The position numbers were made by a program, and so were the translations under genes. Shown piece after piece: positions 1-64,000 of a stretch of 64,000 bases of DNA. How positions within the stretch are numbered: position 1 is the stretch's first letter; each line of letters begins with the position of its first letter. The DNA is from SAR86 cluster bacterium AG-422-O05 (GTDB lineage: Bacteria; Pseudomonadota; Gammaproteobacteria; Magnimaribacterales; D2472). Below the pieces are notes generated by a model, which was not told the origin of the DNA, made no database searches, and was given only the letters and a program-made list of their open reading frames with translations. The stretch is from positions 4,303 through 68,302 of the forward strand of contig QCMW01000002.1 of the NCBI GenBank assembly GCA_003213495.1. The letters run 5' to 3'.

Positions 1-1
1 C

Positions 2-298
2 GATAATACAACATACGCAACAATGAAATATTTTAAGAATGAATTTAATTATATTATAGATCCACATACTGCTGTTGCGGCTGAAGCAGTTTTAAAGCTA
101 AATCATACATTGAGCGATAAGACATTAATTTTGTCTACAGCTCATCCTGCAAAATTTCCAGATGCTCTCAAGAAAAGCAATATTTTGATGGAGGATATGC
201 CTAAAAGATTAACAGATGTTATTAATAAGAAAGAAATTGCTAAGAAAATAAGCACCTCAGATAATTCAATTTATGAATACATAAGAAGCAATAACTAG
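2..298 (+). CDS. thrC: threonine synthase, C-terminal fragment (5' end lies upstream of the window)
   Basis: The frame is open from nt 2. The tail ...IIDPHTAVAAEAV...LSTAHPAKFPDAL... resembles the conserved ThrC C-terminus (HTAVA...GTAHPAKF). Confidence 0.8.
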   Translation, partial: DNTTYATMKYFKNEFNYIIDPHTAVAAEAVLKLNHTLSDKTLILSTAHPAKFPDALKKSNILMEDMPKRLTDVINKKEIAKKISTSDNSIYEYIRSNN

Positions 299-301
299 TT
301 T

Positions 302-1399
302 ATGGATATTCAAGAACTAAAGTTAACACTTTCAGATCTGACTGAAAGACTCAATGACATAAAGATTAATGTATATAAAATTGATTCAAAAAAAATCAGG
401 CTTCAAGAAATAGAGTCTCAACTATCTCAAGAAAAAGTTTGGTCTAATTTAGAATTATCACAAAAGCTTAGCAAAGAGAAAACCGCTTTAGAGAAAACAA
501 TCTCATCATATGATAATGTCTCAGCTAGATTATCTGACTGCCAAGTATTATTAGATGTTTCTGTTGAAGAAAATGACGATTCCTCATTTCAAGAAATTTT
601 TGATGAGACGCTTAAACTAAATGATTTAGTTGAAGATTTAGAATTTAGTAGACTTTTTACAAACAAAATGGACTCGTCTTCAGCATATGTAGAAATTCAA
701 GCAGGGTCTGGAGGTACTGAGGCACAAGATTGGGCTGAAATGCTTCTAAGAATGTACACAAAGTGGGCAGAAGGCAGAAACTTTTCGGCAAATCTTGTTG
801 AAATTTCTCATGGAGATGTGGCAGGAATTAAATCAGCTTCACTTCATGTTGATGGTGATTATGCTTACGGTTGGTTAAGGACTGAAACTGGAATTCACAG
901 ATTGGTAAGAAAATCTCCATTTGATTCTGGCAATAGAAGACATACATCATTTGCTTCTGTATTTATATCTCCAGAAATTGATGATTCAATTGAGATAAAC
1001 ATAAACAAAGCAGAAATTAGAACAGATACTTATAGAGCTTCAGGTGCAGGAGGACAACATGTAAATAAAACTGATTCAGCAGTGAGATTAACGCATATTC
1101 CTACTGGTGTTGTAGCACAATCTCAGAGCGATCGTTCTCAACATAAAAATAAAGAAAATGCATTAAAACAATTAAAATCTAAGCTTTACGAGTTAGAATT
1201 ACAAAAACAAAATGAAGAACAGCAAATTCTTGAAGATAGTAAGTCTGATATAGGATGGGGAAGTCAAATCAGATCATATGTATTGGATCAATCAAGGATA
1301 AAGGATTTAAGAACCAATCATGAAACTGGTAATACTTCAGCTGTTTTGGATGGAGACTTAGATGATTTTATGAAATCATCATTGAAGGCAGGCGTTTAG
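302..1399 (+). CDS. prfB: peptide chain release factor 2, encoded in one continuous frame
   Basis: 365 aa. SPF motif (KSPFDSGNRRHTSF) and GGQ motif (YRASGAGGQHVNKTDSAVR) are present. It abuts lysS, matching the classic prfB-lysS pair. Confidence 0.95.
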   Translation: MDIQELKLTLSDLTERLNDIKINVYKIDSKKIRLQEIESQLSQEKVWSNLELSQKLSKEKTALEKTISSYDNVSARLSDCQVLLDVSVEENDDSSFQEIFDETLKLNDLVEDLEFSRLFTNKMDSSSAYVEIQAGSGGTEAQDWAEMLLRMYTKWAEGRNFSANLVEISHGDVAGIKSASLHVDGDYAYGWLRTETGIHRLVRKSPFDSGNRRHTSFASVFISPEIDDSIEININKAEIRTDTYRASGAGGQHVNKTDSAVRLTHIPTGVVAQSQSDRSQHKNKENALKQLKSKLYELELQKQNEEQQILEDSKSDIGWGSQIRSYVLDQSRIKDLRTNHETGNTSAVLDGDLDDFMKSSLKAGV

Positions 1400-2890
1400 A
1401 TGGAAAAAGATAATATTGGTGGCGAAAAAGCCATTATCGAAGAAAGAAGAAAGAAGCTAGAACAACTTAGAGATAAGGGTGATGCTTATGGAAACTCATT
1501 CAAACCTCAAAATAATGCAAAGAGTCTTCATGAAGAATATGGAGCATTTTCTAAGGAAGAGCTTGCTGATAAAAATATTAAAAATATCTCCATAGCCGGT
1601 CGAATTGTTTTAAAAAGAGTTATGGGAAATGCTAGCTTTGCAACTTTAAGAGATGCATCTGGAGATATTCAAATCTATGTAACAAAAAATAATGTAGATG
1701 AGAGTGTTTACGAAGATTTTAAAACATGGGATCTAGGAGACATAGTGGGCGTATCAGGCTCTTTATTTAGAACAAAAACAGATGAATTGACTATTGATGT
1801 GTGGGATCTTGAAATGATTACAAAATCTTTAAGGCCTATGCCAGAGAAATTTAAAGGCTTAATAGATATTGAAGCAAGATATAGGCAAAGATATCTTGAT
1901 TTGATGACAAATAATTCAACTAAAGAAATTTTTATTAAACGGACAAAAATTATTGACTCAATGCGAAGAAAAATGAATGAAGTAGGGTATCTCGAAGTAG
2001 AAACTCCTATGATGCATCCTCTTGCAGGCGGTGCAGTGGCAAGACCATTTGTAACGCAGCACAACGCACTTGGACAAGACCTTTTTTTAAGAATAGCACC
2101 TGAACTTTATTTAAAAAGATTGCTTGTTGGCGGTTTTGAAAAAGTTTTCGAGATTAATAGAAGCTTTAGGAATGAAGGGTTATCTACTAAGCATAATCCT
2201 GAATTTACTATGATGGAATGGTATGAGGCATATGCTTCAATGCAAGATCAAATGGATCTTACAAAAGATATTATTTTAAATGCTGCTTTAGCTGCAGGCT
2301 GTAAAGAATCAATAGAATGGGATGAAAACAAAATTAATCTTGGCAACTTTAAACAATCAACACTTTCAGATCTTGTAGTTGAATATAATCTTGAATTAAA
2401 AAATAAAGACTTATCTGATAAAAAAATTCTTGAGCAGTATTTAAAGAGCATAAGTGTAAAAATTGAAAAAGCATGGGGTCCTGGCAGATTACTTTTGGAA
2501 ATTTTTGAAGAAACAGTCGAATCCAAATTAATAGATCCAACTTTTGTAACCGAATACCCCGTTGAGGTTTCACCTCTATCTAGAAGAAATGAACATAAAC
2601 CAGATTTTGCAGATAGGTTTGAACTATTTATAGGTGGAAAAGAGTTTGCAAATGGTTTTTGTGAGTTAAATGACCCTGATGATCAAGCATCAAGATTTGA
2701 AGATCAGGTTGCAGCAAAAGACTCAGGTGATAAAGAGGCAATGGATTATGATCATGACTATATTACTGCATTAGAGCATGGTATGCCTCCTGCAGTAGGT
2801 GTTGGAATGGGAGTGGATAGATTAGTAATGTTATTGACTAATCAGTCCTCAATAAGGGATGTTTTGTTATTTCCTCAACTTAAGTCTTAG
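1400..2890 (+). CDS. lysS: lysine--tRNA ligase (class II)
   Basis: 496 aa. Class II motifs are present (FRNEGLSTKHNPEFTMMEWY; ELNDP; GMGVDRLVMLL). The ATG directly follows the prfB stop. Confidence 0.95.
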   Translation: MEKDNIGGEKAIIEERRKKLEQLRDKGDAYGNSFKPQNNAKSLHEEYGAFSKEELADKNIKNISIAGRIVLKRVMGNASFATLRDASGDIQIYVTKNNVDESVYEDFKTWDLGDIVGVSGSLFRTKTDELTIDVWDLEMITKSLRPMPEKFKGLIDIEARYRQRYLDLMTNNSTKEIFIKRTKIIDSMRRKMNEVGYLEVETPMMHPLAGGAVARPFVTQHNALGQDLFLRIAPELYLKRLLVGGFEKVFEINRSFRNEGLSTKHNPEFTMMEWYEAYASMQDQMDLTKDIILNAALAAGCKESIEWDENKINLGNFKQSTLSDLVVEYNLELKNKDLSDKKILEQYLKSISVKIEKAWGPGRLLLEIFEETVESKLIDPTFVTEYPVEVSPLSRRNEHKPDFADRFELFIGGKEFANGFCELNDPDDQASRFEDQVAAKDSGDKEAMDYDHDYITALEHGMPPAVGVGMGVDRLVMLLTNQSSIRDVLLFPQLKS

Positions 2891-2915
2891 ACTTGTATAG
2901 GCATTATTAAACTTT

Positions 2916-3587
2916 ATGTTAGATTTAACGCTCGCTTTAACAGTTGGAGTTCCTCTAGCAATACTCATATATATTGTTAGATCAGATCGATTCCCAGAAC
3001 CATCAGGTTTAGTTTTAAAAACCTTTTTTATAGGCGTAGCAATAATAATTCCTGCTGGATTCTTAAATAGTTTCATTGTAATTATGGAAAATTCTTCAGG
3101 ATATGATTTATCTTTTTTAGCAGGATTTACCGAGGAACCGCTTAAATTTCTTGCCTTTATGCTTTTTGTATTTTCAAAAACAGATTTTGATGAACCAATG
3201 GATGCTATTGTTTATGGAACAGTCATTTCCTTAGGTTTTGCTACTTATGAAAACATTGAGTATGTGTATCTAATGTATGGTGATCAGTCATTTCAAATTG
3301 CTATATTAAGAGCAATTAGTGCAATTCCACTTCACGCATCTTGTGGAGTTATTATGGGCTACTATATAGGTTTATATGCTTTTAAAGGAAAAAAAATAGA
3401 ACTACTTAAAGCTTTAGTAATTCCGGTTTTTATTCATGCTCTGTATAACTTCTTAGCTGGATATGGTGGCGAATTAATATTTTTTGGATATCTTATTTGT
3501 GTTATTTATTTTGCTAACAAACTTCATAAAGAATTTGTATATGAGCAACAACTTAAAATTTCTGAAACAGAAACAAAACTAAGATAA
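2916..3587 (+). CDS. PrsW-family intramembrane metalloprotease (putative)
   Basis: 223-aa polytopic membrane ORF with FTEEPLKF and HALYNF motifs in hydrophobic segments, as in PrsW-type proteases. Confidence 0.6.
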   Translation: MLDLTLALTVGVPLAILIYIVRSDRFPEPSGLVLKTFFIGVAIIIPAGFLNSFIVIMENSSGYDLSFLAGFTEEPLKFLAFMLFVFSKTDFDEPMDAIVYGTVISLGFATYENIEYVYLMYGDQSFQIAILRAISAIPLHASCGVIMGYYIGLYAFKGKKIELLKALVIPVFIHALYNFLAGYGGELIFFGYLICVIYFANKLHKEFVYEQQLKISETETKLR

Positions 3588-3594
3588 TTACAAT

Positions 3595-4056
3595 TTACCA
3601 CCGAAATTTATCAAAATTCTCTGGATTCGCCCAGCCTTTTGGGTTATTCCATGTTCGCTTGTTGTTATAGTTTTTTAGGTTATAAGAAAAGCACTTTAAC
3701 TTATTAGTTGTATCTCTTAATTCAGTTTGAAGACCTAGTTTGAGCATCTTTCTATCTATTTCCTTGTCATTATTAAAGTCAGTAAAGACGACTATTTTTT
3801 GACTTAGTAAATTTTTAATTTTTCCAATATCAGTTTCAGAGAGATTTATATCGTCCAGCACAATATATAAATCATACATATCATTAATGTTTTCATTAAA
3901 TTTTGGAGATATAAATATTGAATGGATATCTGTTTTCTCTAATCTATGTAAAAGTTTTGAAATATCATTTTTTGTTAGTAAAACTATATTTTCAGAATTT
4001 TCATCATCAACTATATTTGATATAAAGCTGTAAACTATTTTTTCTTTCTTTGTCAT
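3595..4056 (-). CDS. hypothetical protein, translationally coupled to mdh
   Basis: 153-aa ORF whose ATG overlaps the mdh stop (ATGA at 4053-4056). It has a Trp-rich C-terminal motif, RTWNNPKGWANPENFDKFRW. I recognise no family. Confidence 0.55.
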   Translation of the reverse strand: MTKKEKIVYSFISNIVDDENSENIVLLTKNDISKLLHRLEKTDIHSIFISPKFNENINDMYDLYIVLDDINLSETDIGKIKNLLSQKIVVFTDFNNDKEIDRKMLKLGLQTELRDTTNKLKCFSYNLKNYNNKRTWNNPKGWANPENFDKFRW

Positions 4057-5051
4057 TTCATCAGATGTTTCACAGCATCTCTTTCAGAAAGAAGTTCATC
4101 AATTGATATCTGAAACTTTGACTTTCCAAAATCTGATAATGCAATATCTCTTTTTATATCAATAGTTCCATCACTTAGTGTTACTAGAGGAAAGCCACAT
4201 ATAATACCCTGAGGCACGTCATATGAGCCATCACTAGCAATTGCTGCACTAAATGAATTTCCGTCTTCTGTGGGGCTCTCACAAGCCATCACAGTGTCAA
4301 TAGCTGCTTTTGCTGCAGATGTTGCTGAAGATGCCCCTCTGGCGTTAATTACTGCTTTTCCTCTTTGCTGAACTGAAGGAATAAAGTCTTTTTCTACCCA
4401 ACTCATATCATTAATTACTGTACTGCCCAATTGATTATTAATAATCACGTTTTCAGAGTCAGGGTACATTGTTGGACTATGATTTCCCCAGATAATCATG
4501 TTTTTAATCTCAGAAATATTCACTCCAGTCTTCTTAGAAATAACTGATTTAGCTCTATTTGAATCAAGCATTGTCATTGCCATCCATAGCTGACTTTCAT
4601 TATCTGCCGCATTTTTTCCAATAAAAGCGTTAGTGTTTGCGGGATTGCCAACGACAAGAATTTTTGCCTTATCTTTTCCAAAACTTCCTATTGCTTTTCC
4701 CTGATCAACAAAAATACCACCGTTAATACTTAGAAGATCTGATCTCTCCTCAATTTTTTTACCGTTATAGACTATTCCTCTTGGAATACTGCCAACAAGA
4801 AGAAACCAATCAGCATCCTTTGCAGCTTCAGAAAAATTATCAGTATAGGTAACTTTACCCATGGCAGGAAAATACGAGTCCTCCAACTCCATTATTAGAC
4901 CTTTAAGTTTATCTACAACTTGAGGTATTTCAACAAGCGCTAAATCAACTTTTTTATCACCAAAAGTTCTACCATTAACTAATCTTGGAATAAGTGAATA
5001 TGCAATTTGACCTGCTGCTCCAGTAACAACTACTTTAATTGATGAGCTCAT
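4053..5051 (-). CDS. mdh: malate dehydrogenase (long, LDH-like family 2 type)
   Basis: 332 aa. The N-terminal Rossmann motif is KVVVTGAAGQIAYSL. GNPANTN and IWGNHS motifs are present. Confidence 0.93.
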   Translation of the reverse strand: MSSSIKVVVTGAAGQIAYSLIPRLVNGRTFGDKKVDLALVEIPQVVDKLKGLIMELEDSYFPAMGKVTYTDNFSEAAKDADWFLLVGSIPRGIVYNGKKIEERSDLLSINGGIFVDQGKAIGSFGKDKAKILVVGNPANTNAFIGKNAADNESQLWMAMTMLDSNRAKSVISKKTGVNISEIKNMIIWGNHSPTMYPDSENVIINNQLGSTVINDMSWVEKDFIPSVQQRGKAVINARGASSATSAAKAAIDTVMACESPTEDGNSFSAAIASDGSYDVPQGIICGFPLVTLSDGTIDIKRDIALSDFGKSKFQISIDELLSERDAVKHLMK

Positions 5052-5195
5052 TTTAAACCTCTATTTTATCAGGAAAATATATTCTAATTATATTCCTAAA
5101 ATTAAATCTAATCCTTATTTTTATCTCATAGTAAATGAGTTTCTTTTTGATTAAAATACATGTAGTTTTTAAATAAACTCTATTGGAGATATTTT

Positions 5196-6095
5196 ATGAC
5201 AATAAGATTTGATGACAAGGTTGCAATTATTACCGGAGCAGGTGGTGGAATTGGAAAACAGCATGCACTTGAGTTGGCAAAACGAGGAGCAAAAGTTGTA
5301 GTTAACGACTTAGGTGGTTCCGTTGATGGCAGTGGAGCAAGTGATGCAGCCGAAGAAGTGGTCGATCTGATTAAATCTGATGGAGGTGAAGCCATATCTA
5401 ATGGAGCAAGCGTTACAGATATAAATGCTGTTAAAAATATGGTTCAACAAACCATGGACAAATGGGGAAGAATTGATATTTTAGTTAATAATGCCGGAAT
5501 TCTTAGAGATAAAAGTTTTCATAAAGTAACCCTTGAAGATTTTGAGCTAGTAATGGACGTTCATTTCCAAGGAACTTTAAACTGTACACATTCTGTTTTT
5601 CCAATAATGAGGGAGCAAGAATATGGAAGAGTTATATTTACCAGTTCATCAAGTGGAGTATTTGGAAATTTTGGTCAAACAAATTATGGTTCTGCAAAAA
5701 TGGCAATGATCGGACTCATGAATACTCTTAAACTGGAAGGTCAAAATAAGAATATCTACACAAATTCAATTACACCAGTTGCATACACCAGGATGACTGA
5801 AGGCTTGATACCAGAGGACTTTGGTCAAAACCTTCAACCTGAATTTATTACGCCTGCCGTTATTTATTTAGCTAGTGAAGATGCTCCAAATGGTGCAATT
5901 ATGGCTGCTGGCGCTGGCGTCTTTTCAAGAATATTTATTCATGAAACTATGGGAGTTTCTCTTGGTATGGGAGAAGATATGACTCCAGAAAACATTCAAG
6001 CTAGTTGGGATAAAATTTCAGACATGAAAGATGCAAGAGCCTTACAAAATGGTGGAGAACAAACTTTAAAATTTTTTGAGCTCATAAATAAATAA
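5196..6095 (+). CDS. short-chain dehydrogenase/reductase, MFE-2-type 3-hydroxyacyl-CoA dehydrogenase-like
   Basis: ITGAGGGIG Rossmann motif, NNAG, and catalytic Y-x3-K (NYGSAK). An SD sequence (GGAGA) lies upstream. Confidence 0.85.
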   Translation: MTIRFDDKVAIITGAGGGIGKQHALELAKRGAKVVVNDLGGSVDGSGASDAAEEVVDLIKSDGGEAISNGASVTDINAVKNMVQQTMDKWGRIDILVNNAGILRDKSFHKVTLEDFELVMDVHFQGTLNCTHSVFPIMREQEYGRVIFTSSSSGVFGNFGQTNYGSAKMAMIGLMNTLKLEGQNKNIYTNSITPVAYTRMTEGLIPEDFGQNLQPEFITPAVIYLASEDAPNGAIMAAGAGVFSRIFIHETMGVSLGMGEDMTPENIQASWDKISDMKDARALQNGGEQTLKFFELINK

Positions 6096-6102
6096 TTTTT
6101 AA

Positions 6103-6669
6103 ATGAGTACTTCAATAGAAGAAAATGCAAGAGGATATGTTTGTTTAGATTGCGATAACTCTGAACTTTTTAAAGGATGGTCGTATTTATTCAGGCTTTA
6201 TAAGCCGATTTCAGAAAATTTTGATTTTAATAACGAAATTGTGTGCCCAGAAACCATATCATGCCATGAATGCAGTTCAAAAAATATAGGCATTGAGATT
6301 AGCCCGAATAAAATAATTACTAAACATATGATTTCAGAGAGGTCTGGTGCCTGGTTGGTTGGGGAAAAATGGCTATTAGATGTTGATGAGACCACAGTCT
6401 TTACTACTGATTTTATTAAATCATTATCATGCAAAGAACTTATAAAAATTATTTTTGAGTCAGAGGGTGAGAATAACTATGAAAAATTGCACAATCAACT
6501 AATTGAACATGGATTTAATGAATGGAATATGGATCCAGAATTTTTCTCTAAATCTAGATTCTCATTGGCATTAGTTTATATTTATTCTGGTGGAATCATT
6601 AGACAAGATGAGTATGGGCTGTTGGATGAAGATTCATCATACGGTTTTGCTAAATATATTGGTTTTTAA
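6103..6669 (+). CDS. hypothetical protein with N-terminal 4-Cys zinc-ribbon-like motif
   Basis: 188 aa. CLDC...(36 aa)...CHEC pairs lie near the N-terminus. The rest is unrecognised. Confidence 0.5.
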   Translation: MSTSIEENARGYVCLDCDNSELFKGWSYLFRLYKPISENFDFNNEIVCPETISCHECSSKNIGIEISPNKIITKHMISERSGAWLVGEKWLLDVDETTVFTTDFIKSLSCKELIKIIFESEGENNYEKLHNQLIEHGFNEWNMDPEFFSKSRFSLALVYIYSGGIIRQDEYGLLDEDSSYGFAKYIGF

Positions 6670-6675
6670 CAGTAC

Positions 6676-7287
6676 TTAGTTTGAAAAACTTGGTCTCTCA
6701 GCAATATTGTTTACGTAAGTGCTGAGATTCTTATAGTTGTTGAGATCAATTTTGTTTAGTCTTACTAAAAATTGCAAAGATGAAACAGTTTGAATATCTG
6801 CATATGAAAACCTATCACATGCAATAAAATCCTTTTGTTTTATGACTTCCTCATAATATCCAAGTGATTTTACTGCTAACTCTCTTTGAGCTAATCCAAA
6901 TTCATTATTTTGGTTTTCTAATGCGCTCATGTGAGGATGGGTGTGTCTAAATCCATGCATTAGTGGGAGCATTAACTCAAAGGATACTCGTGAATACCAC
7001 ATCTCTATCTGTGCAATTTCCATTGGATCTTTGCCAAACATGTTAGGCTCTGGATACAAGCACTCAAGATACCTGCAAATGGCTGTAGTTTCTAAAATTA
7101 CTTGGCTATCATCTAATACAAGTGCAGGTATTCTGGAATTAGGTGCTATTTTTTTGTATTCAGGAGTCTTGTGCTCCATTTTCCCAATATCAAGGTCCTC
7201 AACTTCAATGTTTTCTATGCCTTTTTCAGCAATGAAGATAAGAACCTTTTTTGGGCTAGGAGCAACTGGATTGGAATATATTTTCAA
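6676..7287 (-). CDS. glutathione S-transferase family protein
   Basis: 203 aa. The N-terminal thioredoxin-like GST domain has ...NSRIPALVLDD..VILETTAICRYL.., followed by a C-terminal helical domain. Confidence 0.85.
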   Translation of the reverse strand: MKIYSNPVAPSPKKVLIFIAEKGIENIEVEDLDIGKMEHKTPEYKKIAPNSRIPALVLDDSQVILETTAICRYLECLYPEPNMFGKDPMEIAQIEMWYSRVSFELMLPLMHGFRHTHPHMSALENQNNEFGLAQRELAVKSLGYYEEVIKQKDFIACDRFSYADIQTVSSLQFLVRLNKIDLNNYKNLSTYVNNIAERPSFSN

Positions 7288-7290
7288 ATA

Positions 7291-8568
7291 TTATTCCCAG
7301 TTTAAAGCACCACCAACTTGATATTCAGTAACTCTTGTTTCAAAGAAATTTTTCTCTTTTCTAAGATCAATTATCTCTGACATCCAAGGAAATGGATTTG
7401 TAACCCCAGTAAATTCCTCGTCTAATCCAAGCTGAGTAAGTCTTCTGTTTGCAATGAACTTTAAATATTCTTCCATCATAGATGCATTCATTCCTAGAAC
7501 GCCTCTTGGCATAGTATCTCTTGCATATTGAATTTCTAACTCTGTGCCTTCTAAAATCATTTGAGCAGCATCAGACTTCATTTGTTCATCCCATAAATGA
7601 GGATTTTCAATTTTTATTTGATTAATAACATCTATTCCAAAATTAACATGCATAGACTCATCTCTAAGAATATATTGAAACTGTTCTGCTGTTCCTGTCA
7701 TCTTATTTCTTCTTCCCATTGATAAGATTTGAGTAAAACCACAGTAAAAGAAAATTCCTTCTAATACACAATAAAAAGCAATTAAATTTCTAAGTAACTG
7801 TTTATCAGTTTCTTCTGTTCCTGTTTTGAAATCTGGGTCAGAGATTTCTTGAGTATATTTAAGACCCCAAGAAGCCTTTCTTGCTACGCATGGTACTTCT
7901 CTGTACATGTTAAAGATTTCACCTTCATCCATACCTAGTGATTCAATACAGTATTGATATGCATGTGTATGAATAGCTTCTTCTAAGCTTTGTCTTAAAA
8001 TATATTGCCTGCATTCTGGATTTGTAATCAATCTGTACAAGGCTAGAACAAGGTTATTTGCAACAAGAGAGTCTGCTGTAGAAAAGAAACCTAAGTTTCT
8101 TTTTACAATTACTCTTTCATCTTCAGTCAAACCATCTTCTGATTTCCATAGCACAATATCATTTGTCATATTTATTTCTTGAGGCATCCAATGATTAGCA
8201 CTGCCATCAAGATATTTTTGCCATGCCCAATCATATTTAAATGGAACAAGTTGATTTAAATCCGCTTTACAGTTAATCATCATTTTTTGATCAACTTGTA
8301 CTCGACCAGCATTTGCCATCATTTCATCAAGCTCCTCGTGGCCAGCTGTTTCATCTAGATTATTAACAGCAATTCTTGCTGCTTCTGCTCTAGAACCTTC
8401 GCCAATATTCGATGTAGATGACTCAGTAGAAACTGCATTTTCAGCTGGCTGAGGAGGTTGAGATTGTTTTGCAGCAACTTCTTGAGTTTCTGCTGCTTGT
8501 GTTTTGATTTCTGGAGCTGCTGGAGGAGTTGTGTTTTCTTCCTTTCCGTATTCGTCCCAATTTAACAT
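7291..8568 (-). CDS. nrdB: class Ia ribonucleotide reductase beta subunit with low-complexity N-terminal extension
   Basis: 425 aa. Di-iron ligand helices are present ([22 protein letters not shown]). An N-terminal tract of about 80 aa is rich in Pro/Ala/Gln/Glu. Confidence 0.93.
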
Positions 8569-8587
8569 ATTATTTTCTCCTTAAAAA

Positions 8588-17150: not shown

Positions 17151-17726
17151 ATGAGCAACAATTCAAATGATATTGATTCCGTTTTAATAGATAAAGCAAA
17201 AAATGGCAACGAAGGAGCATTCAAAATTTTAGTAAATAAGTATTATCCAAGGGTATATGCCTCATTATTTTCTTTTACTAAATCTAAAGAGGATTCTGAG
17301 GATTTAGCACAACATACTTTTATAAAGGTATGGCAACAGCTAGATACCTTTAGGGGCGATAGTGCATTTTTTACATGGGTTTATAGGATTGCTATAAATT
17401 TAGCTAAAAATTTTGTTGTAAGTTCAAATTTTAAGAAACAAAGATCAAATATTCCTATGGAGGACTTAAATATAGATTTCAGTTCTTTTGATAGCGTTGA
17501 AGAAGTTATCATTCATGATGAATCAATGGATAAAATTTCAAATTTTGTAAATACTCTACCTGAATCATTAAAAACTGCTTTTACACTGAGAGAATCTGAA
17601 GGAAAAAGTTATGAAGAAATTAGTGTAATCACAAACACGCCAATCGGAACTGTTAGGTCTCGTATTTTTAGAGCAAGAGAGTCAATAATAGAGTATATGA
17701 AAAAGGAGCTTATTAATCATGAATGA
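17151..17726 (+). CDS. rpoE: RNA polymerase sigma-E (ECF) factor
   Basis: The start is trimmed from TTG 17124 to ATG 17151 (GGAG upstream). Region 2 is FFTWVYRIAINLAKN. Region 4 is SYEEISVITNTPIGTVRSRIFRARE. Confidence 0.9.
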   Translation: MSNNSNDIDSVLIDKAKNGNEGAFKILVNKYYPRVYASLFSFTKSKEDSEDLAQHTFIKVWQQLDTFRGDSAFFTWVYRIAINLAKNFVVSSNFKKQRSNIPMEDLNIDFSSFDSVEEVIIHDESMDKISNFVNTLPESLKTAFTLRESEGKSYEEISVITNTPIGTVRSRIFRARESIIEYMKKELINHE

Positions 17727-18411
17727 TATAAAAGAAAAAATATCTGCTTTTTATGATGGAGAGTTAAATCTCAGCTCCAAGGAGATAGATGAATTAATTA
17801 CTTTTATAAATGAGAACCCGATATTATTAGAACAAATATCAATGATGGCATTAACAACTGCCATCAAAGATAACGAAGATTCAAATTTAATTTCAATAAC
17901 CTCAAATAAAAAAAATTCGAATATTTCTTATAAAAGTTTCTGGTTGTCTAATTCAATTACAGCAGCAGCAACAATTTTATTAACATTGACGGTTGTAACT
18001 AATTTTGATTTTTCAAGGATGAACGTCAGTATTGATTCATCAAATAAGATTAGCTCAGCAATAAATTCTAAAGAAGCCAAAATAATTGCTGAACGTTCAG
18101 AAGAACAATTAACAGATTACGTAATGAAAATTGTTAATGAGCCAGGGTTTATGGCTGGAAATGAAATAGTGGATCTAAGAAATGTTGGCTATCAATATAA
18201 CCCCTCAAATGGCTCAAATTACTTTAAAGACAAAGAAAATTTTCAATTACGAATTGAAAAAAGGAACTTTGGTCTGAATAAAGTTCGATATTGGCGGCAT
18301 GGTAATAAGATGATTTATTTAGTTCCATTGTCTGATGGAAGAGTCCTCACACTTTATGGTAATATCACCCTTAATTCGGCTATTTCTATAGCTCAATCAT
18401 TAAATAATTAA
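17719..18411 (+). CDS. anti-sigma-E factor, RseA/MucA-like
   Basis: 230 aa. It overlaps the rpoE stop by 8 nt. The N-terminus has ISAFYDGELN (RseA: LSALMDGE). There is a single TM (ITAAATILLTLTVVTNF) and a periplasmic domain of about 135 aa. Confidence 0.6.
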   Translation: MNDIKEKISAFYDGELNLSSKEIDELITFINENPILLEQISMMALTTAIKDNEDSNLISITSNKKNSNISYKSFWLSNSITAAATILLTLTVVTNFDFSRMNVSIDSSNKISSAINSKEAKIIAERSEEQLTDYVMKIVNEPGFMAGNEIVDLRNVGYQYNPSNGSNYFKDKENFQLRIEKRNFGLNKVRYWRHGNKMIYLVPLSDGRVLTLYGNITLNSAISIAQSLNN

Positions 18412-18421
18412 TTAATATAAT

Positions 18422-19828
18422 ATGCATACACATTTTTATAAAAAACTTGCCCTTATTTTTATATTTGCAGTAGGAATCAAACTTTCCGCTGCTCTGCCTG
18501 GAAACATATCAATTCTCGTTGATAAATCAGCACCTGCTGTTGTTAATATAACTGCTAAGAAAGACGTATCACAGGGACAATCTTATAGTCTAAGGGGACT
18601 GCCTATACCTGACGAAATGTTGGAAAGATTTGGCATACCTAGAGAATTCAGAGATATTCCTCAACAAAAAAGAGAAGCTGTGTCTTATGGTTCTGGGTTT
18701 ATTTTAAAAGATAATTACATTATGACTAACTTTCATGTTGTTGAAGATGCTGGTGAAGTTATAGTTTCATTATCAGACAGAAGAGAATTTAAAGCTGAAA
18801 TCATTGGTGTTGATAGATTGTCTGATTTAGCTGTTTTAAAGGTCAGTGGAGATAATTTGCCAACTGTTAAAGTCGGTGATAGCGATGATTTAAATGTAGG
18901 AGATTGGGTTGTTGCCATTGGATCACCATTTAGTTTTGATTTTTCGGTAACTGCAGGAATTGTTAGTGCTAAGGGTAGAAGCATTCAAAACCAAAATATT
19001 GGTAATTATGTGCCATTTCTTCAGACAGATGTAGCAATAAATCCTGGAAACTCTGGTGGCCCATTGTTTAATCTTTCTGGACAAGTTGTTGGTATTAACT
19101 CTCAAATATATTCAAGAAGTGGAGGTTATCAAGGATTAGCATTTGCAATACCAATAAATGTTGCTGTTGATGTTGCCGATCAAATAATTACAAACGGTAA
19201 AGTTTCAAGGGGTTATCTTGGTGTTAGAATGAGTGAGGTAGATAGTGACCTTGCTGAAGCTCTTGGAATGAAAAAGCCATATGGCGCTCTTATAAATGAT
19301 ATCGAAGATGGAGAGTCTGCAGATAATGCAGGCTTGCTTCCGGGAGACGTTATAATTGAGTTCGATAAAAAAGAAATTAAATTTAGCTCTGACTTACCTC
19401 ATGTTGTCGGTCAGATTAGACCTAATAGTACAGCAAAAGGAAAAATAATAAGGGATGGCAAACAAATAGAGCTTTTATTTGTATTAGGTGAATTACCATC
19501 AAATGAGGAAGAGTTTATTCCTGCAAAATCACAGTCATCTACTGAACCATTAGGTCTTAAAGTTGCAGACATTGACAGAGATAATCCGTCTATGTCAAAT
19601 ATTCCCGATGGCGTAATTGTCTCTAGAGTAAATTCATACTCACCAGCATCCGGTGAGTTATTTAGAGGTGATGTTATTACAATGATTCAACACAAAGGTA
19701 AAAAACATGAAGTAACTAGTGTAGAGTCATTTAACAGTGCAATTGATATGTTTTCATCTGGCGATAAGATTGCTATTCATCTGATTAGAAGTGGAAATAG
19801 ATTAATACGCTCCATTACATTAAATTAG
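18422..19828 (+). CDS. degP: DegP/MucD-family periplasmic serine endoprotease with two PDZ domains
   Basis: Signal peptide is present. The catalytic triad context is TNFHVV, DLAVLKV, GNSGGPL. Confidence 0.9.
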   Translation: MHTHFYKKLALIFIFAVGIKLSAALPGNISILVDKSAPAVVNITAKKDVSQGQSYSLRGLPIPDEMLERFGIPREFRDIPQQKREAVSYGSGFILKDNYIMTNFHVVEDAGEVIVSLSDRREFKAEIIGVDRLSDLAVLKVSGDNLPTVKVGDSDDLNVGDWVVAIGSPFSFDFSVTAGIVSAKGRSIQNQNIGNYVPFLQTDVAINPGNSGGPLFNLSGQVVGINSQIYSRSGGYQGLAFAIPINVAVDVADQIITNGKVSRGYLGVRMSEVDSDLAEALGMKKPYGALINDIEDGESADNAGLLPGDVIIEFDKKEIKFSSDLPHVVGQIRPNSTAKGKIIRDGKQIELLFVLGELPSNEEEFIPAKSQSSTEPLGLKVADIDRDNPSMSNIPDGVIVSRVNSYSPASGELFRGDVITMIQHKGKKHEVTSVESFNSAIDMFSSGDKIAIHLIRSGNRLIRSITLN

Positions 19829-19882
19829 TTAAAATTATATTTGTTATTTTTTTATAGTTTGCTTGTAAAATAGCTTCAGCTT

Positions 19883-21670
19883 ATGAAAAAAATAAGGAAT
19901 TTCTCTATTATTGCTCACATAGATCATGGTAAATCTACTTTATCTGATAGATTGATAGAATATTGTGGTGGACTCTCATCAAGAGAAATGGCAGACCAAA
20001 TTCTTGATTCAATGGATATTGAAAGGGAGAGAGGCATAACAATAAAAGCTCAAGCAGTTTCATTAAATTACCAAAAAGATGGCGAGGAATATCTTTTAAA
20101 TTTCATTGATACTCCTGGTCATGTTGACTTTTCCTACGAAGTATCAAGATCCCTTTCAGCATGCGAAGGAGCTCTGTTAGTTGTAGATGGTTCCCAAGGT
20201 GTTGAGGCACAAACTCTTGCAAATTGTTACACAGCTGTAGAACAAGGACTAGAGGTTTTACCGGTTATAAATAAAATTGATTTACCACAAGCTGAGCCTG
20301 ATAGGGTAAAAAATGAAGTTGAGGAAATGGTAGGAATTAATGCATCTGATGCACCACTAGTAAGCGCAAAGACTGGAGAGGGTATAAAAACTCTTCTAAA
20401 CAAGCTTGTAACAGATATACCACCACCTATTGGAGATAAAAATAAAAAACTGCAGGCATTGATAATCGATTCATGGTTTGATTCTTACTTAGGTGTTGTA
20501 TCGCTCATTAGAATAAAGAATGGTTCAATCAAAAAAGGTCAAAAATTTAAAATTTTTTCAAATGGGCAATCACATATTGTTGATGATATTGGCATATTTT
20601 CGCCAAAGAAGATCTCACAGCAAGAACTCTCATCTGGAGAGGTTGGCTATCTTGTAGCTGGAATTAAAGATATAAAAGGTGCTCCAGTTGGAGACACAAT
20701 CATAGATTTCAATGATGATATTACAAAACCACTTTCTGGATTTAAAAAAGTAAATCCTAAAGTTTTTGCGTCTTTATTTACTTTAAATTCTGATGACTAC
20801 GAAAAATTTAGAGATGCGCTTTCAAAATTAGTTTTGAATGATTCTTCATTAGTTTATGAGCCCGAAGTATCAGATGCTTTAGGATTTGGTTTTAGGTGCG
20901 GTTTTTTAGGGACTCTTCATATGGAGGTCGTAAGAGAAAGGCTAGAAAGAGAATATGATTTAGATCTTATCTCGACTGCACCTTCTGTGGAATATGAAGT
21001 GCTAAAAACAGATGGAGAAATTTTAAAATGTGACAACCCATCTCAACTTCCTCTTCCAAATGAAATTGATGAGATTAGAGAGCCCATTGTCAGTGTGACA
21101 ATTATTTCACCTAATGATTATGTTGGAAATATTATTACGCTTTGCACTTCTAAAAGAGGAACGCAAAAAGACATGAAGTATTTTGGAAACCAAGTTTCAA
21201 TCACTTTTGATATGCCGCTTTCATCAGTAATCATTGATTTTTTTGATCAAATAAAGTCTTCAACAAAAGGCTTTGCATCTATTGAATACTCATTAATTGG
21301 CTTTCAAAAGTCTGATTTAACTAAAATAGATGTATTAATAAATAACAATAAGGTTGATGCTCTTTCAATGATAGTTCATAAATCTTTTTCTGTATCAAAA
21401 GCTAGAGAGATTGCAAAAAATTTACAAAAATTAATACCACGTCAAATGTTTGACGTACCAATTCAAGTGGCATTAGGTGCTAAAATTATCTCTAGGGAAA
21501 CGGTTAAAGCTTTCAGAAAAAATGTTACTGCTAAGCTTTATGGCGGTGATGTTACTAGAAAAATGAAGTTATTAGAAAAACAAAAGCAAGGAAAGAAAAA
21601 AATGAAACAAATTGGTAAGGTTTCTATTCCTCAAGATGCTTTCTTAAAATATTTTAGTTCAGAGAAATAA
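19883..21670 (+). CDS. lepA: translation elongation factor 4
   Basis: 595 aa. G1 motif is [10 protein letters not shown], with DTPGH and NKID also present. Confidence 0.97.
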
Positions 21671-22618
21671 ATGATTACAGATCCATTATTCATTTTAGGT
21701 TTTATAGGTATGACCATATGTCTTTTCGCGTGGATTAAATTTAATTTAGTCTCTCATCAGACTGAGCCGTTAGTATTAAAGTACATTTCATTTATAAGCT
21801 CAATTTCAGGATTAGCAATTTTAATGAGTATTTTTTACAACTCAGGCGATCTTGGAATTGTTTTACTATTTGGGTCTATAGTTTCATTTTTGATTATGAT
21901 TTTTGGATATTATCTTAAAAATGATGAGATTGCCAAAACCTCAAGAGGTTATTTTTTACCAATTTTTATAATTTTTATTTTAAGAACATTTTTATATGAA
22001 CCCTATCAAATTCCTTCTGGATCAATGGAGCCTCAGTTAAAAAAAGGAGATTTCCTATTAGTGAATAAATTTGCTTATGGTTTAAAAGTCAACAGAATAG
22101 GCACTCCAAGTTTTTTTAAATCTGATCCCCAGTATGGAGATGCTGTTGTTATCATTCCGCCTCATAATCCTGTGCCATATATTAAACGCTTGATTGGTAA
22201 GCCTGGTGACACCATTAGGATCATCAATAAACAAATTTACGTCAATGGCAGAGCCTTAGAAAGAGAGTTTTTTGAGACTGAACAAATAATTATCAAGAAG
22301 CGCTTCATATATAGTAGTGGCGAGACAGTCGAAAGAGAGTTAGATGTGGAAGGTGATTTATATTTTGAAAAGCATGAAAAGGCCGAATATCTTATTAGGC
22401 TAACAAGAGGCGAGAATAATCAATACCCTCAAGAATGGACTGTTCCTGAAAATCATTATTTTGTAATGGGTGACAATAGGGATAACTCAAATGATAGCAC
22501 TAAGGATGTAGGATTCGTTCCAAGAGAGAATTTCTTTGGTAGAGCTGATTATATATGGATGACATGGGAGTGTTGGACATGTTTGCCATCCTTTGAAAAA
22601 GTTGGTCGAATTAATTAA
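21671..22618 (+). CDS. lepB: signal peptidase I
   Basis: N-terminal TM segments are present. Boxes SGSMEPQL, YIKRLIG and GDNRDNSNDS are present. Confidence 0.93.
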   Translation: MITDPLFILGFIGMTICLFAWIKFNLVSHQTEPLVLKYISFISSISGLAILMSIFYNSGDLGIVLLFGSIVSFLIMIFGYYLKNDEIAKTSRGYFLPIFIIFILRTFLYEPYQIPSGSMEPQLKKGDFLLVNKFAYGLKVNRIGTPSFFKSDPQYGDAVVIIPPHNPVPYIKRLIGKPGDTIRIINKQIYVNGRALEREFFETEQIIIKKRFIYSSGETVERELDVEGDLYFEKHEKAEYLIRLTRGENNQYPQEWTVPENHYFVMGDNRDNSNDSTKDVGFVPRENFFGRADYIWMTWECWTCLPSFEKVGRIN

Positions 22619-23277
22619 TGAGTTTAAAAAAATTAGAATCTCAAATCTGCTATGAATATAAAGATATTAATTTACTTGAGCTAGCACTTGTTCATAAAAG
22701 CTCCAATAATAAAAATAATAACGAAAGACTGGAGTTTCTAGGCGATTCAATTCTTAATTTAGTCATTTCAGATTATTTATATTCTAATTTTACTCATGTA
22801 AATGAAGGATTACTTACTCGAATGAGGTCATTTATAGTTAAGGGTGATACTCTTGCAAAAAAAGCATCTGAATTAGGGTTATTAAATTTTATCAAGCTTT
22901 CAAAAGGAACTGCCAATCTTTCTGATCAAAGAAAACATTCTATTCTTGAAGGGTCTATCGAATCTATTATTGGCTCTGTCTACCTAGATGGTGGATGGAC
23001 GAAAGTAAATAGATTTGTATTAAATTTATTTAAAAAAGAGTTATCGAATATTAAATCTGATCAAGAATTTAGAGACTCTAAAACAGAACTTCAAGAGCTT
23101 TTACAATCAAAAAAGATGAATATTCCTAATTATGTCACTTATGAATCAAAAAATGGTTTTAATTGCGAAATTGTTATTAATTCACATAAGTTTATAGCCA
23201 ACGGGGCCTCAAAAAGAATTGCAGAAATAGCGACTGCAAAAAAAGCTCTTATGCATCTAAAGTCTGATAATGGATAA
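22618..23277 (+). CDS. rnc: ribonuclease III
   Basis: Signature ERLEFLGDSILN is present, with a C-terminal dsRBD. Confidence 0.95.
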   Translation: MSLKKLESQICYEYKDINLLELALVHKSSNNKNNNERLEFLGDSILNLVISDYLYSNFTHVNEGLLTRMRSFIVKGDTLAKKASELGLLNFIKLSKGTANLSDQRKHSILEGSIESIIGSVYLDGGWTKVNRFVLNLFKKELSNIKSDQEFRDSKTELQELLQSKKMNIPNYVTYESKNGFNCEIVINSHKFIANGASKRIAEIATAKKALMHLKSDNG

Positions 23278-24178
23278 TCAATATTGTGGCTATGTATCTA
23301 TCATTGGTAAACCTAATGTAGGAAAGTCAACTATCATTAACTCAATACTTAATAAAAAAGTTTCAATTACCTCAAGAAAATCTCAAACAACCAGAAATAA
23401 TATCATTGGATTTAAGACACAATGCAACAAACAAATGATATTAATTGATACACCAGGCATGCATATCAAGTCTCAAAAAACAATGAACAAAATACTAAAT
23501 AAATCTGCACAAAGCATAATAGAAGATTCAGATATTATTTTGTTTGTAACACAACGACTTTCTCTTGATAAGGAGGATGAGCTAATTATTGAAAAAATAA
23601 AAGAAACTGATCAGAAAGTAATTTGTGTTATTAATAAAATTGATCAAATAGAAAATAAAAATAAATTACTTCCTTTTATTGAAAAACTTTCATCTTTTAA
23701 AGTTTTTCATGAGATATTACCTATTTCTGCAAAAACAAAAGATGGGATAAACCAGCTTGAAAGCATAATAATGAACAATTTGCCTGAGAATATGCATATT
23801 TACTCTCAAGATGATTTTATAATTCAAGATGACAGTGAGTTTATGATTTCAGAACTCATTAGAGAAAAAATTATTAGAAAGCTAGGTGATGAATTACCTC
23901 ATGATATCTTTGTCGAAATTAATATATTTGATAAAAAAGATAATGTAACTGAGATTCATGCAACCATTTTTGTTAATAGAAAGTCCCAAAAGCAAATTGT
24001 TATTGGTGCAAAAGGAGAAGTTTTAAAACATATAGGAACAGAAGCCCGAATTGAAATAGAAAAATATCTTGATAGCAAAGTTTTTTTAAAAACATGGGTT
24101 AAAGTCAAAAAAAATTGGAATACTGATTCAGGCTTTATTAATAGTCTTGGTGTTGGAAATAAACATGAGTCAAAGTAA
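23270..24178 (+). CDS. era: GTPase Era
   Basis: G1 motif is GKPNVGKST, with DTPG and NKID and a C-terminal KH domain. Confidence 0.95.
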   Translation: MDNQYCGYVSIIGKPNVGKSTIINSILNKKVSITSRKSQTTRNNIIGFKTQCNKQMILIDTPGMHIKSQKTMNKILNKSAQSIIEDSDIILFVTQRLSLDKEDELIIEKIKETDQKVICVINKIDQIENKNKLLPFIEKLSSFKVFHEILPISAKTKDGINQLESIIMNNLPENMHIYSQDDFIIQDDSEFMISELIREKIIRKLGDELPHDIFVEINIFDKKDNVTEIHATIFVNRKSQKQIVIGAKGEVLKHIGTEARIEIEKYLDSKVFLKTWVKVKKNWNTDSGFINSLGVGNKHESK

Positions 24179-24860
24179 CTCAGACGAATGTTTTTTGCTT
24201 CATCAGCGATCATATGGTGAAACAAGTCTCATAATTGATGTTTTTACAAAGAAAGATGGCAAGATTTCTTTAATTGCAAAGGGCGCTAAAAAACCAAAAT
24301 CTAAATTTTTTGGTTACCTTGTTCCATTTCATAAGTTAAGTATCAATTATTCTGGAAGGTCAGAATTAAAAACACTAACTAATATTGACAGAAATCTCAT
24401 GCATTCAAAAAGCACTTTTAATAAAACAAGCTACAGTCTCTTATATGTTAATGAACTATTAATTAAGCTCCTTCCAAAAAATGCTCAGCAAGAGGATTTA
24501 TTTTTGTTGTATGAAAAGCTCTTAAGTGACATCAACCTAAATGAAAATTTAGAACTAACCTTAAGACGATTTGAATTAGATATGCTTGATACAATGGGTT
24601 ATGGCTTTGATTATGAGTATGATATTAACAATAATGAGCCAATTGATGTTGATTCTTCATATCGCTTTGTTTCAGAAAGAGGTTTTAGGAAATCAAAAAA
24701 TGCAACTTTTTTAGGCAAAGATATTATTAATTTGAAGAATAGAAATCTTAAAGATGTTCCATTAAAAGAACTTAAAGAAATAACAAAAAAAGCTATTACA
24801 TTCTGTTTGGATGGAAATGATTTGGCTAGTAGAAAAATTTTTAAAGCAATGAAAAAATGA
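24165..24860 (+). CDS. recO: DNA repair protein RecO
   Basis: The start is trimmed from TTG 24147 to ATG 24165. ...CFLLHQRSYGETSLIIDVFTKKDGKISLIAKGAKK parallels the RecO N-terminal OB fold. Confidence 0.85.
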   Translation: MSQSNSDECFLLHQRSYGETSLIIDVFTKKDGKISLIAKGAKKPKSKFFGYLVPFHKLSINYSGRSELKTLTNIDRNLMHSKSTFNKTSYSLLYVNELLIKLLPKNAQQEDLFLLYEKLLSDINLNENLELTLRRFELDMLDTMGYGFDYEYDINNNEPIDVDSSYRFVSERGFRKSKNATFLGKDIINLKNRNLKDVPLKELKEITKKAITFCLDGNDLASRKIFKAMKK

Positions 24861-25234
24861 TTTTTGGAATTGGTACAGATATTGTAGAAGTAGAAAGAAT
24901 TAGGAAATTAGACTCTCTAGAAAAATTTGCAGATAAGATATTATCTCTTAATGAATTGGAAGTATTTAAATCTCAAATTGATGAAAAACAAGTAACATTC
25001 CTGGCAAAACAATTTGCTGCAAAAGAGGCTGTTTCAAAAGCATTGGGTACTGGTATTGGTAAGGATATAAGATTTAATCAGATTGAAATATTAAGGAATT
25101 CAGATGGAAAGCCATATCTAAATCATGACGGCATGATTACAACAATTTTTAACGATTTGGGAATCACTAAAACACATGTTAGTCTTTCAGATGAAAAAAA
25201 ATATGCTCTTGCTTTTGTAATACTTGAAATATGA
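24857..25234 (+). CDS. acpS: holo-[acyl-carrier-protein] synthase
   Basis: 125 aa. Motifs GIGTDIVEVERI and FAAKEAVSKALGTG are present. Confidence 0.9.
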   Translation: MIFGIGTDIVEVERIRKLDSLEKFADKILSLNELEVFKSQIDEKQVTFLAKQFAAKEAVSKALGTGIGKDIRFNQIEILRNSDGKPYLNHDGMITTIFNDLGITKTHVSLSDEKKYALAFVILEI

Positions 25235-25875
25235 AAAATATAATTTTACTAGGCCCTCCAGGCGCAGGAAAAGGAACTCAAGCTGATTTAATTTGTGAGT
25301 TATGTCATATTCCTAAGATCAGTACTGGAGATATGCTAAGAGAAGCAGTTGCCTCTGGAAGTGATCTTGGAAATAAGGTTTCTAATATTTTAGATACCGG
25401 CGGTTTAGTGTCTGACGAAATTATAGGCGCTCTAATAAAAGACAGATTATCAAAACCAGATTGTGAGAATGGAGCTTTGTTTGATGGAGTTCCTAGAACA
25501 ATTGGTCAGGCTCAACAACTTAGTCAAATGGGAGTTAACTTTACCCATGTCATTGAAATATTTGTAGAAGACATAGAAATTGTAAATCGAATGTCTGGCA
25601 GAAGAGTGCATCCTGGATCTGGGAGAAATTATCATGTTCTATATAATCCTCCACAAACGGAAGGTGCTGATGATATTACTGGCGAGCCATTAGTACAAAG
25701 AGAGGATGATAAACCTGAAACTGTCCTTAAAAGGCTTGAGGTGTATCACGATCAAACTAAACCTTTAACTGATTTCTACAGATCATTATCTCAAAAGAAT
25801 AGTCTTAAATTCTTTCAAGTAGATGGCTTAGATTCAGTTGAGAAAGTCTTTGAAAATATATCTAAAGAAATATAA
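25231..25875 (+). CDS. adk: adenylate kinase
   Basis: P-loop GPPGAGKGTQ is present. The LID region lacks the Cys4 cluster. Confidence 0.97.
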   Translation: MKNIILLGPPGAGKGTQADLICELCHIPKISTGDMLREAVASGSDLGNKVSNILDTGGLVSDEIIGALIKDRLSKPDCENGALFDGVPRTIGQAQQLSQMGVNFTHVIEIFVEDIEIVNRMSGRRVHPGSGRNYHVLYNPPQTEGADDITGEPLVQREDDKPETVLKRLEVYHDQTKPLTDFYRSLSQKNSLKFFQVDGLDSVEKVFENISKEI

Positions 25876-25878
25876 TTC

Positions 25879-26310
25879 ATGAATATTTTAGGGATGAAGA
25901 GTACTGGAGATCAGACATCAGTTAGCGTGATGTTGAGCGACGAAATCAATTCATTTTTAATTAGTCATGAAAGAAAAGATCGCCCTAATTGGGAGTTTCT
26001 TTTAAGTAATATAGGACACAAAAAAAATTTCAATTTATATGAAATAGATTTATTTGCATTTGCAGATTGTCAAAATTCTTATACCGCTACAAGGCTCATA
26101 GCTTCTTATTTAAAGGGATTAGCAACGGCACTGGGAAAACCTCTAATTGTTGTAAAGGATTTAAATAATAATAATTTTGAAGCTGATTCTGTTGTTAAAA
26201 ATGCAAAGGAAATCTTTCTTAAAAACACAAAAGATAATCAATTATTTGATCCTCAAAATGCTAATCCATCATACTCACAGGATACAAAATTTAAGAAAAT
26301 AAATGAGTGA
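25879..26310 (+). CDS. miniaturised TsaB (YeaZ)-like protein (putative)
   Basis: 143 aa. The N-terminus MNILGMKSTGDQTSVSVM parallels TsaB MRILAIDTATEACSVAL. ...NSYTATRLIASYLKGLATALGKPLIVV parallels [29 protein letters not shown]. The tail ANPSYSQDTKFKK parallels AEPVYLRNNVAWKK. The middle domain is absent. Confidence 0.5.
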   Translation: MNILGMKSTGDQTSVSVMLSDEINSFLISHERKDRPNWEFLLSNIGHKKNFNLYEIDLFAFADCQNSYTATRLIASYLKGLATALGKPLIVVKDLNNNNFEADSVVKNAKEIFLKNTKDNQLFDPQNANPSYSQDTKFKKINE

Positions 26311-27094
26311 CACTTTATTAAGCTTTGTTTTAGGGGTTATTCAAGGCTTAACAGAATTTTTGCCCATATCTAGTTCTGCACATCTTTTATTACCCTCATT
26401 ATTATTTGGTTTTAATGATTTAGGATTGTCTTTTGATATTGCAGCACATGCTGGCACTTTAATAGCTGTAATCTATTATTTCAGAAAAGAGATAGCATTA
26501 ATGTTTAAATCATTTTTTTTAAGTGACGAAAACTTGGTACCTCATAGAAATCTTGCAATTAGCTTAATAGTTGCAACTATACCAATCGTACTTGCAGGAT
26601 TATTTGTGAAAGATTTTATAGAGCAAAGAGTATTTAATGTTGAGCATATTGCCATAGCAAATATTATTTTTGCAGGGACACTTCTTTTTGCTTATTTAAA
26701 GAGAAAAGATATTAAGAATCTTTATTCAGCAACATTATATTCAGCACTATTTGTTGGTGTATTTCAGTCTTTAGCTTTATTGCCAGGAGCTTCAAGATCA
26801 GGCACTGCAATTACCGCAGCCTTATTATTAGGATTCAATTTAAAAGATTCATCCAAGTTTTCTTTTATGTTGGGCATACCAACAATATTTGGGGCTTTGG
26901 TTTTGCTAATCATTGAAATGCAATCTACTTTAGAAGTTTTTAATTATATGAACTTGATAATAGGATTTTTTATTTCAATGATCATAGCTTTTTTAACAAT
27001 CAAACTCTTCTTAAATTTTGTTGAGAGGATTGGAATGATTCCCTTTGTGATTTATAGAATCATTTTAGGCTTTTTTTTGATAATACTTATATAG
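26303..27094 (+). CDS. uppP: undecaprenyl-diphosphate phosphatase
   Basis: Motifs GLTEFLPISSSAHL and PGASRSG are present. It is a polytopic membrane protein. Confidence 0.93.
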   Translation: MSDTLLSFVLGVIQGLTEFLPISSSAHLLLPSLLFGFNDLGLSFDIAAHAGTLIAVIYYFRKEIALMFKSFFLSDENLVPHRNLAISLIVATIPIVLAGLFVKDFIEQRVFNVEHIAIANIIFAGTLLFAYLKRKDIKNLYSATLYSALFVGVFQSLALLPGASRSGTAITAALLLGFNLKDSSKFSFMLGIPTIFGALVLLIIEMQSTLEVFNYMNLIIGFFISMIIAFLTIKLFLNFVERIGMIPFVIYRIILGFFLIILI

Positions 27095-27823
27095 ATGAAG
27101 ATTTTTGTTGATGGAGCATGTATCGATCAATATACAAAAAAAATTGCGAATTATCTAAATTTAGAAATTATAAGGAATGAGCCAGATAGCAACCATCTTC
27201 TATACAATGAAAAAGGACTTTCATATGTAAGCACCTCATCAAAAAATAAATCTATTCTTCATATTAATTTTTTAAAAGGTAGTTTGGGCTGGAGGATTAA
27301 GAGGTCTGAACATGAATCAAGTTTAAAAAAAGCAATTGGTAAACATTCACATCAGCTAACTATCTTTGATGCCACAGCCGGTCAACTCAATGATTCATTG
27401 ATCTTTTTGTCTTTAGGACACAAAGTTGTCGCAGTTGAGCAAAGTAAAATATTATATTTACTAGTTAGTGATGCAATTAAAAGAGCTGGTAAAGAACTCC
27501 CAATTTTAAATAATCTTAAATTTGTAAATGGCAACTCTATAGAGATATTTAAGAAAGATAATAATCAATTTGATTTAATATATTTAGATCCAATGTATCC
27601 AATTGTTAAGAAAAACGTTAAAAGATCAGGAAACTTAAACTGTATTAAGGAGATTTTATCTTTTGAGAATCTCATGAATCATGGAGATAACTTAATTGAA
27701 GATTTTATGAATTTAAAGTGCAAAAAAATTATCCTAAAAAGACCTTTAAAATCTAAAAATAATTATAGTAATATTAATTATCAGATAAAAGGAAAAGCAA
27801 TAAGATACGATGTTTTTTTATGA
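27095..27823 (+). CDS. rsmJ: 16S rRNA (guanine1516-N2)-methyltransferase RsmJ-like
   Basis: DATAGQLNDSLIFLSLGHKVVAVE, YLDPMYP and ILKRP parallel E. coli RsmJ ([31 protein letters not shown], VVKRP). Confidence 0.8.
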   Translation: MKIFVDGACIDQYTKKIANYLNLEIIRNEPDSNHLLYNEKGLSYVSTSSKNKSILHINFLKGSLGWRIKRSEHESSLKKAIGKHSHQLTIFDATAGQLNDSLIFLSLGHKVVAVEQSKILYLLVSDAIKRAGKELPILNNLKFVNGNSIEIFKKDNNQFDLIYLDPMYPIVKKNVKRSGNLNCIKEILSFENLMNHGDNLIEDFMNLKCKKIILKRPLKSKNNYSNINYQIKGKAIRYDVFL

Positions 27824-28890
27824 TAGAGCTTAAAGAAGATTCAATTATTTTTTCAATAAATAGCAATGATGTTTATGATTTACCTTTTCTGTGGTTTAGA
27901 GATAACTGTCAGTGTGATAAGTGCAGAATAACCGAATCCCAAGAGAAGCAATTTTTATTAAATACAGTACCATTAGGCATTAAACCTGTTAAAGCTTTAG
28001 AAGCTGAGGATTCCTTTTTAATAACATGGGAAGACAGTCATAAAACAATTATCCCTTTTGAGGTTATTAATAATTCTTTACAAAGTAGATATCCTAAGCA
28101 TCAATCATGGCCAAAAAACTTTATACCAAAAAAAATTGATTGGGATAGTTTTTTAAATGAAAAAAATATAGCTCTTAATGGATTAAAAGAATTTGTAAAG
28201 CATGGCGTAATAATCTTGAAGAATGCCCCAAAGGAATCTGAGACCCTTGAAAAATTATCTATAAGGCTTGGTCCAATTCATGAAACACTTTTTGAAAGAA
28301 TTCATAATGTCTCAGTAACTGGACATGTTTACAATGTGGCGCATACATCAAAAGGATTGCCGCCCCATAATGATTTTGCTAGTTATATATCACAGCCAAG
28401 TGTTCAAGCTCTTCATATGCTTGAGAATGAATGTGAGGGTGGAGAATCAGTAATAGTTGATGGCTGGGAATTGATAGAAGATTTAAGAGAAGATCACTCA
28501 GATTATTTTGAAACACTATGTAAATTTGAGGTACCTTTTAGAGAATTTGATCAGGAGAATGAAACTTATGCAGAAGCCCCTTTAATAAAATGTGCATCTG
28601 ATGGCTCTATTGAAAGCTTTAGATTTTCAAATCAGTTAATGCAAATGATAAGCCCCTCAAAAAAAGGCATAAAAGAATTTTATAAAGCATATCATGAACT
28701 TTCTACCAGAGTATTCGATTCCAAGTATCGTTCTTCATTTAGGTTGCATGGAGGAGAGGTGCTTATAGTGGCTAGTTTAAGAGTTTTACATGCGCGGGAA
28801 TCTTTTATACCTAATGGTAAAAGACACTTACAGGATGCATATTTTGTATACGACAATGCTGCTAATAATATAGTACTTCTATCAAATTAA
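27820..28890 (+). CDS. gamma-butyrobetaine/trimethyllysine hydroxylase-like Fe(II)/2-oxoglutarate dioxygenase
   Basis: The N-terminal Cys-rich DUF971-like segment is LWFRDNCQCDKC. The TauD-fold core has an HND facial-triad motif (PPHNDFASY) and a distal LHARE. Confidence 0.75.
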   Translation: MIELKEDSIIFSINSNDVYDLPFLWFRDNCQCDKCRITESQEKQFLLNTVPLGIKPVKALEAEDSFLITWEDSHKTIIPFEVINNSLQSRYPKHQSWPKNFIPKKIDWDSFLNEKNIALNGLKEFVKHGVIILKNAPKESETLEKLSIRLGPIHETLFERIHNVSVTGHVYNVAHTSKGLPPHNDFASYISQPSVQALHMLENECEGGESVIVDGWELIEDLREDHSDYFETLCKFEVPFREFDQENETYAEAPLIKCASDGSIESFRFSNQLMQMISPSKKGIKEFYKAYHELSTRVFDSKYRSSFRLHGGEVLIVASLRVLHARESFIPNGKRHLQDAYFVYDNAANNIVLLSN

Positions 28891-29142
28891 GTGAATTACT
28901 CTAAGACTGACATATCTAGAATTATTGAAATGGCATGGGAAGACAGAACTCCATTTGATGCAATTGAGAAACAATTTAATTTATCTCATGATGAGGTTGT
29001 GAAGTTGATGCGAAAACATTTGAAAACAAAGAGTTTTAATTTATGGAGAAAAAGAGTCAGAGGGAGAAAAACAAAGCATTCTGTGTTGAGAGATTTTAAA
29101 GTCGGAAGACACCATTCATATGACCAAAACAAACATAAATAA
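28891..29142 (+). CDS. DUF2805 (TIGR03643)-like small protein
   Basis: 83 aa. The GTG start directly follows the previous stop. The conserved-looking core is AWEDRTPFDAIEKQF...LWRKRVRGRKTKH. Confidence 0.7.
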   Translation: MNYSKTDISRIIEMAWEDRTPFDAIEKQFNLSHDEVVKLMRKHLKTKSFNLWRKRVRGRKTKHSVLRDFKVGRHHSYDQNKHK

Positions 29143-29422
29143 AGATCAAATTAAGTTTGAAAATTTATATAAATCTTTCTTCAGTGATATTAAAAATACT
29201 TCTTTTTTAATATCAAGCGATAGCGTTGTCATTCAATCTGATTCAAAAAGTAATTCTGATCCTGCTTCAGTTGAATTAAGTTTTAAAGACGATAACTATT
29301 TAATATATTTTTGGGATGGATATTCCCTGGCAGAAAAAACTACCGTACAGAGCTATGAGAATGCATTAGTAGTATTTAAAAAATTTGCAAAAAAACTAGC
29401 AAAGAACCTAAGAAGATATTAA
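29120..29422 (+). CDS. hypothetical protein
   Basis: 100-aa ORF overlapping the preceding gene by 23 nt and followed by a strong hairpin. I recognise no family. Confidence 0.45.
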   Translation: MTKTNINKDQIKFENLYKSFFSDIKNTSFLISSDSVVIQSDSKSNSDPASVELSFKDDNYLIYFWDGYSLAEKTTVQSYENALVVFKKFAKKLAKNLRRY

Positions 29423-29426
29423 AAAA

Positions 29427-29446
29427 ATGCGGCCAATAGGCCGCAT
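29427..29446. terminator. bidirectional hairpin between convergent genes
   Basis: ATGCGGCC-AATA-GGCCGCAT is a perfect 8-bp GC-rich stem, with an A-run upstream and T-rich sequence downstream. Confidence 0.8.
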
Positions 29447-29471
29447 ATGATTTTAAGAAGTGTGCAGGTTT

Positions 29472-31370
29472 TTAGTAACTATCATCACTATCATTGCTAC
29501 CTGCAACATAATGAGATTTTGGTTTGAATTTAGTATCACTGGACGCAGATTCCGCTCCGTGATAACCCTGATCACCAGGCATATAAAATGTTAGGCCAGG
29601 ATATTCAATGAAAGTATGAGTATGTTCAGAACCACCTTGTGAGGTGAGGTATACCTTATATGTGAATCCTGAAGCTCCTTTAAAAGGCCCTGTGGATACC
29701 GTACCCTTTACTTGCAATGCACCTGAATTATTTTCTACATCAATAAGATTTTGGTCGAATTGAGTAACTTTAACTATCTTACTATTAGAGTACATTCCAC
29801 TATGAAATTCACAATGTGGATAAATTGTGTCAGGCGTATTTGAGTTAACTGTAAGAGTTAGTGTATCTTTGTTCCAGCCCTCCATTGCACCAATATCATT
29901 ACTGCTATCCATATCGTTATTTTCAGTAGACATCAAAAAAGGATGACCAGAAGTAACTGATGAAGTAGCTTCAAATTTAATCGTATCTCCTTCTCTAACA
30001 TATATTATAAATTCAGTATCTTTCGCATTTACATTATCAACAATGTAATTACTACTTCCATTATTTGCTAATGTATAAGTTGTGGTATTCATATCTTCTT
30101 CATTGTCAGTTATGGGACCACCGTCCCATGATGTGTTTTCGTTGATCCAATTTATGGTGTTAAACACTAATTTATCTATTTCATCTGCGTTAGCAGTATC
30201 GTTCATTACAGACTGCATCAAAGCTTTAAGCTCTGACACACCAGCTTTTGCAAAATGCGAGTGGGAATTAGAGGAGTTTGCATTTATTTTTTGCATATAA
30301 GCTGATATGCCAGCAGAAAGATTTACTAACTGATCACTGGAAGGGGAGAAATCAGTATCTAAGTTTGTTAGCAAATCCTTTATGAAAGTTGTATCGCCTA
30401 AACTTGTTTCTGTGCCAGATCTTGTATAAATGGCATTAGCAACTTTATTAGCTGCACTGTCACCACTAAAAGTATGAATACCTTTAATAACTTCATGTAA
30501 AACCAATAGTTGCGTATTTACAACAGCTGCCTTATTACTTGAAGCTGAACCAAGACTATCAAAAGGATTATCAAATCTGATCATAAAGCTGGAATCCAGA
30601 CCAAGCTTTTGTTTAAAAGTTTCATAATCTGTACTTCCACTACTGTCATATTCGTTCATAAGTGTGCTTAAAGGTGAAACGACAAAGTTTTGGCTTGTAA
30701 CAGGTTGACCCAGCGCAAGACTGTTATCATCGTTAAATTGAAGATTTGTAACAGGGTCAAATCCACCTTCACCACGAAGAACACCAGTAGTGCCTGAGTC
30801 AACTGTTATTGAGAAGGAACCATCTTGTGCGGTAGTAGCCGTATACTGTGCCCCTGTGCAAGTTCCGGCAGTTACTTCGATACATACTGTGGCACCTTGA
30901 ATGGGACCAGCTCCTATATAAGTACCGTCATATCCTTCAGTAGTTACATCATCAGAAGTGTCATTCGTGACGGTAACTGTAAAATCTTTGGAATCATTTA
31001 ATGATCCATCTGACACTGAAGCCATGAGATCATAAACGTTATTTCCGTCAGCGTCCGATGGTGATTCAAAATCTGGCGCTGTGTTAAAAGTTACCACTCC
31101 TGAAGTTGATACCGTAAATAATGATGCATCACTACCCCCAATTGTGAAAGTAAGAGCATCACCGTCAGCATCAGTAGCAGTAATTGTGAATGCAGATGTT
31201 TGATTTTCTACAACTGAGTAGCTTGTTGTTGAATTTGTTATTGTTGGTGCATTGTTAGCTGGTGGAGCGGGTGGTTGATAATCGCTACCACCGCCACCGC
31301 CACCGCCACCGCCACATGAGACGACAACGAAAGATATAGCTAACAGAACTACCCTGTTAAAAGTATTCAT
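29472..31370 (-). CDS. lipoprotein: Gly9 tether + cadherin-like repeat + helical middle region + cupredoxin (type-1 Cu) domain
   Basis: Lipobox ...VVVSC is followed by GGGGGGGGG. The cadherin-like module is TATDADGDALTFTIGG...APDFESPSDADGNNVYDL. The cupredoxin ligands are H(29943-45)...C(29811-13)-x2-H-x2-M(29793-95) in ...SGHPF...YPHCEFHSGM.... An AGGAG SD sequence is present. Confidence 0.85.
   Translation of the reverse strand: MNTFNRVVLLAISFVVVSCGGGGGGGGGSDYQPPAPPANNAPTITNSTTSYSVVENQTSAFTITATDADGDALTFTIGGSDASLFTVSTSGVVTFNTAPDFESPSDADGNNVYDLMASVSDGSLNDSKDFTVTVTNDTSDDVTTEGYDGTYIGAGPIQGATVCIEVTAGTCTGAQYTATTAQDGSFSITVDSGTTGVLRGEGGFDPVTNLQFNDDNSLALGQPVTSQNFVVSPLSTLMNEYDSSGSTDYETFKQKLGLDSSFMIRFDNPFDSLGSASSNKAAVVNTQLLVLHEVIKGIHTFSGDSAANKVANAIYTRSGTETSLGDTTFIKDLLTNLDTDFSPSSDQLVNLSAGISAYMQKINANSSNSHSHFAKAGVSELKALMQSVMNDTANADEIDKLVFNTINWINENTSWDGGPITDNEEDMNTTTYTLANNGSSNYIVDNVNAKDTEFIIYVREGDTIKFEATSSVTSGHPFLMSTENNDMDSSNDIGAMEGWNKDTLTLTVNSNTPDTIYPHCEFHSGMYSNSKIVKVTQFDQNLIDVENNSGALQVKGTVSTGPFKGASGFTYKVYLTSQGGSEHTHTFIEYPGLTFYMPGDQGYHGAESASSDTKFKPKSHYVAGSNDSDDSY
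31287..31313 (-). repeat. in-frame (GGT GGC)n microsatellite encoding Gly9
   Basis: The plus strand reads ACCACCGCCACCGCCACCGCCACCGCC, which is 4.5 copies of a 6-nt unit immediately after the lipobox Cys codon. Confidence 0.9.
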
Positions 31371-31499
31371 TTTTTCTCCTTTTAGTTCGTTTGCCGGGCG
31401 TCTGTAGTGTGTAAGAGTAAATCGTGCCCAATTTAGTCAAGACTACAGCAAGGCGACTTGATGTAGCGTGTATAATATATTTATTGATAATTTTGTCAA
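31371..31499 (-). promoter_or_regulatory. candidate promoter (TTGACA-N16-TATTAT) plus a ~95-nt relatively GC-rich structured 5' leader of the cupredoxin lipoprotein gene
   Basis: -35 at 31499-31494 and -10 at 31477-31472 (minus strand). The leader contains CUACA/CUGUAG/ACUACAG segments able to form mutually exclusive helices, plus GGGC/GCCC pairing. Confidence 0.4.
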
Positions 31500-31612
31500 A
31501 ATATTTTTAAAGCCTATATTTAAAGTATTTTAAGGCTATATATTTTGTAGCTTTACTACAAATTATAAATTTTTTGGTTTAAATTTTGAAGCAACTTATA
31601 ATTTTGTTATTC

Positions 31613-33457
31613 ATGAATTATATGATTAAAAGTTCCGACATATTTTCTAATATTTTTATAATATTTTTCTTATATTCCTGTGGCGGAGGTGGATCTTCAG
31701 ATATTGAGGATTTGCAGAATAATTTAGTTTCAATCAATTTAACTGGATTGAAGTCACCAAGTTATAGCTATGAAAATCAAACTATAAATATTTCTTCGAA
31801 TATTTCTGAATGCAGCTTTAGGGTTGCTCTTAAAGATGAAGTCTTTCATAAATTACATCATGTTAATACTGAGGATAATAAAAAATTTATTTTTAGAAAC
31901 CCAATATCACTAATATCGACTGAGAATTTTCAAGTAAATATTTCTACTATTTCAAATGACAGCTGTCCTGAAGCAGAAAGAACTTTTAATTTGCAAGTTG
32001 ATAAGTATCCAACACAATACAATCTTATTCCGTCTAATATAAATGATACAAAAACTGATTTCTATGAAGTTGAAAATGTTGGATTCGGTGGAATTATTAT
32101 TACTGAAACATTCAGTGCAACAATATGTTATCCAACTCCAAATGATTGTATAACCCATGAAAATTCATTATTTGGACAAGATGCACATAATATGGTGCAG
32201 GGTGACTTTAATGGTGACGGTCATGAAGACTTCGCAGTAGCATGGGCATTTTTTCCTCATACAATTGAGCCATCACAAAAAGTAAATGCACCATTAAATA
32301 TATTCTTAAATGATGGTAATGGAAGGTTTGCAGAGGATTTAAATATTTATGAAATTGGAGAGGCACCAACCCATCCATTTGCATACAGAACTATTGCAGC
32401 TGATTTTAATAATGATGGCATAGATGATATTTTTTCAGGATCAATGGGAATTCAATATAGATCTGAGAATTATAGTGAAAACTTTATAAATCCATATCCG
32501 CACTTACTATTGCTATCTAATGCTAATGGGAAGTTTGAAGATAAATCTAATCAAATTGAAGATCAAAATAATGGTAATGGCCAGTTATGTAACTTTGCTC
32601 ATGACTCAAGTGCTGGCGATCCTGACGCAGATGGGGATATAGATGTTTTTGCATGTAATATTTTAAATATTAATGATGGACAGGGTAATTTTACGACTCA
32701 TGAATATATCAATTTAGACTGGCAAAGAGAGAATCAATATGGAAATCCAATGTCTTCTATCATGACAGATTTAAATAATGATTCTTATGATGATATTATT
32801 TTTTGGAACTTTGATAACAGAAGTAGTTGGTCAAGTTCAGATGAGGGATATATTTTGCTAAGCAATGGTTCATCAAAAATAGAAAATTGGACGAAAATTC
32901 CATTACCAGCTGGACCATTTGGCTTTGATAAAAATAAATATAACCATGCTGCTGCTGGAGATATTAATAATGATGGATTTATGGATGTGGTTGTTGCAAT
33001 AACAAGAGATTTACCATATTACGAGGGGGCATATATTCAAATTCTATTTAACAATGGTTTAGGAGAGTTAATTGATATGACTGAATCCAGCTTTTCAGAC
33101 CAGCCCAGATCTGCTACTCATCATGGAGAAGGAAATATATACTTAAGAGATATGAATCTTGATGGAAGTCTTGATATTGTTCATTCAACTAGAGACTATA
33201 ATAGTGGATATCATGGTTCACATATTGCTATTAATGATGGGATGGGCAACTTTACTTCTATTGAAAATTCAAAATTACCGGATAAACCAGATCCTGGACA
33301 CAACAATTATGATTTTTTAATGAAGGCTTTGCCAATTAATGCTGATAAAGAAGCATGCTTAGACTTTATTTCAGTCACAGATGCAGGATGGGAGGATAAT
33401 CAAAATGAAACTAGTAATTATTTCTTTACTGTTTTAAATATAAATTGCGACTTTTAA
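31613..33457 (+). CDS. lipoprotein with FG-GAP/VCBS (integrin-alpha-like) beta-propeller repeats
   Basis: The start is trimmed from TTG 31586 to ATG 31613 (or 31622). Lipobox FLYSC is followed by GGGGSS. There are six DxNxDGxxD-type repeats (DFNGDGHEDF, DFNNDGIDDI, DPDADGDIDV, DLNNDSYDDI, DINNDGFMDV, DMNLDGSLDI). Confidence 0.85.
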   Translation: MNYMIKSSDIFSNIFIIFFLYSCGGGGSSDIEDLQNNLVSINLTGLKSPSYSYENQTINISSNISECSFRVALKDEVFHKLHHVNTEDNKKFIFRNPISLISTENFQVNISTISNDSCPEAERTFNLQVDKYPTQYNLIPSNINDTKTDFYEVENVGFGGIIITETFSATICYPTPNDCITHENSLFGQDAHNMVQGDFNGDGHEDFAVAWAFFPHTIEPSQKVNAPLNIFLNDGNGRFAEDLNIYEIGEAPTHPFAYRTIAADFNNDGIDDIFSGSMGIQYRSENYSENFINPYPHLLLLSNANGKFEDKSNQIEDQNNGNGQLCNFAHDSSAGDPDADGDIDVFACNILNINDGQGNFTTHEYINLDWQRENQYGNPMSSIMTDLNNDSYDDIIFWNFDNRSSWSSSDEGYILLSNGSSKIENWTKIPLPAGPFGFDKNKYNHAAAGDINNDGFMDVVVAITRDLPYYEGAYIQILFNNGLGELIDMTESSFSDQPRSATHHGEGNIYLRDMNLDGSLDIVHSTRDYNSGYHGSHIAINDGMGNFTSIENSKLPDKPDPGHNNYDFLMKALPINADKEACLDFISVTDAGWEDNQNETSNYFFTVLNINCDF

Positions 33458-33467
33458 TTTTTTTATA

Positions 33468-34097
33468 ATGAACATAACATCATACAATTTAGATCTTCAC
33501 AAACACACACTTTCTAAATGGGCTGCCTCAAGAGCTGCATCTCAGAGTAAAGGTTTTAAGTTTTCAGTTAAGCTTGGTTCCAAGCTTTTATTATTTGGCA
33601 CCAGCGAAAGGCAAGCAAGCGATCAAGATTTTATAGACTATATCAAGCAAATAGAAACTTTTAATTCCCAGGATGATTACGACTTCTGGCATCATCAAAC
33701 CATTGAAAATATGACCTCAGACAATGATGAGCTTAAGAAGCTATTAAATTCACATAATAAATCTCACAACAACTATACTTATGGTATTGCTGCAAAACTT
33801 TTAAATTGCTATTTAAAGGTTTTTTTTCTTGAATCGTTTGGCAAGCAAAACTTTGCTGATTTTATTCATCCGCCCGTAGATGCAATTTTATTAAAAGCGT
33901 TGAGAAAAGATGATAAAAAATTGTTTAATTTTAAAAATTCAATCTTTACCAATATAGGTGTTCAAAAAATTCCTACCTGGACTAGGATCAATGAAAATGA
34001 ATACAAAACAATTATTAAGTTAATGAAAGAGTTCGTGTCTTCAAAAAATGAGAATGGATTATGGAAGATTGAATCTTTCTGGATTGGACACCAATAG
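33468..34097 (+). CDS. hypothetical protein
   Basis: 209-aa ORF, cytoplasmic-looking, containing ...YGIAAKLLNCYLKVFF... and ...IPTWTRINENEYKTII.... I recognise no family. Confidence 0.6.
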   Translation: MNITSYNLDLHKHTLSKWAASRAASQSKGFKFSVKLGSKLLLFGTSERQASDQDFIDYIKQIETFNSQDDYDFWHHQTIENMTSDNDELKKLLNSHNKSHNNYTYGIAAKLLNCYLKVFFLESFGKQNFADFIHPPVDAILLKALRKDDKKLFNFKNSIFTNIGVQKIPTWTRINENEYKTIIKLMKEFVSSKNENGLWKIESFWIGHQ

Positions 34098-34107
34098 TAC
34101 AATGTTC

Positions 34108-34192
34108 TGGTGCCCCATATCTGAGTCGAACAGATACTCCCTAAGGAACGCGATTTTGAGTCGCGCGCGTCTACCAATTCCGCCAATGGGGC
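34108..34192 (-). tRNA. tRNA-Leu (anticodon CAA)
   Basis: 85-nt cloverleaf. Acceptor stem is GCCCCAT/ATGGGGC. Anticodon stem is CGCGA/TCGCG with loop CTCAAAA. It has a long variable arm, T arm ATCTG-TTCGACT-CAGAT, and encoded CCA. Confidence 0.95.
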
Positions 34193-34240
34193 TAGCGAAG
34201 CATTGTAGCTAAGTATTATCTATTTTAAAATCTCCGTTTT

Positions 34241-35260
34241 ATGAAAACATCTGATTTTGACTATGATTTGCCGCACGAGTTAATTGCTGATTATCCCTTA
34301 GCCACAAGAAGTTCTAGCAGACTGCTTGTCTATTTGGACAAGATCGAACATAAATCTTTTTCTAACTTGGTAGATTATTTTGACGATGGTGATTTGTTGG
34401 TACTAAATAATACTTCAGTAATTCCTGCAAGGTTATATGGCAAAAAAGAATCAGGCGGCAATGTCGAGATCTTTTTAGAAAGATTAATGGAGGACAATCA
34501 AGCTCTGGTTCAGATTAAATCTGGTAATAGTCCAAAAGATGGAACAATAATTTATTTAGATGATTATGAGGTTGAATGCATTAGCAGAAATGATAATTTT
34601 TTTATCATTCAATTTAATGATTCGCCTTTAAAAATATTCAATCAAATTGGACATGTGCCATTACCGCCATATATCAAAAGACCAGATGAAGATTTTGATA
34701 GACAAAGGTATGCCACTATTTATGAGGATAAAAGGTTGCAAGATTCTGTAGCAGCACCAACAGCAGGTCTGCATTTTGATCAAAATCTGTTAGATAACAT
34801 TAAAGCAAAAAACATCAACATAGAAAATATTAATTTGAGTGTCGGAGCAGGGACTTTTCAGCCTGTTAAATCAGAAAATATAGAGGACCACGATATTCAT
34901 GAGGAGTATGTTGAAGTTAGTTCGCAGGTTGTTGATAAGGTTAATGAGACAAAGTTAAATGGTGGAAGAGTAATTGCTGTAGGCACCACAGCTGCTAGAG
35001 CACTTGAAAGTACTTTTATAGATACTAACAATAGAGAATTCAAAGGCTTCACTAAGTTGTTTATTTATCCAGGATATAAATTTAAAGCAATTGATATGCT
35101 TGTTACAAATTTTCATTTACCAAAGTCATCATTATTAATGTTGATCTCAGCGTTTATAGGATTTGATCAAATGAAAATGCTATATAAGATAGCTGTTGCA
35201 GAAAAATATCGGTTTCTATCATATGGCGATGCTATGCTCTTAAAAAAGAATGAAATTTAA
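34241..35260 (+). CDS. queA: S-adenosylmethionine:tRNA ribosyltransferase-isomerase
   Basis: 339 aa. It begins [16 protein letters not shown] and carries [15 protein letters not shown] and VGTT motifs. Confidence 0.95.
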
Positions 35261-36365
35261 AATTATCAATACTTCAGAAAATGCTCGAGAAGCAGAAATC
35301 CATACTGCAAGGGGAGTAATTCAAACTCCTGCTTTTATGCCTGTAGGTACAAACGCAACGGTAAAAGGACTCACTGTCGATGACTTGAAAGAAACACATT
35401 CACAAATAATCCTCGGTAATACTTTTCACTTAATGTTACGGCCTGGTGATAAGTTGATTAAAGAATTGGGTGGATTGCATAAGTTCATTAATTGGGACAA
35501 ACCTATTCTTACTGATTCAGGTGGATTTCAAGTATGGAGTCTTGGAGAGTTGAATAAAATTTCTGAGGAAGGTGTTAAATTTAGTTCTCCATATGATGGA
35601 AAAAAAATATTTATGACTCCTGAGGATTCGATAATGATTCAAGAGAATCTTGGTTCTGACATTGTGATGGCATTTGATGAATGTACAGATTATCCATCAA
35701 CATTTGATGATGCACAAAAATCTATGGAGCTTTCAATGAGATGGGCTAAAAGATGTAAAGAAGCTCATAAATCAAAATCTGCATTATTTGGAATCGTTCA
35801 AGGTGGGATGTATACCGATTTAAGAAAAGAGTCATTAGATAGATTGATAGATATAGACTTTGATGGCATTGCTCTTGGTGGCTTGAGTGTAGGTGAATCA
35901 AAACAAGAAAAGACTGAAATATTAGAATTTATGTCAGACAAATTACCCGATGATAAACCTAGATATCTTATGGGTGTTGGGACGCCCGAGGATATTGTTG
36001 AAGCAGTAAGGTATGGAATTGATATGTTCGATTGTGTTCTTCCGACCAGAAATGCCAGAAATGGACAATTATTTACATCAGAAGGCGTTATTAATATTAG
36101 AAATGCTGAATATAAAAATAGTGATGATCCTATTGATATAAATTGTGACTCAAAAGTTTCTCAAAACTATAGCAGGGCATACCTTAATCATCTCCAAAGA
36201 ACCAATGAAATGTTAGGCTCAATGTTAGCCACTTATCACAATATTTATTACTACCAATCTTTAATGAAAGAAATAAGATACTCAATTAAAAATAATTTAT
36301 TCGCGAAGTTTGTAAAAGACTTTTATAATAGACGAAATTTGGATATGCCCGAGGGGCCATTATAG
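35250..36365 (+). CDS. tgt: queuine tRNA-ribosyltransferase
   Basis: Motifs [15 protein letters not shown] and DCVLPTR are present. Confidence 0.97.
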
Positions 36366-36374
36366 GAATTCATT

Positions 36375-36662
36375 ATGCAATCACAGCTTTTTTCAACTTT
36401 GCTATTCTTTGGTTTTTTATTGTTATTTATGTATATAGTCATAATAAGACCTCAGAATAAAAGGAACAAAGAGATAAATGAAATGCTTTCAAAGTTAGAA
36501 GTAGGAACAGAAGTAATCGCTGCTAGTGGAATTATTGGAAAAGTAAAAGCAATTAAAGGCGAATATATATCTATAGAAGTAAGTGATAATGTTGTTTTTA
36601 AACTGCAAAAGTCTGCAATAGCAAGTATTCTTCCAAAAGGAACTATTGCTTCAATTAATTAA
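36375..36662 (+). CDS. yajC: preprotein translocase subunit YajC
   Basis: 95 aa with a single N-terminal TM. It sits in the conserved queA-tgt-yajC-secDF order. Confidence 0.9.
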   Translation: MQSQLFSTLLFFGFLLLFMYIVIIRPQNKRNKEINEMLSKLEVGTEVIAASGIIGKVKAIKGEYISIEVSDNVVFKLQKSAIASILPKGTIASIN

Positions 36663-38520
36663 AGTGAACAAATTTTCTATATATCAATATTTAATAATTT
36701 TTATAGTTTTGGCAGTAGGCTCTTTCTACGCTTTACCTAATTTATATCCTACACAGCCATCGATTCAGGTTGCTTATACAGATACAGCAAAATCAGCAGA
36801 TCAAGCACTTTTGGTTGAATTAGAGGAGATACTTGATAATTCAGATACTGTGTATGAGGATATGTTTTTGAGAGAAAACAAAATCGTTATTAAATTTAAT
36901 GATGTTGATACTCAGCTGAGCTCAAAAACAGTTTTACAGAATGCTCTTTTAGATAAAGTTATTATTGCTCTTTTTTTAGAGCCCTCAACACCCCAATGGT
37001 TGAAAGATATGGGAGCAAATCCAGTAAAACTTGGTTTAGATTTATCAGGGGGCGTACACTTTTTGTTAGAAGTTGATATTGATACTGCTCAGCAAGGAAG
37101 ACTCGAGCTCTTATTAGATACGTATAGAAAATCTTTTGCTGAAGACAGGATAAAGTTTAATGAATCATATATTGAGGAGCTAGTTTTATTCTTTGAATTC
37201 AGTGATAACGATAGTTACAACAAAGCCTTAAAAAAATACCGTGACGAAAGTTTAGGCATTAATGGTGTTCAATATGTCATCACCGAAAGACCTAGCTCAA
37301 ATCAGTTGTTACTCGAATATTCAGATATTGCCTTAAGAGAAATAAGAGATTATGCAGTTGGACAAAATTTAATTACTTTAAGGAACAGGGTAAATGAGCT
37401 CGGTGTCTCAGAACCTGTGGTTCAAAGACAAGGCGCTAACAGAATCGTCGTTCAGCTTCCAGGAGTTCAAGATCCTACAGCTGCTAAAAAAATTATAGGT
37501 AAGACAGCAAACCTTGAATTTAGGATGGAAGCAAATGCTAGGACATCTCCATTAAGAAAAGAAATATTTAATTTTAAAGAAAATGATTTTCAAACAGCTT
37601 ACCTAGAAAAAGCAGTTATTGTTTCAGGAGATAGAGTTACAAATGCAAGCACAGGTTTTGATGAAAGTGGATTTGCTCAAGTAAACATTACACTTGATAT
37701 GCAAGGTGGCAGAGCTATGCAAAAGGCAACATCTGGAAATATTGGTAGAAGGCTTGGCGTTTTATTTGTTGAGCAAAAAACAAAATCAGAGTTGGTTACT
37801 AATTCTTTGGGAGAATCAGTTATTGAGCAAACAACATCTATAGAAAAAAATATTATAAGCTTGGCTACTGTTCAAGCCGTACTTGGAACCAGCTTTAGAA
37901 TTACTGGAGTTGGAACGCCAGCAGAAGCGAGTGAATTAGCTTTGCTTTTGAGAGCAGGGGCACTTGCTGCACCAATGCAATTTGTCGAAGAAAGGACTGT
38001 TGGACCTAGCCTTGGAAAAGAAAATATTGAGTTAGGTATGAAATCTATATTGATAGGCTTTGCTTTAGTTGTTTTATTTATGGCTATTTACTATAAAGTT
38101 TTTGGCATAGCAGCAAATATTTCATTGATAATAAATCTTGTTCTAATTACAGGAATAATGTCATTACTGGGAGCATCACTTACATTGCCTGGAATGGCAG
38201 GAATTGTGCTTACGGTAGGGATGGCCGTAGATGCCAATGTTCTAATTTTTTCAAGAATTAGAGAGGAACTAAAAGAAAAAGATCCTCAAACAGCAATTAG
38301 AGATGGTTTTTCAAGAGCATTTGTAACTATATTTGATGCAAATGTAACGACTTTAATTGCAGCATTAATTTTATATATCATTGGAACTGGACCGGTAAAA
38401 GGTTTTGCGATTACATTGTCAATTGGAATAGTCACTTCAATGTTTACAGCCATTATGTGTACAAGAGCAATGGTAAATTTAGTATACGGAAATAAAAATA
38501 TTAAGGTGTTAAAAATATAA
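36646..38520 (+). CDS. secD: protein translocase subunit SecD
   Basis: TTG at 36646 overlaps yajC. An in-frame GTG at 36664 is an alternative start. The periplasmic domain is followed by six C-terminal TMs (GMAVDANVLIF). Confidence 0.95.
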   Translation: MLQLIKVNKFSIYQYLIIFIVLAVGSFYALPNLYPTQPSIQVAYTDTAKSADQALLVELEEILDNSDTVYEDMFLRENKIVIKFNDVDTQLSSKTVLQNALLDKVIIALFLEPSTPQWLKDMGANPVKLGLDLSGGVHFLLEVDIDTAQQGRLELLLDTYRKSFAEDRIKFNESYIEELVLFFEFSDNDSYNKALKKYRDESLGINGVQYVITERPSSNQLLLEYSDIALREIRDYAVGQNLITLRNRVNELGVSEPVVQRQGANRIVVQLPGVQDPTAAKKIIGKTANLEFRMEANARTSPLRKEIFNFKENDFQTAYLEKAVIVSGDRVTNASTGFDESGFAQVNITLDMQGGRAMQKATSGNIGRRLGVLFVEQKTKSELVTNSLGESVIEQTTSIEKNIISLATVQAVLGTSFRITGVGTPAEASELALLLRAGALAAPMQFVEERTVGPSLGKENIELGMKSILIGFALVVLFMAIYYKVFGIAANISLIINLVLITGIMSLLGASLTLPGMAGIVLTVGMAVDANVLIFSRIREELKEKDPQTAIRDGFSRAFVTIFDANVTTLIAALILYIIGTGPVKGFAITLSIGIVTSMFTAIMCTRAMVNLVYGNKNIKVLKI

Positions 38521-39434
38521 TGAATACTAAATTTAAATTCATGAAATATCGAAAGATAGCAGGAATTATTTCCATCACATTATTTATCATTTCGGTCGCT
38601 TCTCTCTTCTTTAGAGGTCTAAGCCTTGGCCTTGATTTCAGCGGTGGAACACTCATTGAAGTATCATATGAAACTCCGATATCCTTAGAGGAGGTAAGAA
38701 GCTCTTTAGAGTCAAATGGATATGCCGATTCACAAGTTGTTAATTTTGGAACAAACTTAGATGTTCTTATTAAGGTTGCTGATCAAAGTGGCAATAGTTC
38801 TATTGGGGAAGATATTTTTAATATACTAAAAAATCAGGAAATTCCAATTGACTTAAAAAGAGTTGAATTTGTTGGTCCACAAGTAGGTGATGAGCTTCGC
38901 GATCAAGGCGGCTTAGGAATGCTAATTGCACTATTTATGATACTTATTTATGTAGCTTTTAGATTCCAATATAAATTTGCATTAGGGGCAGTAACTGCTT
39001 TAGCACACGATGTTGTAATTATTCTTGGACTATTTTCTATTTTCAGTTGGGATTTCGATTTAACTGTCTTAGCAGCATTGTTAGCAGTAATCGGCTATTC
39101 TTTAAACGATACTATCGTCGTATCAGATAGAATTAGAGAAAATTTTAGAACCGAGAGAGTTTTAGAACCAATAGATATGGTAGATCTATCATTAAATCAA
39201 ACATTGGGAAGAACCATCGTTACATCCTTAACAACATTATTAGTATTATTTGCGCTTTTTATTTTTGGGGGCGAGCTTATAAGAGGATTTAGTTTAGCTC
39301 TTATTATAGGAGTTCTGATAGGAACCTATTCATCCATATATGTTGTTGCAAATATGCTTATGTCTTTGACATTAACTCAAGAGGACTTGGCTGTGCCTGA
39401 ACCAGAAGGTGCAGATTTTGATGGAATGCCTTAA
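38520..39434 (+). CDS. secF: protein translocase subunit SecF
   Basis: 304 aa. Motifs GLDFSGGT and GYSLNDTIVVSDRIRE are present. Confidence 0.95.
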   Translation: MNTKFKFMKYRKIAGIISITLFIISVASLFFRGLSLGLDFSGGTLIEVSYETPISLEEVRSSLESNGYADSQVVNFGTNLDVLIKVADQSGNSSIGEDIFNILKNQEIPIDLKRVEFVGPQVGDELRDQGGLGMLIALFMILIYVAFRFQYKFALGAVTALAHDVVIILGLFSIFSWDFDLTVLAALLAVIGYSLNDTIVVSDRIRENFRTERVLEPIDMVDLSLNQTLGRTIVTSLTTLLVLFALFIFGGELIRGFSLALIIGVLIGTYSSIYVVANMLMSLTLTQEDLAVPEPEGADFDGMP

Positions 39435-40219
39435 CCCTGATAATAGGGCTTAACAGATTTTAAAATTGATTTATAAACTTTTGATGTTGAGGCGATAACA
39501 TTATTAGTATCTATATATTTTGGATCTCCTTTAAAGTTACTAACTAACGCTCCGCCTTCTTGTGCTATTAAAGTTCCTGCTGCAAAATCAATAAGACTAA
39601 TACTATGCGCCCAAACTCCATCTAATCTCCCTGCGCCGACATAGGCTAAATCAAGGGAAAGACAACCGCTTTCTCTCATATTTAATTCCTGATTTGCTAG
39701 TTCTTTGTGTGATTTTTCAAAATCAAAACTTTTATCTTTAACAGATTTTTTAAATGACAAAGTTGCATCTTTTAATGTGTTCTGTTTGCTTGCTCTTATT
39801 TTATTATTATTAAGACTTGCACCCGAGCCGCTGTATGCTGAAAATTCTTCTCTTCTTATAGGATCAATAATTACTGCTGAAGTTATTAGGTTATCTACAA
39901 CTGAACACAAAGATATCGAAAAGTGAGGATATCCTTTTAAAAAATTTTCTGTCCCATCTATTGGCTTTAACACCCAAGTTATATTTGAGTTATTTATAAC
40001 ATTTCCACTTTGAGTACCTAATAAATTATCTTCTTTTTGAAACTTTTGTACTTCATCAAATACTAAATCTTCAACTCTTCTTTCAATCGCCTTAAGGTAA
40101 CCTTCAGGACCTCCTTTAGATTTATCTAGACTATTAACTTTCTTTACAGCAAATTCTAACTCTGCCGCACCTTTACGTGCAGCGATTTGGTTAATATTTA
40201 ACAAAGCTTGATTCGACAT
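39431..40219 (-). CDS. suhB: inositol monophosphatase family protein (SuhB-like)
   Basis: Motifs LKPIDGTENF and the metal-binding WAHSISLIDFAAG are present. It is divergent from trmJ, as in E. coli. Confidence 0.85.
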   Translation of the reverse strand: MSNQALLNINQIAARKGAAELEFAVKKVNSLDKSKGGPEGYLKAIERRVEDLVFDEVQKFQKEDNLLGTQSGNVINNSNITWVLKPIDGTENFLKGYPHFSISLCSVVDNLITSAVIIDPIRREEFSAYSGSGASLNNNKIRASKQNTLKDATLSFKKSVKDKSFDFEKSHKELANQELNMRESGCLSLDLAYVGAGRLDGVWAHSISLIDFAAGTLIAQEGGALVSNFKGDPKYIDTNNVIASTSKVYKSILKSVKPYYQG

Positions 40220-40254
40220 GTCGCTATTGTAATAGAAATCAGCATAATATTTAC

Positions 40255-40980
40255 ATGACTATGAAAACAAATTTAATAAATATAGTTTTAGTCGATACGA
40301 TTCATCCTGGAAATATAGGCTCTGTTGCAAGAGCAATGAAGACTATGGGTCTTTCAAGGCTTTCTTTAGTAAATCCAAGAGTTTTTCCATCAAATGAATC
40401 AACAGCCTTAGCTGGGAACGCTACTGATGTTCTAGATAATGCTTCTATTTATAGTTCAATAAGAGATGCTATAAAAGAAAGTACTTTTGTGTATGCAACA
40501 TCTTCAAGAGACAGATCAATTCAATGGCCAATTATGAATGCAGAGCATGCAGCAAAAGATATTTGTAATGAAACATCATCAGAGAAGGAAATATCAATTA
40601 TTTTTGGCAAAGAGGATAGGGGTCTCACAAATGAGGAATTGGAGTTAGCAAATAAACTAATTGAGATTCCTGCTAATCCAGAATACCCAGTCTTAAACTT
40701 AGCTATGTCCGTTCAAATAATTACCTATGAACTTTTTAAAGCGTCCTCAGATATCACAGAGAAAGAGTGGCGTGACTATCCTGAGGTTAATTCGCATCAA
40801 TTACAAATGCTAATTGATCATTTTATTGAAACGGCTGTTGATATAGATGTGATAGATCCAGATAATCCAAAAAAAATAATTTCTAGAATCAAAAGAATGT
40901 TCACAAGATTGCAACCTGATGAGATGGAAGCAAGTTTTATGCGAGGTTTTCTCTCTGGAATTAAGAAAAAATTAAAATAA
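40255..40980 (+). CDS. trmJ: tRNA (cytidine/uridine-2'-O)-methyltransferase TrmJ
   Basis: SpoU fold. [24 protein letters not shown] parallels E. coli TrmJ [43 protein letters not shown] is also present. Confidence 0.85.
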   Translation: [241 protein letters not shown]

Positions 40981-41028
40981 TATGGTTTGATAATCTTTGC
41001 TGATTCCATATAATACACAACTTATCCT

Positions 41029-41104
<76 letters not shown>

Positions 41105-41114
41105 ATTTACTATA

Positions 41115-41138
41115 AAGCCCACACTAGTGGGCTTTTTT
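41115..41138 (+). terminator. rho-independent terminator after tRNA-Glu
   Basis: AAGCCCAC-ACTA-GTGGGCTT is followed by a T-run. Confidence 0.85.
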
Positions 41139-41163
41139 ATACCTTTGCTATAAAATATATTTT

Positions 41164-42408
41164 ATGAATAAGTTTGCGATTATTTTTTTAGGATTGGGAT
41201 TAGTTATTTCAGCTAATATATATGGACAAACATCAGATCAAGAAAAATCTTCTTGGTGGGATACAACCAAAAAATTTTTAGATGATTCTCAAAAAAATAT
41301 TACTGATAGAGTTGGTAATTTAAATAAGACTTTGGATGAAGAAATCGAAGAGCTGTTAAATAATGATGCAACTGAACTAGACACGATTAAAAAAATTGAT
41401 GGCATTAGAGCCTATGTAGAGAAATACACTAGCTTAAAAGAAAAAGATATTTTGAATGAATGTAGAAATGGATTTTCAAAAGGTAATTGCAGAATTCAAA
41501 TAGATAAAGTTCTTGAGGATATCGAAAGAATAGTTTTTGACGGTGAAATAATTGGATACTCCAAAAAAATTAGGCAGTTGCAAGCAAGAATTTCTAAACT
41601 AGAAGATGAAAAAGTTTCACTTAACGAAAAAAAATATAGCGTTACTGGTGAAGATGAACAAAATCTTGACAACAAGATAGCTGACATCGACGCCAAGATA
41701 GCTAAATCATATGAATATATAAAACTGCTTGAAGAAGATCTGCAATCCAAGATGAAAGACTTAGGCATAAAGCTTAACAAGGATCAAATTAAAGTTATGA
41801 CAACCAGAGTAGATGGAGATGATTTAGCCAAATCAATTGCAATTTTTGATGTCACCAAACAAATTTCCAATACTTTAGGGCAATTAGTTAAAGATAATTC
41901 TTTCAGCAGTAATACTACAATTAAGTATTATGGAGTCTATTTAATTCTCAGTGAAATTCTTGGTTTTGCTCAAAGAGAATACATAACTAAAATCGACGAA
42001 GAGTATTTAACAAAACTTGAATCTTATAAAAAGTCTGGCTATCAAAGTATTCAATATGCAAATGAGCAGATGCGACAAGCAACTATGGAATCAAGTAAAA
42101 ATATCTTTAAAAAGAATATAGAGACTGAAGAATTTACTATAACAGTTATTGATACATACAAAGGAATTTTGCTTGATCAAAAAGCTCAGTTGGATAACGC
42201 ATTGGTAACAACTGATGAGCAAATCGCAGTAGCATATTCAACTTATAAAACAGCATCTAATTCTTCTGCTTTAATGTCATTGATGGTTGATACTCAATCA
42301 ACATTTGATCAAATATTAGAAATGCAGATGCCTCAAATTATTCCTTTTGAAGATATTGAACTTGAAAATGAATTTAAAAGCTTATCTGACAAACTTAGTA
42401 TAGATTAA
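41164..42408 (+). CDS. secreted coiled-coil protein, unknown function
   Basis: 414 aa. Signal peptide is MNKFAIIFLGLGLVISANIYG. It contains long heptad-like Glu/Lys/Leu-rich stretches. Confidence 0.7.
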   Translation: MNKFAIIFLGLGLVISANIYGQTSDQEKSSWWDTTKKFLDDSQKNITDRVGNLNKTLDEEIEELLNNDATELDTIKKIDGIRAYVEKYTSLKEKDILNECRNGFSKGNCRIQIDKVLEDIERIVFDGEIIGYSKKIRQLQARISKLEDEKVSLNEKKYSVTGEDEQNLDNKIADIDAKIAKSYEYIKLLEEDLQSKMKDLGIKLNKDQIKVMTTRVDGDDLAKSIAIFDVTKQISNTLGQLVKDNSFSSNTTIKYYGVYLILSEILGFAQREYITKIDEEYLTKLESYKKSGYQSIQYANEQMRQATMESSKNIFKKNIETEEFTITVIDTYKGILLDQKAQLDNALVTTDEQIAVAYSTYKTASNSSALMSLMVDTQSTFDQILEMQMPQIIPFEDIELENEFKSLSDKLSID

Positions 42409-42423
42409 TTTAAGGAGATAATT

Positions 42424-42699
42424 ATGTTGATTGCGGTTCGAGCAGAAGTAGAAAGTATAGATCATTGGAGAGAGCAGTTTAAAACTCACGATGAGTTGTT
42501 TCAAAGTCAGGGTGTCACATTGGCTCATATGGGAGTAGCTGAAGATAACAAAGTCATAGCAGTGTTTGAAACTAATAATCCAGATGAATTTCTCAGAATT
42601 TTCAATGATCCCTCAACAGCCGAGGCTATGGCTAATGATAAAATTACGGGTGGCGTAGAGTTATTTGTTTTAGACGAAACATATAGCCCTGCTAACTAG
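42424..42699 (+). CDS. small cytoplasmic alpha+beta protein, unknown function
   Basis: 91 aa with a strong SD (AAGGAGA). A ferredoxin-like beta-alpha-beta pattern is guessed from the sequence. Confidence 0.55.
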   Translation: MLIAVRAEVESIDHWREQFKTHDELFQSQGVTLAHMGVAEDNKVIAVFETNNPDEFLRIFNDPSTAEAMANDKITGGVELFVLDETYSPAN

Positions 42700-42704
42700 T
42701 TTAA

Positions 42705-43103
42705 ATGAATAAAGAATCGTTATTTTTAACTTTAGTGGCTGTTGGTTTAATACCTTTGGGTATAACTTATGGTGTGCATCCTTCATTTAATCTTTTACCA
42801 ATTTCATTTTTGGATGAAGTTGAAATTAATAGCATTGATCACGCAAATATCTTTAGCGGCATTATGGGCCTATACGTTACGATGGCAATATTCTGGATTC
42901 TTGGTGCTTTTAATAAATCTTTAACCATTCCTGCGCTTTGGAGTTTAGTAATATTTACGACTGGCATTGGTTTAGGCAGGGCAATAAGCATGATAACTGA
43001 TGGCATGCCTTCGAACCCTTATTTATTATTTTTATTACTCGAAGTGATTTTTGCACTTATTGGATTAATGTTCATAAAATCAATCAAATCAAATTCAGCA
43101 TAA
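42705..43103 (+). CDS. DUF4345-like small membrane protein
   Basis: 132 aa with four hydrophobic helices. GIGLGRAISMITDGMPS...LLLEV resembles the DUF4345 pattern. Confidence 0.65.
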   Translation: MNKESLFLTLVAVGLIPLGITYGVHPSFNLLPISFLDEVEINSIDHANIFSGIMGLYVTMAIFWILGAFNKSLTIPALWSLVIFTTGIGLGRAISMITDGMPSNPYLLFLLLEVIFALIGLMFIKSIKSNSA

Positions 43104-43165
43104 AGTTTTTTACTATTATTACTATATTTAATGTAAGATTGCCTTTTTCATATAAGGATTAACTA

Positions 43166-43411
43166 ATGAATATATATGTTGGTAATATTTCTTGGGGATT
43201 AGAAGACCAAGATTTAGAAAATGTTTTTGCTGAACACGGTACAGTTACTTCAGCAAAAATTATTAAAGATAGAGCAACCGGCCGTTCAAGAGGTTTTGGT
43301 TTCGTAGAAATGAGTGATGGTGGCGAAGCTGCTATTGAAGCACTTAATGGAACTGAAGTCGATGGAAGAGAATTGGTTGTTAACGAATCAAGACCAAAAG
43401 AAAAGAGCTAG
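43166..43411 (+). CDS. RRM-type RNA-binding protein
   Basis: 81 aa. RNP2 is IYVGNI and RNP1 is RGFGFVEM. Confidence 0.9.
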   Translation: MNIYVGNISWGLEDQDLENVFAEHGTVTSAKIIKDRATGRSRGFGFVEMSDGGEAAIEALNGTEVDGRELVVNESRPKEKS

Positions 43412-43803
43412 CTCAAACTTTCTAACGCTTCAACCATTTTTTCTTGTACTTTTTGTACTGCTTTAAATGGCCTAATCATAACTTTAAAGTTAGATATTTT
43501 GCCGTCTTCATTCCATTCAATCATGTCCACTCCATTGACTGATATATCATCGATGTAGGTTTCAAACTCTAAAACGGAATTCATTCCATCATGAATCTCT
43601 TTTGTGTATTGAAACTTTTCCATATTAAATGATTGACCGGCAGCATGAAGATACATTTTCGTTATCTCTTTACCTTCCATAGGAGTAAAAACCACTGGAG
43701 ATGAAAATACAGCATCCTCAGCTAGTATGCTATCAAGCATATTAAGATCATCACTGTCTATGACTTCATGCCAACTATGAATTAGATTTTTAGCTGTTTT
43801 CAT
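43408..43803 (-). CDS. NTF2/SnoaL-like fold protein
   Basis: 131 aa. The cone-fold pattern is guessed from the sequence (W-x-EVIDSDD...F.SP....). It overlaps the RRM gene's 3' end convergently by 4 nt. Confidence 0.6.
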   Translation of the reverse strand: MKTAKNLIHSWHEVIDSDDLNMLDSILAEDAVFSSPVVFTPMEGKEITKMYLHAAGQSFNMEKFQYTKEIHDGMNSVLEFETYIDDISVNGVDMIEWNEDGKISNFKVMIRPFKAVQKVQEKMVEALESLS

Positions 43804-43905
43804 TTATCTTCCTCTAATAAAATATCAAATATTTTTATATATTAAATTCAAAAAATATCGATATGTACTAAATATAATAGTATCTTATATACAGAGGAGT
43901 TAATT

Positions 43906-44334
43906 ATGAAGAAATTTTTATTTTTAAGTATGCTTTTACCAATATTTGTTTTTGGTATGCATCACAAATCTGAACCAATTATTTTTTATCTTGATCTAGA
44001 TGTTGCTCAAGGGAAGGCAGATGAGGTTGAAGAATTTGTTGACTATCTTGTTAATGCAGTCAAGGAAACAGAACCAAAAACCATGTATTACAAATATTGG
44101 ATTTCAAGTGATATGAAAAAAGTATCTTTAATCGAAATGTATAATTCAAATGAAGATGCTATTTACCATATGAACGCTTTTGCTGAAGCGCCCCATCGAG
44201 ATAGATTTTTAGAAACATTTTTAGTCACAAATTTCCAGGTTCTCGGTGATACAAATAAAGAATTAAAAGAAGCTATGGCAGCATATACAGACGATCATAG
44301 AACTCTAATTAATGGTTTTAAAAGAAAGAAGTAA
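43906..44334 (+). CDS. signal-peptide-bearing ABM (antibiotic biosynthesis monooxygenase)-like protein
   Basis: 142 aa with a hydrophobic N-terminus. The ABM-like core is ...EEFVDYLVNAVKETEPKTMYYKYWISSDMKKVSLIEMYNSNEDAIYHMNA.... A strong SD is present. Confidence 0.6.
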   Translation: MKKFLFLSMLLPIFVFGMHHKSEPIIFYLDLDVAQGKADEVEEFVDYLVNAVKETEPKTMYYKYWISSDMKKVSLIEMYNSNEDAIYHMNAFAEAPHRDRFLETFLVTNFQVLGDTNKELKEAMAAYTDDHRTLINGFKRKK

Positions 44335-44352
44335 CACTAAGCATAAATAATA

Positions 44353-44952
44353 ATGGATATTAAGTATTCAAAAAGAAATTCATTTTTTCTCCTATTGGTT
44401 GGCATTGTTGGCTTTATTGGTCTTCCATTAATGGGATTAGATACTTTTAGCCTTGAATTTTATAATTCCTTTCCTTTAATTCCTGAGGCATACATTCCAT
44501 ATGTAAGTTATCCAATTTTTTATGTTACTCTAATTGGATGTGCGGTGGGTATTAATATATTTTGGAAAAGAATATTTAATTCAAATATTGTTATGAAGAT
44601 TAACAAAGATGGATTTTGGGCCGATATTGATAATCAGATAGATGTGGATTTGAAATGGAAAGAAATTGACTCTTTTAGATTAAAGGTTAGAAAAATTTCA
44701 GGAAGATATTTAGAATACTTAGTTATAAACCCTAAAGACATTACAATAGCACAAAGAGTTAATCGTTTAAGTGGTCACGATTCATCAACTGCTGCCAGCT
44801 TTATGAAGTGGACAAAAAAGACTCTAGGAAAGGCTGCTACTGCAGGAGTTTATGATCCGCACAATCAAATTGCAATATATTTAGCTGGCTTTCAACATAA
44901 GCCTGAAAAAATTGTTATGAAAATGGAAGAATATTTTGAGGAAAATAAATGA
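44353..44952 (+). CDS. membrane protein, unknown function
   Basis: 199 aa with two N-terminal TM helices and a soluble C-terminal domain. Confidence 0.55.
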   Translation: MDIKYSKRNSFFLLLVGIVGFIGLPLMGLDTFSLEFYNSFPLIPEAYIPYVSYPIFYVTLIGCAVGINIFWKRIFNSNIVMKINKDGFWADIDNQIDVDLKWKEIDSFRLKVRKISGRYLEYLVINPKDITIAQRVNRLSGHDSSTAASFMKWTKKTLGKAATAGVYDPHNQIAIYLAGFQHKPEKIVMKMEEYFEENK

Positions 44953-45314
44953 ATGATAATAAAAAAATAGAAAGTTGTATTGATTTGTACTACGAGGGGT
45001 GTTGTGAGTCAGATCCTGTAAAAATCAAGCAGGCATTTGATGAGAATGCCATGATAAGTGGATATTTACCTGATGGCTTGCATGAAATGAATTTAGATGA
45101 ATTTGCTGGCTTTGTAGAAGCTCAACAACCATCGCCAAAAGAAAAAGGTGATGAAGCTTTTTTAGAAATTCTTTCATGTGAAATAGTTGGTAATACTGCA
45201 ATAGTTCAAATAAGAGAAGCATACTTGGGAATGGTTTTTATTGATTCATTCTCTTTTTTAAAGAAAGATGAAACTTGGAGAATTTATACTAAATTATTTC
45301 ATGTTGAATCATAA
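44949..45314 (+). CDS. NTF2-like (lumazine-binding-type) protein
   Basis: 121 aa. ...IDLYYEGCCESDPVKIKQAFDENAMISGY... is typical of small NTF2-like proteins. It has an ATGA overlap with the previous gene. Confidence 0.6.
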   Translation: MNDNKKIESCIDLYYEGCCESDPVKIKQAFDENAMISGYLPDGLHEMNLDEFAGFVEAQQPSPKEKGDEAFLEILSCEIVGNTAIVQIREAYLGMVFIDSFSFLKKDETWRIYTKLFHVES

Positions 45315-45342
45315 ACATATTATATTTATGAGGAGGAAAAAT

Positions 45343-46239
45343 ATGTTTTATAAAAATAAATTAATGATACTTTATTTGATGAGTATCATATTTATCGTAA
45401 GTTGTTCCAATGATATGAAAGTTGAGTCATCTGCTGAAAATGCTGATGGAGGTACTTATGATGAATTTGTAGAATCATTAGAAAGCACAGATGGAGAAAC
45501 ATATGTGGAATTTATGGCTTGTACTCGTGGTCCAGATTTCGATGCAGAAAATTCAACTAAGATGATAGCTGCTTGGCAAAAATTAGTTACAGCCGATTCA
45601 TTATTTGGTGTATGGGGATATGTTTCTGCAGCAGACACAAATTCATTTGGTGATACTCTTTGGTGGGAATTAAACTGGAATTCGAAAGAGGAAGCTGATG
45701 CAGAATGGGATGCATGGTATCAAAATGAAGAAGCACAAGCTTGGGCAGAGGAATATTCTAATGTTATGGTTTGTGATGGAGAGGGAAGAAATTCTTTTGA
45801 TGGTATATATCCAATTTTGCCAAATACTTATGGTGCTGTGAATGAGAGTGGCTATTTTTATAGTGAATTTTATCAATGCAATTACATAAATGAATCTGAG
45901 AGGGCAGACGCTGAAGCATTTTTACCAGGATTTACTGATGCGGTTGCTAACTCTGGTTATGATGGAACCGGTTATTCTTATGCAAATTATTTTGCGCACA
46001 AAAATGAGAACGGATCACATGTGGATACCGATGTTGATTTTTTATGGGCTAATTTCTCAAATAGCAAAGATTCAATGGATAAAGCAAGTGAAATGTTTGA
46101 TAAAGATGTAAGACCTAAAATGTTTCCATTATTTAGTGAATTTGCAACATGTGCAGATACACCAGATGTTTACCATGGCTGGACATTTTATATAGGGGAT
46201 AAAAAGGAATTTATGCCTGACTTTAATTCAATGGATTGA
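45343..46239 (+). CDS. lipoprotein with two tandem alpha+beta (dimeric alpha/beta-barrel/NIPSNAP-like) modules
   Basis: The start is trimmed to ATG 45343 (AGGAGG at 45331). The lipobox is FIVSC. The internal duplication is TYVEFMACTRGPDFDAENSTKMIAAW / FYSEFYQCNYINESERADAEAFLPGF and LWWELNWNSKEEADAEW / FLWANFSNSKDSMDKASEMF. Confidence 0.7.
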   Translation: MFYKNKLMILYLMSIIFIVSCSNDMKVESSAENADGGTYDEFVESLESTDGETYVEFMACTRGPDFDAENSTKMIAAWQKLVTADSLFGVWGYVSAADTNSFGDTLWWELNWNSKEEADAEWDAWYQNEEAQAWAEEYSNVMVCDGEGRNSFDGIYPILPNTYGAVNESGYFYSEFYQCNYINESERADAEAFLPGFTDAVANSGYDGTGYSYANYFAHKNENGSHVDTDVDFLWANFSNSKDSMDKASEMFDKDVRPKMFPLFSEFATCADTPDVYHGWTFYIGDKKEFMPDFNSMD

Positions 46240-46256
46240 AACAAAAATAAAAAGAT

Positions 46257-46285
46257 GAAGCTGCTTTAGGCAGCTTCTTTTTTTT
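46257..46285 (+). terminator. rho-independent terminator
   Basis: GAAGCTGC-TTTAG-GCAGCTTC is followed by T8. Confidence 0.85.
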
Positions 46286-46304
46286 GTGGTACATTTTACA
46301 TACT

Positions 46305-47393
46305 ATGATTATAGGAGTTCCCTCAGAAGTTAAAAATAATGAGAATCGTGTTGGTTTGACACCTGATTCTGCAAGAAAGATTGTAGGTTCTGGGCATGAC
46401 GTTTTAATACAAAAAAATGCTGGTGCTAATATTGGTTTTTTTGACGAACAATATTTAGGTGCTGGGGCTAAAATTGTGAATTCTGCTGAAGACGTTTATA
46501 AATCCTCAGAGATGATTGTTAAAGTTAAAGAACCTATTCCGGATGAATATCCTTTTTTAAGAGATGATTTAACTCTATTTACATATCTTCATTTAGCTGG
46601 TGATCCAGAAAATGCAAAAAAATTAATAGACACTGGGGTTACAGGAATTGCGTATGAAACAGTCACAGCTTCTGATGGCTCAATGCCACTTTTAGCTCCC
46701 ATGAGTACGATTGCAGGTCAATTAGCTATTATAGTTGGTTCATATCATCTCCTAAAACATAATAAAGGTAAGGGTGTAATGATTGGTAAGCTAGATAATA
46801 TCGAACCTAGAGTAGTTACAGTTATCGGGGCTGGTGTAGCAGGAACTCAATCAATTTCAAAAGCTTTAGATAACAATGCCTTTGTGAAAGTTCTTGATAC
46901 TAAGAAATCAAAGCTTCAGAAATTAGAGTCAGAGTTTGGTTCAAACAATATAGAGTATATTTTATCAACAAGTGACTCAGTACAATCCGCAATCAACGAA
47001 TCAGATATGGTTATTGGGAGTGTTTATGTAGTTGGAAAGGAGGCTCCGAAAGTTGTATTTAAAGATATGTTGAAATCTATGAATCCAGGAACCGTAATGG
47101 TGGATGTATCTATTGATCAGGGGGGATGTTTTGAAACAAGCAGACCAACAACTCATGACAACCCAACATTTGTAGAAAACGATATTGTTCATTATTGTGT
47201 TACCAATATGCCAGGGGCAGTCCCTTTAACAGCAACTCAGGCATTAAATAAAGTAACTCTTAAATATATAGAGGATTTAGCTAATAAGGGAGTAGAAAAC
47301 GCTCTTACCGAGGATGAACATTTAAGAAATGGTTTAAATATTAAAGATGGTGAAATTACTCACCCTGCAGTAAGAGATGCATTAAATAATTAA
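46305..47393 (+). CDS. ald: alanine dehydrogenase
   Basis: The start is trimmed from TTG 46284 (inside the terminator T-run) to ATG 46305. Motifs MIIGVPSEVKNNENRVGLTP and GAGVAGT are present. Confidence 0.93.
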   Translation: MIIGVPSEVKNNENRVGLTPDSARKIVGSGHDVLIQKNAGANIGFFDEQYLGAGAKIVNSAEDVYKSSEMIVKVKEPIPDEYPFLRDDLTLFTYLHLAGDPENAKKLIDTGVTGIAYETVTASDGSMPLLAPMSTIAGQLAIIVGSYHLLKHNKGKGVMIGKLDNIEPRVVTVIGAGVAGTQSISKALDNNAFVKVLDTKKSKLQKLESEFGSNNIEYILSTSDSVQSAINESDMVIGSVYVVGKEAPKVVFKDMLKSMNPGTVMVDVSIDQGGCFETSRPTTHDNPTFVENDIVHYCVTNMPGAVPLTATQALNKVTLKYIEDLANKGVENALTEDEHLRNGLNIKDGEITHPAVRDALNN

Positions 47394-47404
47394 GGAGATA
47401 AAAT

Positions 47405-48412
47405 ATGGAAAAAGTTTTAGTCACAGGAGCAACAGGATACATCGGCTTGCATTGTATTCATCAACTTCTTAATCAAGGATATGCTGTTAATGGTTCGGTA
47501 CGTTCTCCTGAAAGGAAAGATGAAATATTTGATGCTCTAAGAAATCATAATACCTCAACGGAAAATCTTAATATATACACATTCGATTTAAATGATGATG
47601 ATGGGTGGGATCAAGGCATGGAAGGCTGTGATTATTTACTTCATGTTGCTTCGCCAATTGCATTAGAGAATCATGATGAGGATTTTTTTGTAAAACCAGC
47701 TGTAGCTGGTGTAAAACGTGCAATGAAATTTGCAAAAAAACACAATGTTAAGAAGGTTGTTTTAACATCTTCAGTAGCTGCAATTTTCGAAACAATGGAG
47801 ACAAAAAGCTATTTTGATGAAACAGATTGGTCTGACCCAGACAATCCTGCAATTAGTCACTACTCTAAAAGTAAAACATTGGCTGAGAAGGCTGCATGGG
47901 ATTATGTTGAAACAGAAAATCATCCTTTTGAACTAGCTGTAATTAATCCTGCATTAGTAATAGGACCATCTTTATCAGGAGACTTAGGTGAGTCAAACAA
48001 AGCTATTGAGATGGTAGCAACAGGCAAAATGCCAGTAGCTGTTCCGCTACAATTTGGATATGTAGATGTCAGAGATGTAGCAGCAGCACATATTTTAGCA
48101 ATGCAAAATCCTGCTAGTAATGGTGAGAGATTTGCTTTAGCTGAAAAAGACCTATGGTATAAAGATGTTGCTAAAGTACTTAAAGACAATGGATTTGATA
48201 AGGCTCCAACTTTTGCTGTTCCAGTTTGGCTTGCAAAAATACTTGCTAACTTTAGTAGGGAATTAAAATTGACATTACCTTATCTTGGAAGAGTTAGAAG
48301 CGTTAAGAATACTTCAAAAGCTAAAGATATTCTTGGCTGGAAACCAAGACCTGCAGAAGAATCTATTGTAGAAATTGCCCAGCAGATTCAGGACATGGGA
48401 TTAATTAAATAA
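47405..48412 (+). CDS. NAD(P)-dependent extended SDR (aldehyde/dihydroflavonol-reductase-like epimerase/dehydratase family)
   Basis: Motifs VLVTGATGYIG and catalytic YSKSK (Y-x3-K) are present. An SD sequence (AAGGAGA) is present. Confidence 0.85.
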   Translation: MEKVLVTGATGYIGLHCIHQLLNQGYAVNGSVRSPERKDEIFDALRNHNTSTENLNIYTFDLNDDDGWDQGMEGCDYLLHVASPIALENHDEDFFVKPAVAGVKRAMKFAKKHNVKKVVLTSSVAAIFETMETKSYFDETDWSDPDNPAISHYSKSKTLAEKAAWDYVETENHPFELAVINPALVIGPSLSGDLGESNKAIEMVATGKMPVAVPLQFGYVDVRDVAAAHILAMQNPASNGERFALAEKDLWYKDVAKVLKDNGFDKAPTFAVPVWLAKILANFSRELKLTLPYLGRVRSVKNTSKAKDILGWKPRPAEESIVEIAQQIQDMGLIK

Positions 48413-49172
48413 TACCTGGAATAATTGCCTTTCTGTTTTTAGGGTAATTTTCAAATTTCTTTTGATACCACTTGTGATGAGATATTGCTCTCGGAAATAG
48501 GTTTGCTATTACCCATATCAAAAAGACAACTCCAGAAATGCTCCAAGTTAATATTGCCCAGCCAATCCATTCAATAATTTCTCCAAAATAGTTTGGTGCA
48601 GAAATATATTTATATAAGAAACCATCTGGGATGTGATAACCAGGACCTTTTTTCTTTTTCATTGATGCTATGTAATAGTCAGATTTAATATTTATAAACA
48701 TTCCCATCAAGAATAGAGTTAATCCAACAATAAATATTGGGCTTGTAATCCAATTAGCAGAATATTCAGTAAAATAAAAAATTCCAAATGCTTGAATACT
48801 TACATTAATAATATTAAAACAGAATGCAGACAGCGCTATCGAAATCGGCATTTTTGGATTAGTCATTTCAATTGCAAATGGATAAATAAAAGTTCTATGT
48901 ATATAGTGCGTCAACCATAACAAAAGGAAAATTTCGTGCACAACGTTCAACTGATCTTTAACAATAAGCCCATAGGCTATCATCAAAATCACGCATGGTG
49001 ACTCCATAACAACCCATCCTAATCTTGCAGAAATATTTATTCCCCAACCTTTTTTTATATGCCTACCATAAGGTGCGCTTTGGAAAAACAAATATACAAA
49101 GGTACAAATTGCAACAAGCACCCATAGAATTAAAAAGATATAAAAACTATTCATAATTAATTTATTAAACAA
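48405..49172 (-). CDS. 3-oxo-5-alpha-steroid 4-dehydrogenase (steroid 5-alpha-reductase) family membrane protein
   Basis: 255 aa, polytopic. The C-terminal motif PDGFLYKYISAPNYFGEIIEWIGWAIL parallels SRD5A ...GGLFEYVSCPNYFGEIMEW.... Confidence 0.8.
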   Translation of the reverse strand: MFNKLIMNSFYIFLILWVLVAICTFVYLFFQSAPYGRHIKKGWGINISARLGWVVMESPCVILMIAYGLIVKDQLNVVHEIFLLLWLTHYIHRTFIYPFAIEMTNPKMPISIALSAFCFNIINVSIQAFGIFYFTEYSANWITSPIFIVGLTLFLMGMFINIKSDYYIASMKKKKGPGYHIPDGFLYKYISAPNYFGEIIEWIGWAILTWSISGVVFLIWVIANLFPRAISHHKWYQKKFENYPKNRKAIIPGII

Positions 49173-49235
49173 AGTTTACAGTTTCAATTCTAAATCATAA
49201 ACTAAATATATATTTTTCTTTGGAGAGATTTATCA

Positions 49236-50915
49236 ATGAATGATTATGATTTTATTATTCTAGGTGCTGGCTCAGCGGGTTGTGTTTTAGCTAATAGACT
49301 AAGTAAAAACTCTAATTTTAAGGTATGTCTTATAGAGGCTGGTTCAAAAGATTCAGATCCTAGGTTGCATATACCTTTAGGCTTTGCATTTTTAGGAGAC
49401 GGAAGTAAATTTAGTTGGAATTATGAAACTGTTCCTCAAAAAGAATTCGAGAAAGAGGTTGTTGCCCAGCCTGTTCAAGAAGTAATAGATTCAACCGGTG
49501 GAACTCACAAAGTTGAAACTGAATCAATGGAGCATAGAAAAGGATTCCAACCAAGAGGAAAGACTCTTGGGGGGTCTAGCTCAATCAATGCAATGTTATA
49601 TGTCAGAGGGCATCGATGGGATTATGATCATTGGTCAGAATTAGGAAATGAAGGCTGGTCGTATGACGAAGTTCTTCCTTATTTTAAAAAGGCTGAACAC
49701 AATGAAGAATTTGATGATGAATTTCATGGCCAGAGGGGACCTTTAAATGTTTCTAAGATTAGACATCAAAACACACCAACTGATGATTTTGTTAAAACTG
49801 GTTCTGAGTTATTTGGTTTTAATGATGATTTTAATGGTGCTGAGCAAGAGGGCGTAGGTTATTATCAAACTACACAAAAAGATGGAAAAAGATGCAGCGC
49901 TGCAAAGGCATATCTAGTTCCTGCATTAGAAAGAGAAAATTTAACTGTAATGACAGATACAAATGTTAATAAAATTCTATTTGAAAATAAGAAAGCTGTT
50001 GGTGTTGAATGTATCGACAAAGATGGGAAAGTGATAATAGTCAATGCAAATAAAGAGGTAATATTGAGCTCAGGTGCATTTGGATCTCCTCAAATATTAT
50101 TAAGATCTGGCATTGGGCCGTTAGGAGAAATAGTAAAGCATGACATTGAACACATTCATGAACTTCCAGGTGTTGGCAAAAATTTACAAGACCATATTGA
50201 TTATTTATCTGTGCACAAATATAACTCCATTGAATTAATTGGATTTTCTTTAAAATCGATCTTTTATAAATTTCCACTTGAGATAATAAAGTATATTTTT
50301 GCAAAAGTTGGTTTGTTCACGTCAACAGTTGCAGAGGCAGGTGGATTTATCAAAACAAATAATGAAAAAGATATACCAGATATCCAGTTACATTTTGCAC
50401 CAGCTATGGTTATTGATCATGGAAGAACTTCGGTCTGGGGCCATGGACTAAGTTGTCATGTATGTCTTTTAAGGCCTAAGTCAAGAGGAGAGGTTACTTT
50501 GAAATCTTCTGATCCTTTTGAAGACCCTTTAATAGATCCAAAGTTTTTATCTCACCCTGATGATGTTGCAGACCTAGTTGAGGGATATAAAAAAATGATG
50601 ACCATTTTAAATAAAAGCCCTGTAAGTAAATATACATCTAGTCATGTGCAGCGACCAATAGATTTAAACGATAATGAAGATATTGAACAAGCAATAAGAG
50701 AAGAAGCAGACACTGTTTATCATCCAGTAGGAACTTGCAAGATGGGTAGTGATGAAATGGCGGTGGTTAATCACAACTTGGAAGTACATGGTATTGAAGG
50801 ATTGAGAGTTGTTGATGCATCTATCATGCCAACATTAATAGGAGGTAATACCAACGCACCAACCATAATGATTGGAGAAAAAGCTTCAGATATTATTTTA
50901 GAGCATTGGTCTTAG
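49236..50915 (+). CDS. GMC-family FAD oxidoreductase (choline/alcohol dehydrogenase-like)
   Basis: Motifs DFIILGAGSAGCVLANRLS, GGSSSINAM and the C-terminal HPVGTCKMG are present. Confidence 0.9.
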   Translation: MNDYDFIILGAGSAGCVLANRLSKNSNFKVCLIEAGSKDSDPRLHIPLGFAFLGDGSKFSWNYETVPQKEFEKEVVAQPVQEVIDSTGGTHKVETESMEHRKGFQPRGKTLGGSSSINAMLYVRGHRWDYDHWSELGNEGWSYDEVLPYFKKAEHNEEFDDEFHGQRGPLNVSKIRHQNTPTDDFVKTGSELFGFNDDFNGAEQEGVGYYQTTQKDGKRCSAAKAYLVPALERENLTVMTDTNVNKILFENKKAVGVECIDKDGKVIIVNANKEVILSSGAFGSPQILLRSGIGPLGEIVKHDIEHIHELPGVGKNLQDHIDYLSVHKYNSIELIGFSLKSIFYKFPLEIIKYIFAKVGLFTSTVAEAGGFIKTNNEKDIPDIQLHFAPAMVIDHGRTSVWGHGLSCHVCLLRPKSRGEVTLKSSDPFEDPLIDPKFLSHPDDVADLVEGYKKMMTILNKSPVSKYTSSHVQRPIDLNDNEDIEQAIREEADTVYHPVGTCKMGSDEMAVVNHNLEVHGIEGLRVVDASIMPTLIGGNTNAPTIMIGEKASDIILEHWS

Positions 50916-50919
50916 TTTT

Positions 50920-51240
50920 ATGAAAAAGTTTATTTTAAGTATAGCTTTTCTATGTATCACTTTAATTACATCACTAAATGCTGAAGTAATAATCGATGTC
51001 AGAACGATTGATGAGTATAACTCTGGCCACATAGAAAACTCATTAAACATTGAATGGCAGGCTATAGATGAGATTAATCATTCTATTTCTAAAGATGAAA
51101 AAATATATCTTTACTGCAGAAGTGGAAACAGATCAGGTAAAGCACAAAATATCTTAATTAATATGGGATACAAAGACGTAATTAACTTAGGTGGCATAAA
51201 TACTGCTGCAAAGACATTAGGTTTAAATATTGTTAAATAA
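50920..51240 (+). CDS. secreted single-domain rhodanese-like sulfurtransferase
   Basis: Signal peptide is present. The active-site loop is YCRSGNRSGKA. Confidence 0.85.
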   Translation: MKKFILSIAFLCITLITSLNAEVIIDVRTIDEYNSGHIENSLNIEWQAIDEINHSISKDEKIYLYCRSGNRSGKAQNILINMGYKDVINLGGINTAAKTLGLNIVK

Positions 51241-51255
51241 CATTAATAAATATTT

Positions 51256-52179
51256 ATGAAGAGTTTTTTCAGTTTTTTATCAAAATCATCTCAAAAAAAA
51301 ATTTTATGTCTTGATGGTGGTGGAGTCAGAACTATAGCTGCATTAGTTTTTTTAAAAAAACTTGAATCAGAGAGCGGTAAAAAAGTTACAGATATATTTG
51401 ATATGTTTATCGGTACAAGTGCAGGCTCATTGAACGCAGCGTGTTTTGCATATGGTGACTTTTCTGCAGAAAAAGTTAAAAATTATTGGTCAAAAAAATA
51501 TCTTGATAGGATAATGAAAAGTTCTTTTTTTTGGGACAAAGCGTCCTTAATTCAAGCAAGACCAAGATATGAAAACGATGGAAGAATCAATGTGCTTAAT
51601 GAAATTTTCAAAGATAACACTTTAGATAAATCTAAGAAGCCCTTCTTGTGCTATGCATATGATATTGAAAAACGAACACATTCAGTTTTCGATTCCTTCA
51701 ATACACCTGAAATTACTTTTAAAGACGCTGTTGCAGCTTCAAGTGCTGCTCCAATGTATTTTCCTTCTTATCAAATGCAAAATAAATCTTGGATGATCGA
51801 TGGAAGTATAATTACAAATAACCCAACCTTGATTGGATATACATATGCAAAAAATTTATTGGAATCTGAAAATATTAAAATTTTGAGCATTGGTTCAGGT
51901 CAAAATAAAAAGAAAATAAGTGGTGAGGCATCGACAAAATGGGGTGGTGTTGGATGGTTAAGAAACGATATTATGGGGATGCTGCTCGATTCAGAGATTC
52001 ATAATGATATTTCTGGAGATATTTTTAAAAAAAATTATTTAAGAATTAATTCACCGCTTGGAAAGGTTAATAAATTCCTTGATGATGATTCAGAAGAAAA
52101 TTTAGAAAGAATCCATTTAATGGGTATGGAGTGGTGGACCAGATATGGAGAAGAAGCGCTTTCATTTATTGAAAAATAA
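51256..52179 (+). CDS. patatin-like phospholipase
   Basis: Oxyanion motif is LDGGGVRT. Nucleophile motif is GTSAGS. Catalytic Asp lies in IDGSIITNNP. Confidence 0.85.
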   Translation: MKSFFSFLSKSSQKKILCLDGGGVRTIAALVFLKKLESESGKKVTDIFDMFIGTSAGSLNAACFAYGDFSAEKVKNYWSKKYLDRIMKSSFFWDKASLIQARPRYENDGRINVLNEIFKDNTLDKSKKPFLCYAYDIEKRTHSVFDSFNTPEITFKDAVAASSAAPMYFPSYQMQNKSWMIDGSIITNNPTLIGYTYAKNLLESENIKILSIGSGQNKKKISGEASTKWGGVGWLRNDIMGMLLDSEIHNDISGDIFKKNYLRINSPLGKVNKFLDDDSEENLERIHLMGMEWWTRYGEEALSFIEK

Positions 52180-52279
52180 ATATTTAAATTATATATAAAA
52201 ACTTGTTATAAACTTGACATAAACAATACAAAAAAGTTTAATCTTCATCTTATACACATAAATACCTAGGGGGTTAAAC

Positions 52280-55200
52280 GTGAAACAATTTTTATTGTCA
52301 TTGGTGTTCTTATTGCCAGTATCTTCTTATGTTTTTGGACAAGAAACTGAAGAGGAGAACGAAAACGAAGTTGAGGAAATTGTCGTTACTGGTATAAAGT
52401 CAAGTTTAGTCGATGCTATTGAAATAAAAAGAAATAACATCGGTGTCACCGAAATTATTACAGCAGAAGACGTTGGAAAATTTCCTGATGGAAATATTGC
52501 TGAAGCCTTAGCAAGAGTTTCTGGTATTGCAATTGACAGAAGCAATATCGAAGGAAAGGAAGTTACTGTAAGGGGTATGGGTGCTCAATATAACATGGTA
52601 ACTTTAAATGGAAGAGTTATGCCGGTTGCTCCTGGTAATTATGATGGTGGTAGAGCCTATGACTTTGGAGCAATATCTTCACATGGAATAGCTAGAGTTG
52701 AGGTATATAAATCACAAAATCCTTCTTTACCCTCAGGTGGTTTAGGGGCCACGATTAACATGGTTACTGCAAAACCTTTGGAAGTAGATAATGGAGGAGC
52801 ATTATCATTTTTATTGATGTCAGATTCCACAAATGTAAACGGAGATGATATGACACCAGAACTTGAGTTTATTCATAGTTATAAATCTAGCTATCTTGGA
52901 CTGGATTGGGGTGTCTCATTTTCTGGATCTTATCATGACAGAAGTAACAGAGAAGAAACCACAAATGAAATGAAGTGGCTTCCTAGTAATCTTCAAGCAC
53001 CTACTTTTGGTCCAAACGTCACCGATAATAGTGGTGGCATTGTTAATTATAGGCCTCAAGGATTTTTTGTTGGTTACAAAGACAATCAACGCGAAAGAAA
53101 AAATCTTGCAGCCTCATTTCAAGTATCAAATCAAACTACGACAGTTACAATTGATGGAGTTTATTCAGGTGTTGATTTTCAGTCATCTGGTAATAGGGCA
53201 GGTTCAGGACTTGATATTGCCTACAGCGTTCCTTATGGGGCAGGCATTGGTATGGATAATGTAAATATTGATTCAAATGGTGTTGTAAACCAATTTGATA
53301 TTGTTGGATCTGGAACAAACTTGACTCAATTTGTTGATTGGAGCTCTGAGAAAACAGCAAACAGATCAATTGGTCTTAATGTTGAATGGACTGGTTCAGA
53401 TAGCTTAACTCTTGAATTTGACTATCATAATTCAACAGCTGTTAATTCAGGTGGTGCTAATGATATGGGATTTGCAAATGGCTCATGGTCTGGATATGGA
53501 GATGGGCAAAGTTTTGATAATGGAAACCCCTACAACCAATGGGCTGAACTTACTAATTTAAGATTTATTGCCAATAATACTATTCCTGATTGGATTCCAA
53601 CAACAAGTGTTGGTTTTCAATGGTATCCAAGAACTGAAAGAGATTTAGAAGGGGTTGATATGTCATCGACAACTGCCCATTTAAGATATAACAATAAAGA
53701 AAGTAATCTTTCTCAATTTCAAATTAAAGGTGATTGGCAAAACATTAATGAATTTTTATTGGAGAAGCTGGTATCAGTTCAGTTTGGACTTTCATCAATT
53801 GAACAAAAGTTTGATAGAACTCTGAGGTCAAATACATTATTTGCACCCATTCAAGACGGTGCTGCGCCTGGCTCTTTGATATGGGGTCCCAATTTTTGGA
53901 ATGATGATGCGTTTACACTTACAAGTTTAGCTGGTTTACTGGGCGATTCATCCGACGGTTTAAGCGTACCTTATTATATGCATATCAATTTTGATGATGC
54001 TGTAGCAGGCTACTCTCAAGGATATTGGATAAATTCTCCTACTTGGAATTGTTCTGAAGGTTTCCCAAATTGTTATGGTTCTCCAGAGGATATTGCTACA
54101 GTAAAGGAATCGACAGATTCAGCATATATACAATTAAACTTTGAAGGTGAATACAACATGATGCCTTGGAAGCTAGTTACTTCTTTAAGATATGAAGAAT
54201 TGATGCTTAAAGCTCCTCAAAACTATAATGTTCCAACAGGCACTTTCATAGGTACTTACGGTTGGGGTGATGGCCCGTATTTTATTTTTGGACCTACTCA
54301 AAATGGAGAAATGCCATTAAGAAATATTTCAGGATCATATAGTTCTAAATCTGAAATGGTTTTACCAAGTTTTGCTTTTAGTATTGCTCCGTCCGAAAAT
54401 ACAGTCGTAAGATTAAGTGCAGGTAAAACTATTGCTAGATCAGGCTTAGAAAAATTTTCACCTAATGTTGTATTTCCTCAGTTCCTTAGCATGAATAATC
54501 CAGTTCACGTAAATACATCAGGTAATCCTGATTTAGAACCTCTAGTTAGTAATAATATTGATTTAGCTTTTGAATATTATTATGCAGAGGGTAGCTATGC
54601 CGCTGTTAATATTTTCCAGAAAGATTTAAAAGACTTTCCAGGCAACTCTACAACAAGAGTTACTTATGATGGTTTATATGATGTTAGATATGGAGTCAAT
54701 GGAGCTGGGCCAGCTGATACCTCAACAGTTGTGTTAAATTGGCCAAATTATCAAACTATAGATCAAGTAACTTTTGGAAGTATGGATTGGTGGCAAACAT
54801 TAATGAAAATTTACCATGCAACCGTTCCAGGTACATCATGTACTTTAGACCAAAGAACTTGGAGTGACTATTTTTATTATAATAGTACAGAATGTGTTCA
54901 AAGCAGCTCTTCAATTAATCCATTAATGCAATTCGATATTAACAGGCCTGAAAATATTTATTCGGGTAAGCTTGATGGAGTTGAGATAGCGCTTCAACAT
55001 TTCTTTGTAAACACCAATTTTGGATTTATTTTTAACTACACTTTTATTAATGGAGATACAGAGGCATCACCTACTGCTGTAAGAAATGAATCCTTTGAAT
55101 TGGCTGGATTTGGAGACTCTGGAAACCTATCTGTTTTCTATGAAAATGAAAAATTTTCTGCCAGACTTTCCAATAATTATAGAGCTGAAACATATGTTGG

Positions 55201-55411
55201 ATTTGATGAGTATAACCCTTTATGGGTTGAGGCAAGATCACAAGTTGACTTCAGTGCATCATATAGAGTTAATGATGGCGTTAGTCTTTTTGTGGAAGGA
55301 TTAAACATAACTGATTCCGAAGTGCGTTTATACGCAAGATATGACAATATGTTATTCTTAGCGCAAAATCATGGACCTGTTTACAAGGCTGGATTCAGAG
55401 TTAAGTTTTAA
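52280..55411 (+). CDS. TonB-dependent outer-membrane receptor
   Basis: GTG start with an AGGGGG SD. Signal peptide, acidic linker and EEIVVTG are present. Plug motifs are NIAEALARVSGI and TLNGR. It has a long beta-barrel ending ...YKAGFRVKF. Confidence 0.93.
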   Translation: MKQFLLSLVFLLPVSSYVFGQETEEENENEVEEIVVTGIKSSLVDAIEIKRNNIGVTEIITAEDVGKFPDGNIAEALARVSGIAIDRSNIEGKEVTVRGMGAQYNMVTLNGRVMPVAPGNYDGGRAYDFGAISSHGIARVEVYKSQNPSLPSGGLGATINMVTAKPLEVDNGGALSFLLMSDSTNVNGDDMTPELEFIHSYKSSYLGLDWGVSFSGSYHDRSNREETTNEMKWLPSNLQAPTFGPNVTDNSGGIVNYRPQGFFVGYKDNQRERKNLAASFQVSNQTTTVTIDGVYSGVDFQSSGNRAGSGLDIAYSVPYGAGIGMDNVNIDSNGVVNQFDIVGSGTNLTQFVDWSSEKTANRSIGLNVEWTGSDSLTLEFDYHNSTAVNSGGANDMGFANGSWSGYGDGQSFDNGNPYNQWAELTNLRFIANNTIPDWIPTTSVGFQWYPRTERDLEGVDMSSTTAHLRYNNKESNLSQFQIKGDWQNINEFLLEKLVSVQFGLSSIEQKFDRTLRSNTLFAPIQDGAAPGSLIWGPNFWNDDAFTLTSLAGLLGDSSDGLSVPYYMHINFDDAVAGYSQGYWINSPTWNCSEGFPNCYGSPEDIATVKESTDSAYIQLNFEGEYNMMPWKLVTSLRYEELMLKAPQNYNVPTGTFIGTYGWGDGPYFIFGPTQNGEMPLRNISGSYSSKSEMVLPSFAFSIAPSENTVVRLSAGKTIARSGLEKFSPNVVFPQFLSMNNPVHVNTSGNPDLEPLVSNNIDLAFEYYYAEGSYAAVNIFQKDLKDFPGNSTTRVTYDGLYDVRYGVNGAGPADTSTVVLNWPNYQTIDQVTFGSMDWWQTLMKIYHATVPGTSCTLDQRTWSDYFYYNSTECVQSSSSINPLMQFDINRPENIYSGKLDGVEIALQHFFVNTNFGFIFNYTFINGDTEASPTAVRNESFELAGFGDSGNLSVFYENEKFSARLSNNYRAETYVGFDEYNPLWVEARSQVDFSASYRVNDGVSLFVEGLNITDSEVRLYARYDNMLFLAQNHGPVYKAGFRVKF

Positions 55412-55430
55412 AAATATATATCAAAAGTAA

Positions 55431-55456
55431 AAGAGGGCTTTTTAGCCCTCTTTTTT
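55431..55456 (+). terminator. rho-independent terminator after the TonB-dependent receptor
   Basis: AAGAGGGC-TTTTTA-GCCCTCTT is followed by a T-run. Confidence 0.85.
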
Positions 55457-55468
55457 ATTTGTATAAGA

Positions 55469-55474
55469 TATAAT
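55469..55474 (+). promoter_or_regulatory. TATAAT hexamer 6 nt upstream of ATG 55481 (possible leaderless start)
   Basis: Read directly. There is no SD between the hexamer and the ATG. Confidence 0.3.
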
Positions 55475-55480
55475 TTGTAT

Positions 55481-57532
55481 ATGAATATTCTTAGGATATT
55501 TATTGTTATATTTTTTATTGTTTCCTGTGGTGGAGGCGGAGGAGGCGGCAGTGCACCCCCAGCTCCATTTGCAATAACTCTTGCATCAAGCACTTCTATA
55601 TCAGTTGATGAAGATACTACATACACAGGTAATGTAGTTGCAACTGCTAATGAGCCTGTAACACTTGAATATGCACTTGTTTCTTCAACAACAAATGGAA
55701 TCCTTACTTTTTTGACAACTGGAGCTATCACTTATACTCCCAATGAAAATTTTAATGGGCAAGATGAATTTTCTTATTCTGTTACTGCAGTCGAAAAAAG
55801 CATTACAAGAAATAGCACAGTTACAATTACAGTTAATTCTGTAAACGATTTGCCACAGATATCATTAGATTCAAAATTAAATTTAGACAAAGATCATCTT
55901 ATTTTTGAAAATAATCCTACATTTTCTGTTTCGTTTTCAGATGTTGATAATATAGATACAGATTTTAGTTTTAGTGCATCTATAAACTCGGAAAATGTTG
56001 GAGCAACTTTTACTTCAACTGGTGATGGTCAAGGAGATATAGTTCTAGATTTATCAACTCTATCTAAAGCAGGTTTATTCAATGCGGAAATTATAATATC
56101 TGATGGTATGGATACCGCTAGTGATTCATTTAATACATGGTTCATATCTAATAAACAAACCGTTACTGTTGCTCAAGATGACGACAAAAGTGATGGTTTT
56201 GATTCTGGCACCACAACAAATAAAGATTATTATGTGTATTATCTTGTTGGAGGTGGCTCAACCTTTGGAAGAACTGATTACTTGTTTGTTGCTGATTCAT
56301 TAAAAGCAGACCCTAATGATGGAACGTTATCTGATACTGATAGTTTTAGAGAAGCTTTACTGAAATCCATTAATGCTCTTAATGATTCAGATGCTTCTGA
56401 ATTTTTTACAGGCTATTTTGATATTGTTGTTGCAGAGCCAGTAAGTCCTGATGGAACTTCTTTAGCATCTATTGAAACAGGTTGTTATGACTGGGATGAG
56501 GATGTTTATTGCATTGGCTCTGGCGATATAAATGATTCTGTTTTTGATGATCTGTTTGCTGAACATGATTTAGTCTCAGTCCTAACAATGATAGATGGCA
56601 GAGGAGTGAATTTGGGTAACACTAACATTCAAGAAATCAAACCTAGAACAGAATATACTTTAATGCATGAGTTGGGTCATGCACATGGTGAAATGGGAGA
56701 CGAATATATAACTACTGACGATAGAGATGTCAGTCAATGGGCAGATAGAAATGTTAATACGACAACACAGGCAGATCCATCATTAGTTAAATGGAATCAT
56801 CACATATCAGACTTTATGAATGTAGCGGGAAAAGACTTTAAGGTTTGTTATAACTATGCAGATGGATCTATTTATGACGAGGGTGAGGATGCAACTACAT
56901 GCGACTGTTTGTTCAATTTATATGATGCAAATGGAAATAGAACTGGTAGAAATCCAGAATGCGATGTTGTTGGCCTTTTTGAAGGAAATTATTATGGGGA
57001 GTTTGATAATTATAGGCCAAAATACTGGACTATTATGGAGGGCGGTATTTTAAAATATGGTGAGGTTAATACTGAAGGTTTCGCAATAGGATCAATTCAT
57101 AACCAGGGTTTTTTATATGGTGATGAGGTAGGTTTTGTCACCGATGAGTCGGGGGCTAGAACTGGTTTTGAAATAGATATTGATGTTGTATATGATAATT
57201 CTAAGTTAAGACTTAAATGGTATATAAATGGTGTTGAGGATCCATCAAAAGAAAATCAAACAAGAATAGTATTTGATAGACCGACCAATAATACTGTGCA
57301 AATTTATACATGGAAAGTTGATGATCTTACTGGAACTGTTACAGCACCCGACGACGTAACTGATGTAAATGATTTTTATGAAGGATTATTTAATTCTGAT
57401 TTTTACTGGTGTGACAGAACAAGTGGCTCATGTCAGTGGGGCTATAACCCAACGGATCAATCCCAATATCATTATGGTTATGTAACTGGTCCAATGGGAG
57501 GGACCTGGGGTATTAATTGGTCAAGGTGGTAA
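55481..57532 (+). CDS. lipoprotein: Gly7 tether + Ig/cadherin-like (tandem-95-type) modules + M64-like zinc metalloprotease domain
   Basis: The start is trimmed from TTG 55475 to ATG 55481. Lipobox FIVSC is followed by GGGGGGG. The Ig-like module is ...VDEDTTYTGNV...ITYTPNENFNGQDEFSYSV...VNSVNDLPQ. The zincin motif is HELGHAHGEMGDEY (56666-56707). Confidence 0.8.
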   Translation: MNILRIFIVIFFIVSCGGGGGGGSAPPAPFAITLASSTSISVDEDTTYTGNVVATANEPVTLEYALVSSTTNGILTFLTTGAITYTPNENFNGQDEFSYSVTAVEKSITRNSTVTITVNSVNDLPQISLDSKLNLDKDHLIFENNPTFSVSFSDVDNIDTDFSFSASINSENVGATFTSTGDGQGDIVLDLSTLSKAGLFNAEIIISDGMDTASDSFNTWFISNKQTVTVAQDDDKSDGFDSGTTTNKDYYVYYLVGGGSTFGRTDYLFVADSLKADPNDGTLSDTDSFREALLKSINALNDSDASEFFTGYFDIVVAEPVSPDGTSLASIETGCYDWDEDVYCIGSGDINDSVFDDLFAEHDLVSVLTMIDGRGVNLGNTNIQEIKPRTEYTLMHELGHAHGEMGDEYITTDDRDVSQWADRNVNTTTQADPSLVKWNHHISDFMNVAGKDFKVCYNYADGSIYDEGEDATTCDCLFNLYDANGNRTGRNPECDVVGLFEGNYYGEFDNYRPKYWTIMEGGILKYGEVNTEGFAIGSIHNQGFLYGDEVGFVTDESGARTGFEIDIDVVYDNSKLRLKWYINGVEDPSKENQTRIVFDRPTNNTVQIYTWKVDDLTGTVTAPDDVTDVNDFYEGLFNSDFYWCDRTSGSCQWGYNPTDQSQYHYGYVTGPMGGTWGINWSRW

Positions 57533-57540
57533 AAAGACGT

Positions 57541-58008
57541 ATGAGATATTTATTTATTTTAGCTTTTGTATTTTCCTTTACAGTTATGGCTGAAAAAGAT
57601 TTAAAAGAAATAGACCTAATTAAGCTACACGTTTCACCAAATCAAGATGCAAAGATATTTACTTTTCATGGTACTCCAGATTTATTTACATTGAAAAAAA
57701 TCGAAGTTCAAAAACCTAAAGAGAGAATTCTTAAAAAACTTAAATTTGTAAGCGATGATGATAAGTATGCAGTAAAGCTATTTGATAATTCAGGAAGGCA
57801 CTTAATAACTTTAGGTATTGGTAATCCATTTTATGCATCGTATGAGCATATTGGATATGAAGACAGAGCATACATGGGTGGACCTGTATCCGCAAATAAT
57901 TTAAGCATAGCAATTCCTATTGAGTTAGATCCATCATATCTCATAATTTCAAGGCGAGATGTCACTGGAAAATTTATAGATTTTCAAGAGATACTTTTGC
58001 CACAATGA
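57541..58008 (+). CDS. secreted protein of unknown function linked to the M64-like lipoprotein
   Basis: The start is trimmed to ATG 57541, 9 nt after the upstream stop. Signal peptide is MRYLFILAFVFSFTVMA. It is 155 aa with a beta-rich pattern. Confidence 0.6.
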   Translation: MRYLFILAFVFSFTVMAEKDLKEIDLIKLHVSPNQDAKIFTFHGTPDLFTLKKIEVQKPKERILKKLKFVSDDDKYAVKLFDNSGRHLITLGIGNPFYASYEHIGYEDRAYMGGPVSANNLSIAIPIELDPSYLIISRRDVTGKFIDFQEILLPQ

Positions 58009-58061
58009 CGATTTAATATTGTTGAAAGCAACCATGTTAAAGAGTATATTAAGCATCCAAT

Positions 58062-58137
58062 GCGGTACTAGCTCAGTTGGTAGAGCGTCTGCTTGCCAAG
58101 CAGAAGGCCGCCGGTTCGAGACCGGCGTACCGCACCA
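58062..58137 (+). tRNA. tRNA-Gly (anticodon GCC)
   Basis: 76 nt. Acceptor stem is GCGGTAC/GTACCGC. Anticodon stem is TCTGC/GCAGA with loop TTGCCAA. T arm is GCCGG-TTCGAGA-CCGGC. CCA is encoded. Confidence 0.95.
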
Positions 58138-58178
58138 ACTTATATCTAAAATATTTATATAAAACTAATCTTCCGATA

Positions 58179-58194
58179 AATACATTAATGTATT
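58179..58194. promoter_or_regulatory. perfect 16-bp palindrome AATACATTAATGTATT (candidate operator)
   Basis: Read directly. It lies 29 nt upstream of ATG 58223, between tRNA-Gly and the SD AGGAGAG. Confidence 0.35.
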
Positions 58195-58222
58195 ATTAAT
58201 ATTCATATTAGGAGAGATAATT

Positions 58223-58930
58223 ATGAAAAAATTTTTTTATAGCTTATTCGCTTTTGTTTTTCTAACATCACAATCATTAAATGCAGCAGGCTATTTGGCG
58301 ACATATTCAATGAAGGTTTCAAATCCAGCTGCTTATGTTGAAGCGCTTGATGAGTTAATGAATACTGATTGGGGTAAGTCATTTGCTGGAGATGTTTCAC
58401 TCCATCAATATGCATTCAATGGTTATGATGATGCAACCCATGTTGTTGTTCTAAATTATGAAAATCCAGAAAGCTTAGGTACCGGAACAGAATCTTTTAC
58501 GGATCCTGTATTTTTATCATTCTTTGCTGAAACTGCTTCTATCGCTGAGCCAGTAGAACAGTCTTTAAACATGAAATTAATTAGCGTATACAATGAAAAC
58601 GCTGATGAAGATCAAGTTTATACAATCTACAGAATGCAAGTTAAAGATGCTTCTGCGTATGCTAAAGAATATACCAAACTTACAAACGCTCAAGTTGAAT
58701 CAGGAAATATCCAAGGTAGCTATGGTCTAAGACAATTGGTTGCTGGTGATACTAGATACTATACACATTATGCTTATACAAGTGCTCCAAGTGTTGCAGA
58801 AGCTATGAAATCAGCTGAAACTTTGTACGGAAGCGATTCATTTGCAAAGTTTGCAGATAAGGTCAGTGAAAACAGAAGAGTTATGAATATTTCTATATTA
58901 ACTAATATTGTTAACTATCCTGCAAATTGA
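58223..58930 (+). CDS. secreted protein with two tandem alpha+beta (dimeric alpha/beta-barrel/NIPSNAP-like) modules
   Basis: Signal peptide is ...LTSQSLNA. The internal repeat is YLATYSMKVSNPAAYVEALDEL / VYTIYRMQVKDASAYAKEYTKL and THVVVLNYENPES / YYTHYAYTSAPSV. Confidence 0.7.
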   Translation: MKKFFYSLFAFVFLTSQSLNAAGYLATYSMKVSNPAAYVEALDELMNTDWGKSFAGDVSLHQYAFNGYDDATHVVVLNYENPESLGTGTESFTDPVFLSFFAETASIAEPVEQSLNMKLISVYNENADEDQVYTIYRMQVKDASAYAKEYTKLTNAQVESGNIQGSYGLRQLVAGDTRYYTHYAYTSAPSVAEAMKSAETLYGSDSFAKFADKVSENRRVMNISILTNIVNYPAN

Positions 58931-58950
58931 TTTTATAGATTTTCTAAATA

Positions 58951-58973
58951 AGGGAGCTTTTGCTCCCTTTTTT
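58951..58973 (+). terminator. rho-independent terminator
   Basis: AGGGAGC-TTTT-GCTCCCT is followed by a T-run. Confidence 0.85.
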
Positions 58974-58987
58974 ATTTTTAGCTAATT

Positions 58988-58993
58988 TATAAT
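58988..58993 (+). promoter_or_regulatory. TATAAT hexamer 7 nt upstream of ATG 59001 (possible leaderless start)
   Basis: Read directly. No SD is present. Confidence 0.3.
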
Positions 58994-59000
58994 ATATGAA

Positions 59001-59948
59001 ATGTATATTTTTAAGTTTTTACTAGTATTAATTCTGCTTTATTCGTGTGGAGGTGGATCTTCAAGTACAGATTTTGAAAATAACCCTCCAACCACCCAAA
59101 CACTAAATTCAACTGAAACATGTATAAGTACTCAAGTGCCAAATCTTAAAAGATGCGATTTAGTGCATGATAATATTGATAGATTTTACTTTTTGTATGA
59201 GCCGTCTAATCTCGATACAAATTCAAGTATTGCTGTTTTATTTGCACTTCATGGATACGGATCTTCTGCGATGACTCACTTTAATTATACAAATTATGAG
59301 CCCCTTGCTAATGCGAATAATTTTATTGTTGTATATCCCCAAGGTACAACTAGTAATGGCTTAAATACTCATTGGAATAATGGAGGTTGGACCTCTAAAA
59401 GCACTGCTAAAGATATTGAATTTATAGATACTGTTATTGAATATATTAAATATAAAATTTCTATTGACGTAAAAAGAATATATTCTTCTGGAATGTCTAA
59501 TGGTGGCTATATGAGTTATCACTTAGCTTGCAATCTAGACAACACATTTGCTGCTGTGGTTTCTGTTACTGGATCAATGACTACTGATACTTTTGATAAT
59601 TGTGCACCGTCACATCCAACTGCTGCAATGCAAATTCATGGGGTACAAGATTTAACAGTTCCATATCTAGGAAGCGGTTGGTCAAAAAGTATTGAAGATG
59701 TAATTGATTATTGGGTCAGTTACAATTCTTGTGATTTTGAACCCGAAAGGCTAATTAAATACTCTAATCAAACAGATTTAATAAATTTCGATACTTATGG
59801 CGGATGTTTAAATAATGTTAATGTTAAATTAATTCTACATTCTGAAATGGGCCATACCTGGCCTTTCATTCAAAACTACAATATAGATGCTAGTCAAGAA
59901 ATATGGGATTTTGTTTCAAAGTATGATTTGGATGGCTTAAGAAATTAG
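59001..59948 (+). CDS. lipoprotein esterase, PHB-depolymerase/feruloyl-esterase-like alpha/beta hydrolase
   Basis: Lipobox LLYSC is followed by GGGSSS. FALHGYGSS, the nucleophile elbow SGMSNGG, and the distal IHGVQD and MGHTWP are present. Confidence 0.8.
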   Translation: MYIFKFLLVLILLYSCGGGSSSTDFENNPPTTQTLNSTETCISTQVPNLKRCDLVHDNIDRFYFLYEPSNLDTNSSIAVLFALHGYGSSAMTHFNYTNYEPLANANNFIVVYPQGTTSNGLNTHWNNGGWTSKSTAKDIEFIDTVIEYIKYKISIDVKRIYSSGMSNGGYMSYHLACNLDNTFAAVVSVTGSMTTDTFDNCAPSHPTAAMQIHGVQDLTVPYLGSGWSKSIEDVIDYWVSYNSCDFEPERLIKYSNQTDLINFDTYGGCLNNVNVKLILHSEMGHTWPFIQNYNIDASQEIWDFVSKYDLDGLRN

Positions 59949-60033
59949 GTATAAAAAATTTACATATTTGTATCAAAATTTTCTTATTTGAATGTTATAT
60001 TAGAAATTCGTTTTTATTATAGAGGAGATAAAT

Positions 60034-60462
60034 ATGAGATTATTATTAATTTCAATGTTGATATTTTCTGTATCAGCCTTTACTCAAGAAGAGTCATCAA
60101 GAGAACCTGCACCTGGCGTAACAGAGCTTACTGTTATAAAAGTTAAAGCCAACTATCTTGGAGATTATATGGATGGAATTGAAAAAACATGGGTTGCATC
60201 TAATCAAATTGCTAAAGATATGGGCAAAATTGTTGATTATGGCGTTTATGTTGGAAACAATAACTATGTATATTTGACAGTTCAACACGAAAGTTATGCT
60301 TCTATGGATCCATCGTATTGGTCTGAAGAAGAAACAGAAGAATTTCAAACTAAATTTCGAAAAATTATTTCACAAGATGATCAAACATCAACCGCGCAAT
60401 CATATGAAGACATTCGTGAAATTGTTAGAGTTGAAATGATCAATCAAATTATTTTTAAATAG
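60034..60462 (+). CDS. secreted single-module alpha+beta protein (same family as neighbours, putative)
   Basis: 142 aa with a signal peptide. The beta1-alpha1 pattern is TELTVIKVKANYLGDYMDGIEKTW. A strong SD is present. Confidence 0.6.
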   Translation: MRLLLISMLIFSVSAFTQEESSREPAPGVTELTVIKVKANYLGDYMDGIEKTWVASNQIAKDMGKIVDYGVYVGNNNYVYLTVQHESYASMDPSYWSEEETEEFQTKFRKIISQDDQTSTAQSYEDIREIVRVEMINQIIFK

Positions 60463-60471
60463 GAGGAAAAT

Positions 60472-61224
60472 ATGAAACTTTTATTAAGTTTAAGTTTGCT
60501 ATTAAGCTTTAGTGTTTTTGCAGATGATCATGATTCACAAGAGTCACAATGGAATGTTGCTGAATATTATGTAAGTGTTTTCAAGGATGGCAAAGACATG
60601 GATGACATGATGAAATGGGCAGAAAAATGGAATAGTTGGGCCAATGAGACAGACGATCTTAAAGACTATCGTTCAGCAATGCTTGTGCCTTATTATCACA
60701 GTGGAGAACAACCTCATGACTTTGTATGGGTTGGAATAAGTCCTACTCCAGAAGCTCATTTCAAAGGGAATGATCATTGGTTTAGCAATGGCACAAAACT
60801 CTTAGCAGAATTAAATAAAATTTTGGAAACAGGTAATCAAACTACTTATACATGGCAAAGAGTTGTTTCAGACACACCAAGTGGACAAGCTGGTTATGCA
60901 GTATATACAGATTGTAAGTTGGGAGATGGAGTTACTGCAGATGAATTTTATACTGCATATGTTGCATATGCCAAAGCAGCAAAAGAAAAAGGAGATGTTG
61001 CTGGAAGAAAAATGATTTTTCCACAATCTGGAGTTCCTACAACATGGGATTATGATTTTGTTCAGTTAGTTTCAACAGAAACCATTACTGATTATGGAAA
61101 AAATTGGACTAATTTTTGGAGTAGTGCAACTCCTGAAAGCATGCCCGAATTAAAAGCATTAAATGATTTAGGTGGTTCATGTGAAAATGAAAGAACATAT
61201 GGAATCGTTCCAGTTCGTAATTAG
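60472..61224 (+). CDS. secreted protein with two tandem alpha+beta modules, paralogue of 45343-46239
   Basis: Signal peptide is ...SVFA. VAEYYVSVFKDGKDMDDMMKWAEKW / GYAVYTDCKLGDGVTADEFYTAYVAY, and DFVQLVSTETITDYGKNW...GGSCENERTYG parallels FLWANFSNSKDSMDKASEMF...FATCADTPDVYHG. Confidence 0.7.
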   Translation: MKLLLSLSLLLSFSVFADDHDSQESQWNVAEYYVSVFKDGKDMDDMMKWAEKWNSWANETDDLKDYRSAMLVPYYHSGEQPHDFVWVGISPTPEAHFKGNDHWFSNGTKLLAELNKILETGNQTTYTWQRVVSDTPSGQAGYAVYTDCKLGDGVTADEFYTAYVAYAKAAKEKGDVAGRKMIFPQSGVPTTWDYDFVQLVSTETITDYGKNWTNFWSSATPESMPELKALNDLGGSCENERTYGIVPVRN

Positions 61225-61243
61225 CCATAATTAAAAAAATACA

Positions 61244-61266
61244 AGGGAGCCAATGGCTCCCTTTTT
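61244..61266 (+). terminator. rho-independent terminator
   Basis: AGGGAGCC-AAT-GGCTCCCT is followed by a T-run. Confidence 0.85.
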
Positions 61267-61276
61267 ATTTATAATT

Positions 61277-61282
61277 CATAAT
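61277..61282 (+). promoter_or_regulatory. CATAAT hexamer 6 nt upstream of ATG 61289 (possible leaderless start)
   Basis: Read directly. No SD is present. Confidence 0.25.
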
Positions 61283-61288
61283 AATTTA

Positions 61289-62416
61289 ATGGAAGGTTAT
61301 TCAAATCATATTGCAATTATTGGTGCTGGAATTTCTGGTCTCGCATTAGGGATTATTCTTCAAAGAAATAAAATTCCATGTGTCATTTTTGAAAAGTCAG
61401 AAAAAGTTAGTGAGTATGGAGCAGGAATATCAATATCTCCAAATGGATTGGCAGTTTTAAAAAATCTTGATGTAATTAATGATCTCAAGCTGCTTTCAAG
61501 ACAACCAGGACTAGCAATTTTTTTTTCAAATAACAATAAAGTTAATCAGATTTCTGTAGATGTGCTTACAACCACCAGAAAGAGTCTCTACAAAGTTCTT
61601 TTAGACAAATATTATGCTTTAAATGGAGAAATTCATTTTAGTCATAAAGTAGTAGATATAAATAAAGAAACAAAAACACTAAAATTTGACGAAAAATCAA
61701 TTCACGTTAAGCATATTATTGCATGCGATGGAATAAGATCATTGTGCCAAAAGAAAGTTTCAGCTAAATTTAATGATCCAATATATAGTGGTTATTATGT
61801 CTGGCGAACAATATTCCCATCAGACCAAGCTGATATACATTTTCATCTGGGTCCTAACTTTCATGTTGTTGCATACCCTGTGGATTCGGAGAGATCTAGC
61901 CTAGTGGCTGCAGTAAAGAGCAGTAATCAATTAAATGAATCATGGAAACAAAAGGGCTCAATTCAAAATTTAATTTCAGAAATACCTGCCTCTATCTTAG
62001 AAAATTATCCTTCAATTATGGAAAATTATGGAGTCTATAAATGGGGTGTTTTTTTAAGACCCAATGTTAAAATTTTGTTTGATAAAAACATCACTTACGT
62101 CGGTGATGCTGCTCATCCTATTGTTCCATTTATAGGTCAAGGAGCATGTCTTGCTTTGGAGGATAGCTATGTTTTAGGTAATCTGATAACAAAATATAAA
62201 GATAATTTAAAGATAGCTCAAATAAAATACAATAAATTAAGAATAAAGAGAGTAAGGTCAATTTATAGAAAATCTTTGAATCAAGGTAAATTAAATCATC
62301 TAAAGAATCCACTATTAGTTTTTTTAAGAAACATGTTAATGAAATATACAAACATAATTTCTAGTCAAATAAAATCAATATGGTTTTATGACGTAACTAA
62401 TGAAAAAGATTTGTAA
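61289..62416 (+). CDS. FAD-dependent aromatic-ring-hydroxylase-type monooxygenase (salicylate hydroxylase/UbiH-like)
   Basis: The start is trimmed to ATG 61289, because the track ORF begins inside the terminator. Motifs IAIIGAGISGLALG and GDAAHPIVPFIGQGACLALEDS are present. Confidence 0.85.
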   Translation: MEGYSNHIAIIGAGISGLALGIILQRNKIPCVIFEKSEKVSEYGAGISISPNGLAVLKNLDVINDLKLLSRQPGLAIFFSNNNKVNQISVDVLTTTRKSLYKVLLDKYYALNGEIHFSHKVVDINKETKTLKFDEKSIHVKHIIACDGIRSLCQKKVSAKFNDPIYSGYYVWRTIFPSDQADIHFHLGPNFHVVAYPVDSERSSLVAAVKSSNQLNESWKQKGSIQNLISEIPASILENYPSIMENYGVYKWGVFLRPNVKILFDKNITYVGDAAHPIVPFIGQGACLALEDSYVLGNLITKYKDNLKIAQIKYNKLRIKRVRSIYRKSLNQGKLNHLKNPLLVFLRNMLMKYTNIISSQIKSIWFYDVTNEKDL

Positions 62417-62435
62417 CATATTAGTAACTCTAAAT

Positions 62436-62444
62436 TGATATAAT
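62436..62444 (+). promoter_or_regulatory. extended -10 element TGATATAAT, 6 nt upstream of the glcB ATG
   Basis: Read directly. No SD lies between it and ATG 62451. Confidence 0.3.
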
Positions 62445-62450
62445 TTAATT

Positions 62451-64000
62451 ATGAAATTTTTTAAAAATATTCTAACTATATTTAGTTCTAAAAAAAATGA
62501 GATAAAAGAAATCTCACTAAAGATTTCTCCAGCTCTAGAAGAATTTGTTAAAAGCGAAATGTTGCCTGGCTTGAATATTTCTGAAAATTATTTCTGGAGT
62601 TCATTTGAGAACCTGTTAAATAAATTTCATCAAAGAAACATAGATTTATTAGATACAAGAAAGCAGTTACAAGCAAAAATTAATGAATGGCATCTTGAAA
62701 GAAAAGATAAAGATTTAAATATTGATGAGTATAAAGATTTCTTAGAAGATATTGGTTATTTGTATCCAAGAAGCAAAGACTTTTCCATCACAACATGGAA
62801 TGTCGATCCTGAAATAAGAAAGATTGCTGGACCTCAGCTAGTTGTACCAGTTATGAATGCTAGGTTTGCTCTTAATGCTGCAAATGCTAGATGGGGAAGC
62901 CTTTATGATGCCTTATATGGTACTGATATTATTAGTGAAGATAATGGAGCTGTTAGGGAGGGAGGATATAATCCCATCAGAGGAGATAAAGTAATTGCCT
63001 TTTCTAAAAGCTTTCTTGATGAAACCATTCCTTTAAAAAATGGTAACTATGATAAGGTTATCAACTTTGAGTTTGTTGATAGTGAATTACTTATAATATT
63101 ACAAGATAACACAAAAACTTCATTGGTTGATAAGGATAAATATATTGGCTACATGGACAAAGGTGAAGGAGCATACGGTTTATTATTTAAGAATAATAAT
63201 CTTCATTTTGAGATACAAATTGATAGGTCGCATCCTATTGGTCAAAATGATTTATCAGGTATCAAAGATATTCTAATGGAGTCTGCCGTCACAACAATCC
63301 AAGATTGTGAGGATTCTGTAGCAGCGGTTGATGCAGATGACAAAATAATTGTTTATAGAAATTGGCTTGGCTTGATGAAAGGCAATTTAAAAAGATCTTT
63401 TGATAAAAATGGCAAGTTTATTACTAGGGAGCTTGCTAAAGATAGAAAATATCTTTTAAAAAATGGCAAGATGATTTTACTACCTGGAAGAAGCCTAATG
63501 TTGATAAGAAATGTAGGACATTTAATGACAAATCCTGCTATCAAAAATGATAGGGGTAATGAGGTGCCGGAAGGAATTATGGATGCTTTCTTTACTTCAT
63601 GTATTTCTATTCATGACATCATTGGCAATGGCACTTATAAAAATTCTAAAACTAAAAGCATTTATATTGTTAAACCAAAAATGCATGGTCCAGATGAAGT
63701 TCAATTTTCATGTGATTTGTTTTCAGAAATTGAGAAGATTTTTAATCTACCTCAAAACACAATTAAGATTGGCATTATGGATGAAGAGAGGAGGACTACT
63801 TTAAATCTAAAAGAGTGCATAGAAGTTGCGAAAGATAGAGTTATCTTTATTAATACAGGTTTCTTAGATAGAACAGGTGATGAAATTCATACTAGTATGG
63901 AAGCAGGACCGATGGTAACAAAAGCGGAAATGAAAAATCAAAAATGGATAAAGGCCTATGAAAACTGGAATGTCGATGTAGGTCTGGGAGTTGGTTTTAA
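62451..64000 (+). CDS. glcB: malate synthase G, N-terminal ~516 codons (3' end beyond the window)
   Basis: It is not in the ORF track because it is open-ended. My own translation from ATG 62451 gives ...VDPEIRKIAGPQLVVPVMNARFALNAANARWGSLYDALYGTD..., IQDCEDSVAAVDADDK, GRSLMLIRNVGHLMTNPAI, KPKMHGPDEV, GIMDEERRTT and FINTGFLDRTGDEIHTSMEAGPM. Confidence 0.95.
   Translation, partial: MKFFKNILTIFSSKKNEIKEISLKISPALEEFVKSEMLPGLNISENYFWSSFENLLNKFHQRNIDLLDTRKQLQAKINEWHLERKDKDLNIDEYKDFLEDIGYLYPRSKDFSITTWNVDPEIRKIAGPQLVVPVMNARFALNAANARWGSLYDALYGTDIISEDNGAVREGGYNPIRGDKVIAFSKSFLDETIPLKNGNYDKVINFEFVDSELLIILQDNTKTSLVDKDKYIGYMDKGEGAYGLLFKNNNLHFEIQIDRSHPIGQNDLSGIKDILMESAVTTIQDCEDSVAAVDADDKIIVYRNWLGLMKGNLKRSFDKNGKFITRELAKDRKYLLKNGKMILLPGRSLMLIRNVGHLMTNPAIKNDRGNEVPEGIMDAFFTSCISIHDIIGNGTYKNSKTKSIYIVKPKMHGPDEVQFSCDLFSEIEKIFNLPQNTIKIGIMDEERRTTLNLKECIEVAKDRVIFINTGFLDRTGDEIHTSMEAGPMVTKAEMKNQKWIKAYENWNVDVGLGVGF

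What the first reader, a model, noticed from the sequence alone, without database searches (positions are those of the whole stretch)
29472..31370. Lipoprotein fusing a cadherin-like repeat to a cupredoxin with a complete type-1 copper site
Seen: the 632-aa minus-strand ORF starts MNTFNRVVLLAISFVVVSC followed by nine Gly. Residues ~40-140 form a cadherin-like repeat (TITATDADGDALTFTIGG...APDFESPSDADGNNVYDL...VTVTNDTSDD). Near the C-terminus (about nt 30080-29760), ...GDTIKFEATSSVTSGHPFLMS-(43 residues between His and Cys)-IYPHCEFHSGMYSNSKIVKV gives His(29943-29945)...Cys(29811-29813)-x2-His-x2-Met(29793-29795). A His/Met-containing tail follows (SEHTHTF, YMPGDQGYHG). Established: His...Cys-x2-His-x2-Met with about 40-47 residues between the first His and the Cys is the blue-copper ligand set of cupredoxins. 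The short C-x2-H-x2-M loop is the amicyanin type. Inference: this is a membrane-tethered, probably surface- or periplasm-facing, blue-copper electron-transfer module on an adhesin-like stalk. I know of no characterised protein with this architecture. Possible roles are extracellular or periplasmic redox chemistry on metals or organics, or copper handling.
Basis: partly seen in the sequence, partly recalled or inferred. Interest (0 to 1): 0.65.

Follow-up and report, generated by a model that had tools for sequence, protein, structure and literature searches.

The report
SAR86 lipoprotein with blue-copper domain
A conserved, uncharacterised lipoprotein of the abundant marine SAR86 bacteria carries a blue-copper-type (cupredoxin) domain with all four copper ligands intact, followed by a second invariant His/Met module, and the same copper-domain subfamily also sits, undescribed, on tail fibres of marine cyanophages.

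Summary
The 632-aa minus-strand ORF, the lipobox (Cys19 + Gly9), the cadherin-like repeat and His476...Cys520-x2-His523-x2-Met526 are all at the stated coordinates. The cupredoxin reading is supported. A broad profile of the domain hits solved cupredoxins almost exclusively (best E=1.1e-5). An AlphaFold model (pLDDT 88.6) places the ligands in canonical cupredoxin positions. The four ligands are essentially invariant in about 280 homologues and 127 distant domain copies. Pfam does not recognise the window's own domain. I could not measure ligand geometry because model coordinates are not exposed.

- The "His/Met tail" is a separate conserved domain with an invariant H583-x-H585/M597/H604 set. 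It has no known relative and is probably a second metal site.
- The copper domain belongs to a subfamily found in tail-fibre/baseplate proteins of about 360 marine cyanophage genomes, ligands intact, with no literature found.
- The cadherin stalk is a generic SAR86 lipoprotein scaffold.

The gene is a syntenic core gene across SAR86 and reaches Halieaceae. In two lineages it lies next to peroxidase-type genes. Best reading: an outer-membrane-tethered type-1 copper redox protein, analogous to Laz, with a second metal site. Its function is unproven. It is a new variant of a known kind.

The parts
29472..31370 (-). Whole gene, 632 codons plus stop; monocistronic lipoprotein gene of a SAR86-cluster bacterium
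   Evidence: orthologues in 65 genome loci
31314..31370 (-). Signal peptide with lipobox VVS-C19 (residues 1-19)
   Evidence: Read directly from the sequence. Cys19 is present in 180/180 homologues covering it. A lipobox followed by poly-Gly is found in all complete orthologues.
31254..31313 (-). Gly9 / Pro-rich flexible linker (residues 20-39)
   Evidence: G21-G23 invariant
30948..31253 (-). Cadherin-like repeat (residues ~40-141)
   Evidence: Family profile vs PDB: Cdhr2 E=1.1e-9, cadherin-23, protocadherin-15. Pfam Cadherin is below cutoff in the window and above it in P0121.
30687..30923 (-). Ig-like beta-sandwich (residues ~150-228), weak CarboxypepD_reg-like match; C163/C171 pair conserved in 81% of orthologues
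   Evidence: Pfam E=0.0012-0.0076, below cutoff; conservation
30135..30674 (-). All-helical domain (residues ~233-412); no detectable relative
   Evidence: AlphaFold model helices 233-412, pLDDT mostly 80-95; no Pfam or PDB hit
29769..30086 (-). Cupredoxin domain (residues ~429-534), eight beta-strands
   Evidence: Model. Broad profile hits PDB cupredoxins, E=1.1e-5. phrog_677 E=8.3e-10. Foldseek hits to cyanophage tail-fibre domains, E down to 3.6e-7.
29943..29945 (-). His476, first type-1 copper ligand
   Evidence: 267/267 conserved; 132/133 in distant domain copies
29793..29813 (-). Cys520-x2-His523-x2-Met526 ligand loop. Cys ends strand 515-520, His and Met lie in the loop before strand 530-534.
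   Evidence: aligned without gaps to amicyanin Cys92/His95/Met98 and to the CsiHpyM loop of PDB 6hbe
29511..29717 (-). C-terminal HxH...M...H module (residues ~552-620): small beta module with invariant H583, H585, M597, H604 (H620 in 88%); probable second metal site
   Evidence: stand-alone copies in unrelated proteins; no Pfam or PDB relative; pLDDT 84-97
29475..29510 (-). Low-complexity acidic/Ser spacer ending in a conserved C-terminal Tyr632
   Evidence: 49 of 58 orthologues end in Tyr and 1 in Phe; pLDDT <50
29427..29446 (-). Terminator-like GC-rich hairpin (8 bp, 6 GC) followed by a T-run, shared with the convergent gene
31472..31499 (-). Promoter-like site TTGACA-16-TATTAT (11/12), ~100 bp upstream of the ATG. 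Consensus match only; site counts are not above shuffles.

Best explanation
The gene encodes a lipoprotein of a SAR86-cluster gammaproteobacterium. After lipidation at Cys19 it is most likely tethered to the outer membrane, because Gly at +2 gives no inner-membrane retention signal under the E. coli rule. A Gly9 linker, one cadherin-like repeat and an Ig-like sandwich act as a stalk that SAR86 also uses for other lipoproteins. The stalk carries a compact ~400-residue head made of a helical domain, a cupredoxin domain and a small beta module. The cupredoxin domain binds one type-1 copper through His476, Cys520, His523 and Met526, with the amicyanin-length ligand loop. The beta module offers a second, equally invariant His583-x-His585/Met597/His604 set that probably holds a second metal ion. 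The most likely mechanism is that the type-1 copper cycles between Cu(I) and Cu(II) and passes single electrons between an envelope partner and either the second site or an external acceptor. This makes it a tethered extracytoplasmic redox protein in the manner of Neisseria Laz, possibly linked to peroxide or oxidant defence. Shown: the ORF, the lipobox, domain homologies, ligand identity and conservation, and synteny. Inferred: copper binding, redox role, orientation, partner, and metal at the second site.
For: ORF, lipobox and coordinates. Cupredoxin homology: a 42-sequence domain profile hits almost only cupredoxins in PDB (Cu nitrite reductase 6hbe E=1.1e-5, multicopper oxidase 3g5w 1.3e-4, laccases, plastocyanin 1.8e-3, pseudoazurin, amicyanin 0.03). 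hhalign against amicyanin gives E=5.9e-4 with C/H/M on Cys92/His95/Met98. Family members hit PF25489 (19/42), PF00127 (6/42) and PF13473 (2/42). Structure: AlphaFold with an 89-sequence alignment gives pLDDT 88.6 and pTM 0.84, with eight strands, Cys520 at the end of the seventh strand, and His523/Met526 in the loop to the eighth. The top Foldseek PDB hits are rusticyanin, small laccases and SufI, though weak (E>=0.11). Conservation: 8 of the 28 His/Cys/Met positions (start Met and lipobox Cys included) are 100% conserved in 59 orthologues at 28-96% identity, and they are exactly the two ligand clusters. This also holds over 285 homologues and 127 distant domain copies. The gene is a syntenic core gene in about 35 SAR86 loci and is present in 65 species-level genomes including Halieaceae. 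Context hints: katG is directly upstream and a Redoxin/AhpC-TSA gene downstream in 4 SAR86 species. A two-CxxCH lipoprotein with a weak CCP_MauG match is directly upstream in Halieaceae. Precedent: Laz is an outer-membrane-tethered lipoprotein cupredoxin that faces the periplasm (PMC6277709), and papers cited in PMC10094543 name it as electron donor of the bacterial cytochrome c peroxidase.
Confidence: 0.5

Rival explanations
1. Structural or binding module. The H...CxxHxxM domain is a metal-stabilised extracellular beta-sandwich used for attachment or rigidity, as its presence on phage tail fibres and baseplates suggests. The SAR86 protein would then be a surface adhesin or receptor-like lipoprotein, and copper (or zinc) only stabilises the fold.
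For: The window's domain matches phrog_677 'baseplate wedge tail fiber protein connector' at E=8.3e-10, and 39/42 family members match it. There are 29 significant Foldseek hits to cyanophage tail-fibre/virion proteins, RMSD 2.3-3 A. 360 phage records carry the domain in tail-fibre/baseplate CDS with ligands intact. Many cellular relatives carry 2-3 tandem copies or collagen repeats. The protein also has a cadherin-like repeat.
Against: Near-absolute conservation of a Cys-His-Met redox-type ligand set is unusual for a purely structural site. A purely structural module could drop the site, as the related domain of P0222 has done, yet every SAR86/Halieaceae copy keeps it. The cadherin stalk is generic to SAR86 lipoproteins. 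A second invariant metal-type site lies next to the domain.
Confidence: 0.2
2. Copper handling. This would be a CopI-like envelope protein that captures or buffers copper using a cupredoxin site plus a His/Met site, protecting a surface-ocean cell from copper toxicity or supplying copper to cuproenzymes.
For: The architecture, cupredoxin plus His/Met-bearing region, parallels CopI as described in PMC13308877. The second site has a His3Met composition typical of copper sites.
Against: No copA, cusABC, copRS or other copper-resistance genes lie nearby in any lineage examined. The His/Met module is a folded domain with four fixed residues, not a repetitive Met/His-rich capture region. Sequence homology to CopI was not tested.
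Confidence: 0.15
3. Metal oxidase for uptake. The type-1 copper would oxidise Fe(II), Cu(I) or Mn(II) bound at the His3Met site, as proposed for the cupredoxin components of the EfeUOB and FtrABCD iron-uptake systems.
For: A type-1 site lies beside a second mononuclear metal-type site in one rigid head (pTM 0.84). FtrB is described as a periplasmic cupredoxin of an Fe(II) transporter (PMC11966278). From my own recall, the M597-x6-H604 spacing resembles the Met-x6-His of the P19/FetP copper site; I did not test this.
Against: No Ftr1/EfeU-type permease or P19 gene is adjacent. There is no Pfam match to Iron_transport, EfeO or imelysin families. The only imelysin fold hit is insignificant (E=2.3).
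Confidence: 0.1
4. Chance motif in a non-metal protein.
For: Pfam gives no cupredoxin hit for the window sequence.
Against: The motif is expected 0.005 times per shuffled window. The ligands are invariant over 28-96% identity and in distant domains. There is profile homology to cupredoxins.
Confidence: 0.02

Closest known systems
Laz, lipid-modified azurin of Neisseria
   Same: A lipoprotein with a flexible low-complexity linker after the lipid-modified Cys that carries a type-1 copper cupredoxin. It is tethered to the outer membrane and acts as an envelope electron carrier (PMC6277709; references in PMC10094543).
   Different: Laz is about 180 aa with an azurin-type domain recognised by PF00127. 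From my own knowledge, it has a longer ligand loop. It has no cadherin repeat, helical domain or second His/Met module. The SAR86 domain is not an azurin by sequence.
Amicyanin
   Same: Identical shortest ligand loop C-x2-H-x2-M, with a gap-free alignment of Cys92/His95/Met98.
   Different: Only marginal overall similarity (E=0.03 in the profile search; hhalign probability 29%). No methylamine dehydrogenase genes nearby. Amicyanin is a soluble ~105-aa single-domain protein.
Cyanophage tail-fibre / baseplate 'connector' domain (PHROG 677, 30742, 15006 and others)
   Same: Same domain subfamily by sequence (E=8.3e-10) and by predicted structure, with the same H...C-x2-H-x2-M set conserved.
   Different: The phage proteins are virion structural proteins. 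The SAR86 copy is a divergent branch (20-35% identity) embedded in a lipoprotein head with a helical domain and a His3Met module. No function or metal content has been reported for the phage domain.
Copper nitrite reductase with fused cupredoxin (PDB 6hbe), and multicopper oxidases
   Same: Best sequence-profile matches in PDB (E=1.1e-5 and 1.3e-4). The ligand loop aligns to the CsiHpyM of 6hbe's extra cupredoxin domain. Both combine a type-1 copper with a second metal centre.
   Different: There is no conserved His adjacent to the Cys (His519 is H/Y/R), so the Cys-His bridge to a type-2 or trinuclear site is absent. There is only one cupredoxin domain, and no trimer-interface type-2 ligands.
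CopI (cupredoxin-like copper-tolerance protein)
   Same: A cupredoxin-like site combined with His/Met-bearing regions in an envelope protein (PMC13308877 abstract).
   Different: CopI's His/Met regions are described as rich, flexible regions. Here the site is a folded module with four fixed residues, and there is no copper-resistance gene context. Homology was not tested.

Membership tests
Cupredoxin superfamily | Detectable sequence or profile homology to known cupredoxins | tested here: met
   Profile A3 vs PDB returns almost exclusively cupredoxins, best E=1.1e-5. hhalign vs amicyanin gives E=5.9e-4. Family members hit PF00127, PF13473 and PF25489.
Cupredoxin superfamily | Curated Pfam cupredoxin model matches the window's own sequence above the gathering score | tested here: not met
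   No cupredoxin family is listed even at E<=10, and none for the isolated domain (member 1).
Cupredoxin superfamily | Greek-key beta-sandwich fold of about eight strands | tested here: inconclusive
Type-1 (blue) copper site | His ... Cys-xn-His-xm-Met in order, with Cys at the end of the penultimate strand and His/Met in the loop to the last strand | tested here: met
   H476, C520, H523, M526. Cys520 ends strand 515-520, the loop holds H523/M526, and the next strand is 530-534.
Type-1 (blue) copper site | Ligands conserved among homologues | tested here: met
   267/267, 279/279, 277/279 and 278/279; 100% in 59 genome orthologues; near-invariant in 127 distant copies.
Type-1 (blue) copper site | The four side chains converge on one point in 3D | not testable with these tools
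   Structure prediction returns no coordinates.
Type-1 (blue) copper site | Binds copper with a ~600 nm LMCT band and narrow A-parallel EPR | not testable with these tools
   Needs expression and spectroscopy.
Amicyanin | C-x2-H-x2-M ligand loop | tested here: met
Amicyanin | Close sequence similarity, and association with methylamine dehydrogenase (mau) genes | tested here: not met
   E=0.03 only. Neighbours are housekeeping genes.
Laz-type lipid-modified cupredoxin | Lipobox followed by a flexible linker and a type-1 copper domain | tested here: met
Laz-type lipid-modified cupredoxin | Azurin-family domain | tested here: not met
   No PF00127 hit for the window sequence; azurin is absent from the 60 PDB hits shown.
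Cadherin repeat | Homology to cadherin extracellular repeats | tested here: met
   Family profile: Cdhr2 E=1.1e-9, cadherin-23 and protocadherin-15 at 1e-7 to 1e-5. P0121 passes the Pfam cutoff. The window sequence alone is below it.
Multicopper oxidase / Cu nitrite reductase | Conserved His next to the type-1 Cys that bridges to a type-2 or trinuclear copper site | tested here: not met
   Position 519 is His 194, Tyr 81, Arg 3, Val 1.
Phage tail-fibre/baseplate H...CxxHxxM domain (PHROG 677 etc.) | Significant match to the PHROG profile and to predicted phage structures | tested here: met
   E=8.3e-10; Foldseek BFVD E down to 3.6e-7.
CopI | Sequence homology and copper-resistance gene context | not tested
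   No CopI sequence was at hand. The context shows no copper-resistance genes.

The most novel reading that the evidence does not exclude
The head is a new kind of two-centre extracytoplasmic copper oxidoreductase. An amicyanin-loop type-1 copper would feed electrons to a previously undescribed His-x-His/Met/His metal domain, displayed on a lipoprotein stalk by one of the most abundant bacterial groups in the surface ocean. It would act on peroxide, superoxide or dissolved metals. The same intact type-1 domain on hundreds of cyanophage tail fibres would mean that copper-dependent, possibly redox-dependent, chemistry is part of phage-host recognition in the sea.
Probability: 0.15. Interest if true: 0.85.

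Novelty: new variant of a known kind. Interest (0 to 1): 0.6.

Why it matters
SAR86 is among the most abundant heterotrophic bacterial groups in the surface ocean and has a streamlined genome. A 632-aa lipoprotein kept at the same locus across the clade, and also found in Halieaceae, is likely to matter for its physiology, yet it carries no annotation. If it is a tethered copper redox protein, it adds a copper requirement and an envelope redox activity (oxidant defence or metal redox chemistry) to models of SAR86 ecology. For bioinorganic chemistry it offers an unstudied cupredoxin subfamily with the shortest ligand loop, no solved structure and no Pfam recognition, plus a new candidate His3Met metal domain. 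The by-product may matter most: the same ligand-intact domain sits on tail fibres and baseplates of about 360 marine cyanophage genomes, and I found no published description of this.

Tried and rejected
- Single-sequence AlphaFold of the full protein failed (pLDDT 31.6).
- Direct sequence searches of PDB with the C-terminal 217 aa and with the narrow orthologue profile A1 found nothing meaningful. Only the broad domain profile worked.
- A multicopper-oxidase/nitrite-reductase-like His-Cys bridge was rejected because His519 is not conserved.
- An imelysin/EfeO-like reading of the helical domain was rejected: the only fold hit has E=2.3, H292 is not conserved, and Pfam finds nothing.
- A YHYH-domain or P19/Iron_transport identity for the C-terminal module got no Pfam hit even at E<=10, and no PDB hit with profile A5.
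- The last large-database search, with A5, returned only short fragments and no names.
- 'Rosetta-stone' coupling of the two modules was rejected. The only other protein with both (P0222) has lost Cys/His/Met in its cupredoxin-like domain.
- There is no riboswitch or known RNA in the flanks, and no c-type cytochrome or second H...CxxHxxM domain in the window.
- Promoter-like sites are not enriched over shuffles.
- Literature searches for SAR86 + copper/cupredoxin and for cupredoxin + tail fiber + phage found nothing relevant. The P-SSM2 genome paper does not mention such a domain.
Full report
1. THE OBSERVATION

The window holds a 632-codon ORF on the minus strand at 29472..31370. It begins MNTFNRVVLLAISFVVVSC followed by nine Gly. 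The pattern H-x(38-48)-C-x2-H-x2-M occurs once in the six-frame translation of the window. It occurs 0.005 times per shuffled window.

2. ORGANISM AND GENE STATUS

The window has 32.7% GC, and the flanking genes are housekeeping genes in gammaproteobacterial order: lepA, lepB, acpS, adk, bacA, a SAM methyltransferase, a TauD-family gene and DUF2805 on one side; an FG-GAP lipoprotein, queA, tgt, yajC and secDF on the other.

A scan of one genome per species found relatives in 65 loci. Most are labelled SAR86 cluster (SAR86A, B, E, the TMED112 complete genome). Seven to nine are Halieaceae/Luminiphilus at 35-39% identity. Nearly all loci hold a full-length orthologue of about 630 aa. In about 35 SAR86 loci the gene occupies the same slot between DUF2805/orf100 and queA.

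The protein database holds more than 1,700 related sequences. The top 120 are at least 98% identical and come from marine metagenomes, on contigs of up to 1.3 Mb. So this is a vertically inherited core gene of an abundant lineage. No source gives it an informative name; the only name is a JGI automatic label 'plastocyanin' on one fragment.

It looks monocistronic. There is an 11/12 sigma-70-like site about 100 bp upstream, although such sites are not enriched over shuffles. A GC-rich hairpin with a T-run sits just after the stop codon. No Rfam family matches the flanks.

3. ANATOMY

(a) Signal peptide and lipobox. Every complete orthologue has [LVI][AST][AS]-Cys followed by a Gly run, and Cys19 is present in 180/180 sequences that cover it.

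(b) Cadherin-like repeat, residues ~40-141. Pfam Cadherin is below cutoff for the window sequence (16.5-19.9 bits vs 28.8), but orthologue P0121 passes (29.4 bits). A 30-sequence full-length profile hits solved cadherin repeats: Cdhr2 E=1.1e-9, then cadherin-23 and protocadherin-15.

(c) A beta-sandwich at ~150-228 with weak CarboxypepD_reg similarity.

(d) A helical domain at ~233-412 with no detectable relative.

(e) The putative cupredoxin domain at ~429-534.

(f) A C-terminal module at ~552-620.

(g) An acidic/Ser spacer ending in Tyr. 49 of 58 orthologues end in Tyr regardless of spacer length.

An AlphaFold model of residues 225-632, built with an 89-sequence alignment, is confident (pLDDT 88.6, pTM 0.84). 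The high pTM implies that parts d-f form one rigid head.

4. IS IT A CUPREDOXIN WITH A TYPE-1 SITE?

Pfam and NCBIfam do not recognise it, and sequence searches of PDB with the single sequence or the narrow orthologue profile fail. An exhaustive search of 1.8 billion representatives with residues 414-632 returned 133 hits. Many distant ones align only to the putative cupredoxin segment. In 127 domain copies from those proteins the four positions are His 132/133, Cys 131/131, His 132/132 and Met 130/134.

A 42-sequence profile of this domain (A3) searched against PDB returns almost only cupredoxins:
- copper nitrite reductase 6hbe, E=1.1e-5
- multicopper oxidase 3g5w, E=1.3e-4
- many laccases
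- plastocyanins from E=1.8e-3
- pseudoazurin, and amicyanin at E=0.03

In the 6hbe alignment the profile's YyqCqvHsgM lies on yiCsiHpyM. In that protein's first domain the profile His lies on the first His of vtHglsiH. From established knowledge of nitrite reductases, I take that His to be the type-1 ligand.

hhalign of A3 against amicyanin gives E=5.9e-4 and aligns C/H/M to Cys92/His95/Met98 without gaps. The amicyanin sequence was recalled from memory, and its numbering reproduces the canonical H53/C92/H95/M98. The first His is offset by two residues in a low-confidence stretch. Members of A3 hit PF25489 (19/42), PF00127 (6/42) and PF13473 (2/42).

In the model Cys520 ends strand 515-520, His523 and Met526 lie in the following loop, strand 530-534 follows, and His476 sits just before strand 478-481. 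pLDDT is 93-97 at all these places. That is the canonical cupredoxin placement.

Across 59 genome orthologues (28-96% identity, median 52%), 8 of the 28 His/Cys/Met positions (start Met and lipobox Cys included) are 100% conserved. They fall into two clusters: H476/C520/H523/M526 and H583/H585/M597/H604. Over 285 homologues the counts are 267/267, 279/279, 277/279, 278/279, 266/266, 265/266, 264/264 and 263/263.

I conclude with about 0.8 confidence that the domain is a copper-binding cupredoxin with a type-1-type site and the amicyanin-length loop.

5. THE C-TERMINAL MODULE

The 'His/Met tail' is a domain in its own right. Its signature, G[YF]xYP[LV]YL ... H-x-H-x-F-x-E-[YFH]-P-[GD]-x-x-F-Y-M-[PS] ... 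H-[GA], recurs without any cupredoxin in unrelated proteins. These include TIG-repeat giants of 4,856 and 3,455 aa. H-x-H, Met and the later His remain invariant in those copies.

In the model H583 and H585 lie on one strand (582-587), so they face the same side. M597 lies on the next strand (595-598), and H604 is in the following loop. That arrangement is plausible for a mononuclear metal site, but this is inference. No Pfam family or PDB chain matches, and the last big-database search added only fragments.

The one other protein with both modules has lost the copper ligands in its cupredoxin-like domain. So nothing independent supports functional coupling of the two modules.

6. THE PHAGE CONNECTION

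The model has 29 significant Foldseek matches in the viral structure library. Nearly all are cyanophage tail-fibre, baseplate or virion proteins. There are also giant-virus 'beta-sandwich' proteins. Typical values are RMSD 2.3-3 A over 110-120 residues at 20-27% identity.

The window's own domain matches phrog_677 'baseplate wedge tail fiber protein connector' at E=8.3e-10, and 39/42 family members match it. A typical family member finds 360 phage records by tblastn. Nearly all are Synechococcus or Prochlorococcus phages, and the matches lie under tail-fibre/baseplate CDS. In P-SSM2, Bellamy, S-SSM4 and the podovirus P-GSP1 the H...C-x2-H-x2-M set is intact.

No paper in the library contains 'cupredoxin', 'tail fiber' and 'phage' together, and the P-SSM2 genome paper does not mention such a domain. 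Because of this relationship a structural or binding role remains a live alternative.

7. CONTEXT CLUES TO FUNCTION

The same window has another CGGGGGG lipoprotein (55412-57529) with Ig/cadherin-like repeats and a Peptidase_M64 domain. Some SAR86 genomes carry, next to the orthologue, a paralogous lipoprotein with a lipobox, poly-Gly, a cadherin-like repeat, an unknown central domain and a C-terminal phage-type H...CxxHxxM domain. The stalk is therefore a generic display scaffold.

In four SAR86 species the gene lies directly downstream of katG and upstream of a Redoxin/AhpC-TSA gene, with a photolyase nearby. In five Halieaceae loci it lies directly downstream of a 1,107-aa lipoprotein with two CxxCH motifs, a weak CCP_MauG match (E=1.2e-4, below cutoff) and a CBM.

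Cupredoxins are established donors to bacterial dihaem peroxidases. Laz is the lipoprotein example: it is tethered to the outer membrane and faces the periplasm (PMC6277709; references in PMC10094543). These hints are weak. KatG has no signal peptide, and most genomes, including this one, show only housekeeping neighbours.

8. VERDICT

The most likely reading (0.5) is a tethered extracytoplasmic type-1 copper redox protein with a second metal site, analogous in principle to Laz but with a new architecture. The rivals are:
- a metal-stabilised structural or binding module (0.2)
- copper handling in the manner of CopI (0.15)
- a metal oxidase for uptake (0.1)
- a chance motif (0.02)

It is not a member of the azurin, amicyanin, multicopper-oxidase or nitrite-reductase families; in each case at least one defining feature was tested and not met. 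It is a member of the cupredoxin superfamily and of the subfamily shared with phage tail fibres. I rate it a new variant of a known kind, with interest 0.6.

Noticed in passing
L066 2584-4263 (P-SSM2 PSSM2_028), L067 568-2013 (Bellamy gp29), L068 1444-3300 (P-GSP1 PRQG_00035), L069 631-1809 (S-SSM4 CYXG_00061): Tail-fibre/baseplate proteins of marine cyanophages (about 360 phage records) carry the same cupredoxin-like domain with the H...C-x2-H-x2-M ligand set intact. I found no literature linking cupredoxins to phage tail fibres.
   Followed up: partly
proteins P0222 (1595-1661), P0242 (2488-2552), P0173 (324-404), P0189, P0223, P0236, P0239: The C-terminal HxH...FYM...H module of the target is a stand-alone domain in unrelated proteins, including TIG-repeat giants of 3,455-4,856 aa. 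It has no Pfam or PDB relative and is a candidate new metal-binding domain.
   Followed up: partly
L033 4387-6525 and 8676-9224 (also L040, L052, L055): In four SAR86 species the orthologue is flanked by katG (upstream, same strand) and a Redoxin/AhpC-TSA gene (downstream, same strand), with a DNA photolyase nearby. This looks like a light and oxidative-stress neighbourhood.
   Followed up: partly
L059 3135-6455 (also L061, L062, L064, L060): In Halieaceae a 1,107-aa CGGGGG lipoprotein lies directly upstream on the same strand. It has two CxxCH haem motifs, a sub-threshold dihaem cytochrome c peroxidase match and a CBM_4_9 domain, and could be a redox partner.
   Followed up: partly
L042 8792-10486 and L046 1023-2717; L034 8591-9910: Adjacent paralogous lipoproteins share the lipobox, poly-Gly and cadherin-like N-terminus. 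The L042/L046 copies end in a phage-type H...CxxHxxM domain after an unrecognised central domain.
   Followed up: partly
window 55412-57529 (+): A second lipoprotein with a CGGGGGG start carries Big_9/cadherin-like repeats and a Peptidase_M64 domain. The lipobox, poly-Gly and cadherin stalk appear to be a general SAR86 display scaffold.
   Followed up: partly
window 31586-33457 (+): The divergently transcribed neighbour is an FG-GAP-repeat lipoprotein (LYSCGGGGSS). It is adjacent to the target in only about a dozen SAR86 genomes, so it is not strictly linked.
   Followed up: partly
window 29475-29510 (-), residues 621-632: 49 of 58 orthologues end in Tyr, whether the protein stops at KSHY or after a 10-25 aa acidic/Ser spacer. 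This could be a sorting or docking signal.
   Followed up: no
window 30858-30884 (-), residues C163 and C171: A Cys pair in the Ig-like sandwich is conserved in 81% of orthologues and appears to be lost together, which suggests a disulfide and an oxidising compartment.
   Followed up: no
L031 (MAG labelled Candidatus Uhrbacteria) and L032 (MAG labelled Colwellia): These MAGs carry SAR86-type orthologues at 52-56% identity in the C-terminal region. The contigs are probably mis-binned rather than evidence of a wider taxonomic range.
   Followed up: no
window 27820-28890 (+) and the equivalent position in loci L003, L004, L006, L008, L017, L018 and others: The TauD/GBBH-like dioxygenase gene downstream of the target is present in some SAR86 genomes and absent from the same slot in others.
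   Followed up: no

Follow-up and report, generated by a model that had tools for sequence, protein, structure and literature searches.

Tandem ABM-type proteins act on hydrophobic substrates without a cofactor, and the chlorite dismutase/HemQ/DyP superfamily, which likewise comprises tandem ferredoxin-like barrels, includes some periplasmic members. In the LolA/LolB pair, a soluble protein of the periplasm is homologous to a lipoprotein anchored in the outer membrane, both being open β-barrels with a lid. The structure 2pgc presumably belongs to the 'marine metagenome' families that SCOP places in the dimeric α+β barrel superfamily. It was determined by the JCSG for an uncharacterised Global Ocean Sampling (GOS) protein, within a set of five structures obtained for novel GOS families (PMC2557142). 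In the surface ocean, SAR86 bacteria rank with the most abundant heterotrophs. They carry unusually many TonB receptor loci, to which the use of lipids and polymers is attributed and in which many genes are annotated as 'hypothetical'. One genomic study reported lipid-degrading enzymes at SAR86 receptor loci together with very few ABC importers, and proposed sulfolipid use for a locus of this kind (Dupont et al. 2012; PMC3358033).

The DNA analysed here, hereafter the window, is a stretch of 64,000 nucleotides from SAR86 cluster bacterium AG-422-O05 (GCA_003213495.1 QCMW01000002.1:4303-68302) with 98% identity to the SAR86 genome AG-430-D13. An original prediction from the sequence had described five exported proteins, all of which were found as given on the plus strand: A (45343..46239), a 298-aa outer-membrane-type lipoprotein with lipobox Cys21 and Ser at +2; B (58223..58930) and D (60472..61224), Sec-exported proteins of 235 and 250 aa that are predicted to form tandem ferredoxin-like barrels; and C (60034..60462) and E (43906..44334), exported proteins of 142 aa each. 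The predicted export agrees with the N-termini of all five, which look like Sec-type signal peptides and lack a twin arginine, pointing to Sec rather than Tat. Scans against Pfam and NCBIfam returned no family match for A–E, in line with the earlier remark that they fit no named family. The same scans gave no backing to the proposed ABM, NIPSNAP or EthD affiliation: at E ≤ 1 the ABM profile (PF03992) matched none of the five, NIPSNAP (PF07978) and EthD (PF07110) were not listed for any of them in the Pfam scan, and no member-family profile of the dimeric α+β barrel clan (SCOP d.58.4; Pfam clan Dim_A_B_barrel) matched. A PDB sequence search likewise yielded no relatives of A–E. Conserved homologues number from dozens to hundreds per family, and the database copies encountered were all labelled 'hypothetical protein'.

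Judged by profile comparison, A and D are true homologues, diverged paralogues of one superfamily in which A is the outer-membrane-type lipoprotein and D the soluble partner. The C-terminal module of A aligns with the N-terminal module of D in hhalign at 96.9% (P 1.8e-10, score 61.6; column shuffles 11.8 ± 3.1). Furthermore, the A-family HMM matches D at E 8.8e-5 within the window, and the D-family HMM matches an A-like protein of Porticoccaceae at 2.8e-11. The two modules of A, placed from the sequence at about aa 48–165 and 166–298, match each other as well (P 1.9e-4, score 29.6; column shuffles 12.5 ± 2.3), as do those of D (about aa 24–136 and 137–250; P 1.3e-4) and of B (about aa 22–125 and 126–235; P 1.8e-5), the last two repeats scoring above all 30 shuffles. 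The internal duplications in A, B and D each lie about 6–7 sd over the column-shuffle controls, and both reversed and shuffled controls were used for these and for the A–D homology. The homologues of A all begin at the position equivalent to 45343, which backs this start, and the lipobox I-V-S-C21 is conserved, with Cys in 41/43 sequences. The superfamily was defined by tandem modules, by cysteines at the end of β1 and the start of β4 in at least the C-terminal module, and by profile-level homology; A, D, the D paralogues and the lipoproteins of cluster c24 combine these features, and B, C and E do not. It is multi-copy in SAR86 and Porticoccaceae, and to this extent the 'expanded family' of the original prediction holds.

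The cysteines in question form two pairs in A, C60/C144 in the N-module and C179/C270 in the C-module, and one in D, C148/C237. In every pair one residue lies at the end of β1 and the other at the start of β4 of the same module. All four positions of A are Cys in 43/43 sequences, both positions of D are Cys in 133 of the 135 sequences, and the residues stay invariant down to about 28–33% identity; the Cys positions that the prediction had seen as shared by A and D are thus borne out by these counts. In the model of D, C148 falls in β1' (142–149) and C237 in β4' (236–249), antiparallel neighbours in a sheet of order 4-1-3-2, a placement that would permit a disulfide between strands 1 and 4. B has no cysteine. 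Polar residues on the strands are also conserved across D paralogues (E31, Q129, D147, R179, K180, N239 and R241), and in B the residues His73 and His182 are invariant at equivalent β3 positions of the two halves; together these suggest a specific site. Conservation of residues among paralogues in very different contexts is no less compatible with a shared catalytic chemistry than with service as a carrier.

The AF2 models of B (pLDDT 89.8) and D (pLDDT 87.9, pTM 0.81) show by DSSP the topology β1-α1-β2-β3-α2(split)-β4, with two copies per chain, and the example peptides of the original prediction map onto β1 and α1 of these modules. The best Foldseek match of B is 2pgc (TM 0.71/0.79, rmsd 3.2 Å over about 213 columns), which is also the best match of D by TM-score (0.59–0.72). 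Full-length matches of the two models comprise 2pgc, Cld/HemQ, the tandem ABM proteins 5f9p, 3mcs, 3f44 and PenE, and sulfur oxygenase reductase, and the alignments to such tandem-barrel chains support sheet-to-sheet barrel packing of the two domains. The predicted dimeric α+β barrel therefore stands for B and D by model and for A by way of its homology to D, but not as a match to any clan profile; similarly, the repeated module is found in B and D (models and repeats) and in A (hhalign), but not as one sequence family common to four proteins. Taken together, A, B and D appear to be exported, internally duplicated ferredoxin-like α+β barrels, B and D as modelled and A through its relation to D, and they are three new Pfam-less families on an already known fold. 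B is a separate family that shares this fold and tandem architecture with A and D; a sequence relation to them was detected neither by pairwise BLAST nor by hhalign, which stayed in the null range, and the tie consists of the shared fold and gene neighbourhood.

B, C and D lie 3' of a TonB-dependent receptor (52280..55411; this and all genes below on the plus strand) of 1043 aa, whose orthologues match plug and β-barrel Pfam profiles and which occurs in discrete, divergent allele classes; the same syntenic block also contains A, some 6 kb upstream, and A orthologues at 50–54% identity hold the same position. The cluster, centred on the receptor, is conserved across SAR86 species. It begins with a GMC oxidoreductase, a rhodanese and a patatin-like phospholipase (49236..52179), followed by the receptor, an M64-like metalloprotease lipoprotein with a Big_9/cadherin-like domain and an HELGH motif (55475-57532), a small exported protein whose gene overlaps the preceding one (57517-58008), and B. 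After B come a lipoprotein esterase of the PHB-depolymerase family (59001..59948; esterase_phb, and e_dPHAscl_type1 scoring 141 bits, below its cut-off of 150), two optional genes (a D paralogue, then C), D itself and a FAD-dependent monooxygenase directly 3' of D (61253..62416), whose name derives from its sequence and from the label given by the pipeline. Among 31 canonical loci the M64-like gene is present in 31, the esterase and the FAD monooxygenase in 28 each, the receptor in 26, B in 24 and C in only 10. Terminator-like hairpins stand directly 3' of A (46257..46277), B (58950..58969) and D (61243..61263). Since the gaps are short (esterase–C 85 nt, C–D 9 nt), the terminator scan found no hairpin between these genes and hairpins bracket them, the esterase, C and D probably form one transcription unit. 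A locus of the same type, with a patatin, a rhodanese/β-lactamase-family protein and a flavin oxidoreductase beside the receptor, appears in the retrieved passages of Dupont et al. (2012; PMC3358033), which make no mention of A, B, C or D.

The predicted receptor linkage is a trait of this orthologous cluster only (26/31 loci), not of the family. D paralogues elsewhere have another receptor nearby in 1/41 loci; a further 5/41 contain or overlap the present cluster, of which three are this very cluster carrying a divergent D and the other two reach its edge about 9 kb away. The neighbours of other D paralogues include α/β hydrolase, ABM, SnoaL, Rieske oxygenase and cyclase genes, and an A-like lipoprotein directly adjoins a D-like gene in 12/41 non-canonical loci. 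Many D paralogues adjoin housekeeping genes (MGMT, BolA, YebC), so that a role in handling lipids imported through a receptor may hold for this cluster only.

On balance, we favour an account in which the tandem-barrel families of this conserved receptor/hydrolase cluster handle lipid-derived substrates in the periplasm without a cofactor, and we consider it probable, if by no means assured. A, B and D would bind or process such substrates without a cofactor, in the periplasm or anchored to the outer membrane; the binder or oxygenase role suggested in the original prediction likewise stands as a proposal. The Cys pair at the end of β1 and the start of β4 goes back to the ancestral A/D module, whose tandem duplication produced a pseudo-dimeric barrel on one chain. 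The proteins would be exported by Sec before folding in the periplasm, where the Cys pairs could be oxidised to disulfides, and they would carry no prebound cofactor. Their ligands would be small molecules of hydrophobic or amphipathic character, the likeliest being acyl or lipid-derived products that are supplied by the neighbouring esterase and patatin hydrolases and enter through the receptor, and these ligands would be either held or transformed without a cofactor.

It is possible, though in our view doubtful, that the proteins are not carriers but cofactor-independent periplasmic enzymes, such as oxygenases, isomerases or cyclases acting on lipid- or aromatic-derived substrates in the manner of the ABM, muconolactone isomerase and polyketide-cyclase barrels. 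The tandem ABM monooxygenases among the Foldseek matches (anthrone-oxidase-like 5f9p, PenE, 3mcs, 3f44) point in this direction, as do the charged or polar strand residues conserved across paralogues at about 30% identity, the symmetric invariant His of B, and neighbours that include Rieske, ABM, SnoaL, GMC and FAD enzymes; cofactor-free chemistry would also suit Sec export. However, profiles of ABM, EthD or related families give no match at E ≤ 1, no known catalytic motif was found, and a recurrent lipoprotein–soluble paralogue pair would be unusual for such enzymes.

The original prediction had taken A–E as paralogues of one expanded exported family characteristically tied to TonB receptor loci, which now seems unlikely. 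B and D do share a common topology, including the split α2, with 2pgc as top match by TM-score for both, all five proteins bear signal peptides, and genes of the A, B and D types occur together in two arrangements, the present one and another, in which A-like, D-like and B-like genes are combined (loci L038, L039 and L072). Nevertheless, pairwise BLAST came up empty, and once signal peptides were removed, hhalign scored B, C and E at about 8–19, both among themselves and against A and D, within the range of the shuffles (12 ± 3, maximum about 24). D paralogues beyond the cluster are without receptor linkage, and C belongs to a wider, separate family of small exported proteins from unrelated contexts. 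This C family has a conserved T-W-V motif, and a distant member matches DUF6614 at E 8e-4; its homologues outside the cluster lie in housekeeping contexts, none of them near receptors, esterases or D, and hhalign detected no relation of C to A, B or D. For both C and E, the output of a crude propensity-based predictor, whose Q3 on B and D was 0.61, is compatible with a single β-α-β-β-α-β unit, as is the sequence pattern of C. E, an unassigned protein that had been called ABM-like, lacks an ABM match even at E ≤ 1, and hhalign found no relation of E to A–D or to a bona fide ABM cluster. The hhalign comparisons with this ABM-positive cluster, c61 from related loci, stayed in the null range (P 0.17–0.95).

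A more specific version of the favoured account is speculative and has a slim chance of being correct. In SAR86 and SAR92-type bacteria, A-type outer-membrane lipoproteins and D-type, perhaps also B-type, soluble paralogues might form a periplasmic relay for hydrophobic cargo in a LolA/LolB-like layout, in which disulfide-stapled tandem barrels would carry the products of lipid hydrolysis from TonB-dependent receptors across to the inner membrane. The setting of such a relay is one of bacteria with almost no binding-protein-dependent importers. If true, this would be a class of periplasmic lipid carrier not recognised before, in bacteria that rank among the most abundant in the ocean.

A role as haem or porphyrin binders of the chlorite dismutase/HemQ/DyP kind, serving receptor-mediated uptake of haem or iron, is disfavoured and very improbable. 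Cld, HemQ and coproheme decarboxylase lead the Foldseek E-values of D (about 1e-7), and some bacteria have Cld, DyP and EfeB outside the cytoplasm. Yet the TM-scores of these matches reach only about 0.45–0.55 at an rmsd of 6–7 Å (Foldseek probability 1.0), below those of 2pgc. In addition, the signal peptides are Sec-type rather than Tat-type, and the 1043-aa receptor is flanked by lipid hydrolases, not haem or iron genes. That the 'module' is a generic amphipathic pattern in unrelated ORFs of an AT-rich genome is barely credible and was rejected for A, B and D, for although low-GC proteomes abound in K, N, Y, I and F and pairwise BLAST among A–E gave no significant match, the models of B and D are confident, conserved homologues are numerous in each family, and the A–D homology and internal repeats far exceed shuffle controls.

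For SAR86 biology, three such 'hypothetical' genes (A, B and D) are thereby given a defined fold, and an A/D superfamily is delineated, with a conserved, probable disulfide and membership in a conserved hydrolase–receptor cluster. The practical gain is modest, namely new Pfam-type families and a testable hypothesis on the handling of hydrophobic substrates in the periplasm rather than a new principle. The existence of the SAR86 isolate HIMB1674 makes A, B and D concrete targets for biochemistry.

Among the known systems, the chlorite dismutase/HemQ/DyP proteins resemble D in their tandem ferredoxin-like barrel and similar length and give its top Foldseek E-values; they differ in having a proximal haem-ligand His in the C-terminal domain, whereas no His column is conserved at 90% or more across the 135 sequences of the D superfamily and the context of D is one of lipid hydrolases. 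As far as the models tell, the likeness is one of fold class, not of family. The tandem ABM proteins (5f9p, PenE 9kdp, 3mcs, 3f44) match B at E 1e-8 to 1e-10 and TM 0.54–0.64, and like B and D they join two β-α-β-β-α-β domains on one chain into a pseudo-dimeric barrel, but they are cytoplasmic and without a Cys pair, whereas A and D are exported and possess one. The LolA/LolB layout resembles the pairing of an A-type lipoprotein with a D-type soluble paralogue; this is an analogy of organisation and not of fold, which differs entirely from the ferredoxin-like barrels of A and D. Identity to 2pgc is only 10–13%, and the profiles of A, B and D did not retrieve it when run with hmmsearch over all PDB chains at E ≤ 10. 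Even so, 2pgc is, like B and D, a marine protein of uncharacterised function in which one chain (about 205 aa) comprises two ferredoxin-like halves.

All five exported ORFs of the original prediction are present as described, on the forward strand of a window with a G+C content of ~32%: A (45343-46239, 298 aa), B (58223-58930, 235 aa), C (60034-60462, 142 aa), D (60472-61224, 250 aa) and E (43906-44334, 142 aa). For A, a longer ORF starting at 45268 is ruled out because every homologue begins at the Met of 45343. The five proteins have hydrophobic N-termini, and none contains a twin-arginine motif. In addition, A carries a lipobox, with Cys21 kept in 41 of 43 sequences and followed by Ser, which would fit an outer-membrane lipoprotein. 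Pfam-A and NCBIfam models gave no match to A-E, even at E<=1. The homologues of A, B and D each form a compact marine-metagenome family of the same length, in which all database names read 'hypothetical protein'.

These proteins had been proposed to form one exported paralogue family with internally duplicated modules. Pairwise BLAST among A-E and a 91-aa ORF at 42424 returned nothing significant beyond signal peptides, and a first round of hhalign with narrow alignments yielded weak signals only, several matches being alignments of signal peptides. Therefore, the signal peptides were cut, the proteins were split into halves and the profiles were widened by adding the ORFs of 79 genome loci, so that they comprised 135 D-type, 43 A-type and 75 B-type sequences. 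The C-terminal half of A then aligned with the N-terminal half of D over 81-83 columns (probability 96.9%, P 1.8e-10). This alignment scores 61.6, whereas 30 column-shuffled controls score 11.8 ± 3.1 (maximum 23.7) and the reversed profile scores 11.7. Furthermore, an A-family HMM found D in the window at E 8.8e-5, while a D-family HMM found a Porticoccaceae A-like protein at 2.8e-11. These profile alignments and HMM searches establish A and D, at the level of sequence, as true, diverged paralogues of one superfamily with tandem Cys-paired modules. B compared with A or D, as well as C and E compared with every other protein, scored in the hhalign null range. Searching deeply with C brought up 72 representatives, for which a Pfam scan was empty except for one DUF6614 match, and the widened C profile matched no module of A, B, D or E. 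The single-family proposal thus holds for A and D, whereas B, C and E are not demonstrably their paralogues. The internal duplication is borne out for A, B and D, as their halves align in register (P 1.9e-4, 1.8e-5 and 1.3e-4, respectively), each ~6-7 sd over column shuffles.

AlphaFold2 models of B (pLDDT 89.8, pTM 0.82) and D (pLDDT 87.9, pTM 0.81) are confident outside the signal peptide and show the order beta1, alpha1, beta2, beta3, alpha2 (split into two helices), beta4 twice per chain. The peptides from B and D originally quoted as examples map to beta1 and alpha1 of the modules. In Foldseek searches of the PDB, both models match single-chain tandem ferredoxin-like barrels over their full length. 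The top TM-scores are to 2pgc, with 0.71/0.79 for B (rmsd 3.2 Å) and 0.59-0.72 for D, followed by tandem ABM-type proteins (5f9p, 3mcs, 3f44, PenE), Cld/HemQ and sulfur oxygenase reductase. Sequence searches of the PDB with the A, B, C and D profiles and with E alone found no relatives. A crude alignment-averaged propensity predictor (Q3 of only 0.61 when applied to B and D) would allow one beta-alpha-beta-beta-alpha-beta unit each in C and E, and two in A. The predicted alpha/beta-barrel modules are therefore upheld for B and D, but the suggested kinship with ABM, NIPSNAP or EthD is not, as tests for membership in these families were negative for A-E. The test for membership in Cld was also negative, no His being conserved in D. 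Likewise, hhalign of all modules against the ABM-positive neighbour cluster c61 was negative. A, B and D belong to three families of exported alpha+beta barrel proteins, all of them orphans in the databases.

The Cys positions noticed in A and D proved invariant or nearly so: C60, C144, C179 and C270 of A are Cys in 43/43 sequences, and both C148 and C237 of D are Cys in 133/135, down to ~28% identity. C148 lies at the end of beta1' (142-149) and C237 at the start of beta4' (236-249); since these strands run antiparallel side by side in the 4-1-3-2 sheet order, the two residues are expected to lie near each other. The pair occurs in both modules of A, and likewise in the divergent A-like lipoprotein c24. 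The disulfide between module Cys residues that had been suggested is thus probable, being well supported by conservation and topology. Among D paralogues, charged or polar strand residues are also conserved (E31, Q129, D147, R179, K180, N239 and R241), while in B His73 and His182 are invariant and symmetric; both patterns suggest a specific site.

The genomic setting was studied by mapping the window genes onto the 79 loci, obtained in a D-family profile scan with one genome per species. These comprise L001 (AG-430-D13, a SAR86 single-cell genome, 98% identity) and 78 more, nearly all SAR86, with a minority from Porticoccaceae of the SAR92 and HTCC2207 types. The gene order is kept across SAR86 species: GMC oxidoreductase, rhodanese, patatin, TonB-dependent receptor (52280-55411, +), M64-like metalloprotease lipoprotein (55475-57532), small exported protein, B, PHB-depolymerase-type esterase lipoprotein, an optional second D paralogue, optional C, D, FAD monooxygenase and malate synthase. 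In the 31 canonical loci, defined as those with a D orthologue of 45% identity or more and no less than 8 kb of sequence upstream, M64 is present in 31, the esterase and FAD monooxygenase in 28 each, the receptor in 26, B in 24, and C and the second D paralogue in ten each. Orthologues of A (50-54% identity) are flanked by a SnoaL/lumazine-binding-like gene and alanine dehydrogenase and hold their position ~6 kb upstream of the receptor. A, B and D all form part of a conserved cluster of receptor and lipid-hydrolase genes. Terminator-like hairpins lie 3' of A, the receptor, B and D. The window scan found none between the esterase, C and D, which are separated by gaps of 85 and 9 nt, so that these three genes probably form a single transcription unit. 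In SAR86, one receptor occurs roughly every 50-65 kb. For this kind of locus, Dupont et al. (2012; PMC3358033) describe a patatin, a rhodanese-family protein and a flavin oxidoreductase beside a receptor and propose sulfolipid degradation; they also noted that SAR86 genomes carry 19-33 receptors each, and just two ABC importers.

Several further features of the cluster were observed. The block upstream of the receptor that is conserved with A (43408-50915) holds two SnoaL/NTF2-like proteins, a 3beta-HSD/epimerase-type SDR, the GMC oxidoreductase and, on the minus strand, a steroid-5alpha-reductase-family membrane protein; as these Pfam families are broad, the steroid/isoprenoid flavour is only a hint. 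Recognisable in the M64-like lipoprotein are a lipobox with a Gly run after it (SCGGGGGGGSAPP), Big_9/cadherin-like domains and a HELGH zinc motif. A minus-strand poly-Pro ORF at 55408-55731 was rejected as a gene, being the reverse complement of this Gly run. Across L001-L037 the receptor comes in distinct allele classes that have diverged deeply (96-99%, 81%, ~59% and 36-40% identity), even where the M64, GMC and esterase genes on either side share 75-90% identity, and in five genomes (L007, L016, L029, L031, L032) it is absent, with M64 directly after patatin. Cassette replacement or diversifying selection, perhaps under phage pressure, may account for this. In L037 the esterase and M64 are 80% and 82% identical to the window, yet D is only 48% and C 57%, which suggests recombination or a swap of single genes within the cluster.

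The remaining 41 loci contain D paralogues of 28-40% identity in several distinct conserved contexts: A-like, D, PDZ protein, D, cyclase, membrane protein and B-like, followed in L039 by a different receptor; A-like lipoprotein (c24), D, MGMT, BolA and MMPL transporter; in Porticoccaceae, YebC, D, Rieske oxygenase and two DUF3604 proteins; alpha/beta hydrolase, ABM, D and SnoaL; and loci containing DUF305. Aside from loci containing or overlapping the canonical cluster, an iterated receptor HMM run on these 41 detected a receptor in L039 only; of the five other non-canonical loci that contain or overlap it, three are the canonical cluster itself carrying a divergent D, and two extend as far as its edge. 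The proposed linkage to TonB receptors is accordingly a trait of the canonical cluster (26/31 loci) but not of the family. A-, B- and D-type genes occur together in two unrelated arrangements, and an A-type lipoprotein directly adjoins a D-type soluble protein in 12/41 non-canonical loci (nine with c24, plus L038, L043 and L068). The very divergent 245-aa c24 (hhalign 90.4%, P 1.4e-6), whose two modules are both Cys-paired, lies directly upstream of a D-like gene beside MGMT, BolA and the MMPL-family transporter, at ~8.8-9.5 kb in each of L045, L050, L053, L054, L058, L061, L062, L066 and L071. L050 (PAHL01000042.1) is a 'Flavobacteriaceae bacterium' MAG contig with the SAR86-type c20-c24-D-MGMT-BolA-MMPL arrangement, its label probably being a binning error. 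In L076 and L077, an extra D-like paralogue (9995-10732, 34-35% identity) separates the gene for the small membrane protein (window 42705-43103) from the RRM gene (43166-43411); it is missing at the corresponding place in the window (~43103-43166).

Beyond the cluster, homologues of the C family have housekeeping genes as neighbours, so the presence of C in this cluster is lineage-specific. One such homologue (L089 and L090, 8001-8438, 41% identity) directly follows the SpoU-methylase gene downstream of queA-tgt-yajC-secDF. This junction, where the variable region of the window starts (41164 onward), looks like a SAR86 hotspot for small exported genes. The 91-aa ORF (42424-42699) has no signal peptide and no Pfam match, is conserved in SAR86 (70% identity in L076 and L077; a cluster of 166 members) and reads like a small alpha+beta unit.

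The alpha+beta barrel fold class typically binds or transforms small hydrophobic molecules. Sec export would imply folding in the periplasm with no preloaded cofactor. Based on this export route, the fold class, the esterase, phospholipase and oxidoreductase neighbours and the conserved residues, we favour a role for A, B and D in the binding or cofactor-free processing of lipid-derived substrates, either in the periplasm or anchored to the outer membrane; carrier and enzyme would both fit. By analogy with LolA/LolB, the barrels could instead constitute a relay for hydrophobic cargo, to which we attach little credence. A haem-binding role, as might be read from the fold matches to Cld/HemQ, is unlikely, since D has no conserved His, the TM-scores are low and the neighbours are lipid hydrolases, not haem genes. 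A search of the literature on fatty-acid-binding alpha+beta barrels offered nothing directly usable.

The alpha+beta barrel is a well-known fold with exported examples; new are the families themselves, the conserved intramodule Cys pair, the pairing of a lipoprotein with a soluble paralogue and the place of these families in SAR86 receptor loci. By fold, tandem ABM proteins and Cld/HemQ are the closest characterised relatives. The closest known structure, 2pgc, is that of an uncharacterised Global Ocean Sampling protein solved by the JCSG, and is listed among five structures that represent novel GOS families (PMC2557142).

Follow-up and report, generated by a model that had tools for sequence, protein, structure and literature searches.

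SAR86 bacteria are abundant in the ocean. In the window analyzed here, a 64,000-nucleotide stretch of SAR86 (Magnimaribacterales) DNA with 32% GC, a gene for a TonB-dependent receptor (TBDR) is followed on the same strand by genes for a peptidase-like lipoprotein, an esterase lipoprotein, and several small secreted proteins. Does this block encode a single system for capturing and degrading polymers, comparable to a polymer utilization locus (PUL), as a preliminary description proposed, or a collection of parts that work separately? On balance, we favor the second answer: a conserved SAR86 cell-envelope neighborhood of four separable, independently transcribed modules, which form a loose toolkit and not an obligate complex of the Sus type. 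Together, these modules probably serve to gather high-molecular-weight dissolved organic matter.

Gene content of the block

All features described below lie on the forward strand. A check of the sequence found seven protein genes in the block, not the eight originally counted; the coordinates, motifs, signal peptides, lipoboxes, tRNA-Gly(GCC) gene, and hairpin first reported for it were all located. Each of the seven products carries an export signal, a striking local enrichment, and because signal peptides and lipoboxes are kept across ~20 orthologous SAR86 loci, the block consists of real genes and not chance open reading frames. The left boundary is arbitrary. Genes for a GMC flavin oxidoreductase (49236-50915), a secreted rhodanese (50920-51240), and a patatin-like phospholipase (51256-52179), each assigned by a Pfam match, form a same-strand stretch (49236-52179) that abuts the TBDR gene and is equally conserved, being kept in all SAR86 loci. 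At the other end, an open reading frame for a cytoplasmic FAD-dependent aromatic-ring hydroxylase family protein (61253-62416; PF01494) lies downstream of the last block gene, p250, in nearly all loci that reach that far. It scores 136 bits against NF006021, under the cutoff, and its true start is probably Met13, at about 61289.

According to the preliminary description, its proposal would fall if the block were confined to this genome or if the secreted proteins matched a well-characterized, unrelated periplasmic family. Neither applied: the block is present in ~20 SAR86 genomes, and the secreted proteins matched no such family.

The first module is the receptor itself (52280-55411; GTG start, 1043 aa). 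Its assignment as a TBDR was borne out by a profile search, in which TIGR01782, the TonB-Xanth-Caul subfamily, scored 484 bits (cutoff, 310). The protein comprises plug and barrel domains and contains a signal peptide, an acidic linker, the motif EEIVVTG, and a C-terminal GFRVKF. With its own promoter-like site and terminator, this Xanthomonas/Caulobacter-type receptor would import some substrate larger than 600 Da.

An M64-like lipoprotein and its partner

The second module is a two-gene unit. Its first gene (55481-57532; ATG start, 683 aa) encodes a predicted outer-membrane lipoprotein with a lipobox cysteine (Cys16) and a tether of seven glycines (FFIVSC+G7), Big_9/cadherin-like Ig domains that include VNSVNDLPQ, a zincin domain, and a C-terminal beta-rich region. 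Both PF17963 and PF09471 match above their gathering scores, the latter at 31.6 bits against 26. The predicted zinc-binding motif, HELGHAHGEMGDEY, is encoded at 56666-56707 (residues 396 to 409), and in the alignment H396, E397, H400, D407, E408, and cysteine residues are invariant. The hallmark motif of M64 peptidases is HEXXHXXXGXXD (PMC12402451). The profile match and the invariant H396, E397, H400, and D407 agree with the M64-like zincin call made earlier, and at the level of sequence the lipoprotein reads as a divergent member of this type. This branch of the family is small, accounting for just 164 of 1.84 billion cluster representatives, and it is marine as far as the examined contigs show.

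The second gene, p155 (57541-58008; 155 aa), follows after a gap of 8 nt and encodes a small signal-peptide protein with the conserved core GIGNPFY...HIGYED; an alternative TTG start at 57517 would overlap the M64 stop codon. It adjoins the M64-like gene in every locus that continues beyond that gene, and it is fused to the M64 C terminus in L023 and L033 and in P0361, P0362, P0365, and P0366, the last four being representatives of 50%-identity clusters. The partner motif is retained even in 28%-identical relatives in the alignment. p155 thus accompanies the M64-like lipoprotein obligately, in several lineages as part of one fused protein. No sequence similarity between p155 and any solved protein was found; p155 may bind the protease and act as its chaperone, its prodomain, or a C-terminal domain that is detachable. 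In distant relatives (L038-L040), the M64-partner pair heads an operon with an A24 prepilin peptidase and GspD/E/F/G/J/K. At the outer membrane, the substrates of the lipid-anchored, glycine-tethered enzyme would be proteins or peptides, and type II secretion may carry the enzyme to the cell surface.

The lipoprotein esterase and the secreted barrel proteins

The third module is a lipid-anchored serine esterase (59001-59948) of the PHB-depolymerase/feruloyl-esterase (CE1-like) family. It has an LLYSC+GGGSSS tether and a GMSNG elbow, and its lipobox and GMSNG are conserved across loci. The earlier esterase assignment agrees with scores of 141 bits for NF050058 (cutoff, 150) and 74 bits for TIGR01840 and with matches in the PDB to the feruloyl esterases 8jh8 and 9j07 (E ~5e-18) and to 8daj. 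Its substrate would be ester-linked organic matter.

The fourth module, variable in composition, consists of secreted proteins of the dimeric alpha+beta barrel (DABB) type, namely p235, p142, p250, and paralogues. p235 (58223-58930; 235 aa) was modeled with AlphaFold2 at a pLDDT of 90.4 as two beta-alpha-beta-beta-alpha-beta units, in keeping with the internal duplication first noticed in its sequence, and the top Foldseek match was 2PGC (TM 0.70/0.79). The model of p250 (60472-61224; 250 aa; pLDDT 89.1) matched 2PGC and Cld/HemQ-like proteins, and its alignment contains a conserved cysteine pair, C148 and C237. An alpha+beta barrel, originally a guess for both proteins, is therefore what these models predict, in the form of tandem ferredoxin-like (DABB) domains. 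Both are orphan families: none of the 153 clusters of p235 or the 292 of p250 has a Pfam domain, and both turned up only on AT-rich marine contigs. The small secreted protein p142 (60034-60462; 142 aa) is patchy, occurring in 6 of ~20 loci, and is probably a single DABB-type domain, judging from a beta-alpha-beta-beta-alpha-beta pattern read from the alignment. Going by their fold, these proteins may have a periplasmic role in binding or converting small products that are hydrophobic or aromatic.

Transcription units, receptor exchange, and separable modules

With three strong, conserved terminators, the block falls into three or four transcription units at the least. The hairpin recognized from the outset, 3' of the TBDR gene (55429-55454; an 11-bp stem and a T-run), was confirmed, and a near-identical one lies behind the class B TBDRs of L002 and L022. 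Two others had been overlooked: one 3' of p235 (58950-58969), with a counterpart hairpin in L002, and one 3' of p250 (61243-61263), with counterparts in both L002 and L022. The p250 terminator covers the start that was called mechanically for the hydroxylase-family open reading frame. A TATAAT box just 5' of the M64 ATG is present even in L016, which lacks a TBDR. A conserved promoter-like site (58022-58050; TTGAAA-17-TATATT) precedes the tRNA-Gly(GCC) gene (58062-58137; ARAGORN and Rfam); in L002 and L022 the same site likewise follows p155. Separate terminators are compatible with coregulation of the units.

The TBDR is a swappable cassette that has been exchanged between lineages. Three receptor classes with ~40% (38-44%) identity between classes occupy the site. 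The class A allele present here is 95-99% identical in L001, L004, and L019, compared with 38-44% to the same-site TBDRs of the other 15 loci, and the ~90% nucleotide identity to L001 and L004 is limited to the TBDR gene, the flanks being 65-80% identical. The M64-like proteins of L001 and L002 are 94% identical, yet L001 carries a class A receptor and L002 a class B receptor; overall, the distribution of TBDR classes disagrees with the M64 tree. L016 keeps the M64, p155, p235, esterase, and p250 genes without any TBDR.

Modules are also found apart in other lineages. L042, L023, and L038 have the M64-partner pair without an adjacent TBDR or esterase gene, and the L047 locus has genes of the p250 and p235 families but none for M64, TBDR, or esterase. 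Moreover, gene order is kept across SAR86 throughout the 20-kb neighborhood, so the conserved synteny does not single out the block; in every SAR86 locus, the unrelated genes on its flanks (alanine dehydrogenase, epimerase, steroid reductase, and malate synthase G) are just as collinear.

These observations bear directly on the proposal of one integrated PUL-like system, in which the tethered M64-like enzyme and the esterase would attack a polymer at the cell surface, the TBDR would import the products, and the barrel proteins would finish the work in the periplasm. Its gene identities largely stood, as did export and conservation. In nearly all backbone loci, among them the most divergent (L020, L022, L033, and L045/46), a TBDR of some class immediately precedes the M64 gene, and across the SAR86 order the receptor stays beside M64-p155, the esterase, and p250 even at 45-55% M64 identity. 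The receptor subfamily is the one typical of CUT loci, and the replacement of one class by another in a single slot could reflect selection for a receptor there, or for the TBDR-M64 adjacency itself. Nevertheless, the conserved terminators, the unspecific synteny, the swapping of the TBDR and its absence from one genome, the separability of the modules, and the lack of a SusD-like gene or regulator within the block make a single unit unlikely.

Lipid and aromatic substrates

The genes flanking the TBDR suggest another reading, a lipid or sulfolipid utilization locus of the kind that Dupont et al. proposed for SAR86. Here, the patatin, rhodanese, and flavin oxidoreductase, together with the esterase, would strip acyl chains and head groups from TBDR-imported membrane lipids, the barrel proteins would be periplasmic carriers of hydrophobic products, and the M64 pair would be an unrelated passenger. 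Dupont et al. (2012; PMC3358033) describe a SAR86 TBDR locus with a patatin, a rhodanese/beta-lactamase-family protein, and a flavin oxidoreductase, three gene types that also abut the TBDR here; esterases in the vicinity of TBDRs are mentioned as well. Periplasmic lipid degradation by SAR86 has been argued (PMC11582366), and the lipoprotein esterase has its GxSxG elbow intact. However, the N termini of the patatin and the GMC oxidoreductase have no signal peptides, and both are therefore probably cytoplasmic; the nearest solved relatives of the esterase are feruloyl esterases and PHB-depolymerase-type enzymes, not lipases; such lipid inferences have been called unclear (PMC8371827); and a lipid-carrier role of DABB proteins is putative. 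We regard this reading as distinctly improbable.

Least probable, and very doubtful, is an aromatic-ester route, in which feruloyl-type or polyester material would yield phenolic acids through the esterase, to be modified by the DABB proteins and the downstream hydroxylase. In its favor, the best solved esterase relatives are feruloyl esterases; anthrone-oxidase-like and putative monooxygenase structures are among the matches to the DABB models, whose fold also occurs in the cofactor-free ABM oxygenases and the anthrone oxygenases; the hydroxylase belongs to the salicylate/3-hydroxybenzoate hydroxylase family; and aromatic catabolism in SAR86 has been proposed (PMC11582366). Against it, the structural matches are at 9-14% identity in a very common fold, and no function is known for the top match, 2PGC; a terminator separates the hydroxylase from the block, and its scores fall far short of its family cutoffs; and L047 retains DABB genes without esterase or hydroxylase.

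Comparison with known systems

Set against these alternatives, the loose toolkit can be compared with several known systems. SAR86 TBDR loci carrying hydrolases were already described by Dupont et al. (2012; PMC3358033), so the idea as such is not undescribed. Their receptor loci with lipid-degrading genes include an example with a patatin, a rhodanese-family protein, and a flavin oxidoreductase, a trio that matches the three genes directly upstream of the TBDR here in the same organism group, and TBDR neighbors were taken as a hint to the substrate. In contrast, the passages of that paper that were examined do not mention peptidases, lipoproteins, barrel proteins, or cassette-like receptor replacement, and the M64-like lipoprotein, p155, and DABB genes therefore appear undescribed.

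As in Bacteroidota SusC/SusD PULs and proteobacterial CUT loci, a Xanthomonas/Caulobacter-subfamily TBDR adjoins exported, lipid-anchored hydrolases. Unlike them, the SAR86 block lacks SusD, CAZymes, a regulator, and a single operon; its receptor is not coinherited with the hydrolases, and its enzymes are a peptidase and an esterase.

Members of MEROPS M64 (PF09471), such as the ThomasA IgA protease, BF3526 (PDB 4DF9), and BACOVA_00663 (PDB 3P1V), share with the SAR86 protein the HExxH motif, an aspartate seven residues past the second histidine, and then Glu-Tyr; downstream cysteines could form a second zinc site, and BF3526 is likewise listed as a lipoprotein. The SAR86 protein differs in that only the motif aligns to PDB M64 chains (E 0.095 and 0.58), with the motif glycine displaced, in having Big_9/cadherin-like N-terminal modules instead of the M64_N beta-sandwich, and in its dedicated small partner.

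The operon in L038-L040, headed by a zinc metallopeptidase lipoprotein, resembles Escherichia coli SslE (YghJ), whose gene lies upstream of T2SS-beta (PMC3707838), and the order of protease gene and small dedicated partner gene recalls Acinetobacter CpaA-CpaB, a protease-chaperone pair (PMC7542363). The peptidase families are different, however (SslE is M60-like and CpaA a metzincin), and no T2SS genes lie near the SAR86 pair in the window.

The barrel proteins resemble the DABB superfamily (the marine metagenome protein 2PGC, Cld/HemQ, and the ABM and anthrone oxygenases) in building one barrel from two ferredoxin-like repeats. They differ in their low identity, their signal peptides, and the cysteine pair of p250, and heme, metal, or catalytic residues of the characterized families were not identified in them. 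What is new here is the p155-M64 partnership with its fusions, the position of this pair as the first genes of a type II secretion operon in a distant relative, and the Pfam-less barrel proteins.

Gene content and conservation of the block

An ORF list for 50 to 64 kb of the window reproduced every gene of the preliminary description at its coordinates on the plus strand, with one correction: eight protein genes had been counted, and there are seven. These encode the TonB-dependent receptor (TBDR; 1,043 aa, GTG start, 52280-55411), the M64-like lipoprotein (683 aa, ATG start, 55481-57532), p155 (57541-58008), p235 (58223-58930), the esterase lipoprotein (59001-59948), p142 (60034-60462), and p250 (60472-61224), the small secreted proteins being named for their lengths in amino acids. 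The tRNA-Gly(GCC) gene of the earlier account was found by both ARAGORN and Rfam (58062-58137). Because three further same-strand genes (49236-52179), encoding a GMC oxidoreductase, a secreted rhodanese, and a patatin-like phospholipase, directly abut the TBDR gene, the left boundary of the block is arbitrary. The GC content of the window is 32-33%.

A search with the M64-like protein across one genome per species returned 24 loci (L001 to L024) from records titled SAR86 or Gammaproteobacteria, among them a locus of the single amplified genome AG-430-D13 (L019) whose M64-like protein is 97% identical. When all window products were compared with these loci by tblastn, the gene order was consistent in ~20 genomes (GMC oxidoreductase, rhodanese, patatin, TBDR, M64-like lipoprotein, p155, p235, esterase, sometimes p142, p250, and an FAD monooxygenase), so the synteny of the block holds outside AG-422-O05. 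Signal peptides and lipoboxes are kept throughout the orthologous loci, which shows that these are real genes and that selection acts on them as exported proteins. The upstream flank carries alanine dehydrogenase, epimerase, and steroid 5-alpha-reductase-like genes, and the last ORF of the region downstream encodes malate synthase G (identified in L033 and L045). These flanking genes are collinear in every locus, the most divergent included, and the most variable part of the collinear SAR86 backbone is the block itself.

Two observations concern the neighboring genes. The mechanical start of the FAD monooxygenase ORF (61253) falls within the p250 terminator hairpin (61243-61263); the true start is probably Met13 (~61289), just ahead of the GAGISG FAD-binding motif. 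In some SAR86 lineages (L045:1303-2900 and L046:1303-2900), two additional small genes flank patatin: a 96-aa ORF with a weak PAN_1 match upstream, and one for an 82-aa RRM_1 RNA-binding protein between patatin and the TBDR.

The TBDR is a cassette exchanged between species

The TBDR scored 483.8 bits against TIGR01782 (cutoff of 310), which places it in the TonB-Xanth-Caul subfamily. Its Plug and barrel domains (PF07715 and PF00593) each exceeded the gathering score, and its C terminus reads ...GFRVKF, ending in an aromatic residue. At the TBDR site of L001 to L022 (~6.7-9.9 kb of each locus), pairwise identity separated three receptor classes, with 38-44% identity between classes and 59-99% within them. 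Class A comprises the window, L001, L019, and, by tblastn, L004; class B comprises L002, L003, L005, L006, L013, L015, L017, and L022; and class C comprises L007 to L012, L014, and L021. This distribution is incongruent with the tree of the neighboring M64-like proteins: L001 and L002 have M64-like proteins that are 94% identical, yet their receptors belong to classes A and B, respectively. Nucleotide identity between the window and L001/L004 is ~90% across 52.4-55.4 kb, compared with 65-80% in the flanks, pointing to horizontal exchange limited to the TBDR gene. The TBDR is thus a cassette exchanged between species, and selection by phage or by substrate niche could underlie its exchange. The locus of AH-326-J15 (L016) has no TBDR at all and retains the M64, p155, p235, esterase, and p250 genes, with the M64 start ~30 nt past the patatin stop codon (L016:9940-10020).

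Strong intrinsic terminators lie 3' of the TBDR (55429-55454, where a hairpin had already been noted), p235 (58950-58969), and p250 (61243-61263). Hairpins occupy equivalent positions in L002 (all three) and L022 (after the TBDR and p250), two loci with receptors of a different class from that of the window. The post-TBDR hairpin, AAAAGAGGGC...GCCCTCTTTT, is near-identical in the window (55429-55454), L002:9950-9976, and L022:9951-9975 despite the different receptor classes; it seems to belong to the conserved backbone and to bound the exchanged segment on the right. In the window, a promoter-like site (TTGAAA-17-TATATT) precedes the tRNA; L002 and L022 have this site downstream of their p155 genes. 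A TATAAT box lies 7-8 nt 5' of the M64 ATG (55455-55483) and also in the TBDR-less locus (L016:9975-10003). At the M64 start of the window and L016, no Shine-Dalgarno sequence is visible, and the M64 transcript may lack a leader or have only a very short one. The window has no regulator gene from 49.2 to 62.4 kb.

The M64-like lipoprotein

The 683-aa lipoprotein carries Cys16 followed by seven glycines, a lipobox and Cys-polyGly tether common to most of its full-length relatives, and continues with Big_9 and cadherin-like Ig modules (VNSVNDLPQ) before the Peptidase_M64 region. Against Peptidase_M64 (PF09471), it scored 31.6 bits (gathering score of 26), with residues 359-521 aligned to profile positions 108-284 of 302, and precomputed annotation assigned PF09471 to 120/120 homologues among the matches listed. 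According to a 2025 study of M64 enzymes, the hallmark of the family is HEXXHXXXGXXD, with two His residues, a general-base Glu, and Asp as the third zinc ligand; a second, structural zinc site is formed by the Glu after the Asp ligand and three Cys residues (PMC12402451). The zinc motif of the window protein, HELGHAHGEMGDEY, is at residues 396-409 (56666-56707), and in HELGHAHGEMGD the His, Glu, His, and Asp residues are at canonical M64 spacing and invariant in 13 diverse sequences. The Gly of the motif is displaced, with Glu at position 9 and Gly at positions 8 and 11, and distant relatives have the canonical HELGHSFAGLAD. In an alignment spanning 50-84% identity, H396, E397, H400, D407, and E408 and several Cys residues are invariant. 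E408, C456, C474, and C476, which are invariant and have a similar C...CxC pattern, could form a second zinc site. The M64 zincin signature proposed earlier was therefore upheld, both by the PF09471 score and by the spacing of the catalytic residues, and an M64 catalytic fold is predicted from sequence comparison. Kinship to solved M64 structures is remote: the single sequence retrieved nothing significant from the PDB, and the profile aligned 3P1V (E of 0.095) and 4DF9 (E of 0.58) over the motif region only. When 1.84 billion cluster representatives were scanned in full by HMMER with the M64-like region, only 164 relatives reached an E value of ≤0.001.

p155 is linked to the M64-like lipoprotein

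The firmest new result is the linkage of p155 to the M64-like lipoprotein. In all loci that reach beyond M64, the next gene is p155, and in L023:1780-4236 the two form a single 818-aa ORF in which a linker replaces the p155 signal peptide. Among the 164 relatives, a C-terminal p155-like domain is present in P0361 (818 aa), P0362 (909 aa), P0365 (867 aa), and P0366 (946 aa). Since P0366 is encoded in the same SAR86 backbone locus (L033:10001-12841), this fusion arose in place. The partner core motif, (I/L)G(N/D/K)P...H, is kept in stand-alone partners beside relatives of down to 28% identity; the p155 sequence itself retrieved nothing significant from the PDB. Several other distant M64-like proteins were encoded on short contigs that gave no informative gene context.

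The 28%-identical relatives are those of L038:1782-13881, L039, and L040, where the genes for an M64-like lipoprotein and a 151-aa partner are immediately followed by an A24 prepilin peptidase gene, a small ORF, and genes for GspD, E, F, and G, pseudopilins, and GspK, a complete-looking type II secretion system (T2SS) operon in L038. The linkage to T2SS genes was seen only in this relative. Its layout parallels the order sslE-pppA-yghG-gspC-M in E. coli; SslE is a zinc metalloprotease that is secreted by T2SS-beta and exposed at the cell surface with a lipid anchor (PMC3707838). Likewise, the pairing of a protease gene with a small partner gene is paralleled by Acinetobacter CpaA-CpaB, in which the protease has a dedicated chaperone, encoded by the neighboring gene, with its tail in the active site (PMC7542363). 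From the linkage, the fusions, and these two parallels, we infer that p155 is a candidate detachable domain, chaperone, or pro-domain of the M64-like peptidase and that surface display of the enzyme is possible. A protease inhibitor of the Inh/AprI type fits less well, as recurrent fusion to the enzyme better suits a domain, chaperone, or pro-domain.

No T2SS genes were found among the window genes checked, and the SAR86 literature searched makes no mention of a T2SS. A gene run at 17-26 kb of the window, considered as a candidate T2SS, was ruled out by its contents (sigma-E, DegP, LepA, signal peptidase, RNase III, Era, RecO, ACP synthase, and adenylate kinase). In L042 (SAG record GCA_902512475.1), a peptide N-glycanase gene (N-glycanase_N/C; 7142-8311, minus strand) adjoins the M64-like lipoprotein and its partner, which may hint at glycoprotein substrates for the family.

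The tethered esterase and the secreted barrel proteins

The esterase scored below the curated cutoffs of two models, reaching 141.1 bits against NF050058 (type-1 extracellular short-chain PHA depolymerase; cutoff of 150) and 73.9 bits against TIGR01840 (cutoff of 107.85), and was marginal for Pfam Esterase_PHB (23.2 against 23). It counts as a relative of the PHB depolymerase/esterase_phb family rather than as a confirmed equivalog. Its nearest solved relatives are feruloyl esterases (E of ~5e-18), followed by a PHB-depolymerase-family esterase. The GMSNG elbow aligned to GFSFG of feruloyl esterase 8jh8 and HGVQD to HGTND, in agreement with the original esterase call, and both GMSNGG and the His of (E)MGH(T/D)WP recur in the orthologues of L009 and L021. 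The protein therefore has the predicted GxSxG elbow and downstream Asp and His of an alpha/beta-hydrolase.

Neither p235 nor p250 matches a Pfam or NCBIfam family, including chlorite dismutase/HemQ and ABM monooxygenase. Their homologues form only 153 and 292 clusters at 90% identity, respectively, none with a Pfam domain; a Pfam scan of every aligned member gave only weak, subthreshold matches to DUF4842 (p250) and to DUF1330 and NIPSNAP (p235), and the p235 sequence retrieved nothing significant from the PDB. AlphaFold2 models built from these alignments (pLDDT of 90.4 for p235 and 89.1 for p250) each contain two beta-alpha-beta-beta-alpha-beta units, and Foldseek against the PDB placed both in the dimeric alpha+beta barrel (DABB) superfamily with a probability of 1.00. 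The best match was 2PGC, a marine-metagenome protein (TM of 0.70/0.79 for p235), followed, at 6-14% identity, by chlorite-dismutase/HemQ-like, anthrone-oxidase-like, and putative monooxygenase proteins and sulfur oxygenase reductase. An earlier guess of alpha+beta barrels was thus borne out for p235 and p250, which the models indicate to be DABB-fold proteins. The p142 alignment, read from the sequences, has a single beta-alpha-beta-beta-alpha-beta pattern. By hhalign, no homology past the signal peptides was found among p155, p235, p142, and p250, and comparison of sequences with themselves yielded no more than a weak repeat signal, in p235.

The complement of these genes varies: p142 is present in 6 of ~20 loci, p235 is absent from L010 to L012, L020, and L022, L009:14555-16089 carries a tandem pair of p250-family genes, and L021:14547-16082 carries p250 and a 259-aa distant paralogue. 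Periplasmic barrels seem to have undergone a lineage-specific radiation, and our working guess is that they may bind small hydrophobic or aromatic molecules or transform them without a cofactor. The predicted mature N terminus of p250 (residues 17-20), Asp-Asp-His, matches the copper/nickel-binding pattern X-X-His (ATCUN-like); its conservation is at least 90% across 20 SAR86 orthologues and lower in the wider family, and the segment has low pLDDT. A Cys148/Cys237 pair is invariant in the same 20-sequence alignment.

Separable modules or a single system

We favor, at somewhat better than even chances, a modular envelope toolkit in a collinear backbone: the receptor is exchangeable, the M64-like lipoprotein comes with its partner, the esterase is tethered, and the set of DABB proteins varies. 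The alternative, an integrated PUL-like (polysaccharide utilisation locus) system as in the preliminary description, is unlikely. Its statement that the block has no SusD-like gene stood, profile searches giving no SusD/RagB match on any block product, but its claim of a single unit did not. Terminators after the TBDR, p235, and p250 would punctuate transcription, and SusD and a regulator are both absent. The receptor is not co-inherited with the enzymes, given its three classes, its gene-confined exchange, and its absence from AH-326-J15. The modules also occur apart: no TBDR, esterase, or DABB gene lies near the fused M64-p155 gene of L023; TRAP-transporter and N-glycanase genes surround an M64-like gene and its 165-aa partner in L042; and in an AT-rich marine lineage (L047:658-6409), p250- and p235-family genes lie beside those for an 814-aa FG-GAP lipoprotein and a secreted cyclase-family protein. 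(L047 also has a 228-aa ORF and an adjacent malate synthase G gene, and lacks the TBDR, M64, and esterase genes.) Unrelated flanking genes are equally collinear, so SAR86 synteny was not accepted as a sign of a functional unit; conserved synteny in streamlined genomes should not be taken as evidence for an operon-like system. The single-system interpretation is nonetheless partly supported: some TBDR adjoins the M64 gene in almost every backbone locus, and seven consecutive exported products are a notable enrichment, so a looser functional theme remains plausible.

A locus for lipid utilization seems rather improbable. Dupont et al. (2012) reported lipid-degrading enzymes in many SAR86 TBDR regions (PMC3358033). 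In later work, such inferences are treated as uncertain (PMC8371827), and emphasis falls on the catabolism of lipids, steroids, and aromatics in the SAR86 periplasm (PMC11582366). We give similarly little credence to a receptor-agnostic SAR86 capture kit, in which a surface-displayed M64-type zincin would be matured by p155 as its split-off C-terminal domain, and the tethered esterase and a lineage-specific periplasmic DABB radiation would feed whichever TBDR cassette fills the slot; pressure from phage or substrate would drive replacement of the receptor, with the processing kit left unchanged. If this were true, the DABB barrels would constitute a novel group of periplasmic carriers, or of enzymes working without a cofactor, replacing the solute-binding proteins that SAR86 largely lacks. 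An aromatic-ester route, for which the feruloyl esterases among the solved relatives of the esterase might speak, is very unlikely.

The locus is of value for the p155 linkage, for its orphan barrel families, and for the exchange of the receptor cassette, rather than as a capture system of a new class. The locus is present throughout the SAR86 order and holds three protein families without assigned function (p155, p235, and p250) and a divergent peptidase family. The p155-M64 pairing, the secreted DABB barrels, and the movement of the receptor cassette between species could guide work on the newly cultured SAR86 isolate.

Comparison with known systems

[quoted passage not shown] Since such loci have been published, the general concept was already known. 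The downstream M64, p155, and DABB genes are not discussed in the consulted portions of the published SAR86 accounts. Compared with Sus-like PUL and CUT loci, the block differs in three respects. A SusD-like lipoprotein is expected beside the TBDR in those loci and is absent here. They are transcribed as a unit under a dedicated regulator, whereas the block is divided by terminators and has no regulator in its surroundings. Finally, their receptors are co-inherited with the enzymes, while here the TBDR classes do not follow the M64 tree.

What the first reader, a model, noticed from the sequence alone, without database searches (positions are those of the whole stretch)
55481..58008. Surface-tethered Ig-like + M64-type metalloprotease lipoprotein with a tightly linked 155-aa secreted partner
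Seen: after the lipobox Cys and seven Gly come one clear and one degenerate Ig/cadherin-like module of about 95 aa (VDEDTTYTGNVVATANEPVTLEYAL...ITYTPNENFNGQDEFSYSVTA...VTITVNSVNDLPQ). These are followed by a domain of about 430 aa containing HELGHAHGEMGDEY. The next ORF (signal peptide MRYLFILAFVFSFTVMA, beta-rich) begins 9 nt after the stop with no terminator between them. Established: M64 (IgA-protease-type) peptidases use HExxH plus a downstream Glu in ...DEY. Tandem-95/cadherin-like modules are typical stalks of cell-surface proteins. Inference: this is a stalked extracellular protease with a dedicated partner (inhibitor, chaperone or substrate-binding subunit). I recognise no family for the partner.
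Basis: partly seen in the sequence, partly recalled or inferred. Interest (0 to 1): 0.55.

Follow-up and report, generated by a model that had tools for sequence, protein, structure and literature searches.

The report
M64 protease with split-off partner domain
A marine SAR86 bacterium encodes a lipid-anchored M64-family zinc protease, and the small secreted protein made from the very next gene is the same beta-sandwich domain that related bacteria carry fused to the end of the protease, so the two genes very probably make one enzyme; this is a tidy refinement of a known protease family rather than a new kind of system.

Summary
Window 55481-57532 (+) encodes a 683-aa lipoprotein: lipobox IVSC, seven Gly, two Ig-like modules, an M64 metallopeptidase region and a C-terminal beta domain. 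Pfam Peptidase_M64 scores 31.6 bits against a cut-off of 26. The zinc motif is HELGHAHGEMGDEY. Window 57541-58008 (+) encodes a 155-aa signal-peptide protein with no Pfam, NCBIfam or PDB relative.

The organism is SAR86. The partner lies directly downstream of the protease in 20 of 20 SAR86 species loci found with the protease. It does so again in 77 of 77 usable metagenome loci found with distant partner relatives. The start lies from 7 nt of overlap to 9 nt after the stop.

In sister lineages the partner is the covalent C-terminal domain of the same protease (P0198, P0262-P0264, P0266, P0210, P0225), with a linker where the signal peptide would be. One fusion (L114) sits in the same syntenic block. 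One contig (L073) carries two tandem protease-plus-partner pairs.

Best reading: a two-chain M64 enzyme whose accessory beta-sandwich domain is supplied in trans. The partner's exact role (buttress or gate, or latency plug or chaperone) is unresolved, because the AF2 model of a natural fusion was too poor. Surface exposure is untested. The third zinc ligand is the Asp of DEY, not the Glu.

The parts
55429..55454 (.). Terminator-like hairpin (11 bp stem, T-run) that separates the upstream TonB-dependent receptor gene from the protease gene. It is the likely upstream boundary of the transcription unit.
   Evidence: sequence
55481..57532 (+). Gene for the 683-aa M64-family zinc metallopeptidase lipoprotein
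55481..55528 (+). Lipoprotein signal peptide with lipobox I-V-S-C (Cys16). Ser15 and Cys16 are invariant in 18 homologues.
55529..55570 (+). Gly7 plus a Ser/Ala/Pro flexible tether after the lipidated Cys
55583..55831 (+). Ig-like module 1 (Pfam Big_9 / tandem-95 type), residues 35-117
   Evidence: (match to PDB 6xi1 repeats, E 3.8e-11, using profile A3, which includes this protein). The equivalent region of homologue P0198 is confidently beta.
55832..56155 (+). Ig-like module 2, degenerate (Cadherin_4 below cut-off), residues about 118-225. Boundaries are approximate.
   Evidence: AF2 of P0198 shows a second confident beta domain.
56156..57115 (+). M64 catalytic region, residues about 226-545. 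The Pfam Peptidase_M64 match itself covers residues 359-521 (56555-57043).
56666..56707 (+). Zinc site HELGHAHGEMGDEY. H396, H400 and D407 are the predicted zinc ligands and E397 the general base. E408 and Y409 correspond to the E and Y that follow the Asp in solved M64 enzymes.
   Evidence: Invariant. Residue roles by analogy with PMC12402451.
57116..57529 (+). Post-catalytic beta domain, residues about 546-683, ending in the conserved GTWGINWSRW
   Evidence: Beta strands with pLDDT 75-86 in the equivalent part of P0198.
57541..58008 (+). Partner gene: a 155-aa secreted beta-sandwich protein, the detached equivalent of the C-terminal domain of fused relatives. An alternative GTG start at 57526 overlaps the protease stop.
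57541..57591 (+). Sec signal peptide of the partner (MRYLFILAFVFSFTVMA, cleavage after VMA). It is replaced by a Ser/Thr/Pro-rich linker in the fused proteins.
57814..57882 (+). Most conserved segment of the partner, GIGNPFYASYEHIGYEDRAYMGG. His103 and Glu107 are invariant across 27 split partner sequences and are also present in the fused proteins. The segment is predicted as a long loop between strands, low-confidence in part (residues 103-106 below pLDDT 50).
58062..58137 (+). tRNA-Gly(GCC). It follows the pair, or the fused gene, closely in 25 of 25 loci checked. It is a positional anchor and possibly part of the same transcript.

Best explanation
The two genes encode one two-chain enzyme.

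The first product is exported by Sec, lipidated on Cys16 and held on a membrane by a Gly7/Pro-rich tether and two Ig-like modules. It carries an M64 zinc-metallopeptidase domain (Zn ligands H396, H400, D407; general base E397) followed by a beta domain.

The second product is made from the same transcript. Its start codon lies 9 nt after the protease stop, or overlaps it. It is exported separately through its own signal peptide. It is the free-standing version of the beta-sandwich domain that sister lineages carry as the covalent C-terminal domain of the same protease.

After export it docks non-covalently on the catalytic and beta-domain body of the protease. There it acts as a non-catalytic accessory subunit that stabilises the catalytic domain and/or shapes access to the active site, as the cis beta-sandwich domains of characterised M64 enzymes do. 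Its invariant Gly-x-Gly-Asn/Asp-Pro-Phe ... His-x-x-x-Glu loop is the probable contact element.

Shown here: the gene structures, M64 membership by sequence, co-occurrence, fusion, duplication of the pair as a unit, and purifying selection. Inferred: co-transcription, physical docking, the buttress or gate role, and the cellular location.
For: 1. M64 membership. Pfam PF09471 scores above its cut-off. The motif HELGHAHGEMGDEY is invariant in 18-20 homologues. It aligns with HEFGHSFGGLADEY of PDB 3P1V, as does a second block, VGLFEGNYYG..YRP..M.

2. Linkage found from the protease. All 20 SAR86 species loci with downstream DNA carry the partner directly after the protease. The start lies from 7 nt of overlap to 9 nt after the stop.

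3. Linkage found from the partner. Of 80 metagenome loci found with distant partner relatives (about 24-42% identical to the window's partner), 77 of 77 with usable upstream DNA have the M64 gene directly upstream.

4. Fusions. An exhaustive profile search found the partner domain at the C-terminus of Big_9+M64 proteins: P0198 (818 aa), P0210 (946 aa) and P0225 (867 aa). A further search added P0262, P0263, P0264 and P0266. The protease C-terminus runs through a linker of roughly 20-40 residues into the domain, with no signal peptide. P0198 and P0262 recur in independent assemblies. The fused P0266 sits in the same block as the window: GMC oxidoreductase, rhodanese, patatin, TBDR, M64, esterase, p250.

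5. Duplication as a unit. L073 has two diverged tandem protease-plus-partner pairs, 47% and 37% identical respectively.

6. Other neighbours vary while the pair stays. The TBDR is replaced or absent, and p235 and p142 come and go.

7. Precedent. ThomasA constructs lacking the C-terminal beta domains did not express. The BF3526 catalytic domain without its beta-sandwich also failed to express, and that beta-sandwich restricts substrate access (PMC12402451).

8. Both genes are under purifying selection.
Against: - No interface was obtained. The AF2 model of the natural fusion P0198 had pLDDT 29-50 across the catalytic domain and pTM 0.41, so docking and the contact loop are inference only.
- The partner has no detectable sequence or fold similarity to the beta domains of solved M64 enzymes. 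The best Foldseek PDB hit had E 0.08, and BF3526 appeared only at E 0.25.
- Most split loci lie in one broadly conserved SAR86 block, where the esterase and p250 are also usually retained. Adjacency alone is therefore weaker than the counts suggest, and the case rests mainly on the fusions and the tandem duplication.
- Nothing distinguishes a stabilising or gating role from an inhibitory or chaperone role.
Confidence: 0.55

Rival explanations
1. The partner is a latency or quality-control element: a pro-domain-like inhibitor or steric chaperone. It binds the M64 active site, with the invariant His103/Glu107 loop reaching or ligating the catalytic zinc. This keeps the protease silent in the periplasm or helps it fold, and the partner is later released or degraded. 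In fused relatives the same domain would be a C-terminal pro-peptide removed by cleavage in the linker.
For: - The linkage evidence is the same as for the main explanation.
- The only family-wide invariant residues beyond the initiator Met are a His and a Glu four residues apart. They lie in a long, conserved loop that is partly low-confidence in the model.
- The fused forms have an exposed Ser/Thr/Pro-rich linker that could be a processing site.
- The partner evolves about 2-4 times faster than the protease, as pro-domains often do.
- From general knowledge: protease-inhibitor (serralysin-Inh) and lipase-foldase (LipA-Lif) pairs are likewise encoded by adjacent genes.
Against: - There is no similarity to any known inhibitor, pro-peptide or PPC-type domain in Pfam, NCBIfam or the PDB.
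- No pro-domain or inhibitor is reported in the M64 paper read here (PMC12402451). There the accessory beta domains are permanent parts of the enzyme.
- No structural evidence shows that the loop reaches the zinc (one search was unusable).
Confidence: 0.27
2. The partner has its own function unrelated to the protease. In this reading it sits next to the protease only because the whole SAR86 block is syntenic, and the fused forms are annotation or assembly artefacts.
For: Split loci share a broadly conserved block in which other genes (esterase, p250, FAD monooxygenase) are also usually retained. Some apparent 'fusions' of the domain in the database are clearly artefacts, such as the adapter-derived peptides MCIRDR and LSLIHI in P0221 and P0228.
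Against: - The fused ORFs are continuous, translate exactly and recur in independent assemblies.
- They occur in at least five clusters that are 34-68% identical to each other.
- They lack a signal peptide at the junction.
- The fused loci L027-L031 have unrelated protein-coding neighbours.
- The tandem duplication in L073 copied both genes together.
- The partner family was never seen away from an M64 gene when upstream DNA was available.
Confidence: 0.05
3. The domain is a cis-acting sorting or anchoring signal, like a secretion-system C-terminal domain or a cell-surface anchor, and not a functional part of the enzyme.
For: It is the extreme C-terminal domain in the fused proteins and a small, roughly seven-stranded beta-sandwich. 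From general knowledge, this superficially recalls C-terminal sorting domains.
Against: A cis-acting signal cannot work once it is on a separate polypeptide with its own signal peptide. Yet the split form is the commoner one in this data set and is under purifying selection. No Pfam match to known sorting domains was found.
Confidence: 0.03

Closest known systems
ThomasA, the IgA protease of Thomasclavelia (Clostridium) ramosa, founding member of peptidase family M64 (PDB 9QDH; PMC12402451, PMC12415215)
   Same: - The zinc site has the same spacing: H, E, H, then Asp seven residues after the second His, followed by Glu-Tyr.
- The catalytic domain is followed by beta-sandwich domains (beta1, beta2) that pack on it. 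Constructs lacking them did not express.
- It is a multidomain, cell-anchored enzyme.
   Different: - It is a Gram-positive enzyme with an SPXTG motif, a putative sortase site for cell-wall anchoring.
- All its domains are in one chain.
- Its substrate is human IgA.
- Sequence similarity to the window protein is only at family level. ThomasA did not appear in either the phmmer or the profile searches of the PDB.
- The partner domain shows no detectable similarity to beta1 or beta2.
BF3526 (B. fragilis) and BACOVA_00663 (B. ovatus), Bacteroides M64 proteins (PDB 4DF9, 9QDI, 3P1V)
   Same: - PDB 4DF9/9QDI is deposited under the names 'putative peptidase | Lipoprotein'.
- The architecture is a beta-sandwich plus an M64 domain.
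- The motif HEFGHSFGGLADEY and the block VGVYEGGGY..YRP..M align with the window protein.
- The beta-sandwich gates substrate access, and the catalytic domain alone does not express.
   Different: - Their beta-sandwich is N-terminal and covalent.
- The matches to the window family profile are weak (E 0.04-0.09).
- The Cys pattern of the second zinc site differs: C..C-x2-C there, against C-x17-C-x-C-x17-C here.
- They come from gut bacteria, and there is no separate partner gene.
Fused relatives from marine metagenomes (P0198, P0262, P0263, P0264, P0266, P0210, P0225). P0266 (L114) is a positional counterpart of the window's pair.
   Same: - Same lipobox, Ig-like modules, M64 domain and beta domain, 34-50% identical to the window protease.
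- Same partner domain with the His/Glu loop.
- P0266 lies in the same syntenic block.
- tRNA-Gly(GCC) lies close downstream of the fused genes checked (L027, L029).
   Different: The partner domain is covalently attached through a Ser/Thr/Pro-rich linker, with no signal peptide of its own. Some carry an extra N-terminal module. None has been characterised.
Secreted hydrolases with an adjacent small helper gene, such as serralysin with its periplasmic inhibitor Inh/AprI, or Pseudomonas lipase with its foldase Lif (recalled from general knowledge, not tested here)
   Same: An exported hydrolase gene is followed immediately by a gene for a small exported protein that binds it.
   Different: There is no sequence or fold similarity. 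To my knowledge those helpers are not found as covalent domains of their enzymes, whereas this partner is.

Membership tests
Peptidase family M64 (Pfam PF09471) | Match to the family HMM at or above the curated gathering score | tested here: met
   31.6 bits against a cut-off of 26, residues 359-521 on profile positions 108-284 of 302. PF09471 is also precomputed for essentially all homologues.
Peptidase family M64 (Pfam PF09471) | Catalytic motif HEXXHXXXGXXD, with two His and the Asp as zinc ligands and the Glu as general base (PMC12402451) | tested here: met
   H396-E397-L-G-H400-A-H-G-E-M-G-D407. The Asp lies 7 residues after the second His, as in BF3526 (H315/D322) and ThomasA (H543/D550). 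The Gly is shifted: it occupies the 3rd and 6th positions after the second His instead of the 4th. The motif is invariant.
Peptidase family M64 (Pfam PF09471) | Second, structural zinc site formed by the Glu that follows the ligand Asp plus three Cys. This is a feature of both solved M64 enzymes. | tested here: inconclusive
   E408 and Y409 are present and invariant. Four invariant Cys follow (C456, C474, C476, C494). Their spacing differs from BF3526 (E323, C398, C409, C412) and ThomasA (E551, C606, C616, C619), and no reliable model is available.
Peptidase family M64 (Pfam PF09471) | M64 catalytic fold | tested here: inconclusive
   AF2 of homologue P0198 gave pLDDT 29-50 across the catalytic domain. 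Only short profile matches to 3P1V and 4DF9 were found (E 0.04-0.09).
Peptidase family M64 (Pfam PF09471) | Zinc-dependent endopeptidase activity | not testable with these tools
   Needs expression and assay.
Bacterial lipoproteins (signal peptidase II substrates) | N-terminal signal peptide ending in a lipobox [LVI][ASTVI][GAS]C | tested here: met
   MNILRIFIVIFFIVSC, with I-V-S-C at residues 13-16. Ser15 and Cys16 are invariant in 18 homologues. The residue after Cys is Gly, not Asp. By the E. coli rule (general knowledge) that points to the outer membrane, but the leaflet and surface exposure are untested.
Big_9 / tandem-95 / cadherin-like Ig modules | Match to the domain HMMs | tested here: met
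   Big_9 scores 43.9 bits against a cut-off of 23.6. NCBIfam tand_rpt_95 scores 52.9 bits, below its whole-protein cut-off of 90, as expected for a single repeat. The second module is below cut-off (Cadherin_4, 22.3 against 25.1).
Any described protein family for the partner, including inhibitor, pro-peptide, PPC and sorting domains | Significant HMM or structure match | tested here: not met
   - Pfam: no hit reaches the gathering cut-off. One Y_phosphatase2 hit of 20.1 bits (cut-off 27) occurs in 1 of 27 members.
- NCBIfam: none.
- PDB profile: none, best E 0.19.
- Foldseek against the PDB: best E 0.08, generic Ig-like.
- hhalign against the protease itself: probability 0.3%.
Two-gene unit (operon, possibly translationally coupled) | Same strand, minimal or negative spacing, no intervening terminator, conserved across relatives | tested here: met
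   The spacing runs from 7 nt of overlap to 9 nt after the stop in all distinct junctions. No terminator-like site lies between the genes. Transcription itself was not tested.

The most novel reading that the evidence does not exclude
The partner would define a new family of trans-acting regulators of M64 metallopeptidases. Its invariant His-x-x-x-Glu loop would insert into the active-site cleft and ligate or shield the catalytic zinc. The SAR86 cell would thereby keep a potentially self-damaging protease latent in the periplasm, and activity would be released only after export or partner loss. The fused relatives would then be zymogens with a C-terminal pro-domain, a latency mechanism not described for M64.
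Probability: 0.2. Interest if true: 0.6.

Novelty: new variant of a known kind. Interest (0 to 1): 0.4.

Why it matters
SAR86 is one of the most abundant groups of heterotrophic bacteria in the surface ocean and has not been cultured axenically. Its exported hydrolases are therefore known only from sequence. This locus is conserved across the order and usually sits beside a TonB-dependent receptor, so it is a plausible part of how these cells attack dissolved or particulate protein.

For protease biology, the only characterised M64 enzymes come from gut bacteria, and they depend on flanking beta-sandwich domains. This lineage supplies such a domain either in cis or in trans. That offers a natural experiment on what these accessory domains do: the partner can be added or withheld without engineering truncations.

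The partner domain also defines a small, currently unnamed protein family with a clear signature, G-x-G-[ND]-P-F ... H-x-x-x-E. It could be annotated as 'M64 peptidase accessory domain' instead of 'hypothetical protein'.

Tried and rejected
1. AF2 of the natural fusion P0198, using a 29-row alignment of fused, protease-only and partner-only sequences, was meant to reveal the interface. The catalytic domain came out at pLDDT 29-50 and pTM was 0.41.

3. Pfam, NCBIfam and PDB profile searches for the partner and its family were all negative. The Y_phosphatase2 hit is below cut-off and occurs in 1 of 27 members, so I treat it as chance.

4. I tested whether the partner arose by duplication of an internal domain of the protease. 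hhalign gave a probability of 0.3%, so this is rejected.

5. Several apparent fusions of the partner domain to unrelated fragments are not trusted as real architectures. These are P0213 (GT17), P0236 (creatinase_N), P0259 (GST_N) and P0221. P0221 starts with MCIRDR and P0228 ends with LSLIHI, both translations of a sequencing adapter.

6. Three 'FUSED' flags in my script (L040, L089, L096) are artefacts. There is almost no upstream DNA in those loci, and the protease HMM included the fused domain columns.

7. I checked whether genes downstream of the fused loci L027-L031 are homologues of the window's p235 and esterase. They are not.

I repeated it with a tighter subgroup.

9. A literature search for SAR86 together with M64 returned no papers.

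10. The direction of the event is unresolved. An NJ tree gives one clean split between fused and split forms, and midpoint rooting puts the root among the fused forms, which favours fission. Without an outgroup this is not settled.
Full report
**What is in the sequence.** The window has about 32% G+C. Loci recovered with the protease all come from SAR86-cluster genomes, up to 97% identical.

ORF 55481-57532 (+) encodes 683 aa. It starts with MNILRIFIVIFFIVSC, seven Gly and SAPPAP. This is a lipoprotein signal peptide with the lipobox IVSC. Ser15 and Cys16 are invariant in 18 homologues.

Pfam places Big_9 on residues 35-117 (43.9 bits, cut-off 23.6). Cadherin_4/5 matches over 62-184 fall below cut-off. 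Peptidase_M64 matches residues 359-521 (31.6 bits, cut-off 26). NCBIfam sees a tandem-95 repeat at 41-128. HELGHAHGEMGDEY lies at 56666-56707.

The next ORF, 57541-58008 (+), encodes 155 aa with the signal peptide MRYLFILAFVFSFTVMA|E. It has no Pfam or NCBIfam family. A terminator-like hairpin at 55429-55454 lies between the upstream TonB-dependent receptor and the protease gene. No such site lies between protease and partner, or between partner and the tRNA-Gly(GCC) at 58062-58137.

**Is the protease an M64 enzyme?** The Pfam score passes the curated cut-off. The recent structural paper on the family (PMC12402451) gives these defining features:
- the motif HEXXHXXXGXXD;
- catalytic zinc bound by the two His and the Asp (BF3526 H311/H315/D322; ThomasA H539/H543/D550);
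- the Glu of HEXXH acting as general base;
- the Glu immediately after the Asp, together with three Cys, binding a second, structural zinc.

The window protein has H396, E397, H400 and D407 with the same His-to-Asp spacing, followed by E408 and Y409. All are invariant in close and distant homologues. A family profile aligns this stretch, and a second block (VGLFEGNYYG..YRP..M), to PDB 3P1V. The first block also aligns to 4DF9/9QDI. Both matches are weak (E 0.04-0.09).

Four invariant Cys follow the motif (456, 474, 476, 494), but their spacing differs from the solved enzymes. Conservation of the second zinc site is therefore open.

**Is the partner tied to the protease?** The test was run in both directions.

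Starting from the protease, a scan of GTDB species genomes returned 21 SAR86 loci. In all 20 with downstream DNA, a partner homologue lies directly after the protease. At the junction, the partner's start lies between 7 nt of overlap (ATG or GTG formed by the last Arg/Trp codons..A TGG TAA) and 9 nt after the stop. In the window both an overlapping GTG (57526) and the ATG (57541) are possible starts.

Starting from the partner, an exhaustive profile search of 1.84 billion representative proteins found only 85 proteins at E ≤ 0.001, so the family is small. Many distant members carry the odd N-terminal extension MG[YN]KLGKMV. This is exactly the +1-frame reading of the protease's conserved C-terminal WGINWE[RK]W-stop. 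These calls therefore betray an upstream M64 gene even without context.

A direct check confirmed this. A metagenome scan seeded with distant partners gave 80 loci. These partners are 37-48% identical to the seed (apart from the seed's own locus, L032) and roughly 24-42% identical to the window's partner. In 77 of 77 loci with usable upstream DNA the M64 gene is directly upstream. The other three had fewer than 100 nt upstream.

There is a caveat. All these loci belong to one broadly conserved SAR86 block: TBDR, M64, partner, tRNA-Gly, sometimes p235, esterase, p250, FAD monooxygenase. Adjacency alone could therefore be inherited synteny. Within the block the neighbours do vary. The TBDR is 96-100% identical in some loci, about 35-39% in most, and absent in L005 and L021. 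p235 and p142 come and go. The pair never separates.

**The decisive evidence: natural fusions and a duplicated pair.** The exhaustive search found the partner domain at the C-terminus of much longer proteins: P0198 (818 aa, domain at 701-817), P0210 (946 aa), P0225 (867 aa) and the fragment P0224. All have the Big_9 + Peptidase_M64 architecture. A further search added P0262, P0263, P0264 and P0266.

In the alignments the fused proteins run from the conserved protease C-terminus (..NWSKF/Y) through a Ser/Thr/Pro-rich linker of roughly 20-40 residues. They continue straight into the region that aligns with residues about 29-155 of the window's partner. No hydrophobic signal peptide is present. 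These are not read-through or frameshift artefacts. P0198 and P0262 translate exactly from several independent assemblies.

The fused genes of L027-L031 have unrelated protein-coding neighbours. They are still followed by the same tRNA-Gly(GCC). The fused P0266 (L114) lies in the same block as the window: GMC oxidoreductase, rhodanese, patatin, TBDR, fused M64, esterase, p250. The fused gene and the window's two genes therefore correspond in position.

Contig L073 carries two tandem copies of the unit: a 783-aa protease with a 162-aa partner, then a 684-aa protease with a 157-aa partner. The copies are 47% and 37% identical. The duplication copied the pair together, and each protease kept its own partner.

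Both genes are under purifying selection. dN/dS is 0.03-0.09 for the protease and 0.12-0.17 for the partner. The partner diverges faster: 39-91% identity across SAR86 species, against 65-97% for the protease.

**Direction of the event.** An NJ tree of the catalytic and beta regions gives one clean bipartition. All split forms are monophyletic. With midpoint rooting the fused forms form a basal grade. That favours a single gene fission, in which the detached domain gained its own signal peptide. Without an outgroup, a single fusion cannot be excluded.

**What the partner is and does.** AF2 predicts a seven-stranded beta protein (pLDDT 74) with a long loop in part of which confidence is low (residues 103-106 below pLDDT 50). 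That loop holds the family's most conserved segment, GIGNPFYASYEHIGYEDRAYMGG (57814-57882). Across 27 diverse members the only invariant residues after the initiator Met are His103 and Glu107. Tyr76, Gly94, Pro96, Phe97 and Pro126 are nearly invariant. The fused proteins also keep the His and the Glu.

No relative was found in the PDB by sequence or by fold (best E 0.08). The domain is not a duplicate of any part of the protease. My attempt to see the interface by folding the natural fusion failed, because the catalytic domain was modelled at pLDDT 29-50.

The mechanism therefore rests on analogy. In the two characterised M64 enzymes, beta-sandwich domains pack tightly on the catalytic domain. 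ThomasA constructs without them did not express. The BF3526 catalytic domain alone did not express either, and its beta-sandwich restricts which substrates reach the active site.

I conclude that the partner is most likely a non-catalytic accessory subunit, supplied in trans, that docks on the protease body and stabilises it and/or gates substrate access (confidence 0.55). The main rival is a latency plug or steric chaperone that uses the His/Glu loop (0.27).

A split form can only work if the complex is tight or the compartment is confined. A freely secreted partner would otherwise be lost to the sea. This is an inference. It argues either for assembly in the periplasm before any export, or for a periplasm-facing lipoprotein. 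A purely cis-acting sorting or anchoring role is excluded by the existence of the split form.

**What is not shown.** Surface exposure, the substrate, co-transcription, physical binding and any link to the neighbouring TonB-dependent receptor were not tested. The receptor gene is separated from the protease gene by a terminator-like hairpin and is replaceable.

**Verdict.** It can be sharpened: the '155-aa partner' is a detached domain of the enzyme. This is a new variant of a known kind, an M64 metallopeptidase with an uncharacterised accessory domain that occurs either fused or as a separate, tightly coupled gene. It is of moderate interest.

Noticed in passing
window 58062-58137; L001, L005-L025, L027, L029, L032, L034, L042, L073, L088, L091: A tRNA-Gly(GCC) gene lies on the same strand roughly 30-100 nt after the partner gene, or after the fused gene, in 25 of 25 loci checked. 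This includes fused loci whose protein-coding neighbours are unrelated. In L073 it follows only the second of two tandem pairs. In L114 two genes are inserted before it. No terminator-like site precedes it in the window, so it may be co-transcribed. It also marks the downstream edge beyond which gene content varies.
   Followed up: partly
window 52280-55411; compare L005, L021, L001, L006, L024: The TonB-dependent receptor upstream of the protease behaves like a replaceable cassette. It is 96-100% identical to the window's in a few SAR86 loci, only 35-39% identical in most, and absent in L005 and L021. The flanking patatin and M64 genes stay at 70-97% and 65-97% across these loci.
   Followed up: partly
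L073 1677-7112: Two diverged tandem copies of the protease-plus-partner unit lie on one marine metagenome contig, 47% and 37% identical. The first protease has an N-terminal extension of about 100 residues.
   Followed up: yes
window 58223-58930, 60034-60462, 60472-61224: Three signal-peptide proteins (235, 142 and 250 aa) have no Pfam or NCBIfam family. The 235-aa and 250-aa genes are widely conserved in the SAR86 block next to the esterase. The three are not detectably related to each other or to the partner.
   Followed up: partly
window 59001-59948: A second lipoprotein (LLYSCGGGSSS) is an alpha/beta-hydrolase. It scores just under the NCBIfam cut-off for extracellular short-chain-length PHA depolymerase type 1 (141 bits against 150). 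It is conserved downstream of the pair in most SAR86 loci.
   Followed up: no
window 57517-57543: The partner has three in-frame candidate starts: TTG 57517, GTG 57526 and ATG 57541. In most relatives an ATG or GTG formed by the protease's last codons (..A/G TGG TAA) is in frame with the partner. In four junctions (L001, L015, L016, L017) it is the only plausible start, since the later candidates fall inside the signal peptide. This suggests translational coupling.
   Followed up: partly
protein database entries P0178, P0183, P0184, P0187-P0190, P0194, P0195, P0197, P0202; P0221, P0228: Two annotation artefacts appear. First, many partner homologues are called with an N-terminal MG[YN]KLGKMV extension, which is the +1-frame translation of the upstream protease's WGINWE[RK]W-stop. 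Second, P0221 starts with MCIRDR and P0228 ends with LSLIHI, which are translations of a sequencing adapter, so their odd architectures are chimeras.
   Followed up: yes
window 55469-55474: A perfect TATAAT hexamer ends 6 nt before the protease ATG, just after the upstream terminator hairpin, with no obvious Shine-Dalgarno sequence. This suggests a very short leader or a leaderless transcript. The promoter scan did not list it because no -35 element matched.
   Followed up: no
P0266, P0210 (residues about 25-110); L091, L098, L073 first protease: Some relatives, both fused and split, carry an extra N-terminal module of about 90-100 residues between the lipobox and the first Ig-like module. The length of the stalk therefore varies within the family.
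   Followed up: no
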